Part shown: positions 1 to 64,000 of the stretch, piece after piece | Position numbering within the stretch: the first letter of the stretch is position 1 | How the letters are laid out: each line of letters begins with the position of its first letter | NCBI GenBank assembly: GCA_977862235.1 | Contig: OZ374557.1 | Span: 2,604,001-2,668,000, forward strand | Reading direction: 5' to 3' | Length of the DNA stretch: 64,000 nt | Origin: Dudresnaya verticillata | Lineage: Eukaryota | Position numbers and translations under genes: made by a program | The notes under the pieces: generated by a model | Seen by the model: only the letters and a program-made list of their open reading frames with translations | Databases searched by the model: none | What the model was told of the DNA's origin: nothing

Positions 1-1029
1 TACGACCAATATCATTACGCGAAGGATCCGTGGTGGCGGGAACTAACGCCATCTATGGCACGAGGCGAAGTTTAAAGCTAAGGCATCTGGTCCGACTCAG
101 GTTGTCTACCAACGAACATCATCACGCGGATAGACCGCTCTCGTCATGAATGTTGTTGCTACGCCCCGCGTGAACTCCATGAGAGGCATACCCCACGACG
201 CAAATACACTGATTACCGCCCAACGGGACTCGATATCGGGGGAAGTGACTCCCATACGTTTCCCAACAACGGACTTTAACGCGGTCGAACCGCTTCGACC
301 ACCGCTAATGCGGTGCCGTAATGGCACCCTATGTGAGGCCAAGATCACCTATGGGGAGAGTGAGACCCTGCGCCCAGGAGGCTTGATGTTAATAACGTTG
401 GCATACGACGGATAATCTACCATGGCTTATGACGACAATTGTTACTGTGACGCCTCACAAAGACCGCTACTACACAAATGCGAAAACCTTCGCCGGCTAC
501 GGCAAACAAGACAAGGCGACGTTGTGAATCAATGAATATCAACACGCGGATGAGCCGCTCTGACTACTGTTATGAAGCGAAGATCCGCTGTGGCTAGCGC
601 TAGTGCTAAGCTATTAGCTAATACATTCTAACCCAGCCACGTGTCCTGCAGCGGGGTTCTCCGTCAAGGCCTTGGACCACGCCACGTTGAAAATCAACGA
701 GTAACTCCACGCAGGTCAACTGCCTCGGGAGTTCCTATCAAGATACCTCTGGTGGGACCGGAAGACGCGGCACGCTAACCTAGTACGTGAGTCGAGTGGG
801 TGTTGCCAAGCAACGATAATCTATGCGCGGATCACCCGCTTCGACTGCTGTTGTCACACGCGCCCAACTCGCGCGGGTCGTAAAGTATCATCGACTACGG
901 TAACTAAGGGCAAAGGGGAGAATGGTTGGTAAAAGGGGGTTGGCTTTACTTACGTTGACAAGCAACGAACATTTTCGCGCGGACAAACCGCTTCAACTAC
1001 ACTTATGGTGGGACCCAGTCGGCGAACGG

Positions 1030-3284
1030 TTAACGCATGAGCGATGCGAACATGGGATCCTTCGTGACGTCGCCGCCCGGCTCGGTGTCATCCCTCGCAT
1101 CCTCACCACTAAGGCCCGGAGCAGACGTCGTCGCTTCAGGCGCGGCCACGGGTTGACCAGACGGGGAAGCCCCCGGAGCAGCCTCCATTGGCTCATGCGG
1201 CGCAGTAGCGCCCATATTACCCGGAGCCGACTCCATATCCGTAGCACCCGCCTCGCCATCTGGCGTAGGCTGGCTTGCCACCGGGGCGGCCTCAGACGCG
1301 CGGGGCACTCCCGTCCCTGCTCCCGCGCTACTGCGAACCGCAGTGCTAGGACAGAGCGGGGAAGCCGCGAGGATTGCCTGGAGTCGCTTCCGTATCTCTC
1401 TCTCTGACAGGTTTAGTCCGAGGGCCACCCCCGACCGACGCAAGAAGTCAGACATGGCGATACGCGTCGGGTCAGGGGCGGACGTGGCAGACGCTCTTTC
1501 GGGGCGAGTAATGGCATCCGATGACGGTGCGACCGGGTGGGCATCATGTGGACCAGGCGTCACCTCCGCATATGCGACCAGCTGGGTCTGGGCATTCCTA
1601 ACGGGGCGGGCAGACCAAGCTCCAGCACACAACTCGCGTTGGGCGCGGGAACGCGGCCCGTTCAAGTCCGCATAAGATGCGAATGGCGCTGCAACGTCTT
1701 CCATGTCGTGGATACCCACGTTCACCTCGGAGCAATCTCCGCCTTCAGTGTTGACGCCCTGCTCCAGGGCGTCGTAAAGGTACCCACAGGGATGATCCGC
1801 CGGCATCGGCACGGGGTTATGGCGGTCATACCGAGCCTCCTCCTCGCTAACCAATTGGCGCCACCACGGGTCGTACCAAACAAAGTCCCCACATTGGGGA
1901 TGGCGACGACCCGGAGAAACGTTCCTCCGCAGGTTAGTGAGTTTGTTGTTGGCAAGCGGTACGACTGTGGGATCATCCTAGTTGAGGGAGTCATGCAACT
2001 GCAGCAGTCTGCGAAGTTCATCATCGTTTGCTTGCCCACCAAGGATGTTCCGCAAGTCTAACTGAGCGATTAACGACGTCATCGTCGGGGTCAAAAACCA
2101 GAGGCGTAATGTGTCGTACGTTTCCCAGAGCCAGTGCATGGCGGTCTTCGCAACGAACTCAGTGAAAGGAACCACCCATAGCCCCGTACTCGGGTCGCGA
2201 CGGAACTCGCTCATACAATAGCCAAAGTCGTTGGGTAGTTCAATGAGGAAGCCCTCGCATCACGCGACCAGGGCCCAAGTGTAGGGAATACCCACGTAGT
2301 ATCGTCTACGGTATGTCATGCAGAAGAGGGCCGCCTCGACGTGGGGATACGGAACAAAGATTCCAAGGCGCGAACGCTCGCGACGCTCGAAGCGGATCTT
2401 CTCCCAAAACAGGTTACTGCGCTTACACAAATACCGGAACTCATTCCGTAGTTGCACATCAAGCAACAGAGCAGACTGCTCAACCCGCGGCTCGCGTCCG
2501 CGCCAGGAGGGTGGTAGTCTAAATAGGCAAGGCACCACACATAGTCGACCTCACCGTTCGTGCGGTACACCGCGTAGTCGACGCCGTAGTCCAGCGGGAT
2601 GAGGCCGCGCCCTACGGTGCGCGTATGGCGCCAATAGACGAAGCGAACCCACTCGCGAAAAACCGCGTCTAAAGGACGGTGCCGGCCGTTGACATGATGT
2701 ACGGGGGCAGCCCCGTGGAGACGCCAATCTTCTGTCCACAACACGGAGACGGGGATTTCCCCGGGTAGGTAACCATTGAGGACGTACCTCGAGATTATGC
2801 CCATCTCCTTATAATCGCGTGGGTGGAACCACGGGGCCCTGGCGAACAAGTCAAGATCGTTGTTCGGCATCAGGCCCACGAACGCCGCCGGTCTGGGATA
2901 CTCGATGGCCGGCGGAGCTGGCGCGGCGAGTACAGGGGCGAGCTCCGGGGGTATTGTTGAGGCGGGTGGCAACTCCGAGGTAATCCTCGCTTCGTAGGAC
3001 GACGCTGACGGCAACGGTGACGGCATGGGGGCCGACGCACGGACGCTTGGCGAAGGCGCCATAAGCGAAGCCGACGACGGTGAACCCACAACGGACGACA
3101 ACCGCGGCACGGCCGGCAGATCTGTCGCCAAGAGCTCCGTAGCCAGCGGGTGTTGCGTCCCAGGGGAAGGCCATACACGAGTGGGAGACGTCACCGTGGT
3201 CGGCGTGTTTGGTTGAATCTCGGAGAAATCCTCCTCATCGGCCATAGGGTTGGACGTCGGAGGCGGCGGTTGGTTGTGGCTCAT
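1030..3284 (-). pseudogene. aORF1: antisense accessory ORF of E1, ~750 aa reconstructed, unknown function
   Basis: ORF 3284-2316 frameshifts near 2540 into the frame shared by 2538-2260, 2214-1978 and 1854-1030 (two internal stops). Pro/Ser-rich N-terminus, aromatic-rich core, low-complexity C-terminus. Motifs are shared with aORF2. Confidence 0.8.
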
Positions 3285-3572
3285 GATACGCCAGGAAGCA
3301 GACGCCAGGGCACGGGCACGGATGACGAGCCAACAAGTAGACCTTTATTTCCCCGGTGATGACACAGCAGTGTGCACGCGCGCGCTCGTGTCACAAGATG
3401 GAGGCGTTCGGAGTGTGGGGTACCGCGAAAAGCAACAGGAGTCGCCAAGCAGGGCGGCGGGGCTGTTCGCAAACACAAAGACCGGAGGCGACTCCGCACA
3501 CAAGTTGGAAAGCTGGGAACAGCGTGAAGCAGCCACACAGACACACGGGGTCCGCTCTTAGGAGGGGGGCGA

Positions 3573-4413
3573 TGTGGTGCAAAGGCCCGGGGAGTACCCC
3601 ATTTTATATCGCTTTCGCGCTGACGCCCGCGTGTATCGGTCAGCACTCGCCGACGAACGCGGGTGAACCGTGATGAGCGCATACGCCGGCATACGACGCG
3701 ACGGGCAGACCCCCGAGCCGGCATCGCACGTGCGAGATCGCGCCAATGGACGTCGAGCCCTTGGCACGGCGCGTGCGCCGGCGCGACATGCGCCACCGCC
3801 GCACACGCGGGACACTAGCCCACGTGTACACACGTGCGCCACATATATCCGAGGGAGTCCTCGACCGGGTGCGCGCCAGCAATGCGCACCCTTAGATTAC
3901 ACTGATGTACAGTGCGGTAGTAGTATTTCTACGCTAGGTATTTTTGCACGATATTTTAGTGAGCTCGCGGTGCGCGCGCATGCCAAGTGTCAAGCGCACG
4001 GCGCCACACACGCGCGCGCACCTCCCGCGGGGGATACTTAGTGTACGGGGTGAACCCCCCTCACAGTAAAGCGCCAAGCTGGCTTTGGGACCTGAGGATT
4101 CCCCAACTTCGCTCCCGGTGACAACACCGTGTGTGACCTCGGCCTATGTACCCTGTTCCGTTGCTTGTCTTCGCGGTATTCACCGGCGCAACTGCCTTTG
4201 TCGTTTTACGTGCGCTACAGCACTTCTACGTGGGCCGGGGGTTTACAGTCGACCCCGTCCACGTCTCAACCATCCGGGGCACACCCCGTGCCTCGTCTGC
4301 TCTACGCAATCTACCGACACCCGCCTCATCGCGTGGTGTCTGCTACCACCCTCGCCGGAGACCGCTCGAACACGGTTAGGGGTAATCCCCGGCTGTTGGG
4401 GTGTTGCACCACA
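3573..4413 (+). repeat. 3' LTR of E1 (841 bp)
   Basis: Termini TGTGGTGCAA...TTGCACCACA; preceded by the PPT; interrupts the end of the E2 pol ORF. Confidence 0.9.
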
Positions 4414-7400
4414 TTCTTCGCTAAACGCTTCTTCTTAGTCGCGTTCAAAAACGCTGCAAGTCTCTCGGGTACATCCTTATGCATTTGTTGCACGGACTGC
4501 CACGTCCAGTCTATCTTATCAGGTTGCCCCAGCCATTGTACATGTACAGATAATCCATCACTTGCTTCTCCAATCTCCTTGATAGACTCCACCATCTCGA
4601 ACTTGGACTCCACATGCTTCGCTTGCTCTACAAGCCGCTGAGATATTTCAGTTCCATCTAGTTTGCTGCGATAGATCTGCAGCCTGGCTGCATGTACGAT
4701 CTCGGACTTACTGTCTACAGGTCCAGTTACCTCATAAACAGTTTCACTGATAGCCCTGGTTATTCGTCGGGGTCCTAACCAACGAAATGACAGCTTGTAT
4801 CCCTTGTCCTGACTGCGTCTAACAACAACAAAGTCTCCAGCCTCAAAGTTTGACGGAATTGTATTCGTCTTCTTGTTATGAAACGCATTCTGCTTCCGTC
4901 TGCTGGCAATCACCTTAATATCGACCTCTTCGTGCATATGATCCAATGCCTTTTGAGTCTCATCATTGTCAATGCGGTGCTGTGCGCGGACCATACTGCG
5001 TTTCAAAGGGTTTTCCTGTGAAAGCTTTGGTGTCACTACCATACCTCGGGAAGTCCGAATACCTATCATGACTTCGAGAGGTGTGCACGACGTACCATCA
5101 ACCCTTTTCCCTAGCCTGGTGAGGGGTGTTTCATTACGTACGCAAATCATTATGTCGGCAACCAATGGCCAATCGTGAGGTCCGAGTCGGAGTTCGGACA
5201 GTAGTGCTGTGCATGCAGCTCGTATATGTCGCATGCAGACTTCTACTGTTCCATTAACCCAGGGCGAATATGCCACTGTAAAATTATGATTGGTACGGTG
5301 TGTCTTGGCTAGCCATTCCAACACTCGATTCTTGAAGTGTGATCCTTGGTCTGAAACCCAAAACTGCATCACAGTAAATACTCTAATCCATCTTGATATC
5401 TCCTTAGCAGCTGTTTCTGCATCCACAGTTTTGCACGGACAAAGCCATAGATATGTAGACAAATCGTCTCGAATTATCAGCATGTACCTCAGCCCATCGA
5501 TTCCTATCCCCATATATATGAAATCAAAATGGATGAATTCGTTGGGCTTCGAGCCATGAAGGGTTATATACAGTGGACGCGGGATTCGATGCCCACTCTT
5601 GGCAATGATGCAAGGCAGACAGCTTTGGAAAAGTGCTCTGCAGTCCTGGTCCATACCTGCCCAGCTGTACTCCTCTTTCAGCATGCTGGCAGTAGAGTTG
5701 TGACCACGATGCCCGCCGCACCCAAAATGGGCAACGACAAGCAGTTTCAATTTGAGCTCATTATCCTGAGGTGGAATGCATATCTTGCCATCTTTCCGCA
5801 ATAGACCACCATCCTCGCGCTGAACGGCACTTAGTATAGTCAAAGCTTCCAACTGTGACTTCAGTATCATATCCATGGACGGCCATGAAAAATCCTCAGC
5901 CAACGGGGACGCAACCAGGTCCTCCTCGTTGAACTTGCTAGTTATTATTCCTGCAACTTTGCGCTTTCCACGATATCCAGCAAACCAGCGCGGTATCATA
6001 TCTGCTGTCACTTTATGCTTACCATCTATATATTCTATCGTTTACATAAATCTTGATAGAAATAGTGCCCATCTTTGCACTTTGTTAACGACATGACGAC
6101 CTAACATTGGCTTCAGGACGGGTAGATTGAAAACAAACAAAATATTCCGATGATCCGTAAAGACGTGAATGTCTTCTTCACATGCGAACATAAAATCCAT
6201 TTTCTCGAATGGCTGAAACACAGCGTACGCCTCTTTCTCAAATGTACTCCAATTACACTGTGTACTTGTGAATGCAGACCCGGGAAAGGCCAATGGCCCA
6301 TGCATTTGTTCAGATACGTGTTTGCCCAGACAGGTACGCTCACATTGGGTCACTACTGCTGACCAAAACTCGTCGGATGCGTCAGTAAAAACACAGAGAG
6401 TCTTGTTGGGATCCCGGTGGGACAGCCTTACAGCTGTGCATAGTTGCGCTTGCAGTTCTTCAAATATTTCTAAAGTCCCCATGGCAATGTAAAAAGTCGT
6501 ATTCCTTGCACTGAACGAGACGTCCGCTTTCCTGAACGTGTGTATGCCTCCTCCAGAACCTGTTTCAGTGGTGCAACACGTGTTACGAAATCTGGGATAT
6601 AATTAGGCATCCACTGCAGGCAATACACGAACTGTGAGAGCTCAATTTCGTTTGCTGGTGGATGGGCACACTTCAACCCATTTAGACGCCTGGGATCACA
6701 TTCTGTTCCATCCTTATCAACGATGTACCCGCACCAGCGTAACGAGTTGCTGAGTAATACTATCTTTGCGGCTGAAACTTTCAGATTCTTATCCCGACAT
6801 ATCTGCAGAAATTGGCGTAATAGTGCAATCAGCGCTTCTCAGTCTTCGCGTGCACCGCGAAGTCATGAATCCATGCCTTGACAGATACGTCCACGGAAGC
6901 AAAGCAGAGCTGAACGCGAGACTGAACATTTTGTACTGCATTCATAGACCCTTGGAGCGTCCGTGTCGGCTGATAAACTCCAGCCGGTGTTAAGAAGCTT
7001 ACGTATGGCTGGCTGCTTTCGTGTAAAGGCATCTGCCAGTAACCAGCACAAAAATCTATACTGGCGAAGAACCTACTTCCATAAAAGTCCATGAGCTCAG
7101 AATGCAAGTATGGCATCGGCCATGTCATACGTTTGGTGCATTGGTTGACACGTCTTAATTCAAATGTAAGACGAAACTTCTTTGTTCCTGGTTTAAGCAC
7201 CAGCAAAGGGGGCGACGACCACTCCGAATGAGGGTTAGGTTTAGCCATGTTGAAATCGACCAAAGTTTCTATAAAACGTTTCATGTAATTACGCTGGTCC
7301 ACTGAGTATTTCCTCGCTTTGAAAATATAGGGCACCGGCCCGGGCTTCAGCTGTACATACATAGGCTCAACCTTTTCTGGCTGGCCCGGCCCCAATCTCA

Positions 7401-8848
7401 CTCGGAAGACGTCACCGTAGTCCTTAAGTAGTGATGTCATACCATCATGTCCCGTAGAGCTCAAGCCGTTTTCAATAGCTTTGGCTAGCATAGAACCTAA
7501 CGCTTTACCCAGCTCCTCCGGTGTGTCAATACCAAGTTCCGTTCGTTGCCGCGCCAGACTGTCCGCTTCGTCAGTTGCAGCTCTGTCGCAATGGAACATA
7601 CCCTAAGAAAGAATTCGAGCAATTGATCCCTCGGCGTAGTCATCATCAACAATTTCTGCAGCGTCTATAGAACCACTATGGCGATCACACGCAGCTTCTA
7701 AAATCGTCTTGGTATCCAAGCCCAGGGGCTCCTGAATAGGTCGAACCAGTAGTGGTTCATCAACTGCATCGACAGCAACTATCCATTTCAAATTGCGAAC
7801 CAAAAGTGACTTGCCATGTCGAATGTGCAATTCAGTATCCAGAACTACCTCCCTGTCGCAAGAAACAGAAAGAGCGGAAGCAGCTAAGCCGAACTTCCTC
7901 GGAATTTCGTATACCTTCACTTTCGTGTAGTATAGACGTCGGGTCGATCCGACGTCTGATACTTGCTGGTCCGAAGCCGCCACACAGACCCGTCGATGGG
8001 TAGCTGTTGGGGTTGGTAGAGCGGTGTCGGCCGCGTGCGCCCCGCAGGTGCGGATCGACGGCGTCGATGCCGGAGCGCGCACGGGGCGTACCGTACGCGG
8101 GTAGACAGCGACCGGATCCCAACGTCCCTGTCGAAGGGCGGCACGAAGCCAACGGAAAGGAAAAGGAAAGGGGAAAGCCTAGCGAGGCAAGGGAAAAAGG
8201 GAAACCGCCCGCTGGCGTAAGGCAAAGGGATCGAACCCAAAAAGGCTGGGGGCAAGCTTCAGCGCGAGCTGTTGCTTGCCCGGTTTACTGAGCCGTCGAT
8301 GGCCGACGGTCTTAAATACCCTACACTATGTGCACTACGACTAATTCTATAGTAGGTGCGCCCCACAACACCAACGCGGGAGGTGTGCGAGCGCGCGCCC
8401 ATACACGTGTCGACACGTCCGGGTAACGGTTACCCGTGGGCGCGCGCGGGGCGAAACGGGCAGTGGCCCTCTCAACGGCTCGATGCCGGAGAGCGTCATA
8501 GGAGCGCGCCGTGTGCGGCACGGCGCGCGGCCGCTGCCGGCAGCAATGCGGTCGACCGCTACAATTTCAACGAAAAACTAAGGGCGCGCTGCCCAACCAC
8601 GACTCGCCAGCGGGCGTCATCGTGTGCCCCATTACAGTGCAGGGCTGCCAGCATACCTTACAGCCGATGCTGATAGGGTGCTGACAGCTATACTACAATA
8701 TCGGCACGTTGCCTAAGCAGATCCGAAAACACAAGGCCTGGCATGAGGTTAATATCCGAACCACCGTTCGCACATAGTCGAACATCTACGCATCCTGACA
8801 AAGTAGCGCCCATGATGGTAGAGTTTGTTTCCCAGCTTTCGCCTTCTT
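4414..8848 (-). pseudogene. pol: E2 pol (protease-RT-RNase H-integrase), frameshifted and interrupted by a solo LTR
   Basis: ORF pieces 4326-6011, 6042-6482, 6470-6676, 6829-7599 and part of 7603-8082; degenerate protease motif LCANGGSD near 8760-8780. Confidence 0.9.
7926..8697 (-). repeat. Solo LTR of the E5 family inserted in the E2 protease region
   Basis: Reverse-complement copy of 38304-39077; termini TGTAGTATAG...CTATACTACA. TSD not clean (TTTCG vs aTATCG). Confidence 0.93.
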
Positions 8849-9800
8849 CTATCCATCAAGTGGAGTCACGATTTGCTTGGCTCCCCATTGCCGCTGTCTA
8901 AAATGGCGTTCCTTTTGCTCCTTGAACTCCTGAAGTGAACGTTTCGCCTCGTTTACACTTGTGTCCGGACAATTCCGAGCCCCGCCTTTGTGCTTCCTGT
9001 TCTCCTTCTGACATATTGGATTGAGACAAAGGAAAGAGCGGGCATTCATTTTGGTGTTTGCCTTGTTGTCGTCCTTCTCATTCTTATTTAAAGATGACTT
9101 GGTACTCTCAGAAGCGTTCCGGGTAGTAGACGAGTTTTCTTTTCGACCTTTCCGCCTAAGCTTGTCATGGACTGCTGCTTCTCTGCAAACCATAGCGACG
9201 CAGCGATTTACATCCTTCTTGAGGCCTGGTTCGAACTCCAGATATTCTGCCATGTCCTCTTTGAGCTCGGGCGGATATAGCTTCTCCTGAATCAGCTTAA
9301 CTGTCTTCTCGGGATTCCGCTGTTTGAAGTCACCATACTCAATACCATCGAGCCTTTCAAATATGTCATGGACATATTGAATCATGCGTGCGTCCGGGTC
9401 AGTAACTGACATTGGAACTCGAACGCCACGTAATTCCTCCTGTATCAACGTAGGATTAATCTCCTTGCTATCATTAACTGATACCAGTCCCCTGATATAT
9501 TTACCAATATGTTCAGAATTTAGTTCAGGGAACGACAATCCGATTGTAACTTCCTCGAGTCGTCCTAGTCCGTGAAGAGTTTTCAACAATCCTCTATCTA
9601 CGGAAACGTTAAACGAAGCGACAGTCATCGAAGGAACCTCCTTTTTCTTTCAAGCACTTCTTCGACATATCGGACCCTCTCCCTTAAAAAGCTGCAACCT
9701 TCAGAGGGTCAGCACTTCGCAACACTGGGTGCTGTACTGGTGCAAATAAAGCGTCTCTACTCTGACCCATGCTCGAACTCGCAGGCTCGCTGACACCATC
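8849..9800 (-). pseudogene. gag: E2 gag
   Basis: 259-aa ORF 9628-8849 between the PBS and protease, with degenerate Zn-knuckle CLNPIC...H...C; upstream part frameshifted, start approximate. Confidence 0.7.
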
Positions 9801-9976
9801 ATTTGCGGAAACGCCCGCCGGCGCTACGGCCGCGCCTCTTATCTTCGTAGGCATCAATAATCCGACACCGGAACTTGAAAGAACACTCCGTATGAAAAAC
9901 CGTCGTTGAGAATGCGTTCGCCTTCTGCAGGAAGAGAAATTTCTCTAGACGCTCGACTGCCCCAACCAGGACTCAG

Positions 9977-10268
9977 TGTAGTGTGTGAATGATCTCTGTC
10001 TTCTTCTAAAAGAAGGCGGGGGACCGAGGCAATTGATGTTGACCTCGGTGCAGGGCACAACGGGGATTGCGTAGTAACGTACTGTAGCAACGTACCTATG
10101 TCAATCTTAACGGTTAGCTACAACGTCCCTCTTCCCTACTGGAATGGGTCGTGCAAATCCTAAACAACGGCCATGTGGACTTCACTAGCTTGAAGCCGAT
10201 TGCTCTCTACAAGCAGTCGATGCTTTTCAGCCTCTGTGCGTTACGATGCGTAACCGCAACCATCTACA
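9977..10268 (-). repeat. 5' LTR of E2 (~292 bp) with PBS-like TGGTTGGGGCAGTCGAGC (9968-9951)
   Basis: TGTAG...CTACA termini; TGG-initiated PBS-like tract 8 nt inside on the minus strand. Confidence 0.7.
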
Positions 10269-10429
10269 GCCCGTGTGCACTCCGGCATCGACGCCGTGGA
10301 TCCGCACCTGCGGGACGCACGTGGCCGACACCGCTTTACCACACACAACAACTACCCATCGACGGGTCTATGTGGCGGCTTCCGACCAGCGCGTATTAGA
10401 CGTCAGATCGACCCGACGTCTATACTACA
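10269..10429 (+). repeat. U5 end of an E5-related LTR, truncated by the E2 insertion
   Basis: Similar to ~38915-39077, ends GACGTCTATACTACA; no PBS follows, so it is a 3' or solo LTR sitting in E3. Confidence 0.85.
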
Positions 10430-10479
10430 CAACCATAGGACCGATATCCTTCGTTTAGGTCGTCAAGACCGACCTGAAC

Positions 10480-12953
10480 ATGCCGACGTCCAAAAACGGT
10501 GATACCACCCGACCGGGATTAACCAGTCATTGTGGAAGCCGTTCCGGCAGTCTTTCCTCCGTGAGGACAATTGGGACAAGAAACCGTGCGGCCGTCGGCG
10601 ATCTTGCCCAAAATCCTTTAGCAGGAGAAGTGGAACGCCCGCCCCGAATGGCGGAGCTCCAGGAGATGAGGAACCACCTGTTCCAAAGAAGGGACAGGTC
10701 CTGAATGAAGAAAACACGGTCAGGACCGCTGCCGCAAGCGCCGCTAACTACGGGGCGAATGAGGGTCCTGACCCTAGTGTGCCGCCGCCGCCCATTTGTC
10801 GGGCTAGCCAGCACGGTACAGGCGGACAGACCCTAGAAGATGTGACGGCGTCATCATTGCCCCCGGACATAGGGGTCCCAATGAGAACGAAAGCCAATTC
10901 AGCCGACCAACGGTGTTTCTCAGAACGCAAGATAGGCCAGATGGTCGAATTGGGCATCGAAAATGCTCTTGTCACGAGCGTCCGAGCGTTGCTCGAGAGT
11001 CATACCGACGAAACCCTCTCGAGGGTGAAGCGTTATTTCGACGACTCAACATCCCGCCGGTGCGATCAATTATCAATTTTTGGAAAAGGCCCAAGAAGAG
11101 ATCGATTCTCGATGTAGACGAACCTCCTCTGGAGGAGTAGACAAAGAACGGGTCGAGACCCTACAAGCCCAGGTCGATTCCTTGGGGGATCAATTAGATT
11201 TGGTTCACCAAGAATTGGACCAGGTTACAACGGATGCCGACCGTTCAAGACAAGAAGCCGTTTCGGCTATTTCAGACGCCCAGTTGGGCGTGAACAACAC
11301 TCGTTGTGTTGAGCAAGACAGACGCATCGAGCTCCTTCAACAAGAGCTCGACGCGGAGAAGCGTCGAGTCGCTATGCTAGCAGCCTAAATGCGGCGACTC
11401 AACCGCGAAAGGGAAGTCTTCCCTGAGATAATGCGGCATCGTTCGCCAGTGCCTCGAGGCACACGAGACCGTCGCAGAAGGTTACCCCATCACGGGTCAG
11501 GCCACGAATCCCAAGACGATGAGGAAATGGCCCGGTGTCCAAATCACCGGGGGTGTAATTGCAGCCGACCGAGTCAACCTCGGTCTCGCCCCGATAGGCA
11601 TTCGAGCCATCGACAAGGCGGTAACCCCCATCCGGAGGCATGCCCTACCTCAGGACCGTCCGAGGACAAAGCGCCACAGTCAAGAACTTTCTTCAGACCC
11701 TCCTGGTCTTCTTGGACGGGACCCCGGCGTTCCGGTTTAAATAATTGATTCTGAGGAACCTTGCCTTCGTACAGGTACTCTCATATCGAAGGTAGAGGTT
11801 GTTGAACCTGGATGCCTGCAGGGGACCTGAATTCACGGAGACTACCTGCTGGGGATGATAATGGTGGATTCACCGAGTGGGCCGAGGCCGTCAATTTCCT
11901 TCTTCGCACGTATGCGAAAGACGTCTACATTGAGAGGATAGCCTCTGACATGGATACCATGGCACAAGAGCAGAATGAGGACGTCGTCACCTTCTCTCGA
12001 CGGTTGCAAAAATCAGGCGCAACGAGTCGCTGGGGTCTACACAGAGCAAGACTTAATAACACGCTTTAATAGGGTCATCTCCCCGCGGTGAAGCAGCTGT
12101 TAAGCACTACCTCTCTGGATCCATGGACCGCCCGTTTAGAAGATTATGTCGAGCTCGCCACCGCCCAGGGAGATTCTCATCGTGTCCTAGTGGGTGGTGG
12201 CCGAGCGAGGAAAGCGACCTCGACGCTGCATAAGAAAACCCTCGCGAAGGTACGGACACACAAGGACGGTCGGGCACTTCTTATTCGCCAGTCGAGGCGG
12301 TCGGGAGCACCTGACTCCGAATCATCAAAGCGTAGCGACTCTGAGGACGACAACGAAGATGCCGTCTTCGCGGCTATAGATGAAGAAGCGCCACCATCAA
12401 CGGCAACCCAATCAGACAGCTGGTCCTCCGGGCAGTACTCCTATGGCCAGCCATATTATGGCGAAGTTGATGCAATAATCCAAAACTACAACCATAGGCT
12501 CCCAGCCCGGGCTCAGCCAACAAGGACGCAGCTTCCCGGATGATAGACGGTCGAGGAGTAACCAAATGACATCTGCTTTGAGTGTTGTGGCGTCGGCCAT
12601 AAAAAGCCAAATTGCCCTCACCTAACGCGTACGGACAGTCTTTTGAGACTCTGAAAAGGAGGCAGTTCCAAGAGCTCTCGCATGAGCAGAAGGCCTGGTT
12701 GGCAACTGTTGGGCAACTACCCTACTTCGCAAATGGACCGGCCTCAACAGGCCAAGCGATTGGGCCACCGACAGGCCTATGTCAAAATATGGGAGCGGGC
12801 GCCGGCGGAAATAGGCACGTTCAATTTCATCCGGGTATGAAGCACCCCATCGACGCGCCAAGGCAAGCGTCACGGTCACCAAGACCAGGGTTACGACTCT
12901 TTCCCCCACCACCACCGCTACCGCGGTCGCCCGCTCTCAAGGCAAAAAACTGA
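10480..12953 (+). pseudogene. gag: E3 gag
   Basis: Fragments with WAEAVNFLLRTYA (same motif in the gags of E4 and E6); CCHC knuckle CFECCGVGH...C near 12575-12615; ends GCA AAA AAC TGA. Start approximate. Confidence 0.8.
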
Positions 12954-15900
12954 AGAGGGGGAACCGGTTTCGGTTGACCCAATTACTCAGGTTGCGCCGG
13001 AACCCCCCGATCGATTCGCTGAACGCAGCTCCACTAGCACAAGCTTCCACGGCTTCTCCACGGATCGACCGGTTTCACATGAGGATGTTGCTTCTCCTAA
13101 GAAGATCTTAACCCGCCCATGGGCCTACCCCGTGGGTGTACGTATGATGAGTATTGTAAGGACTCAGTCTGTTCCCTGTCGCGCTACAACTATAAAGTTG
13201 CTGCGTCCGTCAGGACTTCTGTGGACAAACGCACTCGAGTACGATCCGCATTGGATTCAGAGGCTAGCCCTAATCTGATCCCGGCGGAAGTTCTTTCTCC
13301 GGAAGAAAAGAAGCGCATCTCGACAAACAGGTCGATCGTCAACTTGACGTCTGCGTCAAGTCATAGACTAACTACCCTTGGGACCATATCGCTGGTTGTA
13401 CGCGTGGGCTCATACACGGTTCGACAACCTTTTGTTGTCTTCAAAGTATTGGCAGTCGACGCCATTCTTGGATGCACGTTTATCGATACCCACGTCCAGG
13501 GTTTACGTGTTCGGAAATAAAACATCGTTCTCCACGACGGGTCGATACAGCCTATCCTAAGGCGCCGCTGCGGCATACCCCATGAGGGATCCCTCACGGA
13601 AGCAATGGATGTCCCACCCTTACCTAACTCGCGACTACTAAGCGTTGCTGAACGCACCAACTTACCGCCGGGCAGTGAAACATGGGTTGCCGTGACCTGC
13701 TCGGCCCAAGGAACGCACTTTCTAGAATATTTTCCTCGGTTATACGACCTCCAACACGTGGCCGTGACCAACGGTATAGTCGACCTACAATCGAATCGGC
13801 TCTTCCACGTGAAGGTTGCGAACTTCGCGCCGCGCATGCAGCAGCTTCAGAAGAATCAAAGCCTCGGAAAGGCTGTCCCGGCACCCACCCGGACACCAGT
13901 GTACGCTATTTCCATCGAGGAATCTGATCCTGGCCGCAACCTTGACATCTCCGTGTCCAGTTCGCAACCGGACACATTCCCTGATGTGGGGGGCGGGACT
14001 CGCTGCATCTCTTAGTAGCGAAGGCTCACAGACTGAAATTAAACCCGCGACGTCTACGCCGTCTCCCATGTCAGTCGATGACCTGGCGTTGGAGCACTTG
14101 TCCGACACGGATCGTCGTCGATGCGAACAATGCTCCGACCGTTCGGTGATATGTGGGACGGCCAGCTTGGAACAATCAAGGTGACCAAGCTCCGAATTGG
14201 ACTACAAGAAGGTTCCAAACCTGTATTCTCGCAACCGTATCGGTCGGGTCCGAAAGCTAGACAAGTCTAACAAGACGAAGTAGACAAGATGCTTAAAGAA
14301 GGCCTCATAGAGCCTGCTCGCACGAAGTTCGCAAGCCCCGTAGTGCTGGTCAAGAAACCCGATGGGTCACTACGTTTCTGCGTCCACTACCGCAAGCTGA
14401 ACGCTATCACAGTGAAGGATACATATCCTCTCCCGCGGATGGACGAGTGTCTGGACGCGCTGGGAAACGCCCAATACTTTACAACCTTGGATTGTAATTC
14501 CGGGTGTTGGCAAATTCCAGTCGAGGAAGAAGACAAGCACAAGACGGCTTTCACTTGCCATGCCGGATGTTTCCAGTTTTCCAGGATGCCCTTCGAGGTT
14601 TGTAACGCTCCCGCGACCTTTCAACGTACGGTTGATATCCTACTCTCCGGATTCAGGTGGAAAACCTGTTTAGTCTATTTGGACGACATCATTATATTCT
14701 CGACGACTGTCGACGAACACCTCAAACACGTGAAGGACATTCTAGAAGTACTGCAAGAAGCAGGGGTTTCGCTGAAACAAAAGAAGTGCAACTTCTTCAC
14801 GAAGAGCGTTGACTACTTAGGGCACGTGATCCGTCCAGGATTGCTAGAAGTGGCAACCAAGAATACCCAAGCCGTTGAAGGTTTAAGGAGCCGAAGACGC
14901 AAACCCAGTTACGGTAGTTTATTGGAATATGTAATGTGTACAGCGCTTCGTGCCTAACTTCGCGCATGTGGCAGCCCCACTCAGCGCACTCCTACAAAAG
15001 GATCAGGGCTTTGAGTTGCCAACGTTTGACAAACGTCAGCGTGAAGCGTTTGAACTACTCAAGAAAGCGTTAGTCGCTCCGCCGATACTCCAGCTCCCTC
15101 AAGAATTTAAGGCTCTCTCCGTTGACACGGCCGCCTGTGACTACCAAATCGGGTGCGCATTGATGCAGATGGAGGGAGATGGCACCCGACATACCATAGG
15201 GTTTTGGAGCCGCGGCCTAACGAAGGCGGAAAAGAACTACTCGGTAGGCCAGAAAGAATTCTTCGCAGTGGTCTGGGCAACGGAGATGCTTCGTCCGTAT
15301 TTGGAACGGTCCCAATTCGATCTGTATACGGATCACCAAGCTATAAAATGGATGATGAGCATGACCGATGCTTCTGGGAGGCTGGCCCGCTGGAGCCTAC
15401 GCCTGTTGGAATATGATTTACGATACAATACCGAAAAGGAAAGAAGAATCAGATCGCTGGTGCCGTCTCTCGGCTGCCAACTTACGGCTTCACCCAGTGG
15501 GAACCTGATCTCTAGATCCCCTGTTTTGTAATCGAAGACGGTCGAAGGGACGCCCGCGACGAACTGTCGCCAGCGCGGAACCGACCAACGCGTGCGCAAC
15601 CCCAACCCTTAGAGGTTTGGGAAGTCGCACCCGAGAACGACGATCTTTCGGGTGACGACCAGCTAATATCATAGGTGGCTGACAAGGCATCTAGCCAGAA
15701 GGGTCTATCTCTGATAACGGTGGAGGCGTTACTCTGATAACAGAAGTCCGACAATGTCTGTATGTGCGTCCGACGGAACCTCGAGACGGGTAAGCCCGGT
15801 TGTTATATCGAGGATAAGAGAGGAAACCTCGTGTGCAAGTCATATGTGGACCACGCGCTACAGGTACTCGTACCTAGATCGCTGAAAGAAAAGGTTCCAC

Positions 15901-17521
15901 ACCTAGCGCACTACCCGGAGTTGGCCGGAGACCCTCGGGGAACCAGGATGTATCATAACCTTAGGCGACAGGTATATTGGCCTGCGATGTCTCTCGACGT
16001 GTATGCGATAGTAAGGAATTGCGTCAAGTGCGCCCAAGAGCACGTCCAGCTTCGAAAACATACTTCCCATATGAAGTTATTCCCGGCAACGCTGCCCTTG
16101 GAATTCATAGGGCTCGACATCCTCGGGTCCCTGCCCCGTTCAAGCAAAGGAAATGCGTTCCTCCTAGTCATGACTGACAGATTCTCCGAGCGCACGCGAG
16201 CGATACAATTGGAGACAGTGACAGCCTACACGGTGGACAAGGCGTTCTGTGAGCATTGGGTTTTCATACACGATCCACCCCGTTACGTCCTTTCGGACAA
16301 TGGCTCGCAATTCGCGTCCACGTTCTTCCTCGCGGTGTGCGACATCCTTCGAATTAGGAATATGTTTACATTAACCTATCATCCGCAGACGAACGGTCAG
16401 ACAGAACGATTCAATCGTACCCTCTTAGTGGGTCTGCGACACTTCATCGCTGAAGACCAGAAGAACTGGGACGAGTTTTCCTCTGCGTTAACGTAGGCAT
16501 ATAACACTACTGTACATCGTGCTACGGGCCTGATGCCCTTCGATCAGGTGTTATCTAACCCCCGAAATACATCTTAATGGAACAAGCAGAAACAGTGGAC
16601 GTCGACCACGTGCAGGCGACTAAAGTTAAGAAGCGGCTGACTCCACGCTTAGAAAATGTGATGGATACGGCCTTACCGCGGATGAAGTTAGCGCAACGGT
16701 GCTATGAAACGAATTTCAATAATCGGATTCGACTAGCTAACCAGAAAGCGAGACCCAGGTCTTGGGTGTTCCTGGAAAGGGAGACTAAGGTGAAGGACGC
16801 TTTAGGCGTGGCCCGCGAAGGGAAGCTATTCTCAAGGCCCCTGGGCCGTATAAGGTGCTGGAACGTGGAACGCACGTCGTCATGTTAAACATCAAAGGTA
16901 GCCGAGAGACGATGTCTCTGGACCGCGTGACCTTGCCCCCCTCACCGCATGAAGAACCTGGCGCACAGGGTCAAGAACCTTCAGTATTGGACCTCTCGCC
17001 ACAAGTAAGCAGCTCTTCCCCAATCGCCACCGACGTGGATCCTAATACCCCCGAGTGGGATTCATAACCCAACTGAGGGTTCAATACCACCGAATGGGCG
17101 TGGGGAGAACGCAAATGCGGACGCAGGTCCTCACAGCTCCACGGAATGGGGAATTACCGATATTACGGTTAATACGCCTCTCGCGGTGCCGCCTAGCAAT
17201 GAAACACCAACACGAGCCCCACAAGAGACAGTGATGGCACCACCTAATTCGGATATCGATCCTAGAAATATTGATTCAGATCTCACGGCAACGGCGCCTG
17301 CGGAACGCTCTCCCTCACGGAGGTTCTCTCGTTTCAAGAAGGCGCCGCCGCGCGAGCGCGTTTACGATCGCATTGTGTCTTATGAAGTCGATCGACGCCT
17401 CTACCGCATTCGGTGGTTTCAGCTCCCAGCATCCGAAGATACCTGGGAGCCCAAGGAAACTCTTCCTCATAACTTGGGAGCAAGGTATCATCGAGTCAAA
17501 GGGATTTCCCTCCCCAAATAG
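12954..17521 (+). pseudogene. pol: E3 pol (PR-RT-RH-INT-chromodomain)
   Basis: ORF pieces 13119-13520, 13605-14015, 14289-14957, 14950-15531, 15762-16496, 16577-17067, 17186-17521 carrying canonical motifs. Confidence 0.93.
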
Positions 17522-18875
17522 GCGTCTTACGCTGGTGCATCGCTCAAGGGGAGCAAATTCGCCGAGAAGAGGCTAGTCGAACCCTGCGGATCTGGGCACC
17601 TGTTGCGAATAAGCGTCTATCGCGGCTCCCCTACTGCGTAGGGCGACCACTTCGCGCAACGATAGTAATAACAAAACGGCTGATGAGCCTATGTATAGCA
17701 ATGTGGAATGGGAATGGTCATTCCCCCTTTTCAATCTGTTGAGCTGGATGATATTGGCATGGATGGATGAATCTGGAAGCGTCAAGACTCTGGAAGTAGA
17801 TAGATGTAATAAGAAGAATCAAGATTCTGGATAGATGTGGAAAGGAATAGATGGATCAAGAATCGAGATTCTGGATGGAAGAGATGTACATACGTTGAAG
17901 ATACATATGTGAATAGAGGAAAACCCTGGAAATGGGTTGTACTAATAAGAGGGAGAATCAAGGTTCTATGCCAAGAAGCGCGGCTGTCACAGCCCAACCT
18001 AGCAGCACCCTCCGGCGATACCGGTGCTTTGACAGGGGGAATACCCCCTGATGGTGACCCTGTCTTAGGGCAACGGAGGATAATAACACACCGCTTAAGG
18101 CTCGGCAGCGAGGCCATCGCCTAACCATTGATGAGCCTTGATTACGGCTGAAAACGCGCTTCGCGTCAGCATATTACTCCAGCCGAAGGGCTATGAAGGA
18201 AAGACGGCATCCTCAAGGTGTCCCGCCAGGAGTCGGAGACCCCCGCGGCTGGTAAAGCCTTTCGTCTCAGTCCAATCTTCGACAGGATGGAAGAGATAAC
18301 GGGCGCGTGGGACGCATGCGTCTCAGCGTGACGCCAATGGGATGGCTATCCAGCAATGTAGACGGCATTGGCGCCAAAAACCTCTACAGTGTGTCATCTC
18401 GCTGTTGTAGAGAGAAGGGTCAGCCGCTGATAGGCCCTCGTAGCCTGGGAGGCGTAATGAGATACTCCATGAGGGCGCGCCAATTAGACGCAGGATGGAG
18501 CAAGTACAGTGTTCCCGACGCTACTGTGAACCAGCGTCGCCACCCCACTGACCTTATGCCGCATTGCTGGCACCCTCTCACTCCACGAGTGGCACCATGG
18601 AGGCGGACGGATCACCCAATGAGGGGTTGTCCCCCGGGGCGTGGTGATAACACCGTCGCGTGGGGTGAGGTTCCCTCCTGCCACTACGCTGGCACTGCAC
18701 AAGGCGATGAACTTCCGCCAAGTTCCCGACGGGATAGGGCGTAGTCGCCAGGTCGCACAACGCCGCCGCGTACGCCTTCCAAAGGCAAGAGAGTCAAGCA
18801 TACAAGACGAATTTATTTACAGGGCCAGCCGCTCATAAGTCTAAGGCCATAGGCCTGGGGCTAGCGCGCGACGCG

Positions 18876-21166
18876 CTAGTCAGAAAGTAGGTCAATGAAC
18901 TCGTTCTCCTCGAGCGGAGGATTGGGACCAGACGGTGCTCGAGTCGTCGTGACACGACGCACTTCGCGCACTAATCTATCCCCACGCCCACGACGAGGGC
19001 CACGACCGAGAAGAGCGCCGAGGCCATCGTGAGCCGCGCTAACACGGTCCGACGCTTGGCCCTAGATATCCATGGGTGAGCCCTTGTGATTATCATCGAC
19101 CCCATGGGTTCTATCTCATCCTCTTCCTTGAGAGTAGCTTCGTCTTCACGATGACTTCACAGGTCTCCTGACCCAACGCCGATGCCTGGGTAACGACCCC
19201 TGCAGGTGTGGCGTCGCCATCCCTCGCCTCAAAAGTATTAAGCGGAGGCCTGTGATCCGGACCGCTCCCAGCCACGGAAGGCGTCGTGGTTGTCGGAAGC
19301 CGAGGGTCAACACCCGATGAGATCTTACGCGAGATCCCCGCCTGGTCGTGATCAGCCAGTGATCCTCCTCTGGGGCCGCGGTATAAGTCGCTCCAGAAGG
19401 CCCCGCTAAAGCCGATGCAGAAGCCATGGGCTGCTGTGGCTCAGGCTGACGACTCGGTTGAGTGGGAATCTCAAGGTGATCCTCGCGTGTAATCTTACCG
19501 GCATCAGCCTCAGTGGCTTCCCGGGCATCGAGCCCTAAGTTGACACCAATCGCCCCTTGGGCTCCGGCAGCTGGGCGCTGTGGGTGACCAAGCCCCTTAC
19601 GGCTCTTCTTGCCGACTCCACCTGTTGGGTTTTCGGCTTCTGCAGCTTTAACACCACCCAAAGGTGGTAACGCCTGAAGACGCGCCCGAAGGTGGGCTTG
19701 CTCCACGGGACCCGGAGTCTCCATCAAATGCGCCTCGTACTCGGCTAAGACATCTTCGACCCATTCGGCCAGACTCGTCAAGTTGAGGTTATGAAAGTTC
19801 CAATGCACCGCCAATCGGAAGGCCAAACCTCGGCGGTTAAACACGTCGCGGCTTTCCGCATCTGCGCAATATTGGTGAGCCACTGAAGGCCCTTACGGAC
19901 CTTGTGGTTGGCCGTCGACAGTGTCGTCGAACGGCGGCACCTCTTCGAGGCTAGACGGGCCTTGATCGCGCCATTTCACGCCTATCCAATCGCGGGTGTA
20001 GCCATTCCGGCGTTCGCCTTCATCTAAGGCAATGGACCCTCCCTCGGCGGGAAGCTGGGCTAACATGAAGTCTGGTAAGACTGGTTGCCATTTATCTGGG
20101 TCGAACTTCACCCAATCACCCCGATAAAAGACGGCCGTGATGTGCCCCGTATTCTCGGGTAAGAAGCGGTTGCGCTTAGTCACTCGACTCCATCGAATAC
20201 GATCCACGAAGGAAAGGATGGCATCGAGATCGGCGGCATCTTCCGCTGTGGCGGTAAAGGCAGACGAGCGGAGGGACCGAATACAAGCCCGAAGGGGCAT
20301 TCCGATGAAGTATAGAAAGCCCGGACGGGCTTCATACAAGAAAACGTGTGTGACCATCACGACCCACTCGTGCGGGAATATCGTCCAGAGTAGGGACTCG
20401 GCGTAAGCCACATTCATCATCTCCAGACCAAGATACGCCACGATTGTAGGCGTGCCCACGGGCATCGAGTACGAGACCTCCAAAACAGCTGGTCGTCAGG
20501 CACTTGAGGATACTTGATCCGATAAAACTCCGGACGGATGGAGGTCACCTCCTGGCAATGGGCCGGAATGAAGCAGCCAGCACGATGGCGGTGACGGCGC
20601 TCGAAGCGCACTAGATCTGACGGCATGGCCGTTTGAGGGTTGCCCAGGGCATACTTAAAGTTTGAAGTCTCGTCCCAGCAGACAACCCTCGGCATCGTGT
20701 ACGGGTAGTTGTACCTTCCTTGAAGAATGAACGGCCGTTGGTGGCACATGATCCAGAGGTCGAAAATTGCAGAGCTATGGATTCTGTGGACTTCCTCGAT
20801 CCGGAAGTTGATGAGCCTCGCCAAGGCTGAAATGTAAGGGATCTCATGGCGAAAACGCGGATGAGCGAGATCCCACTTCCAAGGGTCTTCAATGGTAGTC
20901 AACACCCGGTTGAGCCCCGTGAGGAGAACAAGATGGTGACGACCGTGCGCATGCCACGTGCTGCGCTGAGCATGTCTTGCGCCGCGACGGCGGATCCCGC
21001 TGTGATCGGCTCCCGCGTTGGCCTTGATCTGGGCAAGGTCTGTGCGCACACGCCAGTCGCCGCTATTCTTGATTGTGATCGGCACTCCTGCTTCGTCCAT
21101 TTCAAAGCCGAGAAATCCAACGCTCGAATTGGCGCTTCCAAAAAACATCTGCTGGTTCGCACTCAT
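18876..21166 (-). pseudogene. aORF2: antisense accessory ORF of E3, ~760 aa reconstructed, unknown function
   Basis: ATG at 21166 (MSANQQ); ORFs 21223-20417, 20483-19893 and 19883-19146 join by one frameshift and one stop; 3' end near 18876 is tentative. Homologous motifs to aORF1. Confidence 0.8.
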
Positions 21167-22432
21167 GATTGAGTTCTTGGAAGAATAAGCCACGTCGAGG
21201 CACGTTGAAAACACTTGAGCCACAACAGTAGAGGCGAAGGGCCTTAACGAGAAGGTTGCGAAGACCTCCGGGCCTAGGTCGGATTACGGCGACGGTCAGC
21301 CAGAAAGCCACGGGCCAAACGCCGCGACACGTGACGGTCAGACAACCGGGGCCAAAGAGAAAGCGCAAAAGCGCGGATGACGGTGGCGTTGCAACGCTCT
21401 GGCACACATAGGCACCCGGCACAGAAAGACGATGCGGTTTCGAGAAAAATGAGCCACACTAGACGAAGATGACGGAGCTGGGCGTTGAGGTGCGCTGTGC
21501 CGAGATGGACGAGAAGGTCTACTGGGAACGCGCCGAATAGCGCTTGAAATAATCAGCCGTTCGAGGCTTTCGCGCGAAAACGATACTGGATGCCCGTCGA
21601 GACGGGACACCGAAGTCGGATGGGCGTACGATGATTTGTCGCCACGCGGACGTCGCGAGACGGGCGTTTTGGTGGCGGTTACACCTGCCCTCAACGGGCC
21701 GTTTGGGACGTCCACTGCGCGTCCACCCCAACCGGGCCAATGGAAACTTGCTGGCTTCGCGGGTCTCTCAGCTTTAGAGAGGGGGCCGTGTGGTACAATG
21801 AGCCGCCAGGGACTGTAAGCACGTACACGTGTTTTGCGCCTGTAATGCTCCGGTAATATTGCGCTTGGCATGCGCCTGTAAGGCGCCGCACGTACGGACG
21901 CGCTGTAAGGCCCAATGCATTGCTGGCCACTCTGTATGGCATTGCTGGGAACAGCACGACACCAATGGGATGGCTGGCCATGATTGGCTGATTTATCATG
22001 GCCTTCCGCGCAGGAGCGCGCCCGAGTCATGAGCACATTACGTGCGCAGGATGGAGTACGATCGCTCACTACCTCATTGTAACTATTAACGATAACTACG
22101 ATAGCTTAGAATATGAATAGCGGCGAAGGCGCTTTCGGCCTTCGCCATATTGTCATCCCGTCTATTTCTGAATCACCGCGGTAATTTGGATTAGAATGGT
22201 AGCTATTTTTTGCTAACATTGACCAGAAATGGTGGCCGAACCGCACAAACATTTGAAAAGCTCCGCAACCATTAGCGCACGAGCCATTTCGATCGCACCA
22301 TTGCACTTTGGGCGGCAACGTCCATTCAAAAACGGGCAGGCTTCACCCTGCGACACACGCAGACACCCACAGCACCGTCCCAACTTGCGTGGCCTACTTT
22401 CCTTTCCAAACGGTAGCCTTTAACCCTCCCGT

Positions 22433-24493
22433 ATGCCGCCGAAACACCGCGATGCTCCTCACCGAGCAGCAAGGAACAATGCAGCGGTCGAGCGCGCAAT
22501 TAATGATGTTCGCGTGGCCAAGTTCCCTTTTTTTTCGGAAAGCTGCGAGGACACATGGGGTGGCATACGCCACCTTGCATTGCATACTCAAAAGCGGAAA
22601 CATCAAGCCGAAGCCCCCTGGCCGCAGACCTGTCCTCAACGAGGGAGAAGAAGCGCTAATTAGGGACGCAGCGGCCGAGTTTTCCCGCAACGGGACACCT
22701 CTGTCGAGGGAGGGACTGAAAGACCTTGTTCGTCTCTACGTACGCCGACTTCCTCAAGACCGGCAAGCCGTGATTCCGTTCAGGGATCAGCGCCCTGGCG
22801 ACGAGTTCATCCGCAACTTTCTACGTCGTCACCCAAGCCTATCATTGAAGCGCCGAGCGTCTTTGGAAAACTACCGCGCAATCGCAATGTCGCCTGAAAA
22901 TCTCGCAAAACACTTTGCCAGACTCTGTCAGGTGTGCAAGAAGTACAAAATAACTAGCCCGGAGCAGGTATTCAACCTGGATGAAAGTGGTATATCTACT
23001 CGCACAGCATCACGGGCCCGCGCCAAGGCAGTAACCGAAACGTGCGGGAGAAGCAATTCAATTGAGATCAATTAGTCTGCAAATGCTGAGCATGTAACTA
23101 TAATGCCTGTGGTTGCTGTTGATGGGACAGCTTGGAAGCCTATCGTTATTCTGCCAGGGAAGCGCCCTAAGTGGCTTAAAAGAGGTGAGGGTACCGTGGA
23201 GACGCCATCGTCGATTTTACCTGCCAACGCTTTGGTTGGATACCGCCACCCTGCTGGAATGGACTCTTCATTGTTTGTGGAGTGGACAACTTCGTTTGCG
23301 GAAGAGACCAAGCTGCTCAGGGAGAAGCATCGTTACTTGGTTCTGACTTTGGACGGGTATGGTGCTCATGTGACTCTGGGTGATTTATCTGTGCTTCGTG
23401 ACAATCGGATAATTGTCGTTGGTCTCCCGGCCCATAACCGTCACCGAACGCAGGTGTTAGACTACAGTGTGTTCTCGCCATTCAAGACCTACATGCGTAA
23501 TGGTCTCAATAACCGAATTATGGCTCCTGCACCAGCCCTAAGAAATGACGTCTACACTATTTGTGAAATGCTCCACAATGCGTACAAAAAGGCCGTGACG
23601 TACACAAACATTGTTATCGGGTTCCGAGCGTGCGGCGTCTGGTGCCTTGAAGAGGACAACAACACAACAAGACAGCTGTCTTAGAAGATACTCCACTGGG
23701 TAGATAGTAGTTCGGTAAAGGGGTTTGTTAGATACTTGAAAGGGCTTAAAGCCCTAAGAAGAGGGGAAAACGAAAGGCGAAGCCAGCCATATAGAGCAGT
23801 TCTTCTCAGACGACGGGGCTTGTAGACGCTCAAGGGGGTTTGTAGCGGTAACAACGTAAGTATCCAAAAGGGGAAGACACAAGGCAGAGATCGCTGCCGG
23901 TTTAGTTCCGGGCCCCTGCTACTCAGGTGCCCCATCAATATGGCGAGAGCCGAAAAGGTGCTACTCGCTCAGTTAGAGTTCTAATGCACGGTGGCGTGTC
24001 AGCCTCCATCATAGAACGAGAAGACCTCACAAATTGCACAGCGTACGAATCACGCGAGGAAGCTTTTGAGAGCTTTCTTGCCTTGTATAAGCATTTTAAA
24101 GAGAACGTCAACCTGCTTAAATCAGATGGACCTGTAATGGAAACTGGTACTATCAACACGAAGAGCGGTTGCTTATTGACAGGGCAAGACGTCATAAATG
24201 CTCTCACGGAGCGACAAAAGGCAAGGGAATTCGAGGAAGCACAGCGTGTTGCCAGAGCTGCGCTTGCAGAGAGCCGAAAACTTGAGCATGAACGCTTTGC
24301 AACCGCAAAAACCGCTGAAGCCGACGCTCGAAAGAGGGAGAAAGAACGAGAGCGTGGAGAGTGCGCGGCTTTGGATCGAGAACGAGCCGAGTTTCGCCGC
24401 GTATTGAAGGAAACAAGGGATTTCCGCAGGTTCCTTCGCAGGCAGCGAAATACCAGAGAAGTCGTGGGCTACCTCCATTTTAATCAAACATAA
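22433..24493 (+). pseudogene. pogo-like transposase (HTH_psq, CENP-B-type HTH, DDE_1)
   Basis: Motifs RKAARTHGVAYATL, VFNLDESG, LTLDGYGAH, LPAHNRHRTQVLDYSVFSPFK. Disabled by a frameshift in the T-run at ~22530, a TAG at 23073 and a 338-bp insertion. Confidence 0.92.
23650..23987 (-). repeat. 338-bp inverted copy of the internal LTR segment 25150-25487
   Basis: Reverse complement appears identical by eye; the ORF track gives the same 85-aa peptide at 23681-23938(-) and 25199-25456(+). Confidence 0.95.
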
Positions 24494-24784
24494 AAGAAAT
24501 TACATGCGCCGTGATCCAGGAAATGCCCCAATCCGGTCAGTTCACGGGTTATCGACCTGTGCAGTTGAGCACCCACATCTTGGGGGCTGTTTACGGTATT
24601 AGCTTGACACTTCGTGAGCCACCGCGGCATGCGGAGGGCATCGTGTCAGCCAAAACGCAGAGTGATGGGCCTATTTGGGACGTTCTGGAGACACGTTTTG
24701 CAGTTTTGAGCCGTAATTAGCGGGGGACCGACTATTTATTGCGTCCCTGACTAGCAAGGGTCTGCTGAATAGAACCCTACGGTG

Positions 24785-25511
24785 TGTGGTACAACGCATG
24801 TTGACGACCTGTAAGGAGCCACGTGGACACGAGTCTTCCGTAAGGAATTGAAGGCGAACAACCGCCCGGGTGATATGGCTGGCTTACAGATTGATTTAAT
24901 TGCTGAAGCGCTCCTGCGCTGTAAGGCAACCCGTGTACAGCTTTAATCTGTAAGGCTTACGGGTCCAGGTGATATGGAACTATCCCATTGGGATATTAAC
25001 TATGACCGCAACATCGCCCCATGCGCACTGCTGACGGATGTTTGCACCGCGGCGCCTGACAATGCCGCCGCGTTGGCCTGGTGGCCTGACTGGTCATTCC
25101 TATCTGAGGACATATCATAACTGTATTGTACAGTATTAGCTAAGTATTAGCATTAGAACTCTAACTGAGCGAGTAGCACCTTTTCGGCTCTCGCCATATT
25201 GATGGGGCACCTGAGTAGCAGGGGCCCGGAACTAAACCGGCAGCGATCTCTGCCTTGTGTCTTCCCCTTTTGGATACTTACGTTGTTACCGCTACAAACC
25301 CCCTTGAGCGTCTACAAGCCCCGTCGTCTGAGAAGAACTGCTCTATATGGCTGGCTTCGCCTTTCGTTTTCCCCTCTTCTTAGGGCTTTAAGCCCTTTCA
25401 AGTATCTAACAAACCCCTTTACCGAACTACTATCTACCCAGTGGAGTATCTTCTAAGACAGCTGTCTTGTTGTGTTGTTGTCCTCTTTGACGTAGAAGGC
25501 ATTCTACGACA
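24785..25511 (+). repeat. Solo LTR (family B, 727 bp) nested in the E3 3' LTR
   Basis: TG...CA termini; TSD CGGTG/CGTTG (1 mismatch); homologous to the reverse complement of 31588-32083. Confidence 0.85.
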
Positions 25512-26780
25512 CGTTGTGTTACGGGTCTGTACACTTTCTTTGATCTACACGGGCTCACCGTACTAACCCTTCCAGGTACTTTACCAGCTTTTCCCCGTAC
25601 GGCTTTGTACTCTACGAGTGTTAGGGTGGCGCCGCTCGTTTTCTCTCTCTTTCAGGGACGCTAGCCTTTTTCCGTTTTCCCTCAAGTCTCTACCAAATCC
25701 CCATTTTGAGCTACCCTAGTTAGGGTGTGTGCCCGCACGGGATAGCTGTCCTTGCTGTTTCGCGGCTACTGGCTCGGCGCGCCATACTACTACAGATCGT
25801 TACTGAGGTAGTTTAATGATGCATGTGTGCGTTTTGGCAGATACGGTCGTCTTTAGTACGCTTTTCCCGTCTGGTTCCACTAGTCGAATCGAGGGAGAGC
25901 TAAAGGTTTACTTAGATGGACTCACGCGGTAGCATGGAAGAGTCAATTGGACTACTTAAGTGGCAGTGTACCCTCGAGTCGTAACACGTGACGTGGTACA
26001 TGGATTTCTACTATACCGGAGAGTTCGACCGCTGCCGACAGCAAGGCGATCAACCGCCCCTAAAATCAACAAAAAAATTAACGGTCTTTTCTGCCCAGGT
26101 ACGAGTTGCTGGCAGCGGACGTCGTCGCATGCACCATTACAGTCCGCGGCTGCCTTGCCTCTTACAGCCGCTGGTGATGGGGTCCTGTATACACATCCCT
26201 TCGGTCGCCGCTGTTCTCCCGCGAGCTCCCGTGAGCTCCTAAAACGTCGTACATTGGCCAATTCTAATATTTAAGTCTTACAGCACACGTTGCACTCTGA
26301 GTATGTCAATCCACTTCATTGTACTGAATGCGCTTCATGCTATTATTGTTTGCTGTAATGTATCCGTCGTTTTATTTCATGTTAGGAGCGCCCCACCCAC
26401 CAATCCAGCGGAGTTTTACGTCCTTAATTTTATTTTTGTGACGGTTATTGCTGTACACATTACAGCATGTTTCATTTTCCCGTCATTGTCAATGATCTTT
26501 GAGTCATTTGGTTGCACTGTAATGTTTCGCGCTGGGCTCCATATGGCAAGCATAATTGCTTGCCAATTGGGCAAACTCTCTACAGCCACTCGACGGTCTG
26601 TGTCCAGATTGGTGAGTGGCCGCAAGCATTTGGCGCTAGCGCTTTTTTGTGTCAAAGCAGCAAGCTCTAGTTAATGTGCGCACCTACCCTACGTGTGTTT
26701 CGAAGCTGCATGCTGAAGCGCTAACAACCCGCAGCCTTCGAGACTAAGGCGGCAAGCCTGCCGAGCCCGACTAGCCAGCC

Positions 26781-28445
26781 ATGCCGAAGGTGAACGAACC
26801 AAGGCCGGCAATGACGACAGCCCGGCGTGGTACAGGTGTCGTAAGGCGAAGACTTCCGGAACGTGCGCCATCGACCTTGTCCGCGCCGCGCCGGCCGCCG
26901 CGACTACCACGTACTTCGTCATCTGCGTCAGCCTCGTCCACGGCGCCTTCCTCCATTTCTGCCTCGTCCACGGCCCGGTCAGTGGCACCATCCCCACGCC
27001 ACAAGGCCACGAAGATTACCACGGCCACGCCGTCCTCGAACATATCTTCCGTCGAATCACTGGATGGCCCTCCCTCGACCCCAAGGTCTATTGCGGATGT
27101 GCTCGCTCCACATGCTGTTCCACTTGCACAGTTGGACGAGCGCTATCACTCTATTCTCGTACTGGTCAAGGCTCTGATTGGGGTCGTGTCGACATCGGAC
27201 GGGATAATGGAGATGTTCCCACCAGCGTTCACCACGTATAACTTGCTGGTGCCCAATGCGATCAATATGCCGTTCCTTCTATGGGGGGTTGCCGCCCCGG
27301 TAGATCTTATTGCTATGGCTACCTACTACTCCGCGCGGAGCAGTCAATGCGCGTACTGCTCGCTACATACATGCAACTTTGCCCTGCGGCGCGGAGTTGA
27401 TGCTGCCGCGCTTACCGGCTCTCGCAGTCTCACCAAACGCGAGACTGCTGTCGTCGAAGTTGCTCTCAACATGTCCTCGTTTCCGAATCACCTCGTTGAG
27501 GAAGACCGCCGTAACCTGTTTAAATACCTCTCACCCTCCAACGTCGAGTGGGTGGTCCTGGCAATCAGCATGGTAGGGTATCTCACGACATTTATGAGCT
27601 CCCTCGGCACCGATATGGAGCAGGCTGCTATTGAAGAAGGCGTGGAGGTTTTGGAAGCTAGTGGTTGGACGCAGGGAAAGCACGCCGCCGTTGATCCTGA
27701 AATGTATCTTCAGGAAGGCGAGGCCTCCCCACAGCGCGGAGACACTCTTCTCTCGAACCTCGCGATGCTCAGGCATATTCCAGCGGCAATCTCGTACGAC
27801 AACGCAGCAACGAAGAAGATTCCGAAATCTTGGCCGCAGATTGGCGATTACCTCATGCAGACTGTTGGCCACTCTTTCCCCGTTCTTGGGCTACTCAACC
27901 ACAACCGTGCAGTGCGGGCAATTGCGGAGTCCCTCTGTCTAAACCTCGATGCTATCGCATGTGGTATAGAGCCGGACACCAAGTATCTCATCGGCATTGT
28001 CTTCGCGGGAGTAAACCGCAACCGTCTTATGGCCAAGGAATTTCGCAAGATGACGAGGCTCATGGTCGACTACTTCGATGAGGATACGATCAACGCTGTG
28101 TATGAGTTTTCCAAAGAAGAGACCGATTTTAGTACTGACTTCATGAATGCTCTAACGGACTCCGCGCTAATGGAAACACCTCTCGCAGAAACCCAAGTGC
28201 GAATGCTGTACGTTGCAAAAGCATGCTCTTACGCGCCGACAAGAACTACTCAAGCGGTTGTGGACTCTACCAAATCACTACGCGGTGAGAATGTTGTTGA
28301 GTTGCTTTCGTGGGTCTCCCTGCTCTCGTTCCTACAGAAGCTATACATATTCTACTATCCGAGTTGCTCGGAGCGGTCCCTCGTACAAGAGGCTGAACTC
28401 GGGCAAAGAGCACCGTTGTTCACGAAGATCCCTCGTGTGAACTAG
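26781..28445 (+). CDS. AhpD/carboxymuconolactone-decarboxylase-like protein with two AhpD-like halves and a Ser/Arg/Thr-rich N-terminal extension
   Basis: Intact intronless 554-aa ORF; motif SARSSQCAYCSLH resembles the AhpD-family S..N.CxYC..H core; helical second half repeats the pattern without CxxC. Confidence 0.75.
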   Translation: MPKVNEPRPAMTTARRGTGVVRRRLPERAPSTLSAPRRPPRLPRTSSSASASSTAPSSISASSTARSVAPSPRHKATKITTATPSSNISSVESLDGPPSTPRSIADVLAPHAVPLAQLDERYHSILVLVKALIGVVSTSDGIMEMFPPAFTTYNLLVPNAINMPFLLWGVAAPVDLIAMATYYSARSSQCAYCSLHTCNFALRRGVDAAALTGSRSLTKRETAVVEVALNMSSFPNHLVEEDRRNLFKYLSPSNVEWVVLAISMVGYLTTFMSSLGTDMEQAAIEEGVEVLEASGWTQGKHAAVDPEMYLQEGEASPQRGDTLLSNLAMLRHIPAAISYDNAATKKIPKSWPQIGDYLMQTVGHSFPVLGLLNHNRAVRAIAESLCLNLDAIACGIEPDTKYLIGIVFAGVNRNRLMAKEFRKMTRLMVDYFDEDTINAVYEFSKEETDFSTDFMNALTDSALMETPLAETQVRMLYVAKACSYAPTRTTQAVVDSTKSLRGENVVELLSWVSLLSFLQKLYIFYYPSCSERSLVQEAELGQRAPLFTKIPRVN

Positions 28446-28741
28446 GGGGCGGGGGGTTGTTTTCGCTACTCTTCGTTTCTCATAGCGTACTCGAAAATTT
28501 GCACTTTCGGCGTTCCATCTTAGTTGCAGTGGGGGCTTATGCTTTCTTTATCCGAACGAAGACTGATTGAGCGTAGTCGAGCTCAGAATAAGTAAGACAA
28601 TGAAAATAGAACGGACAGCAGGAGCATAGACCAAGCAAACACCATGCAAGCAACAAGTAACCAAGCAAAAACGCAATAACCAGTAAGAAAGTAAAAGGCA
28701 GTCTTTAACGGGCATACCAGACGGCCGTAAGCTACGCTGCG

Positions 28742-29881
28742 TCAAGATATCAGTTCTGCCCATGCCGCGAGATCATCACCGACCGTCTCTCTTAGCTTTT
28801 GCAGGGCACTTATCTCTGCACGGCGGACCGTCTCGACCCTCACATCCAGGATTCGGCTTACCTCGGCACGCACCCTCTCAACGCCATCTCTTAGGCCATA
28901 CTTCAGCAACACGACAGAGCGCTCCAGCTCCTCAAGGTTGGTGGCGCAAACCAGCTCTGCAACTGCCTCTCGTGTGCACTCCCGTTCGACATGTCTAGCG
29001 ACGTCCTGTGAGTGATCAACAAGGAACTCTCGCAGGGTTGTGTGCATGCCGTCTTGGCCGCGGCGCGGGAGCGGTGCGTCGATGCTCGTCAGGGCCTTGC
29101 TTCGTTCAAGATACAGCTCCGCCTCGCCAAGATCCACGCCCGCCTTACGCGCAACCTCTTCCACCGTAGGCTCCTCTTTGCCGCTGTAGTAAGCAATGCT
29201 CTCCCTCATTTTACGCATGCGCGATAGCTTATTCAGAACGTGCACAGGAAGACGTATGACCCTGCTCTGGTTCTCAATCGCCCTCAGGATAGCATGCTTA
29301 ACGCTGTAGAATGCGTATGCATCAAAAGCATAATCTCGGTGCGGATCCCACCGCTCTACTGCGTCCATCAGACCACAAACACCTTCTTGCGCCAGATCGG
29401 CCATTGTGAGAGCTGCGCGCATCTCTGGAAACGCGTGCACGTAAGTACGGTGGGCCTTGCGCGCCACAGCAGCGACAAGCCACAGCCACTTGATTGCGAC
29501 TTCGTTGCGGGCGGAAAACACCGCGCGCCAATGCTCCAGGTCTGCTGAGACCGAGTCGTCCGTTACTGCAGCTAACCGGACAGCTGAAAGAACCGGTGGC
29601 TCTGTGCCGAGACGCTTGCGGAGAGTTTTTCTTGCTGCGGACAGCTTTGTCGCACGGCGCGCACGTGCCTGGAGCGTTGGATCTGGTACAGGCCGGTGGG
29701 TGCGCTTGGCATGACGTAGCACAGCCGCAGTGTGAATGTGAGACGAGACGTCAAACACGGACGAAGTGCTACAAATAGACGAGGCGCCTCCGATGGGTGG
29801 GGAGGAGCTGTGTGGGCAGACAGAGCCATCGAAGAGATTTGTTCTCGACACCGGCACAGCGAAGGATGGTGGTGGTGGCAT
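28742..29881 (-). CDS. Nuclear-encoded, probably plastid-targeted RNA polymerase sigma70-family factor (atypical)
   Basis: Intact 379-aa ORF; region 2 DLAQEG..GLMDAVERWDP...QSRVIRLPVH, region 3 EPTVEEVA..SIDAPL, region 4 LEELERSVVLLKYGL...ALQKLR; Ser/Pro-rich N-terminus like a transit peptide. Confidence 0.93.
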   Translation of the reverse strand: MPPPPSFAVPVSRTNLFDGSVCPHSSSPPIGGASSICSTSSVFDVSSHIHTAAVLRHAKRTHRPVPDPTLQARARRATKLSAARKTLRKRLGTEPPVLSAVRLAAVTDDSVSADLEHWRAVFSARNEVAIKWLWLVAAVARKAHRTYVHAFPEMRAALTMADLAQEGVCGLMDAVERWDPHRDYAFDAYAFYSVKHAILRAIENQSRVIRLPVHVLNKLSRMRKMRESIAYYSGKEEPTVEEVARKAGVDLGEAELYLERSKALTSIDAPLPRRGQDGMHTTLREFLVDHSQDVARHVERECTREAVAELVCATNLEELERSVVLLKYGLRDGVERVRAEVSRILDVRVETVRRAEISALQKLRETVGDDLAAWAELIS

Positions 29882-30468
29882 GACGCTCGAGGGAGGCGGG
29901 AGAGGGTGAAGACGCGTGAATCAATGGGGATCACGCTGGACGGGTAAGCGGCAGGAAGGAAGAACTGCGATCGGGGTAAAAGGTATCTCTCATAAACTCA
30001 TAAACGTGTTCCGCTAGTCTAGCAGGGTCAGGCTGTCCAGGAAATATCGCTGGAGTGCCAAAAAGGGAGGACACAGAAACATAGGGTGTCGATGCCCTCA
30101 AAAACCGTGTGTAGCCGCTGTTGGCTGGAGGCCAGACGGTCAGTTCGAATGTGTGGCATGCGTAGTTCCGAACATGAGAGCGTGTGTGTTAACAATTTCC
30201 CTTGTGGTGGTGGCGGTTCAGCTGTTTCCCATCCGTATACAGTCGGAGTGAATACGGGAAATGGACAGAAAATCGGTGATTTATTCAAACAAGTGTAATT
30301 TGTAATCGGGCTACGCCTTCCGCGCGGGGAAACTAGCGACCGATCGCGGACGCGGAATAAAAGCCCATGCGTGCCGACGCATCCTCCATGTCCGAGGGTC
30401 ACCAGACAAGCGAGGGCACAGACCGACTCTAGACCTGGAGGGGGGCTACTTTGTGCCCTCCGCCTTCG

Positions 30469-31269
30469 TATAGCAGTATGGCACCGGCCAGAAACAGCAA
30501 AGAACAAGAAAGACAGCTGTCCGATATCACACGCTAATTGGTGGTAGCTCGAAGGAGGGTTGGTAGAGGCTTGGAAAGAGGTGGGCCCTGATGACCCGAA
30601 AGGGGGGGTGTGGAAGCACGGTAAAGACTCGGCGCGACCGACTGAGGGAAAGTATAGAGGTTGCGACCCGGTATTTCGTAGAGTACTTGTCGTACGATGT
30701 CCCGGCCTGTACTGGGCGACCCCTGCTGGCGCGGAGCGTCCGAGCGACCAAAAGGTGGAAACTTCCCGAACAACTCCGCTGAGTGTTTATTCTGAGGGCG
30801 CCGGCTATTCCGGCGCCTATAAGTAGGGCTTGACAGCCGAAAAGTCTATCAGCCCGAGCGGGGGTCTAATTTAGTCAATGATTATAGTTATGTAGGTTAG
30901 TACAGCCAGTACGAGTCAAAAGTGGGAATGCATTCCAGTTAGGGGACTTGGCGGCGGATACGCCGGTGCGCAAGCCGAGGTCCCGGCTGCACTGTCGATA
31001 TCCTGAGCGCAGAGGTGCTCCTCGTCCGTGAGTAGGAGCGTAGCGGGGCGTCATAAATCAGCCAATACGAGGTGTCCAACTGGCGTCATTACAAGGCCAC
31101 CTGTATGCCACGTGTATAGCTGTAAGTCCACGTGTACACACGTGTATCCCACGTGTCATCCACGTGTACAGCGATGAAAGGCCAGCTGTCCTTATTAAGG
31201 GACAGTCTGTCCCGCGAAAAGAAGTGCGCTTCTGTAAGCCCTTCTGCTGACAGTGTCCATACTGCCACG
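30469..31269 (-). repeat. Solo LTR (family G, 801 bp)
   Basis: Perfect 5-bp TSD CTTCG (30464-30468, 31270-31274); decayed termini TATAGCAGTATG...CATACTGCCACG; left end resembles the reverse complement of the E3 U5 end. Confidence 0.85.
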
Positions 31270-31550
31270 CTTCGCCCACCAGTCTCTATCTTCCTTACTA
31301 ACACCCTTTCCCCTCTCTTTAGCGCGTGATGCGCTCGTAACCGCGGCTAACCCTACTTACTGCGTCTACCTCCTTTCGTAGTTTTATGGGCCCAGCGGGA
31401 CCCATGGAGGCTCAAGGCCAGAGACTCGAAGAAGCCTCCAAGGTTTTATATCGATGATGACTGCGATGAGTGGGGGAAGGAAGTCCCTGATTGGGTCACG
31501 AAAATGCAGACCATCCAGGACGAGGGAGAGAACAGGAGTCTCAAGACCAA

Positions 31551-32083
31551 TGTAGTAGAATGACTTCAAAGTCAAAAAGGACCACAATGTAGTAGAATGA
31601 CTTCTAAGTCAACGAGGACAACAACACAACAAAGACATCTGTCTTAGAAGACACTCCACTGTGTGGATGGTAGCTCGGTAAAAGGGGTTGGTAGAGACTT
31701 GATAGGGCTTAAAGCCCTAAGAAAAGGGGCAAAGGGAAGGCGAACTTAGCCATGTAGAGCAGTTCGTCGTAGACGACGGGGCTTGTAGACGCCCAAGGGG
31801 ATTTGTAGCGGTAGCACCGTAAGTGTCCCAAAAGGGTAAAACCTAAGGCACAGACCGCTGCGTGTTTAGTGCGGGGCCCCTGCTATTCAGGGGCCCCATA
31901 AATACGTCGAGAGCGGAAAAGGTGCTACTCGCTCAGTTAGAGCTCTATTGCTAATACTCAGCTAATAACGTACAATACAGGCATGATATGTCCTTAGATA
32001 GGAATGAGTGTTCAGGCCACAAGGCGAGCGCGGCGCCACTGTCAGGCGCCGCGGGGCAAACATCCGCCAGCAATGCAGCGCGC
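31551..32083 (-). repeat. Family-B LTR (partial) with duplicated 37-bp terminus, interrupted by E4
   Basis: 31588-32083 aligns to the reverse complement of ~25020-25511; homology stops where the E4 LTR begins. Confidence 0.85.
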
Positions 32084-34905
32084 TGTGGTGAAGCGGCCGT
32101 TTCGGAGTGCAGACGACGGTTGAGCCGACTCGCGGCCGGCGCACCGGTGAGCTGGCGCCAAAATCTGAAGCGGAGTGCAGTGACACAGTAGCACTGTATG
32201 CCCTACTGGAGTCTGCGCGCCCCACCAATAGGAGCCAAGTAGTTGCTTTATTTGTAATTAGGTAATTATAATCATGCTGTACAGTACGTAGTGTCAGCCG
32301 GCCAATGAGAATGCCGAGCATGTCCGCAATGGTGACCGGGGCCAGTAGGGCCGGACCCACCTGGTGGACCAGACCCATTGGGGTCTGGCCCACACGGACC
32401 GGGCCGCGGGGCGTATCTCCCAGTATATTAATGGGTGGCCACCGCGAGTCCTACAGTAAACGGGTACGCAACCCTGGGCAAAGTGACTTACCCTAAGCCT
32501 TACCCTCATAATCCTTTACGGTTTCCCCTCGCCAGCCCCGTGCACGGATTCCTCTTACCTCCGTCCCGGTGTAGCTGTCCTGGCACTGTACCGCCCCCCT
32601 TGTCTGTTGCGTCCCTTTACTCCTTACAGGCGTTGCCGCTCGAGGTACTCCCTTCGGTCTACGAACTAAGCTCTACCACCCCGGTGCCGTGTGAGATCGC
32701 TCCTTATTGGGATTGACTGATCAGCTCTCCTTACAGGTGTGCCTTTCACTTCACCACATCTTTTTGGTCTCCCGACCTAGAAAACCGTCACGGTAGAAGA
32801 ATCTCCGTTGGACTCCGCTCCGGTAGGAGATCAGCTTTGTGACAACTCCGTATTGGTGTAAAGGCAGGACAAGGCAAAACACTCGTTGACTCCATTTTGG
32901 TAACCTAAGAATAGAAGAACACATGGACCCTACCGTATCGGATCAAGGTGAGGTGCCGTCAACCGCGAGATCACGCCGCGGTGACGATAACACCGTCCCG
33001 GAGGTGCCCTCTACTGCGAGAACACGCCGCAGTGAGCCCACCGAACCGGAGTTAGCCTCAGCCACGAGAACACGCCGTGGCGATGCTGCCGACCTGAACC
33101 CCGGTATGGAAAACCCCGTAGAACTCCTTAAAGGTGTAGCCAGTAAGCTCTTTAGATCCCGACCTGGTTCAGGCACTTCCCGCAGGGGTGTATCCAAGCC
33201 AGGTTACTCCAATTGTGTCCATTGGATACTTTCGGAGGTCATCCCACGGGTGTTGGAGCATCTCCGTATAGAGGTGCAACCCAACATGGTCAAGGAGGTT
33301 GAGACCACGCTCGCCGACACCGTTCCGGTCATTGTTAGCTCCTACCTGGAGAAACACCTTCCGGAGTTGGTACAGACGCTCATCCGTCAGGAGCGTCAGG
33401 CGTTGGAGATCGACCAGATGCTCATCCCCGGACAACCCCTACCGGGACCCAAGGAGCAGCCGTTTTCTGTACCTACACCGATACGGAATGACTTCCCGGT
33501 CAAGGGAGAAACGACGTATATGCCATAAATCCCCACTCAGGTGTTTCCGCCCGATCCGGTAAGGACAGCGGCAGCCCCTGGGTTGCCTACCCAAACTCAA
33601 TACACCGAATTGGATCCAACACACCAACCCCAACCGAATCGGAGTACGGCCCCTGGACCCGCAGAAGTGCCTGTGGGGGAACGTATCACCGTGCCGGTGG
33701 CTTCGCGTAGAGGCCGTGAGCACTCCGATGGTGACTCCAAGAAAAATCAAGACCAGAGTGGTAGAGACAGTGCTAACAGAAAGGCCAAGGACTCCCACTC
33801 CGATAAGGAACGTGACCGTTCGCAACGGAGCAAACGCGCTTCGCGACGGGACAAAGAACACTCCGGTACGGAATCTGATGATAGCCAACACCGCAATAGG
33901 AAGAAGAATAAGCGCAAGTCGCGCCATAGGCGCCGAAAAGGGCATGAATCCTCCCGTTCCTCCGGCTCTGATACGAGCTACTCCGATACGGATAGGGACG
34001 AGCGGCGTCGGGCCAGAAAACACGACGCCAAACACCGAGAGGTCGACAGGCCACTCCCAAAGGCGATCCGGCCCCTGAACGACAGGTTCGTGAAGGCGCT
34101 GGATTTCCAAACATACCGACTGGAGAAAAAGAGTTCATACTACAGCTCTAGCTTGTCCCAGAATATGGGACGCATCCGCAGAAAGCTGGAGGTACAAATG
34201 GAGTCCCACTCCTTTAACGGTACAGACCCCATCACGGTCCTTGGATTTCTCGCGAAGTTCAAGGATGCGTGTAACATCAACTCCATTTCGGAAGGAACCG
34301 CACTGTGGTGTTTCCGGTTTTTCTTGAGTGGACATTCTGAAGCTTTGCTTCAGGTCCGTCTCGCTAGTGGCACCATGGCGGTCGACGAGGAGCAAGCAGA
34401 GATGCTTCGCACCTATACCGAAGTGGCGAACTTTTTGCTAAGGACTTATGCTACCGATGCGGTGATTGCCGAAGGGTATTCGGACGTAACGTCGTTTCGA
34501 CAAACGTCGGCCTTAACGGAAGAGCAATTCTCCAACCAACTTTGGACTAAGGCACTCCGATGCGGTACAGTATTCTCCGACAGGTCCCTCAAGTCGCTGT
34601 TTGTGGAAGGACGCCTCCCGGGAACGTGTCAGCAGATGCGCAATTATCTGGCAAAACACCCCCATATGGATTACCAAGCCATCACCCGCTACGCTAAAGG
34701 GCTTGGAGAATCCCATCGGGCAACCAGACGCCAAACCTCAGCGGTGCACGTCTTCGACGGAAAACCTAAGAGTCAGTCACGACGTTCGGGCGTTCTGTCG
34801 ATTGGTTCCCCATCGGAGTGCACCTACTCGGAGTATCCCGCTGAATTGGAGGAGCACGTGCTCGCCCTGGAAGGTGGCGCGGGTCGAAGCGCCGGCACCT
34901 CGTCC
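32084..34905 (+). mobile_element. E4: 5' part of a Gypsy element (LTR, PBS, truncated gag)
   Basis: LTR 32084-32758 TGTGGTGAAG...CTTCACCACA; PBS TGGTCTCCCGACCTAG 32765-32780; gag follows. Confidence 0.9.
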
Positions 34906-34920
34906 GGGGTTAACCCCTAA
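32923..34920 (+). pseudogene. gag: E4 gag, one internal stop, truncated before the Zn knuckle
   Basis: In-frame ORFs 32923-33528 and 33541-34920; motifs YRL...FNGTDPITVLGFL, VANFLLRTYA; three EVPSTAR.RR-type repeats at the N-terminus. Confidence 0.85.
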
Positions 34921-34942
34921 ACCCCTAAACCCCTAAACACCT
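34906..34942. repeat. Telomere-like (AAACCCCT)n / (TTTAGGGG)n tract with GGGGTTAACCCC palindrome
   Basis: GGGGTT AACCCCT AAACCCCT AAACCCCT AAACACCT read directly. Confidence 0.75.
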
Positions 34943-37813
34943 ATACAAAAAGCACAAACCCTTTTATTTTCTGCACTCTACACGTGTGTGTACATATGAA
35001 AATAGCTTAGCCGAGCAAACAAACGACAAGCAAGGCTACCGAGCACCCCCGCCCGGTCCACTGGACAGTCCACCAGGGTCTCGCGAACTGGTCCAGTCCG
35101 GGTCTGCAGGTCCCGGTCCAAATGGAATTTCTCCCTGTCCGTCGCGCCCTGCCGTCGCGCCCCGTCCAATGCATCCCCTCCGTCGCGAGCGCGCCCCCAC
35201 CCGGAACGTGGGAAATAGTAAGGGTACATTTGGGTGGGAGTGTTTGGGGTAGATGGGTCTACGGTGCACCGCGCTAGTGTAGGAGTGGAAGGAGCGGGTG
35301 TTTGGAGTTGGCGGAACACGTGGGTGGCTATGGAACGTCTGCGGCGGCGGTGAGGGCAGGAGCGTTACGCGTTACGCTATGGCGAGTAATTGCGGTAATT
35401 GTAACGCGACGGCAGAACTGAGAGGCCTGAGAGGGCGCGCCGTGGCATTTAGAGAGCCATACTGACTGCCGTCGCCGTCCTCCAGTACAGCGCTTTGAAA
35501 ATAGCAAAAAGGCCACTGTAAACGAGACTTTCAGAACCGATGACGTCTGTACCTTGAAGGCCACCCACGCGAAACAGGCACAGACGACTTCAAGATCGAA
35601 GAGAATGTTTAGAGACATAGACATAGTTTAGATTTATCGTCTTCGTGGCGCTCCTCCTTTGCGCAGTAAAATATGCAGCCTTGTACTTAAAGGTATTCAT
35701 GAACGGCATAGAGTATCGAACAAGTAAACACAACCTTTGTTACTGTACCAAGCACTTATTCATATTCGAAACTAGCTTAGTACGACGCGTGCCTCCCACA
35801 ACTAAAAGGGACCATCCTTCGGTAGTATTGAAGAGTCCTGTGGTGCATTCTATCGTGCCGACTCGAACGCAAACGCAAGCTACAAACCGGTGTCAGTACA
35901 AAAAACCACTACGGGGACGAGTACTTCGTTAATCAGGACAGCACAACTACTCATTGGCAATGCACATTTATCATAACAGCAGAGGTGCATTTTGAGCATG
36001 AAAAATGTACCTATCTACCCCGTTCGCGATTTTAATTGGCGGAGACGGGGTATAGCGGGTAGAAAGGTACACGTTTACATGTTAAAGTGTACCTCTGGTC
36101 ATTGGATGCACCCCTCTCCTACTTGAAACAATAAGTACCCGATCTCAAATATCTCTGTCCCTTTCATGTTCATCCTTCTCCTACCCACGGCAACTACGAA
36201 TAACTGTCTTCCTCACTATGCTTCGCACTAATAACAGTCTTGAGCACTGTCCGGACACGATAGGCGGGTCAGTGCAATGCAGAGAACGCAGTGTGGTGAA
36301 GTCTGCTTTGGAAAATATGCGCCGCAACGCACTGTTCGTTCAAGACGTCATTAACACTGATCCACGAGCCGGAAAAATATCACTGCTCCTCAGCGCAAAG
36401 TCATGCGGTAAGGACAACAGCTAAAGCTGGGACAGCCAAAACATCGTCGTACTTTGGGGCCCGAACGTGGTTGAAAACCAACGTGGGACGCTTGCGTCTC
36501 TTACCTAGACCCCAAATATTCTTCCTGGCCTGAGAAGAAGCGCTGTTCAAGGCAATATCGCAGATCAGGCTATTCCGTCCATTCGTGATGGAACTAGTAC
36601 CGATCAACCGGGTATAAGCCGGGTTGGTGACGCAACCATGGGAAACGAAATAGGCCGAGTGCAACCCGATCGAAACGCTGTTCAGTCCAATTCTTCAACG
36701 TTCCACATTCGGAATGAGGACGTAGCTAGATACATTTCTCTCATGCTTAGCGCAGCTGGTTTTCGTTCTCGGCAACGGAGTACTGACGTCGACAGTTTCG
36801 ATCTCATACCGAAAACAGTCCCCAACCAGGCTATAACTGCCGTCTTTGAAGCAAGAAAGAAGAGAATGAAAGATGAGGGACAAAGGACTTCTGGAATTAA
36901 GTATAACAGCATTTTCCCGAACGATGTTCGTGGGGAAAAGCGTCCTTCTCACGGTTGACACTGAGGAAGGGATTGAATGGTCGCCCATTTCAAGTTAACG
37001 GTTCTCAATCTGTGACGTTACAGATCAGCAAGGTGAGCAGAAATGGACGAGATGTTCACTACGCTCTCCTCTGAATTCTTCTCCAGAAGAATCCGAGACA
37101 TATCGCAGTGGATAAGATTTTAAGGGAGATTGCGCTCTCTGGATACGATAGAGAAGGATGCTCAGTTTGTCCTCGGAACTGTCCTGAGAAGCCAACTACA
37201 ACTTGCGATATTTTCCAAGACAATTTGCGAGTAATGAAGCTTGGGACTGGAAGAGTTGACCCGTTCCAAACACACGTCCTGGGCCGACCTGTTCCTTCCG
37301 GAAATATATCACTTCGGTTCTGCTCCATAACAGAGGGACACGATCTCACCTCTTTTTCTGGGACATGGAGTACAGACGACGAAAATCCAAGCATGGACAG
37401 CCTCCTTTGCGGTCCTGTGTCATGGCCGAAGAACAGTCTTGGGAACGTTAGGGGAAGGGAGAATATTTGGATACCGGGACCGCGATTCTTGTTGACTGGA
37501 AAGGTGTGGAAGTGAATGTTAAAACGCGTTTTGAACCCGGCTCCCTTCATGTTACTGGAGCAGTTCTCCTGGCCGATTTACACTGTGATATTGGCGCGGT
37601 TGACGACGACGGTTACGCTGAAGACATTAAGTAGCCCTACTTGGAATGATACAAGTCGAGAGAATTGAAGGATATGAGAGCTCTGCACTTTTCCGGTCAA
37701 AGAGTGCCGAAGCTAGTTACGGGTCTTCCTCCTTTCCAGGCTTTTCTCTGGCACAAAAGTCGGATTGAATGCATTCAGTCCACAGGTTGATTTTCAATAG
37801 TTGCGAGTACCTA

Positions 37814-38297
37814 GGACGCATGCATCTCACTCGTTCGTAATGGACTGTAGTTTTGAAAGGGAAGTCAAAATAATGAGTATAAAGGTTGATTTGTCATTAA
37901 GATGGAAAACAGTGCGACGCACACGTCTCTAAAAACCGCATACGCCCCACTCTTTCACAATGGGATACAATTATGACCTTCCGGACATAGCTTCATATAC
38001 ACGCGGCGTCAGTCAGAGACGCGTGCGTCTGAGTAAAAAAATACTTTCTATTTTTGTGCTCTGAGACGCGTGCGTCTCAGTAAGAAAATTATAATTTTAT
38101 CAGTCAAAGACGCGTGCGTCTCAGAAAAAATGAGATTTATTTTTCTTAGATTAAAAACTGAATTGCTGCTTGCTGCATATTTGCGGAATTCTATTTCTTA
38201 TATACTTCTGTGGGACGCATGCGCCCCTTTCCCGTCTACCTAAAATTCAATCCCATTTTTGGTTCCGTAGGACGCATGCGCCGCATGCATCTTAAAG
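37814..38297. repeat. Array of GACGC(A/G)TGCGTC-type palindromes in AT-rich DNA; probable subterminal region of a DNA transposon
   Basis: About 7 copies, e.g. CTGAGACGCGTGCGTCTCAG at 38061, AGACGCGTGCGTCT at ~38017 and ~38108, GGACGCATGCGCC at ~38213 and ~38270. Confidence 0.65.
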
Positions 38298-38303
38298 AAA
38301 TAC

Positions 38304-39077
38304 TGTAGTATAGCTGTCAGCACGCTAGTAGCAGCAGCTGTAAGGTATGCTGGCAGCGCCGCACTTCAATGGTGCACACGATGACGCCCGCTGGCGAGTC
38401 GTGGTTGGGCAGCGTGCCCTTAGTTTTTTCGTTGATTTAGTAGCGGTCGACCGCATTGCTGCCGGAAGCGGCCGCGCGCCGTGCCACACACGGCGCGCCC
38501 CTGTGACGCTCTCCGGCGCTGAGCCGTTGAGAGGGCCGCTGCCCGTTACGCCCCGCGTGCGCCCACGGGTAACCGTTACCCCGACGTGTCGACACGTGTA
38601 TGGGCGCGCGCTCGCACACCTCCCGCGTTGGTGTTGTGGGGCGCATGTACTGTAGAAGTAGTCGTAGTGCACATAGTGTAGGGTATTTAAGACCGTCGGC
38701 CATCGACGGCTCAGTAAACCGGGCAAGCAACAGCTCGTGCTGAAGCTTGCCCCCAGCCTTTCCGGGTTCGATCCCTTTGCCTTACGCGAGCGGGCGGTTT
38801 CCCTTTTTCCCCTTGCCCCGCTAGCCTTTCCCCTTTCCTTTTCCTTTCCGTCGGCTTCGTGCCGCCCTTCGACAGGGACGCTGGGACCCGGCCGCTGCCT
38901 ACCCGCGTACGGTACGCCCCGTGCGCGCTCCGGCATCGACGCCATCGATCCGCACCTGCGGAGCGCACGCGGCCGACACTGCTCTACCAACCCCAACAGC
39001 TACCCATCGACGGGTCTGTGTGGCGGCTTCGGACCAGCAAGTATCAGATGTCGGATCGACCCGACGTCTATACTACA
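38304..39077 (+). repeat. E5 5' LTR
   Basis: TGTAGTATAG...CTATACTACA; direct repeat of 48467-49240. Confidence 0.97.
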
Positions 39078-39144
39078 CTGGTCTCCCGACCTATAAGTCG
39101 TCGAGACCCAAATACTTCTCGCATCGACGCGATCGAAGTAAAGG

Positions 39145-41377
39145 ATGTCGAGTCCTCCTGGCCCGGCCGCTGCCGGAAGCGTTGAGGACGCGACTCGTCG
39201 CTCCTCAATACTGAGTACCATCGGCGTCTCAGGTACTCCTCTATACGATGTGAGGCTCGAGCGGAGGGCCGCGCTGCAAAAGGCCCTCGCCGGGAGTCTG
39301 GTCTCGGTGGCCGACCTCCAGCTGCTGTATGAGGAGACCATGGACTCGCGAGCCGAGATGTACGACCACCTTACAGCTTCGATAGCTGCGGCGAAGGCCG
39401 ATGGCCAGCAAGACCTGGACACGCTTCGACGCGGTCCTTTGGCGTCCATCGAGGACGGAATAAGCCGGTCACAGGGGCTCCTCGATGAGCTACGCCGCCG
39501 CGTTGAGTGGATAGAGCGCGCGCCGACGCGGCAACTCCAGCGGGCTACTGGCCCGTCGTCGGTGCAGCGCTCTCCTCCGCGACCGTAGTCACCAGCGGGT
39601 GCAGTTCAAGGATTGGCCGCTGCCATACTTGCCGAGCAACGAGCTCAGCATCGCTTTCCTTCACCACCGCCATCTCCACCGAGGAGTGCGGCGGGGCCAC
39701 ACCATCCGAGTGGGGACCCCAATCCGTTCAACGGGGTCGACCCCAGGTTGCTCCAACAAGCCCTCGACGGGCAAAACTCAAAGGGGGGACCGACCCCCCG
39801 ACAGCACGAGGGCCCCGTCTCTGCTTATTGGCATTGGAGCCGACTCATGGCAGGCATCGAGCCTTTAACCACGTTGGTGCCAGAGTTCGCTAAGGCGATC
39901 GACTACCGCTCGTACCGTCTCGATGACGTAGATCAGCGGGACAATCAACAGTAGGTGTGCAGCGTCAAAACTGCGAAGATTGTCAGCCGCATGAAGGCCC
40001 TGATGCCCCAGCTCGACCGGTTCGACGGCAAGGAGCCGATTCGCCTGCTTGGTGTTCTTCGACAGCTACGCCAAGCATTCAATGGCGTTGCACTATCCGA
40101 AGGCGCAGCGGTGCGCGTGATGTCCTGGTTCCTCGATGGAACCGCGTCGCAGGTGTACTCGAGTCACCTGTTCTCTGGGGTGCGCACAACGCAGCGCGGC
40201 ACCCCACCCTGCTGGGTCTCGGTGGTCAATACCCTCGTCGAGAGGTTCGTCACGGACGACGTCATCGCAGACGCCCATGACCGGCTGACCACCGCCAAGC
40301 AGAGGGACGCCGAGTCCGAGTTTGAGTTCGATACTCGCCTCGAAGGGTATGCGGACGCCTGCGCTGGCGTGTACTCCGATGAGAACTTGACGCATCAGTT
40401 CCTTCGGGGCCTGCTGCCCACGACAAGACCCGCAGTGGCGGAGAAGGTCAAGCTATCCCCGCGGGGACGTTGCTATCGACAGCACAATGCTGGTGGGCCC
40501 CGACGCCGACGGGTTCGAACCTGTGATGGTCGCGCCCGCGTTATCGACAGCCGGGTCAAACGAGGCCGTTGAGACCCTCGAAATTACAGGACGCATCGAC
40601 GCGGTCCTACCCAAGCGCATACCACCGCTCACTCCAACGCAGGAGGCGATGGCACGCGCAGTCATCCCTGATCGACAGGGATGGTACATCTGCTGGTTCT
40701 GCCGCGAGGTCGAACACATCATGTATTCGTGCCCGTACCTCACGAAGGAACAGCAGACGTACTGCGCGAATGCGAACTGCAACCATCGAATGGAAACGCA
40801 GCCGCATTCACGCAATATGCTCCAACAGCTCATCGACGAGCGCGCGCCAGCGGGCGCAAGGACAAGGAGCCCCGCACGGCACTACGATGCAACGCGGGAT
40901 GGAGACCGACGCTTCGACGCGAGAGGTCCCCCGCAGCGCAAGGTCTCACCAAGGTACCGCGGAGAGCTACAGGAGTACCACGGGGATCGTCGAGACCCAC
41001 GCCGCGAGTACTGCCAAGGCGACGCACCGCGGTTCCTGCTGCGCGATAAGCGGGTCGGCTTCGACGAGCCCGCTGGCCGTCAACCTCAGTCATCGACGCC
41101 TCCGAGGGCCGACCCGCGCCGCGAACTGCTCCGAGCAGTTATGACGGTGCAGGAGCACACCGGCCTCACCGCCGACGAGTGGCTTCCGCAAGCGCTCGAC
41201 GCGCGGCACAAAGGAGAGAAAGCCAGCGGGCAGGGAAGCGATTCCCCTCTCCTTTTTGACACGCCTCCGCGATCGACGCGAGGTGCCTCAGGGGTTACGA
41301 AACACCCAATCGGAATCGAGCACGAAAGTTCGGATTCCGAGGATAATTCTGACCGGGTCGATCCGGAAAAAGAATAA
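39145..41377 (+). pseudogene. gag: E5 gag
   Basis: ORF pieces 39145-39588, 39613-39954, 39955-40572, 40487-41377; motifs IDYRSYRL, FDGKEPIRLL; knuckle CWFCREVEHIMYSC. Confidence 0.88.
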
Positions 41378-44300
41378 AGGCGGCGCCGCTCGTGCGGTCG
41401 CGCGCACCGTCTTGTTCAACACCAGACCCACCGTCCCTTTCACCTTCGACGGCGTTGGGGGCAGCGAGCCCCCACGTCGAGCGCAGCGGCGCTTCGAAGG
41501 ACACGAACGACGTCCCGGTCGACGGGACGTCGTGGGCGACGCGCACCAAACCACCCTGGCCGCCGCGGCGTCGACGCAAGCGACAGGCCAGGCGGAAAGG
41601 GCGCAGCTCCCCGACGGCGGGACAGGCGGTACCTGACGCTCGACGCGAGGGTACCGGGGCTCCCTGCATCGACGCAGAGCCGGCCACTAACCCCGATGGG
41701 TACGTGTGCCTCCTGTCCTCCGAGATTTACCGAGTGTCCGGGTCCCTCGGTGCGGACCCGCGGGTTATGATACCCCACACCATCGCGGTGGACACCGGCT
41801 CCGGGTACAATCTCATCGCTCGAGGTGCCCTGCCCGCAGGCTGGGAGGAAAAAGCGTCAGAGATCGACTCCGCGCCACACCTGGCAGGCGCCGACAAGAA
41901 TCCGCTGAGGCTGTCCGGCGTCGTCCACCTCTCGATGAGGTTGGGGAACACGACGTTCCGCGTGCCTTTCATCGTCGCCGACACGCTCGCGGTCGACGTA
42001 CTGATAGGCACGCAGTTCATCAACGCGCAAGTGCGCGGAATAGACGTCGAGTCGAGAAGGCTGACGCTGAGGAAAGGAGGCTCGGTGCCCATCCTCAGCC
42101 GCAGGGACCCTAGCGAGGGAACCGGTCCGGCAACGCAGCCGAAGAACCCGTCGAAGGGTTTGTCGAAGAAGCACCAGTGGGAGCTCCTCGACTGGGATCA
42201 CGATACCCACACCATACGCCTCGCTAGACAGGTGGTTGTCCCAGCCTACTCGCAGAGGCTCGTCTCGGTGACGTCGGGGGGTAGTGGGTTAATCCACACG
42301 GAGCCCAAAGCCTCGTTGCAGTTCCGCCACGGCGTGAGACTGACCAACGGGGTGCACGACATCGAGTCGGGGCGACCCTTCGGGGTTATCTTGGGCAACT
42401 GGGCGGACAAATCCCGGACCCTACCGAAGGGTACCGTGACTGGCTATGCGGTCCGCAACCCAGTCGCCCTAATAACCCCGGACCGCGACGTCGCGGAAGA
42501 GTTCGGGAGGGTGATGAATATCACCACCCTTCCCCACAAAGGGCAGCGGCCCAGGGGTAAGGGGAGCAACGACCCCCCAGTCACGCCGTCGATGGCAAGG
42601 GGCCCCGAGCCCACAAAGCGCCAAGGGGCAGCAACCGCAGCGGCGGAGAAAAGAGAGTCCGTCGAGGACTGGGAGTTGCAGGTGGACCTTTCGTCTATCG
42701 AAGACAAGGTCACCCGCGAAGAAGTCCTCGCCATGCTTCGGAAGCATCAGTCCATGTGGGACGGGAGGCCAGGCACGATTGCCGCTACGCAACACCAAAT
42801 CGACGTGGAACCCGGCACGCGGCCGATTCGCTCAATGCCTTATCGACAGGGCCCCGCTATGCGGAAGCTCGTACAGAACGAGGTCGAGACCATGCTGCGT
42901 GCAGGGGTAATCGAACCCGCCACATCGGAGTGGGCATCGCCAGTCGTTCTGGCGCCCAAGAAGGATGCCACGCTCAGGTTTTGTGTGGACTATCGACGTC
43001 TTAACACCAAAACCCTGAGCGATGCGTACCCACTCCCACGCATGGATGACTGTATCGACAGTCTTGGCGACGCTGCCATTTTCTCCACGCTGGATTGTAA
43101 CGCGGGGTACCGGCAAATCCCTGTCGCAGCGGCTGACAGGGATAAGACCACGTTCACGACGTTCCTAGGGACGTTCCGCTACCTGCGGATGCCCTTCGGC
43201 CTGAAGAACGCCCCTGCGACTTTCCAGGGTGCACTGGACATCATATTCAGCGGAGTTAGATGGCAGTGTTGTTTGATCTATCTCGATGATGTGATCATAT
43301 TCTCGCGGTCGATTGCGGAGCAAGGCGGTCACCTAGACCGCGTGCTGACTCTGCTTCGCAAGGGCGGCGTGTCCCTGAAGCTGAAGAAGTGCCACTTCTT
43401 CCAGTCCCGCGTGGACTACCTCGGTCACGTGATCGAGCCGGGGAAGCTACGCATGGCGAAGACAGGCATCGACGCGTTCCACCATGCGCAGTTCCCGACC
43501 TCCCTAACGAAGGTGAGGTCGTTCCTCGGGGCGTGTAACGTTTATCGCCGCTTCGTCAGGAACTTCGCGAAGATCGCTCGTCCGCTGACGGATATGACCC
43601 GCAAGGATGCGGATGTGGATTTCGATAATCCAAGCGCAGCGGCGCTAGAGGCATTTGAGACGCTGCGAGCGACACTCTTATCGCCTCCTATCCTACGGCT
43701 CCCTCGCGAGGGCAAGCCGTACGTCCTCTACACGGACGCATCGGCGTACCAGCTCGGATGCGCCCTGCTCCAGGAGCAAGAGGACGGCCAGTTAGACCCC
43801 GTTGGGTACCGGTCTTACTCACTAAGCTCAGCGGAGCGAAACTACTCGGCCATGGAGCGCGAGTGCTTTTCAGTGGTGTAGTCGATCACAACCCTGCGTC
43901 CCTACATCGAAGGGACCCGGTTCACGGTACGAACCGACCATGACGCCTTGCGCTGGCTCATGTCTTTGACCGATTCGTCCGGTCGCCTCACCCGCTGGCG
44001 GTTACGACTCGCGGAATTCGACTTCCAGATCGAGTACCGCCCGAGTAGGGTACACCAGGTGCCGGACGCGCTGTCCCGCCTGGTGAGGCCTCGATGACAG
44101 CAAGAGGAGGTTGACGACGACGTCCCTACCTACGACCCCCCGGCGGTCGACCGCCAGAAGGAGGGTTCCTCAATTACCGAACCCAAGGCACCGCCGGTCT
44201 TGCTCACCACGCGGTCCCAAGCTAACGCGTCGACACGGAAGGCGCCGGATCGACCGGCTGCAGTGCACGGCACTGGCAGAGAAGCGAAGGAGCCCTCGGA

Positions 44301-45925
44301 CAGCGAAGAGCCACCGGGGCTTGCCGACGACGAAGCCTGGGACGAATGCGAGGACGTCGACCTCTTCGACCTTGGCCGCATCGACGCGAGCCAAGAGCCG
44401 ACGGACCTCACCCAGGTCGAACCGGTGAAGTTCCTTTCACCAATAACCGTCGAGGAATTGGTGGATGCGCAGCGGCGCGATTCTTCTTGCCAAACAGTGT
44501 TGGCACGGCAGTCCCGTCGACAGCATAGCCACTTCTTCGAGGACGAGGATGGGCTCTTGTGCCGGCGTCACCCCGTCATCTCCTCTTTGGAGCGAATAGT
44601 GGAGCCCGAAGCGCTACAGCCGTGGCTTCTCACGCTCGCGCACCACTCCTCCTGGCTGGCCACCCTGGCCAGAACAGGATGTTCTACACGCTCCGCGAGA
44701 GCTACTACTGGCCACACATGTCAGCGGACATAGCCATGACAGTTCGGAACTGTCGGCACTGTGCCAGGAACCGCATACGCTTGCGGAGGTCCCTTCATCA
44801 GTTGAAGTTGTTCCCGGCCACGAGGCCGCTCGAGTCGCTCGCGATCGATATCCTAGGGCCGCTGCCCAAGACGAAGTCAGGAAAGCGATTCCTGCTCGTC
44901 ATGACGGATCGATTCACGAAGCTGACTCAAGTAGCGCCGCTTCGCACCATCACGGCGTACCACGTCGCAGTGGCGTTCTGTGAGAGGTGATTCTTCCACT
45001 ATGGACCACCAAGGTCTCTGTTGTTCGACAACGGGAAGCAATTCACCTCTAAGTTCTTTCAGGTAGTGTACCGCTACCTGCGCCTGAACAACATGTTCAC
45101 GTCCGCCTACCACCCGCAGGCGAACGGTCAGGTTGAGCGCTGCAACCGGACCGTCATAGCCATGTTGAGGAATTACATCAACGATCACCAGGACGACTGG
45201 GATCGATACGCAGCGGCGTTGACGTATTCCTACAACTGCCATGTCCATCGCACGACGCGGACGACACCCTTCAGCCTCGTGCTGTCCCGGCCGCCGCGGA
45301 GTTCACTAAGTTTCAGAAGGCAGCGACCAGACCGAAACCTTGTGAGGACGTGCGCGCCGACTTTCTCAAGCGGCTCGACGCCGCCTTCGCAAGCGCATCG
45401 AGCGCTCTCGACAAAACGCAGCGGCGTGACAAGAAAGACTTTTACAAGCGTGTCAGAAAAGTCAACGCCCGCATTCGAGCGGGAGACTACGTCTTCATCG
45501 ATGCGAGCGACGGGGTTAAGAAATCCAAGAAGCTCCAGAGCACAGCGATAGGGCCCTACCGCGTGCTGCTTAACGACAAGCGCACGCTGTTTATCGACAG
45601 AGGCTGCTTGGTCGAACGCATCGCAGCGGACCGCGCCGTCTACTGTCCCCAGCCGCTGCGGGAGGATACTGCGCAGCGCAGCGCATACTTACCTACCACT
45701 GAGGAACTCGTGTCCAAAGCCGTCGACGACCCGCGGTTAGATAAGGTCCTTGACCACGGCACGACCGACGATGACACGCTCGTGTTCAAGGTGAAGTGGA
45801 CCGGCTATCGCACGCCGACGTGGGAGCCACGTTCCCATCTCCCCGAGGAGATGGTGAGCCACTACTTCGGATCGCAGCGGCGGCGAAACACCAACCGGCT
45901 CGAAGCCGTTCGCTCCTCCTCATAA
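41378..45925 (+). pseudogene. pol: E5 pol (PR-RT-RH-INT-chromodomain), -1 frame relative to gag
   Basis: 829-aa ORF with VDTGSG, LRFCVDYRRLN, YLDDV, YTDAS; integrase HPGQ..C..C, YHPQANGQVER; chromodomain FKVKWTGY..PTWEP. Confidence 0.95.
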
Positions 45926-47431
45926 CCCCTCGGCGGAGGCGCCTCGCACTTGAGGAGGGGGCCGTAGGCATTCGTTGCCTTTTTTCGAAGGCAATCGATG
46001 CCTCACCCTACCCTGCACTGGGCACCGAGCCCAGACAAGTCACCCTTGCGCCAGCGGCAGCGGCAGCAGCGCAAGAGGGGGCAGCAGAACGCTGATTCCG
46101 GCGCATTGACGCGCACAGGGCGGCTGCCAGCAAACCAAGCCAGGGGCAGCGGCCCCGGGTGGTCACAAGCATTCGCTAGTGGCGATGAGACACAGCCGCT
46201 ACCTCGCCTTCGCGCGTGACAGGCGTCGACACCTCACGCACGCCAGGTAAGGGGCGCTAACCAGCGGCTACCGAAGCCGCTAACCGGCGCCGCGCATGCG
46301 GCGCTGCCTTCTCTCACGCCAGTGCAACCCAACGCGCCAGCCGCAGCGGCTGCTGAGCGAGGAGGGGTCACACCAGCGTGAGTGCAGAGCGGGCGCGTCG
46401 ACGCGCCCAAGGCCGTCGCTATCGAAGCGAAGCGGTGTGGGGAAAAGGGCGGCGGCCCGATCGCCATCTCACCCGGGTGCACCGAAGTGCGGTTGCACTC
46501 GATGTGCAACGGCACCCCAAAAGCGTGCGTCACTTTTGGCGTGCGTCCCGGCGCGGGTCACACGCGGCGCATCGAGCGCGAAAAGGGTTGCGGCTACAGT
46601 AAGTACTGTAGCGGGGGGTTGGGAAACACGCAACGAGGCCAGCGGGCCGGAAGGCAACAGCCAATGCAAGGGGTTGCGAAAAATCCCCAGCCAACGATTG
46701 GCTATAATTTGGGCGCAAACCGCCTCCCGGCGGGAGCAACAGCAGCGGCTGATCGAGTAGCTAGAAGCGGCGCGCAGCCGTCACGTGGGTGCGAGGCAGC
46801 GGCCTCGCCGAAGCTAGCCGCAGTGGCACCAGGCGCCCAAGACGGGCGCGCAAGGGCAACCACTGTGGCCTCCCCCATGCAAAGGCGACATGCCGCGCAG
46901 CAGCGCTGGGGAGCCACATGGGATCGGCACGCTTGCCCATTGCACCTGACCAGCGGCTCACGCAAGCCCCGCGTCGAGACGACCGCTGTCGTAGCGCAGT
47001 GGCGATGCGCGCGGGCTCGACGCGGGCGCGCGCAGCACTCACCGTGGGCAGCGGCCCGATGTGGTGAGCTGCTGCGCTGGCGAACGCTTTCGCCAAAAGA
47101 AGTTCGCATCGACGCGGGCCGAAGCCATATCCCACCCCTTTCCCTTTTAACATGTCTATAGACGCAGCGGCGTAACTGGACTAAAAGGCGCAGCGGCGCT
47201 CTAATCGCTGGGTGCCGCGGCGCCCACGAACTCTATGCGTCGATCGCATTATTGGGCAGCGTTGCCCCCGGCCCCCGCTTCCGGCTGAGCAGTCGTCGAC
47301 GACGCAAAGCCAGGGGCGGAGGGGTCATAGCCGGTCACCTCGGCCGCAGCGCGGGGCTGAGTTGGCGCAGCAGCGCCCACCGCGGTACCCAACGCGTGGT
47401 ACACCGCTGCGGCGCCAGCGGCAGCGGCTGT

Positions 47432-47940
47432 TTACCCGGCGGGGCTCACTTGCCCCACTGGGGGACCATAATCCTGCGAAAAGTAGCCCAGGGGGACGGG
47501 CGCAGCGGCGCCCGGCTGCTGTGGGACTCCATCTCCCTGCACCACCATCGACGGGGTGTAGCCGGAGGGTCCCCATGGGAGCATATGGCCAGCGGGCCCG
47601 GCGGCATAAGGCAGCATCGGTTGCTGCGCAGCCTGCGCTGGCGCATACGACGGCATCGGCTGCTGCGTCGGCGCCAGCGTTGGGTGCGGCTGATACTCCT
47701 CTCGTGGCCGCTTGCCGAGGGATAAAACGACTGGGGACGAGCGGGCAGCGCGCCTCAGCTCCCCCTGCAGTCGTTGCGCATCGTGTGCAAACCCATCCTG
47801 CTCGTTGCGGTAGCGGAAGGCGATGGCGTTCGCAGCGGCGAGGTCGTCATGAGTCTCCGCTAGAAGCGTCGCAAAGGCTGTAACAAGAGTGCGCAGCGGC
47901 GCGTCCTCACCGAGTTTCAATACCGCAGCGGCTGAATTAA
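47432..47940 (-). pseudogene. aORF remnant of E5 (C-terminal coiled-coil and Pro/Gln tail only)
   Basis: DDLAAANAIAFRYRNEQDGFAHDAQRLQGELRR...KRPREEYQP aligns with aORF3 EDVNASNAVAV*YRDERDGFAREVQRLRGEVQR...KRLREEYQP. Confidence 0.8.
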
Positions 47941-48466
47941 TTGCGAAGGTGCACTTCCTACTCCGGCAGTGGAAGGGTACCTGACGACGGAATGCCGCGG
48001 CGTCAGGCGCGTCGAGCGCCGTGTGTGTCGCAAGGAGCGTGCGCGTCGAGCGCCGCGGATTACAGTGCACCGCGTGTACACGGGCGCGTCGAGCGCCGTG
48101 TGCGTGGCATTGCGCGTGCGCGTCGAGCGCCGCGGAATATAGGGCACTCACGCAAACAGGCGAATCTAGCATTGTGCGCACGCGGGCGTGCGTGCGCCTC
48201 GTGCGCTACGCATCGAGATCACGGCAGCGGCCGATATCGGGCGGGAAAACTCGGCGCAGAAATTGCACGGCTAATCGCATGGCCCGTGCGTTTCGTGCGC
48301 CGAGCTCGCGCACGCGTACGCACCTTTCAAATTTGGGCAGCGAAGCCCGTTGTGCGCATCGAGCGCCACGTGCGCCTCCAGCACCGCGCGCGCGCACCGT
48401 GCATCCCTTTTGACTTGGGAAACCTCAACGGCCGTGAGCGGGGCGCTCACGCTTGAGGGGGGGCCG

Positions 48467-49240
48467 TGTAGTATAGCTGTCAGCACACTATCAGCAGCGG
48501 CTGTAAGGTATGCTGGCAGCGCCGCACTTCAATGGTGCACACGATGACGCCCGCTGGCGAGTCGTGGTTGGGCAGCGTTCCCTTATTTTTTTCGTTGATT
48601 TAGTAGCGATCGACCGCATTGCTGCCGGAAGCTGCCGCGCGCCGTGCCGCACACGGCGCGCCCCTGTGACGCTCTCCGGCGTCGAACCGTTGAGAGGGCC
48701 GCAGCCCGTTACGCCCCGCGTGCGCCCACGGGTAACCGTTACCCGGACGTGTCGACACGTGTATGGGCGCGCGCTCGCACACCTCCCGCGTTGGTGTTGT
48801 GGGGCGCATGTACTGTAGAAGTAGTCGTAGTGCACATAGTGTAGGGTATTTAAGACCGTCGGCCATCGACGGCTCAGTAAACCGGGCAAGCAACAGCTCG
48901 TGCTGAAGCTTTCCCCCAGCCTTTCCGGGTTCGATCCCTTTGCCTTACGCGAGCGGGCGGTTTCCCTTTTTCCCCTTGCCTCGCTAGGCTTTCCCCTTTC
49001 CTTTTCCTTTCCGTCAGCTTCGTGCTGCCCTTCGACAGGGACTCTGGGATCCGGCCGCTGCCTACCCGCGTACGGTACCCGCCGTGCGCGCTCCGGCATC
49101 GACGCCGTCGATCCGCACCTGCGGGGCGCACGCGGCCGACACCGCTCTACCAACCCCAACAGCTACCCATCGACGGGTCTGTGTGGCGGCTTCGGACCAG
49201 CAAGTATCAGATGTCGAATCGACCCGACGTCTATACTACA
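48467..49240 (+). repeat. E5 3' LTR
   Basis: Follows the PPT; followed by TSD AATAC. Confidence 0.97.
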
Positions 49241-50637
49241 AATACCATTGCGTTGCATGAGTGCTATCCTGTGCTTCATGAGTAAGGAATCTATCAGAAC
49301 ATCTTGCGGAATCCGAGAGGCAGTAATTGGCACTAGTGGCAGGGATTCTATACGTGCATATAATCTGCTGCTGGTGCCTTCCTACCCCTATGCACGTGCA
49401 TTAAGCGCGCCAAAGGAACAAATTCCACTCATACCGTACGTGGCCTTGGCACAGAAGCTTCCGGAAAGTCGGCGTAAGCGCTTCCACGGACCCTCTTCTT
49501 TTCAGTAATGTAGGATTCAGTGTTAGACGTACTCATGTCCTCTATTACTCGAGAAGGACAATATTTTCGCAGCTTCGAAATTCTTGTGAAGCAGTACTGT
49601 GGTGCAAGGGGAGGTGAGCGGTTTTTCGCTGAAAGCGGGCAGCAACAAATACGTCGACCGACAGAGAAACCGCCACCGGCGCTCACCACCGCCGTTGGCG
49701 CGCGAACACGTCACCGACGGCTCCCTGGGGCGCGCGCACACACTGCGCGCGGCGCGACACGCGGGTACTGTACGGTGATGGGCCGACGTGGCGCCCCGGG
49801 GCATTGTGATACGGATCCAGATGGGATCCGGATCCGATATCGAGATTGGCTATCTGGATCGCCTGAGCTGTAAGATACGCGCCTGTAAGGCTGCGGATGT
49901 TCGCATCGCTGGCCCGATCCGGATGGGATCGGGATCGGACAAGTATCGGATTAGATCCAGGACGCACGCTCTACAGTACACGCGCGCGCACGGCTGTAAG
50001 GCACACGCGTCCACGTGTGTGTGTAAGCACCCACACAGGGGGTTGCACGGCAACCTGTCAGGCGCGCGGCTGCATGCGATGAGTGATCTGTCAGACGCAC
50101 CTCGGGACGACACGTGTCCCGAGTTCCCGCGCAACGCACACGCACCGCCGCCGCCGCACCGCCGTACTATACTTAGGTAAGCCGTCCCAGACGTAGCAGT
50201 AAACGCTCGGGCAAGCCGGCCTTGGTCCAGACTTCCCCGTTCCGCACGCGCGTACCCTACCGCAGCCTACGGCTAAGCGTCTACCTTCCGTGCTTCCACG
50301 TCTCTACCCGTCCTTGACGTGTTTCCCTTTTGTTTCCTTTCTGTTTCCCTTTTCCTTCCTTTCCGTCTCGGGCGTCTACAGTCCGCCCAAGGCGTGTCCT
50401 CTGCTCTACCACAAGCCGCCCAAGGCGAGGCTACTCACCGCCACGGGCGCAGCTACCCACCGAGCCCCGAACTGCTCGGCGGTATACCGTCCACAGACGT
50501 TTGCACCACATCCGGTCTCCCGACCTAGAATTGTGCTACGTTTCAACGAGTTACTCCGTCGTGCGACGTCCGACTTTCCGTCTTCAGACGTTCGTCGCTA
50601 ATCGTCTACGACGTTCAAGTAACTCTACGACTGCATC

Positions 50638-53196
50638 ATGGCCTCACGACCGCCGCCGTCGCGAGGCCCAAGTTCAAGAAGACCGTCTTCGACGCCTGGG
50701 AGTGTACCCGCGTCAGAACGGTCGCTACAGCGGATGACAACGAGGTCTGGGCGCCTCGTGAGCCCCGAAATCGCGTCGGCGTTCCCGACGCTACCCCCGG
50801 GCCACGGCCACGCAGGCTCCCACGCGTCGCTCACTGGAGGAGAGTTACCTCCCCCGCCGACGCGCATCCCCGTCGTCGTCCGCACCTCAGTCCCCAAGGG
50901 ATCGGCCCTCCGCACCTACCGCTCCTACGTTGACTCCGCTGATACAGTACAAGCCGAGCAACAGGACTTCGTAGCCGGAACACAAGCCGACATCGCCGAG
51001 GGACAACCGGAACTTCCGGATCAGTAAACAATCCCCGTCAACGACGATCAAGGGCACTCCGCGGAGCGCAACGTCGCTGACGACCCATTGCCACCCGGGG
51101 CATGTTGCCCCACTCCCCATGGCAGTGCCGGTTGTTCACCGGCTAAGCCGAAGTCGCCATGCCAAAGGGCGCAAGGAACGCCTGACCGGTCAACCCGCGA
51201 AAGCCAACCGCCAACGGCGTCACCCTCGCCCGTCCGCGTGGGTAACTTAACGATACCACGCGAACGGATCCGAGAGGTATGCGTCTTGCAAGACGATGCT
51301 ATGCTCGCTAGGTTCGCCAGGTTGCTGGACGACAGTGTCGGAGGAATCGCAAGTCGTCTACAGACGTTGGAGGAGGATCGGGACGGCGCCCTGCAAGGGC
51401 TTCGCTCCGACCTCGACCGTCTATTGACGAACCAAAACGCCCAAGGCGAGGGTACACTACCACTGCCGGCAGTAACGGTTCATTCGCATTCTGAGCTTAG
51501 CTCACGCGAACGCTTTCAGCGACTGGCGACTCGCTTAGAGCGTCTCGAAACCGACAAGTGGTGCAAAGGTCCACCGTCGGGTGACGAGAGCTCATGTGAA
51601 GATCGTCATAGACGTAAGGATCGGAAGAGACGCCGCCGCAAGCTGCGTCAAAGACGGAAGAAGAACCGTCATCGACGTGGGGATTATTCCTCATCCTCTT
51701 CGGACTCGCCAAGCGACGGAGAGTCGTCAGACGCTTCGTATGACGACGACTTCCCATCTCTCGGCAGTGCCGCAAGACCTCGCGGAAAGCGGTTCAAGGG
51801 GTTGAAAGAGCTACGCCCCTCCAACCCCCTTTTCGATCAGCTATTATCGTACAGGACTTACCGTCTCAAAAACGTAGGGCAAACAAGCTCATGGCGCGAT
51901 ACGGGCAAGGTCAAGGACCATATTAAGCGCTTGGAGCTGACCATGAAGGACGCCGCCTTCAACGGCAGCGATCCCGTCATGGTCCTGGAGTTCCTGACGC
52001 GTTTCGCGGATGAAGCCGATACGCTGGAGATGAGCGAAGCCCAAGCGTTCGTCGCGCTGCCGTACTTCTTGCGAGGTACGGCAGCCACGCAATTCCGCTC
52101 CGTCAAGTCGACGTCCTCTCGCCATCGCGGCGGGGTGTCCTCGTATCCGGAGGCGGTACAGTACCTCCTCCGTACGTATGCTACGCCAGCGGCGATCAGG
52201 GACGCTGTCCTCGCCCTGCGGTCGACTGCCCAGAAGCAAGGCGACGACGAGACAACCTATGGGATGTAGCTAGCCGGTGTGTGTATTCTTTGCGGTAACG
52301 TATATCCCGATTGGGAAAAGATGACGCTGTACATCGACGGGTTAGACCCATCCATCAGGTCCCTGGTCGCTCGCTTCCGAGAAGAAACGCCAAGGGCGTA
52401 ATTGTCATTCGAGCAGCTGGTTCACTTCGCGAAGGACGAAAGAGACGCCAACCGCGCACGACGCGGCAGGGCCGGTTCCGCGTCAGCACGACGTGACCTA
52501 CTGACACCGGCTCAAGCCGTACGCACATCGCGACCCGCCATCGGCGATGCCCGAGGTGTACAGCGTCCACAGACGAAATGCGCAAAGCCTGGAGCGCGCG
52601 CTATGATAGCGGAGTCCTCCATCGAGTTCCGAGACGTTAGCCGCCCTGTCGATGACATGGAAACACACGCCGAAGGCGACCTCTACTTGGCAGATGAGCA
52701 AGCGTCGGTGCCAACTTCGGCTCTACAGACGGACAGTTACATCGATGAAGAAGACGCGAGGGACATGGACCCCGCTCTCGCCTTTGGGGGCTCGGTCGTA
52801 CCCGCGCCACGCGTTCCATATTCCGAGTATGCCCCTCACGTTCACCGGGCAAGGCCCGGATGGCAGGACAGAGGTCCGCCCCATCAAGACGCGCGTCGGC
52901 AACTGGTGTGCCACCAATGTTACGCTCGCGGACACATCGCACCGGACTGCTTCCTCCGCATGAGCGACTTCATGAAGGTTATAACCAAGTATGAAGGACT
53001 AACCTAAGCCGAGAAGGCTGGTGTCCCCGCTGATGCGTATGTACGTTGCAAGGAACGCGCGACCCGCGACGCTGCTCGCCGTGCTGAACGACCACAATCG
53101 CCACGAGGCGGTCCCATGCTGCACGCGGTAGAGCGTCATCCGACGATGATCAATCGCTATGTAGCGCCACAACCACCTCCGCAGGCGAAAAACTAA
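50638..53196 (+). pseudogene. gag: E6 gag
   Basis: Motifs LSYRTYRL, FNGSDPVMVLEFL, AVQYLLRTYA; knuckle CHQCYARGHIAPDC; ends GCG AAA AAC TAA. Confidence 0.88.
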
Positions 53197-56100
53197 CTCG
53201 GGCTCCAAATCCTGACACTGGGGTGTCGCACCGCGAAGAGAGGCCTAGGCCTCGGGTGCTGGCACGGAAGGAAGGCCCGAAGTTAGTTACCGATGACGCC
53301 AACGGGCGGATATAGTCGTCACAGACGTCATTAAAACGCCCACGGCGAAGGTACCAGCCCCCCAGGCGCGAGAGCAGTTATTCGTAATGGCCAAGAGGAA
53401 CTATATGGTGTACGCAGATTTGGGCGCGACCGTTAGTACCTTGGCGCGTAAACGCACTGTCCTTGACACGGGGGCTGGTCCGAATTTCATTCGCATTGAC
53501 GACATTCCGCTGGAAGCGCAATCGCGCATCGTGGCAAAGAGCCTCCCCGTCATAGCCGACGCCAACAATAAGGCGATTCAGACAAGAGGCACCATCGACC
53601 TGGTCGTTCGTCTGGGACGGAGAGTCGTCCAGTGGGAACTGATCGTTTGCGAATGATTCGCTGCGCCGGTTATACTCGGCTGTGACTTTTGCGACCGCTT
53701 CGTCGAAGGAATATATCCGCGAAGTCGCGAGGTTGAATTGGATGACGGGACTCGTATCCTTATAACGCGCCTCGCGCTGCGCCGACCCCCGTTGTATCCT
53801 CCGTTACCAACGGAACAGGAATACGGCACGGCCGAAGGAAGGACGTCGCCCAAGATCCGAATAACCGAGCGCGCGATCATCCCGCCTAAGGCGCAGCAAT
53901 GGGTATCGGTGACCACTGAACGCGCCGGCATCATCACAATTCAACCGTTCGGAACGCTGTACGACAAACAAGGTCTGCCGTTACGAACGGGATTGCTCAA
54001 GTGGAGCCGCTAAAAGCGTTTCGCGTTCTCGTTGCCAACTTCTCTCCCCGCCCGCAGGCGCTGGCCAAGGGCCAAGTCGTCGCGACGGCGTTACCACATC
54101 CGACAGCAGTGTTCCCCAGTCACGTAAGTCTAGCTGATGTTTTAGGCCTCACAGAGGAACAGGCCGAGGAGGAGAAGGCAAACCAAGATTTCCGTTTTCA
54201 AACGAACGATAACACTGCGGCACAGCCGGATACTTTCACGAAGTATATCGAGGCAACCACTGCCAAGCCGCCGTCAGTAGACGATTTGGACCTGGGACAT
54301 CTCCCCCCGAGCATCAAGGCCGGCTTAAGGAGATGTTACGCAAGTATTCGTCTATGTGGGACGGTTCGTTGGGAGAAATCTCAACCACGGAGCACTACAT
54401 CGAATTGCTTCCCCGCTCTAGACCGATATCGTCCGCGCCCTACCGAGCGGGGCCGAAGCAAAGACAACTCGCTCAAGCAGAAGTGGACCGCATGCTGCGT
54501 CAAGGGGTTATCGAACCCGCACAATCGCCGTGGGCGTCACCAGTGGTCTTCGCCCCCAAGAAGGACGGGACCCTCCGCTTCTGCGTAGACTACCGTCGTT
54601 TAAACGCCGTAACCGTACGGGACACGTACCCGCTGCCGCATATCGACGAATGCATTGACAGTCTAGGAGAAGCAAACGTCTTCACCACCCTAGACTGTAA
54701 CAGTGGGTACTGGCAGGTGCCGATAAATCCGCGAGACCGCGATAAGGCTGCGTTCACGTGCCACGCCGGACTGTTCCGCTATAAGCGTATGCCATTCGGT
54801 CTCACGAATGCACCCGCTACGTTTCAACGAACGTTGGACATACTCCTCGCTGGTTAAAAATGGCGTTCGTGCCTCGTCTACCTCGACGACGTAATAATCT
54901 TCTCAGCGACATCGACAGTCACTTCCGACATGTTGACGAGATCCTTTCGACATTGCACCGCGCCGGGGTGACTCTGAAGTTGACCAAGTGCGACTTCTTC
55001 ACCCCGACCGTCAACTACTTAGGTCACGTCATATGTCCAGGACAGTTAGAAGTTGACCGCACTGTCACTGCCGCGCTACGCGAAGCCAAGTATCCACGGG
55101 ATCAGAAGGAGCTACGGAGCTTCCTCGGTCTTTGCAACGTCTATAGACGGTTCGTCTCGCGTTACGCGCATGTCGCCGCCCCCCTCCACAAGTTGCTGAG
55201 GAAGGAACAGGACTTTCGGTGACAACCGTTCGATGAGACACAAGCGAATGCGTTCAGCACGCTCGTCGAGGCCGTGACTCATCCTCCTATACTGGCGCTA
55301 CCACAGCAGGGTCTCTCCTATTCCGTCGATTGTGACGCAAGCCAGTATCAGGTCGGCTGCGCTCTCTTTCAAACGCAGCCCGACGGGTAACGTAAGCCAC
55401 TCGGCTTCTGGTCCCGCTCGCTCACCGCTCCAGAGCGTAACTACTCGGTCTCCGAAAAGGAGTGCCTCGCAGTAGTATGGTCCGTCATGACGCTGCGACC
55501 TTACCTCCAGATGGAGTCATTCACAGTCCATACGGACCATTCGTCATTGAGGTGGCTCATGGAAATCAGCGAGCCCTCTGGACGGTCAATGCCGTGGCGC
55601 CTTCGCCTTTCCGAGTTCGACTTCGTCGTGAAGTACAAAATGGGGTACCTGAATACTCAGGCAGATGCCCTTTCGCGTCTACAGACGAAGGGATAAACCG
55701 TCGAGCCCATTGACGATGATATACCATGCTATCACGGAAGCTACGTCGAAGATGGTCATCAAACGTCACAAGACGATCTGTCAGACGCCTAAGGTGAAGT
55801 CGACTTCGCCGAACGAGACTTCGAAGAGTTCGACCAAGTGTTGATCAACAACACGCCACCGGCGGATGAGGTACTCCTTCGTCAAGTGACGCATGAAGAA
55901 TTGGTACACGCCCAAGGCGATGACAAATACTGTAACGATGTCAGGAAACTTCTGGACGACGGGATCATCTTACCGTTCGAAACGAATGAACAGGGCCTGT
56001 TGGTCCGAACAGTGGAAGCCCGTCCGCAAATGGTCGTACCCTCCGCGTTACGAGCTCGCTTACCCGACCTCCGGCACCATGCCAAGTTGGCAGGGCACCC

Positions 56101-57908
56101 AGGGGGTGTAAGTTGTATCATACGCTTCGACGCGAATACTCTTGGCCATCGATGCCAGTGGACTGCTATGCGACCGTCCGCAACTGCGTAACCTGCGCTC
56201 AGAATCGCGTATTGCTGCGAAAGAACACCAAGCAATTGAAGTTATTCCCGGAAACCGAGCCTCTCGAATTCGTATCGATCAACATCCTGGGCGAACTCAT
56301 ACGCACGAAGCGAGGAAACAAGTTCCTACTCGTCATAGTGGACCGCTTCTCGAAGCTGGTCCGGACGGTACCACTGCGTAGTATTACGGCATTGGAAATC
56401 GCTAAGGCGTTTGTACGACATTGGGTCTTCGTGTACGGGCCCCCAAGAAACTGTTGTCCGACAACGGACCACAGTTTGTGGCTAAGCTGTTTCAGGATAT
56501 CTGCCGTCTTTTGGGAGTGGAGAATCTCTTCACCACGACGTACCGTCCGCAATGCAATGGCCAGGTAGAACGATTCAATCGAACTATCCTGGCCTCGCTG
56601 CGTCACTACGTTGCGGATCATCCGAGAGACTGGGACCTGTTCACGGATGCCTTGACGTTCGCATACAACACACAGTTGCATTCATCTACGCATCTCGCTC
56701 CGTTTGAATTGCTGCTGTCCAAGCCACCACGGCCACTGTCGCTCGAAGAGGAACCATCGCTCGAAAGCGTACCCACCGCGGGGCCATACTACATCAAGTG
56801 GTGAAACTGGCTGTCCGCACTGATGGGAACCGCTAAAGCGTCGTTAGAGAAAACTCAAGCACGTTACAAACGAAAATTCGATACCCGATTAAGGAAATAT
56901 GAGGACGTCATCGCCGTAGGCGACTTCATATTCGTACGTAAGGAATACTTCGCCCGAGGCGGGAGCACGGATCGCACAGAGCGTAAGCATAAGTTGGCGC
57001 CAGTGGCGGACGGACCATATCGGGTAACTCACGTTGATAACGAGACCGTAACCGTCTACAAGGGACATGACGAGCGGGAACATTTGTCCCGAGACCGCGT
57101 GGTCTGGGCGCCGATCCCACTGGGTCAAGCGGCCCCTCCAATCGTCGTACCACCAGGCCCGCCCGCGGCGCAGGACGCAGTCGCCCCCACGCCACAAGAC
57201 GAAGGTACGACTACCCCCGGCACGCCACCCGCGAGCCCAGAGGGTGACGCAGAGACTTCGCATACTGCGGGAGATTCGCAGGAGCGTACAACCACAACGT
57301 CACGCAATCGTGGGTTAGCAGAGCTTTCGCCCTTCGCCGCCGACCCCGACGACCGCGCTTCGCAATCAGTCTCCAACGACGACAATACCCCAGGGGTTCG
57401 CATCCGTTTGGAACATGTCGCTACGGCACCGCCGAATGAGAACAATGACGCCGCTGAAAGCGCGTCCGATAACGACGACGTTAACCGTGCAAGCACGAAG
57501 CAAGGCGCTGCAAGCGATGGACTCGTCTCAAGACGCAGTAACCCACTGACCGCTGATCGAGCGTCCGAGGCCCAAGGGCAACGCCTTTGGCGATCAACTC
57601 GTCGAGTACGCTTCGCTGAACCGGAACAGACGCCCATCACGCAACGAGACGAACCACCAAAGGCGCTGGAAAGGCCCACGACGAAGCCAAACGCTGTGAG
57701 CGGGAAATAATACGTGATTGAACGCATCGAGTCGCACGCGTGCGCGGATGATAATGAGATCCTCTACCACGTCAAGTGGTTTGGGTACCCCGCTTCAGCG
57801 AACACCTGGGAGCCAGTCTCCAGTTTGCCGCGATTTCACATCACACGGTACCACCGTCGAAAACGTACGCAGCTGCCGCCAAACGTCGACGACGCGCAGC
57901 GCGGCTAA
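53197..57908 (+). pseudogene. pol: E6 pol (PR-RT-RH-INT-chromodomain)
   Basis: Motifs LDTGAG, LRFCVDYRRLN, YRPQCNGQVERFN; chromodomain YHVKWFGYPASANTWEP (57714-57908); many stops and frameshifts. Confidence 0.94.
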
Positions 57909-58281
57909 CCCTAATCCGGAAATACCGCTGGAAGCGAATGGACGGACGATCGAGATCGCGTGCTCGACCTACGATCGCCAAAGGCGCGGAAGCTCAACCC
58001 ATGGCCTGTGGACGCGGTCGCCAGAGCGACAGCACCACACACGTGTGCACTCCATGGACGAACGCGGACGCAAGTCGTTGCGTCATAGACAGCCTCGCGC
58101 ACGAAATCTCGCCGCAGCCCCCATACGGAACCTCTGGATGGGTGTGCTGTTGACAGTGGATCCAGATCGCAAATCGAGATCCGCCGCCCGCGCCCCTCGG
58201 GTAATAGGAGGAAGTAATTGGTCAAATTTTAATTTCCAAACACGGCAGCGCGCACCAACCCGCCGTCAACGCACGCCGAAC

Positions 58282-59116
58282 TGTGGCATAGACGTCAGGT
58301 CGAACTGACGTCTAGCTGCGCTGGTCGATCAGTCAAACCCAGACCCGTCGAAGGGTCGTAGCTGTGGTGGTAGAGCGGGGGTGTCGGCCGCGCGCGCCGT
58401 CGACGGTCGCGGATCAACGGCGTCGAAGCCTGAGCGCGCACGGGGCGTACCGTACGCGGGCGGCAGCGGCCGGATCCCTGCGTCCCCGTCGTGGGGCGGC
58501 ACGAAGCCGACGGTAGGGAAAGGAAAAGGAAAGCCTAGACGGCTAGGGAAAGAGGGAAGCCGTAGAGCGAAGGACTGGGAAAGAAACCCAAAGCAGAAAG
58601 GGCAAGCCTGGCGTAGGCTGCCTTGCCTGGTTTACTCAAGCCCAGAGGGGCGACTACTAGATATACTACAGGGCCTGCGGCGGCACCAACCCGGGAGGTG
58701 CGCCAGCGCGCCCCAACACGCGTCGACGCGTACGGGTAACGGCAACCCGGGGGCGCGCGTGGGCGAAACGGTCCACACGTACTCAACGGCTCGACGCCGG
58801 AGTGCGCGCGCGCGTGTCACGCACTCAACGGCTCTACGCCGGAGTGCGTGCGCGCCGCGCGCAGGACAGCAGGGCGTTCGACCGCCGCTTACACTTAGAC
58901 AGTGCTGTACACTACAAAACAATAAACGTAGAAATTACATGGGAGTTTCAGTGTCACACGTGTACGCGTGCGCGCTGGCGCCATTGCGCACTTCCTTACA
59001 GTTCAGCGGGGCTTCGGCGCCACCGGCTGACAGCGCGCGCACAGCAGTGCACACGTGGCGCAGCTGGTCTTACAGCTGCGCGTGTGTGGCACAGCTGGTC
59101 TTACAGCTATGCCACA
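58282..59116 (-). repeat. E7 3' LTR (835 bp)
   Basis: TGTGGCATAG...CTATGCCACA; U5 half resembles the E5 LTR. Confidence 0.9.
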
Positions 59117-59450
59117 CAACCCCCCCTCAAGCGCGAACGCCTCGGTCGCGACCGTTACGACGCGCACGCTGTGGGGTGGCCAAGGCGGCGCCCGGGATTG
59201 GCCAGCGGGCCCCCGGACTTCCGTCGGTGACGGGCGTCGATGCCACGTCGGGTGTGCCCGCGCTGAGCCGCGACGGGCTATTTAGAGAGCCGCCTCTGCG
59301 GCTCCGAGGGGTGGGGGTGGTCCGGTCATCGCTCACCACGACCACCAACACTCCCTCCCCCACGCGTACGGCTGCCTGTAGACCAGTGCCATACGCTCCA
59401 AGCTTTCGACGCTCTCAACCTCCTCCCCCATCGCCAGCGTCGACGCGGCC

Positions 59451-62250
59451 ATGGAGTCACGCGAACCGATCGCGGACGGCGCCCCCGCCGAGGGGGCGCC
59501 GGTTACCAAGCCCACCTCCTCGACGGAGTCAGTGGTAGGGGGTGGGCCTGCCGAGCCGGTGCCAAAGGCGCCGGCGGGCGGGGAGGCGCGGCCTTCGACG
59601 GCCGCGCCAACCGCAGAGCGACCTTCGACGGTCGCTACAGAAGAGGCGCAACCTTCGACGGTTGCGCCAGAAGAAGCGCCCCCATCGACGGGTGCGCTGG
59701 GCAAGGCCGGGCCTGCTCCGGTGCCGCCTTCTTCCGCCGGGGCGGGTGGCGTCGAGACCAACCCCACCCCAACGCCCGCCGCTGACGTCTGGTCAGAGGC
59801 GGTGGACCTTGCTGCGGCGCAGGGCAAGAGAGTGAAGGACCCGAGTGGGGCGGCCTCTGCCGCCCCGCGCCCAGTAGCGGCGGCTCGGGTCTTTCAGCCG
59901 ACTGGCCCGCCTCGCGCAGGGCCTACGGCTCACAGCAATCAAACCGCGTCGACGCGAGGAGGGGCACCCGCAGAGCAGCCTTCGCGCTCCGCGGTGCCGA
60001 TGGTGGCGAGGGTGCTCGACCTGAGTCGGTCGAGGTCGCCCACACCATCCGGGTCGGGGAGAGTCCCCGCAGCGGCGGCACCCTTCGTGCCGCGCGATTC
60101 TGCTGGCATGGGGCCGTCGATGGCCCCGACACCGTCTCCCGTGGCCTCTGCCAACGCAGAGGGGAAGGGCGCGGGCGTGGGTGAGTCCACCGCTGCGCCC
60201 GTCGTGCCTCTTGTTGGGGTGTCGGTCTCAGTCGGACCGCCCCTCATGGGCCAGGCGCCCCCTGGACCGCACGCGCCCCCGACCGAGACGGTCTTCGCGT
60301 GGGGGGCGCCGCGCCACCAGATCCCGCTGGATCAGTGGCGCGGGCTGCAGGAGCCTCGGGCAGATGTCCGGCGGCTCCTGAGGGTGGCCCACGCAAGCGT
60401 GGACGGAGGGGCGGCAGCCTATGCCGTTTTCCTCCCGGCGGACGCCATAGTCTGGCTCACGCCGTTGGGGTTACCCTGCGACGTTTCTTACGTCGCCTCC
60501 CTTGAGGAGCTTCGGCGGGTGGACAGGGCAGCTAATGCCCTCTTCCTGACACCCGCCCATGAGTGGGCCCCGCCCCTGCCTGCCACCATCCCAGAGATGC
60601 GCACGGTGCCCGTCGACGAGCCCGTGGATCTCGCGCACCGTCTGCCCGATGCCGACTCTGCGCGCCGTCTCTTTGGGGTGTGCTTCGGGGAGCGGGACTG
60701 GAATGTGTGCAAGGCCCCGGGCGAAGGACGCCCGTCAAAGGGGTGCAAGTTGCACCCGGCGCTCGACGCGGCCTGGTTCCCATCGGCGGAGTGGTACTCC
60801 CACCATGATACGCCATCGGGATTCACTATCCCGTGGATAACCGTAGACCGGTATTTCCACTACGCGACAGTCGGTCGCGTAGCTGCTCGTCGTGAGCTCC
60901 TTGCTAGGCGCTCAGATGAGTACGCCTTCGAGGTGGGCCGCCGCTACTGCAGCGAGCTCCTCGCGAAGGGGACAGGCTGGGTCTTCGACGACCGCCTGAT
61001 CAATTTCCTCGCGACCGGCTGGTCAAGCGAGAGGCCGTGTTTCCGGACTTGCTCCGTCCTTCGGATGGCAAGTCGTTTGGGTTCGGCGAGCTGCTCGGCG
61101 TAGTCCGCCGAGTGGCAGCGGCAACCGAGAAGCACACGCGGAGGCGTCACTTCTCTTCACGCGTCGAAGCGTTCGTGTGTGGCTTCTTGCTAGAGACAGG
61201 GCCCTCTATAAGATCCAGCGCAATCGGGGCATGCGCGACCGACGGGAGCGCGTCGAGCGCTCCGGGTTCGCCTCGATGGCCGACATGGCCCGCGCTGAGC
61301 GCGCCGGACGTCGCCGTCGTGGCGTGGGTGCTAACCCTGGGTCAGACGCGGCCGTCATGGCGGCGGAGACCGAGTCGTACATCCCGCCGTCCCCAAGGGC
61401 ATCCGCGCATCGTGCGCCCGCCGCCCCTGCGGCAGTTGGAGGACCGTCTGCCGCGGAGCCGTCGACGGCCCGCGCCCCTCCGGCCGCTGCCGTTGATGTG
61501 TAACAGCCCCCGCCGGCCCCGTCTGGGCCGCCGGTGGTGGCCTATGTCCCACCCCCTCCAGTGGTCGACCCACTGGACGAGGCAGTGAGTGCGGCAGTCT
61601 GGGCCGATCCGACTGTACGCAGCGCGGCCTCCTTGGCGCGCGTCGGGCAAGGCGTATCGACACGCACGCTCCTGCAGGCCCTGGAATCGAGCGCAGTGGT
61701 GCTGCAGGAGGACGTCAACGCCTCCAATGCCGTCGCGGTTTGATACCGCGACGAGCGGGACGGCTTCGCCCGCGAGGTGCAGAGGCTCCGCGGGGAAGTC
61801 CAGCGCATGTCTTATGCGCCGGCGCGCAAAAGGCTGCGCGAGGAGTACCAGCCGCCCCCGACGGGGTATGCGTCGATGCAGCCGATGCAGTCGTACGCTC
61901 CGGGCCCGTCTGGCCCGGTTGCCCCTTGGCCAGGCGCCGGGCAACTGATGTACCCAGGCGCTCAGGACGACGCAGACGCGCCGCCCAGTGCTGCAGGCGT
62001 CGTGCCACAGCAAGCGGTTCTTCCGCAAGTGAGGGTCCCGTCGATGGACCCCTACCGCCCTGCGGCTCCCATAGGTGGAGGCGCAGTGGCGTACGGAGGC
62101 TCGGCGCCTCCGCTTCACGCCGGGGGTCTGCCACCAGCGCCAGCGGCAACCACAACTGTGGTTGAGGGCAACATGCCCGCGGCGCCGGGGGCAGCGGGCT
62201 CTGCGCCCGCTTTTCCCGGCGTGGGTCCTGGCGGCGAGGCCGCCCAATAG
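59451..62250 (+). pseudogene. aORF3: antisense accessory ORF of E7, ~930 aa reconstructed, unknown function
   Basis: 550-aa ORF 59451-61103 continues via frameshifts (~61037, ~61177) and two stops (61501, 61741) to 62250. Pro/Ala-rich N-terminus, aromatic-rich core, coiled coil, Pro/Gln/Tyr tail. Confidence 0.82.
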
Positions 62251-63689
62251 TTATGCCGTAGTGGTTTATGCTGTAGAAGCATCCTAGTTCGAGGCGGTCG
62301 ATCGCCTCGCTAGTTTTAAGACCACCTCTGCGTGTCTGGTTCATAAAAGGGCAAGGGGTGGGCGAAGACTTCGGTCCGCGTCGACGCGTTTTCAACAGCT
62401 GCGCCTTCGACCGCGCGGCTGCGTGCGAGCTATGCTCGCTGTAGCAGGTGGTGGGGCTTCGACGCCCCACCTCCTCATGGGTGCCATTGTGCCTGAACCA
62501 CGTCGAAGCGGGTGGCGGTCCGCAGTGCTGGCGTCGACGCCACACAGGGGGCTGCCAGCGCGCGCAATGCCGCGTCGATGCGAAGCGTCGGCGCGGAGCG
62601 GGAGCCCCTAGTGGTGGTGTTGCGGCTCCGCGCGCCGGAGGGGACCGCGTCGACGTGGTCCGATCCCCGGGAGTAGCCAAGAGCGTGGCGGCGGTTTGCG
62701 CAGCCAACCCCTGGCCAGGGGCGTCGACGCCCCTGGATGAGTGGGCAGAGGCCCGGGGGTGTCGAACCCCATTGGGCGTGCCCAATTATTTGTGTTTTGG
62801 CTACAGTAGACACTGTAGCCTGAACACAAATCTGCGCCTCTGCGCTTGTGGGGCGCACGCGTCCCAAATGTGGGTAGGCGCGCGCCTGTATTTGGCAGGG
62901 GCCGGTCGTCTGCCGTGGTGCCCTCGGCCTTCCCATCGTCGAGGTGGTGGTGCCGCTCACGCGTCGAAGCGCAGCGGTTCAACTCGAAGGACGCCGGCCT
63001 TCTTGGCTCTGGGGCCCCACATCGACGTGGGGGCTGTGCGCGTTGGCACCCCGCCCGGCTAGGCGCCAGGGCGGTGGGTGTTGGCCGAAGATTACGCGCG
63101 GCTGCGGCGCGGCGTTGGTGAAGGGGGCGTCGACGCCTGCCCTTCGCCAATCTGCGTGCCGCTGCCACTTGACGTCGACGTCGGTGGCGCTTCGGCTGGG
63201 ATGGCTCAGTGGCTTCTCCAGCCGGGTCGCATCGAGTTTCAACGCTCGTTTTTGCCCGGGCTGCCGCGTGGCGGTGGAGAAGGGGGCGTCGACGCCTGCC
63301 CTTCTTCGCCACCTGTGCGCGGCTTCGCGGCGGCGTTGTTCAGACAACCCCTGACGGTGCGGGTTGTCTGACCGCGTAGCGGGACTTCGCTACTGCCGGG
63401 CGTCGAGCCGGTAGTGGCGAGGGGCGTCGTGCCCAGCGTCCCTGCGATGCGTAGTTCGCAGGGCACCCCTGCTCCTTGGCCTCTGCCATTGGCGCGGGGT
63501 GCTTTCGGCTTGGGCCGCCGGCGTAGGCAGCCGCAATGCATGCCCTTGCCGTGGGGCTTAGGCTCCACGTGTTCCCGTTGCTGGAAAAGGAAAAGGATGC
63601 CTGGATGAGGGTAATAACAGGAAAAGAATGCCTGAGGCAAAGAATGCCTGGGGCCCCCTCCTTAAGCACGAGGCGCCCCCGCCTATGGG

Positions 63690-64000
63690 GCGAGTGGAGG
63701 GGATGGGGCGTCGAGCCCAGAGCCCTTCCGATGCTTCTGCGCGCGGAAGTATTGGCTCACCATCTCCTCCGGCAAATGGGATCAGGTTCCCAAGTCGGCT
63801 TAGAGTAGCCGGTCCACTTGACCTGGAAGAGCAGCGTGCCGTCTTCGGCCGTACCATGGTCAAGTACCTTGTCCACCACGAACCGCGGGCCGTCGACGGC
63901 CTTGGACGCGAGATCTTCGGCGGTGGGCAAGTACGCGCTTCAACGTGCGATGTCTTCCCGCAGAGGCGGGGGACAGAAGATGGCTCGGTCCGCTGCGATG
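63690..64000 (-). pseudogene. pol: E7 pol C-terminus (integrase tail and chromodomain)
   Basis: Hand translation matches the E5 ORF 45350-45925; contains a stop and a frameshift. Confidence 0.85.

Follow-up and report, generated by a model that had tools for sequence, protein, structure and literature searches.

We report support, from sequence comparison, for an old, conserved and unannotated antisense accessory gene in Gypsy elements. Within the window (the whole 64-kb stretch of DNA analysed, from Dudresnaya verticillata), the elements E1 and E3 carry divergent members of one protein family just inside the 3' LTR and antisense to the element, while a third element, E7, holds in the same position what appears by profile comparison to be a different gene. 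The first-pass annotation had proposed an old, selected accessory gene common to all three elements. Of this proposal, a conserved antisense gene stands, with 356 protein clusters, intact members in red algae and no match to a described domain, but the ORF of E7 has to be set apart as an unrelated gene.

Antisense reading frames and their elements

The features considered here are, along the window:

1030..3284 (-): aORF1 of E1, 748 aa, family member; start at 3284; broken by a frameshift near 2525 and 2 stops
~2906-1740: conserved core of aORF1
3560..3572 (+): PPT of E1, upstream of the 3' LTR
3573..4413 (+): 3' LTR of E1, with a perfect 10-bp terminal inverted repeat
13101..17522 (+): pol of E3, broken; RT, RNase H, integrase and chromodomain (Pfam)
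19146..21166 (-): aORF2 of E3, 672 aa, a divergent member of the family; start at 21166; broken by a frameshift near 20497 and 1 stop
~21088-20080: core of aORF2
21776..21788 (+): PPT of E3
21789..22250 (+): start of the 3' LTR of E3; a DDE_1 transposase follows from 22257
38304..49240 (+): element E5, complete, with gag, pol and chromodomain; a relative of E7
47249..47944 (-): remnant homologue of the aORF3 tail in E5, ending at the same stop position
58282..59116 (-): 3' LTR of E7, 81% identical to the E5 LTR over 515 bp
59117-59128: PPT of E7, adjoining its 3' LTR
59451..62250 (+): aORF3 of E7, 931 aa, outside the aORF1/aORF2 family; broken by 2 frameshifts, near 61040 and 61180, and 2 stops
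63700..64000 (-): pol end of E7 with chromodomain (PF00385, E 2.7e-6)

The orientation of E7 is fixed by its pol end and chromodomain, while that of E1 is read only from PPT and LTR because the E1 pol lies outside the window. The end 10-mers of the E1 3' LTR are identical to those of the E6 LTR at 49598-50510, and the pol end of E2, on the opposite strand, adjoins the E1 LTR. The LTR pair of E5 is 96.5% identical and flanked by the TSD AATAC. The 3' end of the E3 3' LTR was not found; since E3 has no LTR pair within the 64 kb, the link between its pol and aORF2 is one of adjacency and orientation. The RTs of E3, E5 and E6 are mutually 56-65% identical and chromodomains (PF00385) were detected by Pfam in E3, E5 and E7, so that E3, E5, E6 and E7 represent families of one chromodomain-bearing group, not Gypsy lineages distant from one another.

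The three antisense ORFs are real. Read with an X placed at every break (2-4 per ORF), as in the lengths listed above, aORF1, aORF2 and aORF3 have longest stop-free runs of 342, 288 and 573 codons, each matched by none of 200 shuffles. Codon-usage z-scores were 3.2-7.0 in ORF segments vs 0.2-3.5 in 19 stretches outside the ORFs; with a z of 3.2, the initial half of aORF2 lies within the range of these controls. An aromatic-rich core is followed by a tail rich in P, A, S and G, which bears out the low-complexity tail described initially. Three long antisense ORFs near the 3' LTR were likewise recovered, their ATGs lying ~290, ~620 and ~335 bp (aORF1, aORF2 and aORF3) inward of PPT and LTR start; aORF2, however, extends for ~2.0 kb from its ATG and thus falls below the claimed 2.3-2.8 kb. 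As to the motifs quoted as collinear, 11 of 12 are found at the expected place and strand, but EAFVWLL of aORF3 spans a frameshift and is no contiguous peptide. Besides, while the motif positions of aORF1 and aORF2 are truly homologous, those of aORF3 lie outside that family.

The aORF1/aORF2 family and a separate gene in E7 and E5

By sequence similarity, aORF1 and aORF2 are members of a single family. Its 356 protein clusters were retrieved at E<=0.001 by full HMMER searching from the core of aORF1, 141 of them at E<=1e-10. Against a family profile built without any window sequence, aORF1 scored 402 bits and aORF2 102.8 bits (maximum of 200 shuffles, 3.1), and HHalign connected aORF2 with the family at 99.3% over 299 columns. 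By itself, the pairwise comparison is too weak a basis for linking the two sequences: they share 19% identity over 283 columns, and their score of 58 was also attained in 1 of 1000 shuffles of the core and in 53 of 500 local ones. In trees, aORF2 did not group next to aORF1 and had a very long branch (61/63 rows; quick tree, 30/61 rows). A word-seeded protein search had returned no match for aORF1, a false negative given the later HMMER result; with the family alignment as query, the word-seeded tool retrieved 5 proteins only.

The family core comprises ~390 residues, with a median identity of 30.5%. Among the 57 long hits (401-893 aa), 55 start with Met, which together with these lengths and the common core argues that the core has been kept by selection. 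Intact members exist in Gracilariopsis chorda (BWQ96_10156, BWQ96_00829, BWQ96_09918 and BWQ96_02238), where four copies on four contigs are 98-99.5% identical, as expected at the sequence level of a recently amplified element. Two further named members come from Agarophyton chilense; an organism name was attached to 3 of the 30 clusters looked up. Some "hypothetical proteins" in Gracilariales annotations (e.g. PXF40140.1, CAN8068179.1) are probably transposon genes.

Trp, Tyr, Arg, Glu, Asp, Gly and Pro make up most of the near-invariant residues. Conservation of at least 80% is seen in 17 columns of polar or charged character, which include seven acidic residues and four Arg. Arg accounts for 6-12% of the core, whose net charge has a median of about -1 (range -28 to +30). 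The family alignment contains no conserved Cys/His column and no N-terminal hydrophobic stretch, and a strong hydrophobic window (>1.9) occurs in 2 of 57 members, indicating neither an Env protein nor a zinc finger; an Env-like ORF was rejected also for the antisense, rather than sense, direction of the gene. NLS-like motifs were not enriched (20 of 57 members vs a shuffled mean of 13.9 and maximum of 24), with none in aORF1. A C-terminal two-helix motif, present in 23 of 62 tails (15 of those being seeds), had no significant match in the PDB.

The retrotransposon context of the gene was seen only in the window, with pol beside the gene in E3, and PPT and LTR alone in E1. Searches of viral and metagenome contigs yielded no locus context for homologues. 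The genome-contig search gave a single match, a family member with which a contig of a bacterial MAG ends; GC content passes from ~54% to ~70% where the two parts meet, and the assembly is most likely chimeric.

aORF3, as far as its sequence tells, is a gene unrelated to aORF1 and aORF2 that occupies the same element position. It scored -12.5 and -4.3 bits against the aORF1-family profile, under the shuffle maxima, and remained inside the range of 1000-fold shuffles with all four family sub-profiles; HHalign gave 0.24%, aORF3 entering this comparison without a profile of its own. The idea of one family for all three ORFs therefore holds for aORF1 and aORF2, but not for aORF3. A by-eye register of aORF3 on the middle motifs of the family was rejected, its score being within those of shuffles. 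The word-seeded protein search found no match for aORF3, a blank that says little because that of aORF1 by the same search was a false negative. The remnant in E5 has neither the aORF3 core nor its start, and the distance from PPT to tail is 511 bp in E5 vs 2487 bp in E7. For the shared tail, a dN/dS of 0.28 (bootstrap 0.15-0.45) points to purifying selection. The presence of an unrelated gene at this site points to a slot whose content can be replaced and which is under selection. We regard it as unlikely, though conceivable, that this extends to an exchangeable antisense slot in red-algal chromodomain Gypsy elements, filled by at least two unrelated protein families, the larger of which would have a new fold and be a family-specific anti-silencing factor, an LTR-retrotransposon counterpart of VANC that would have helped inflate seaweed genomes.

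Fold and possible function of the domain

Neither the window ORFs nor 57-59 family members had a significant Pfam match; PHROGs and NCBIfam gave one marginal match each among 59 members, the PDB sequence profile search matches to tails only (E 0.1 or worse), and the ESM Atlas no usable match. The AlphaFold model of the core (394 residues; pLDDT 95.9, pTM 0.94) had no Foldseek match in PDB or BFVD at E<=0.001, and a best Z of 2.2 with VIA (rmsd 3.4, 48 aligned); for the 71-residue core end alone, there was no Foldseek match and none at Z>=2. For a predicted structure searched as the whole 394-residue model and as this 71-residue end, an absent fold match is no proof of a new fold. The methyl-CpG-binding domain PF01429 was hit by 1 of 59 members (E 0.0039, below the curated cut-off) and 1 of 38 segments; there was no MBD among the PDB hits of the last-70-residue segment profile, and the last ~70 core residues of the model form a hairpin and a helix, without the three-stranded sheet of an MBD. 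No described domain was thus matched significantly in Pfam, NCBIfam, PHROG or PDB, nor by Foldseek against PDB and BFVD. A literature search that included accessions and locus tags, with Repbase, Dfam and most subscription papers outside its reach, found no description of the family.

Our best guess for the function is a nucleic-acid-binding regulator of the element. Tentatively, and with somewhat less than even confidence, we propose that the antisense gene of E1 and E3 encodes a conserved ~390-residue domain that likely binds element DNA or RNA and likely helps to keep the element expressed and mobile. Just inside the 3' LTR, these Gypsy elements carry a separate antisense gene, encoding in E1 and E3 an unnamed globular domain predicted to fold as one compact, mostly helical unit. 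The gene may be driven by an antisense promoter of its own, located within the 3' LTR or next to it, like gene23 of maize Grande, which is nuclear and has its own antisense promoter (PMC7264820). The protein would be soluble and act in trans on copies belonging to its family, with the low-complexity tail and the short C-terminal two-helix motif possibly contacting partners; the window copies are dead, and the gene would be dispensable in cis. Of note, the domain TRP28 of Retand is predicted to bind DNA (PMC11963269).

An Arg- and aromatic-rich core without NLS enrichment would also suit a helper that works in the cytoplasm at the RNA or particle stage and, like retroviral Rev or viral silencing suppressors, serves RNA export, packaging or protection from small-RNA silencing, and TE-associated small RNAs are reported for G. 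chorda (PMC8566409). Yet, the core lacks an RNA-binding match by fold or sequence, and those antisense proteins that have been localised are found in the nucleus (PMC7264820); we consider such a helper unlikely, if worth bearing in mind. The conserved acidic and Arg columns might instead belong to an enzyme of undescribed fold whose target is DNA, chromatin or some protein of host defence, and enzyme accessory genes are described for red-algal DNA transposons (bioRxiv 10.1101/2025.02.11.637652). Metal-binding Cys/His and a catalytic fold match are absent, however, and conserved acid-base pairs may be structural, making an enzyme a rather improbable reading.

That the gene restrains its own element, be it by means of the protein or of an antisense RNA that pairs with genomic RNA, strikes us as quite improbable: the antisense orientation would yield a genome-complementary RNA (discussed in PMC7264820) and the E5 family spread in the window though E5 is without most of aORF3, but an RNA-only role leaves the conserved 390-residue domain unexplained, and the loss from E5 may have occurred at any time. 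Similarly slim is the chance of a general mobile cargo picked up by Gypsy elements (e.g. PAG1 of red-algal Plavaka/Mutator transposons, or an unknown virus gene), most homologues then residing outside LTR elements. No domain has been detected in PAG1, and transfer of PAG genes from one TE family to another is described (bioRxiv 10.1101/2025.02.11.637652); moreover, both E5 and E7 have a PPT-like copy directly 3' of their pol stop, which suggests a 3' module added to an older end. On the other hand, two very divergent members in one 64-kb window share the antisense position beside PPT and LTR, and neither predicted viral structures nor PHROGs gave a match.

What antisense extra genes do in Gypsy elements is a long-standing question, for which the evidence has come almost exclusively from flowering plants. 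The present family makes it testable in a distant lineage, as it offers a deep alignment, a structure predicted with confidence, specified invariant residues and, in a red alga whose genome is sequenced, natural copies that are intact. Besides, a 390-residue domain without sequence or fold match is structurally interesting in itself.

Relation to known antisense and accessory genes

Additional ORFs that lie antisense between pol and the 3' LTR (aORF-3R) are described for maize Grande (gene23), rice RIRE2, Silene Retand (TRP28/PF04195) and bean PvRetro13 (PMC7264820; PMC11963269). The same placement follows here from pol orientation together with PPT/LTR for E3, E5 and E7, and from PPT/LTR only for E1; conservation at the protein level is seen in the 356-cluster family and in the dN/dS of ~0.3 between aORF3 and E5. 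Likeness to the Retand/Grande type covers position, orientation, obscure origin and function, and a long pol-to-LTR region (2.9-6.6 kb in Retand vs 4.3 and 4.6 kb here). Retand, however, is a non-chromovirus lineage of flowering plants, whereas E3, E5 and E7 bear chromodomains, and the domain found here is another, unnamed one: single-sequence scans for TRP28 hit none of 59 members at E<=10.

Outside land plants, an antisense extra gene of a Gypsy element is known from brtn of Boty/BcGypsy1 in Botrytis cinerea (PMC7264820; bioRxiv 10.1101/2021.04.13.439636), although this host is a fungus and the likeness is one of description. The VANC anti-silencing proteins of VANDAL transposons and MAIN/the plant mobile domain are a candidate parallel in function, as factors that an element encodes and that act on the family of this element, but they belong to DNA transposons of dicots (PMC13547354), and no plant-mobile-domain Pfam match occurred among 59 family members. 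PAG1-3 of red-algal Plavaka are likewise red-algal TE accessory genes, PAG1 also being without a detected domain; they stem from DNA transposons, however, and PAG1, compared by its description only, may or may not be of the same family (bioRxiv 10.1101/2025.02.11.637652). Antisense ORFs at such a position are already known from Retand, Grande and Boty, and what is new here is the domain.

Antisense genes within nested Gypsy elements

The window consists of nested Ty3/Gypsy elements surrounding two host-like genes, one of them encoding a sigma-70 factor. Three elements (E1, E3 and E7) carry, just inward of their 3' LTR, an open reading frame (ORF) antisense to the element: aORF1, aORF2 and aORF3, respectively. 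The features, including polypurine tracts (PPTs), are as follows:

E1: 3' end only in the window; aORF1 3284 to 1030, minus strand; PPT at 3560; LTR 3573-4413, with a perfect 10-bp inverted repeat at its ends
E2: 4326-9649, minus strand; distant-clade Gypsy element; solo E5-family LTR inserted at 7926-8697
E2 pol: 4326-7602, minus strand; part of E2, hence of a different, divergent element from E1, on the far side of the E1 LTR
E3: pol on the plus strand, chromodomain end at 17522; aORF2 21166 to 19146, minus strand; PPT at 21776; LTR start 21789
E5: 38304-49240; complete relative of E7; LTRs 96.5% identical; target-site duplication AATAC
E7: minus strand; chromodomain at ~63800; aORF3 59451 to 62250, plus strand; PPT; LTR 59116-58282

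The three antisense ORFs are genes. Their stop-free runs were each longer than in any of 200 shuffles, the antisense frame had the top codon log-odds among six frames in all ORF segments (merely tied in the aORF2 tail), and codon-usage z ranged from 3.2 to 7.0 in ORF segments versus 0.2-3.5 in 19 non-ORF controls. E5 retains just the tail of the aORF3 gene. Over 204 codons, this remnant and the corresponding tail of aORF3 differ by dN 0.54 and dS 1.92, a ratio of 0.28 (bootstrap 0.15-0.45; 928 of 1000 replicates usable) that the protein-guided alignment biases low. Both copies have a stop at the identical position. In a DNA-guided control, the ORF frame had 35 synonymous single-change codons where 23.7 were expected, and no other of the six frames showed so large an excess; for the reverse frame with common wobble positions the figures were 29 versus 20.4, yet that frame contains 11 stops.

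The pol-to-LTR distances are 4267, 4584 and 2542 bp. An extra PPT-like sequence follows the pol stop, besides the true PPT, in E5 (45940-45965), E7 (63640-63670) and, more weakly, E3 (17540-17555); an older form of the element may have ended there and gained the accessory region afterwards. For E3, the window yielded neither the 3' end of the LTR nor its 5' counterpart, so that E3 pol and aORF2 are linked by adjacency only. An E5-family LTR-end fragment (10244-10430, 84-87% identical) lies immediately upstream of E3 gag, lacking a primer-binding site, with E3's own 5' LTR absent. An identical primer-binding site is found 3' of the E4, E5 and E6 5' LTRs (32765, 39079 and 50513). The E2 RT is 25-28% identical to those of E3, E5 and E6.

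The motif CTGTAAG occurs 24 times in the window versus 5.2 expected (0/100 shuffles had as many), at 8657, 21813-21909, 24809-24954, 31120-31238, 38338, 48501, 49868-50000 and 58995-59106. It clusters in the 5' halves of the otherwise unlike LTRs of E3, E5, E6 and E7, with none in the E1 LTR, and is a candidate cis-element common to several LTRs.

As to the remaining sequence, the intact sigma-70 gene (28742-29920, minus strand), whose product probably serves the plastid polymerase, is convergent with a 556-codon frame (26775-28445, plus strand) of gene-like codon use and without a Pfam match. Just upstream of the sigma-factor gene, the stretch 30598-31580 has a PPT and then, from 30609, a sequence resembling the start of an LTR, for which no matching LTR end was found. 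Within a DDE_1 (Pogo-like) transposase region, a 338-bp inverted copy (23650-23987 versus 25150-25487) is 100% identical; it may have arisen very recently, or it is an artefact of the assembly. One more copy, 86% identical, lies at 31614-31951. Four telomere-like 8-mers (AACCCCTA) at 34912-34943, directly at the end of the truncated E4 gag, suggest an old healed break.

A conserved family in E1 and E3

The first-pass annotation had placed all three ORFs in one family; this held for E1 and E3, which indeed share an accessory domain family that is conserved and carries no annotation, but not for E7. Pairwise comparison was marginal for aORF1/aORF2 and found no similarity for aORF3. Unseeded phmmer, queried with a 290-residue stretch of aORF1, retrieved 356 clusters at E<=0.001 from 1.84 billion representatives. 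Against the family profile, built from the 57 hits of at least 400 aa and free of sequence from the window, aORF1 gave 402 bits and aORF2 gave 102.8 bits (E 5e-33), the only two places matched in six frames of the window; none of 200 aORF2 shuffles exceeded 3.1 bits, and HHalign of aORF2 against the family gave 99.3% over 299 columns. Still, aORF2 is strongly divergent (19% identity to aORF1), keeping 17/37 near-invariant columns, with gaps at several others.

By contrast, aORF3 scored -12.5 and -4.3 bits against the family profile, less than the best of its shuffles, did no better than shuffled sequence against four family sub-profiles, and reached 0.24% in HHalign, where its side lacked a profile of its own. 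Compared thus as a single sequence, any homology to the family would be very remote, and E7 and E5 are best read as carrying an unrelated gene under selection. Accordingly, the proposed collinear motifs are real between aORF1 and aORF2, whereas their extension to aORF3 is unsupported; 11/12 quoted motifs were found, EAFVWLL bridging a frameshift.

The 57 long members (401-893 aa, Met start in 55/57) comprise an N-terminal extension that varies among them, a core of ~390 residues (median identity 30.5%, range 17-67%, 1540 pairs) and a low-complexity tail. A short two-helix motif ends 23/62 tails, 15 of the 23 having been seeds. Among 30 clusters looked up, the three named ones are all from red algae, the others deriving from ENA, Logan, JGI or NCBI assemblies. 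Together with the sigma factor, which amid Gypsy elements indicates a plastid-bearing eukaryote, this makes a red alga the probable host of the window. Agarophyton chilense has two members, annotated as 'unnamed protein products', and a Gracilariopsis chorda cluster comprises four hypothetical proteins that are 98-99.5% identical and encoded on four different contigs; such near-identical multicopy genes are compatible with a transposon, while falling short of proving an LTR context. For homologue context, a single locus was retrieved. There, a member (1-1860) at the end of an Acidobacteriota MAG contig abuts an NRPS gene, and GC content changes sharply at the junction; the contig is probably a chimera in which algal-type repeat DNA was wrongly assembled with bacterial sequence.

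Possible function and known counterparts

Family members had no significant match in Pfam, NCBIfam, PHROG or PDB sequences. An AlphaFold2 model of the core (126-sequence input; pLDDT 95.9, pTM 0.94) consists mainly of helices and ordered loops. Because of the Arg/aromatic conservation, the layout of folded core plus tail, and the precedent of the plant antisense-ORF products Grande gene23, a nuclear protein expressed from an antisense promoter of its own (PMC7264820), and Retand TRP28, a predicted DNA binder (PMC11963269), we tentatively propose, at somewhat below even odds, a soluble protein that would act in trans, bind the element's nucleic acid and thereby promote the element's activity. 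Against this proposal stand the near-neutral core charge and the lack of NLS enrichment in the family. The protein may instead help at the RNA stage, be a novel enzyme, control copy number or be general cargo. Antisense orientation and hydrophobicity exclude Env, and the absence of conserved Cys/His excludes a zinc finger. A methyl-CpG-binding match (PF01429; one member, E 0.0039) was near chance over 59 scans, and follow-up gave no support.

Our literature search found no report of such antisense ORFs in red algae, nor of these proteins, which the supplements of bioRxiv 10.1101/2025.02.11.637652 or Repbase could contain. The architecture itself is not new, since antisense ORFs between pol and the 3' LTR are a known class. 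Accessory genes of red-algal DNA transposons are described in that preprint (bioRxiv 10.1101/2025.02.11.637652), among them PAG1 of Plavaka transposons, which, as presented there, is likewise red-algal and domain-less but belongs to DNA transposons.
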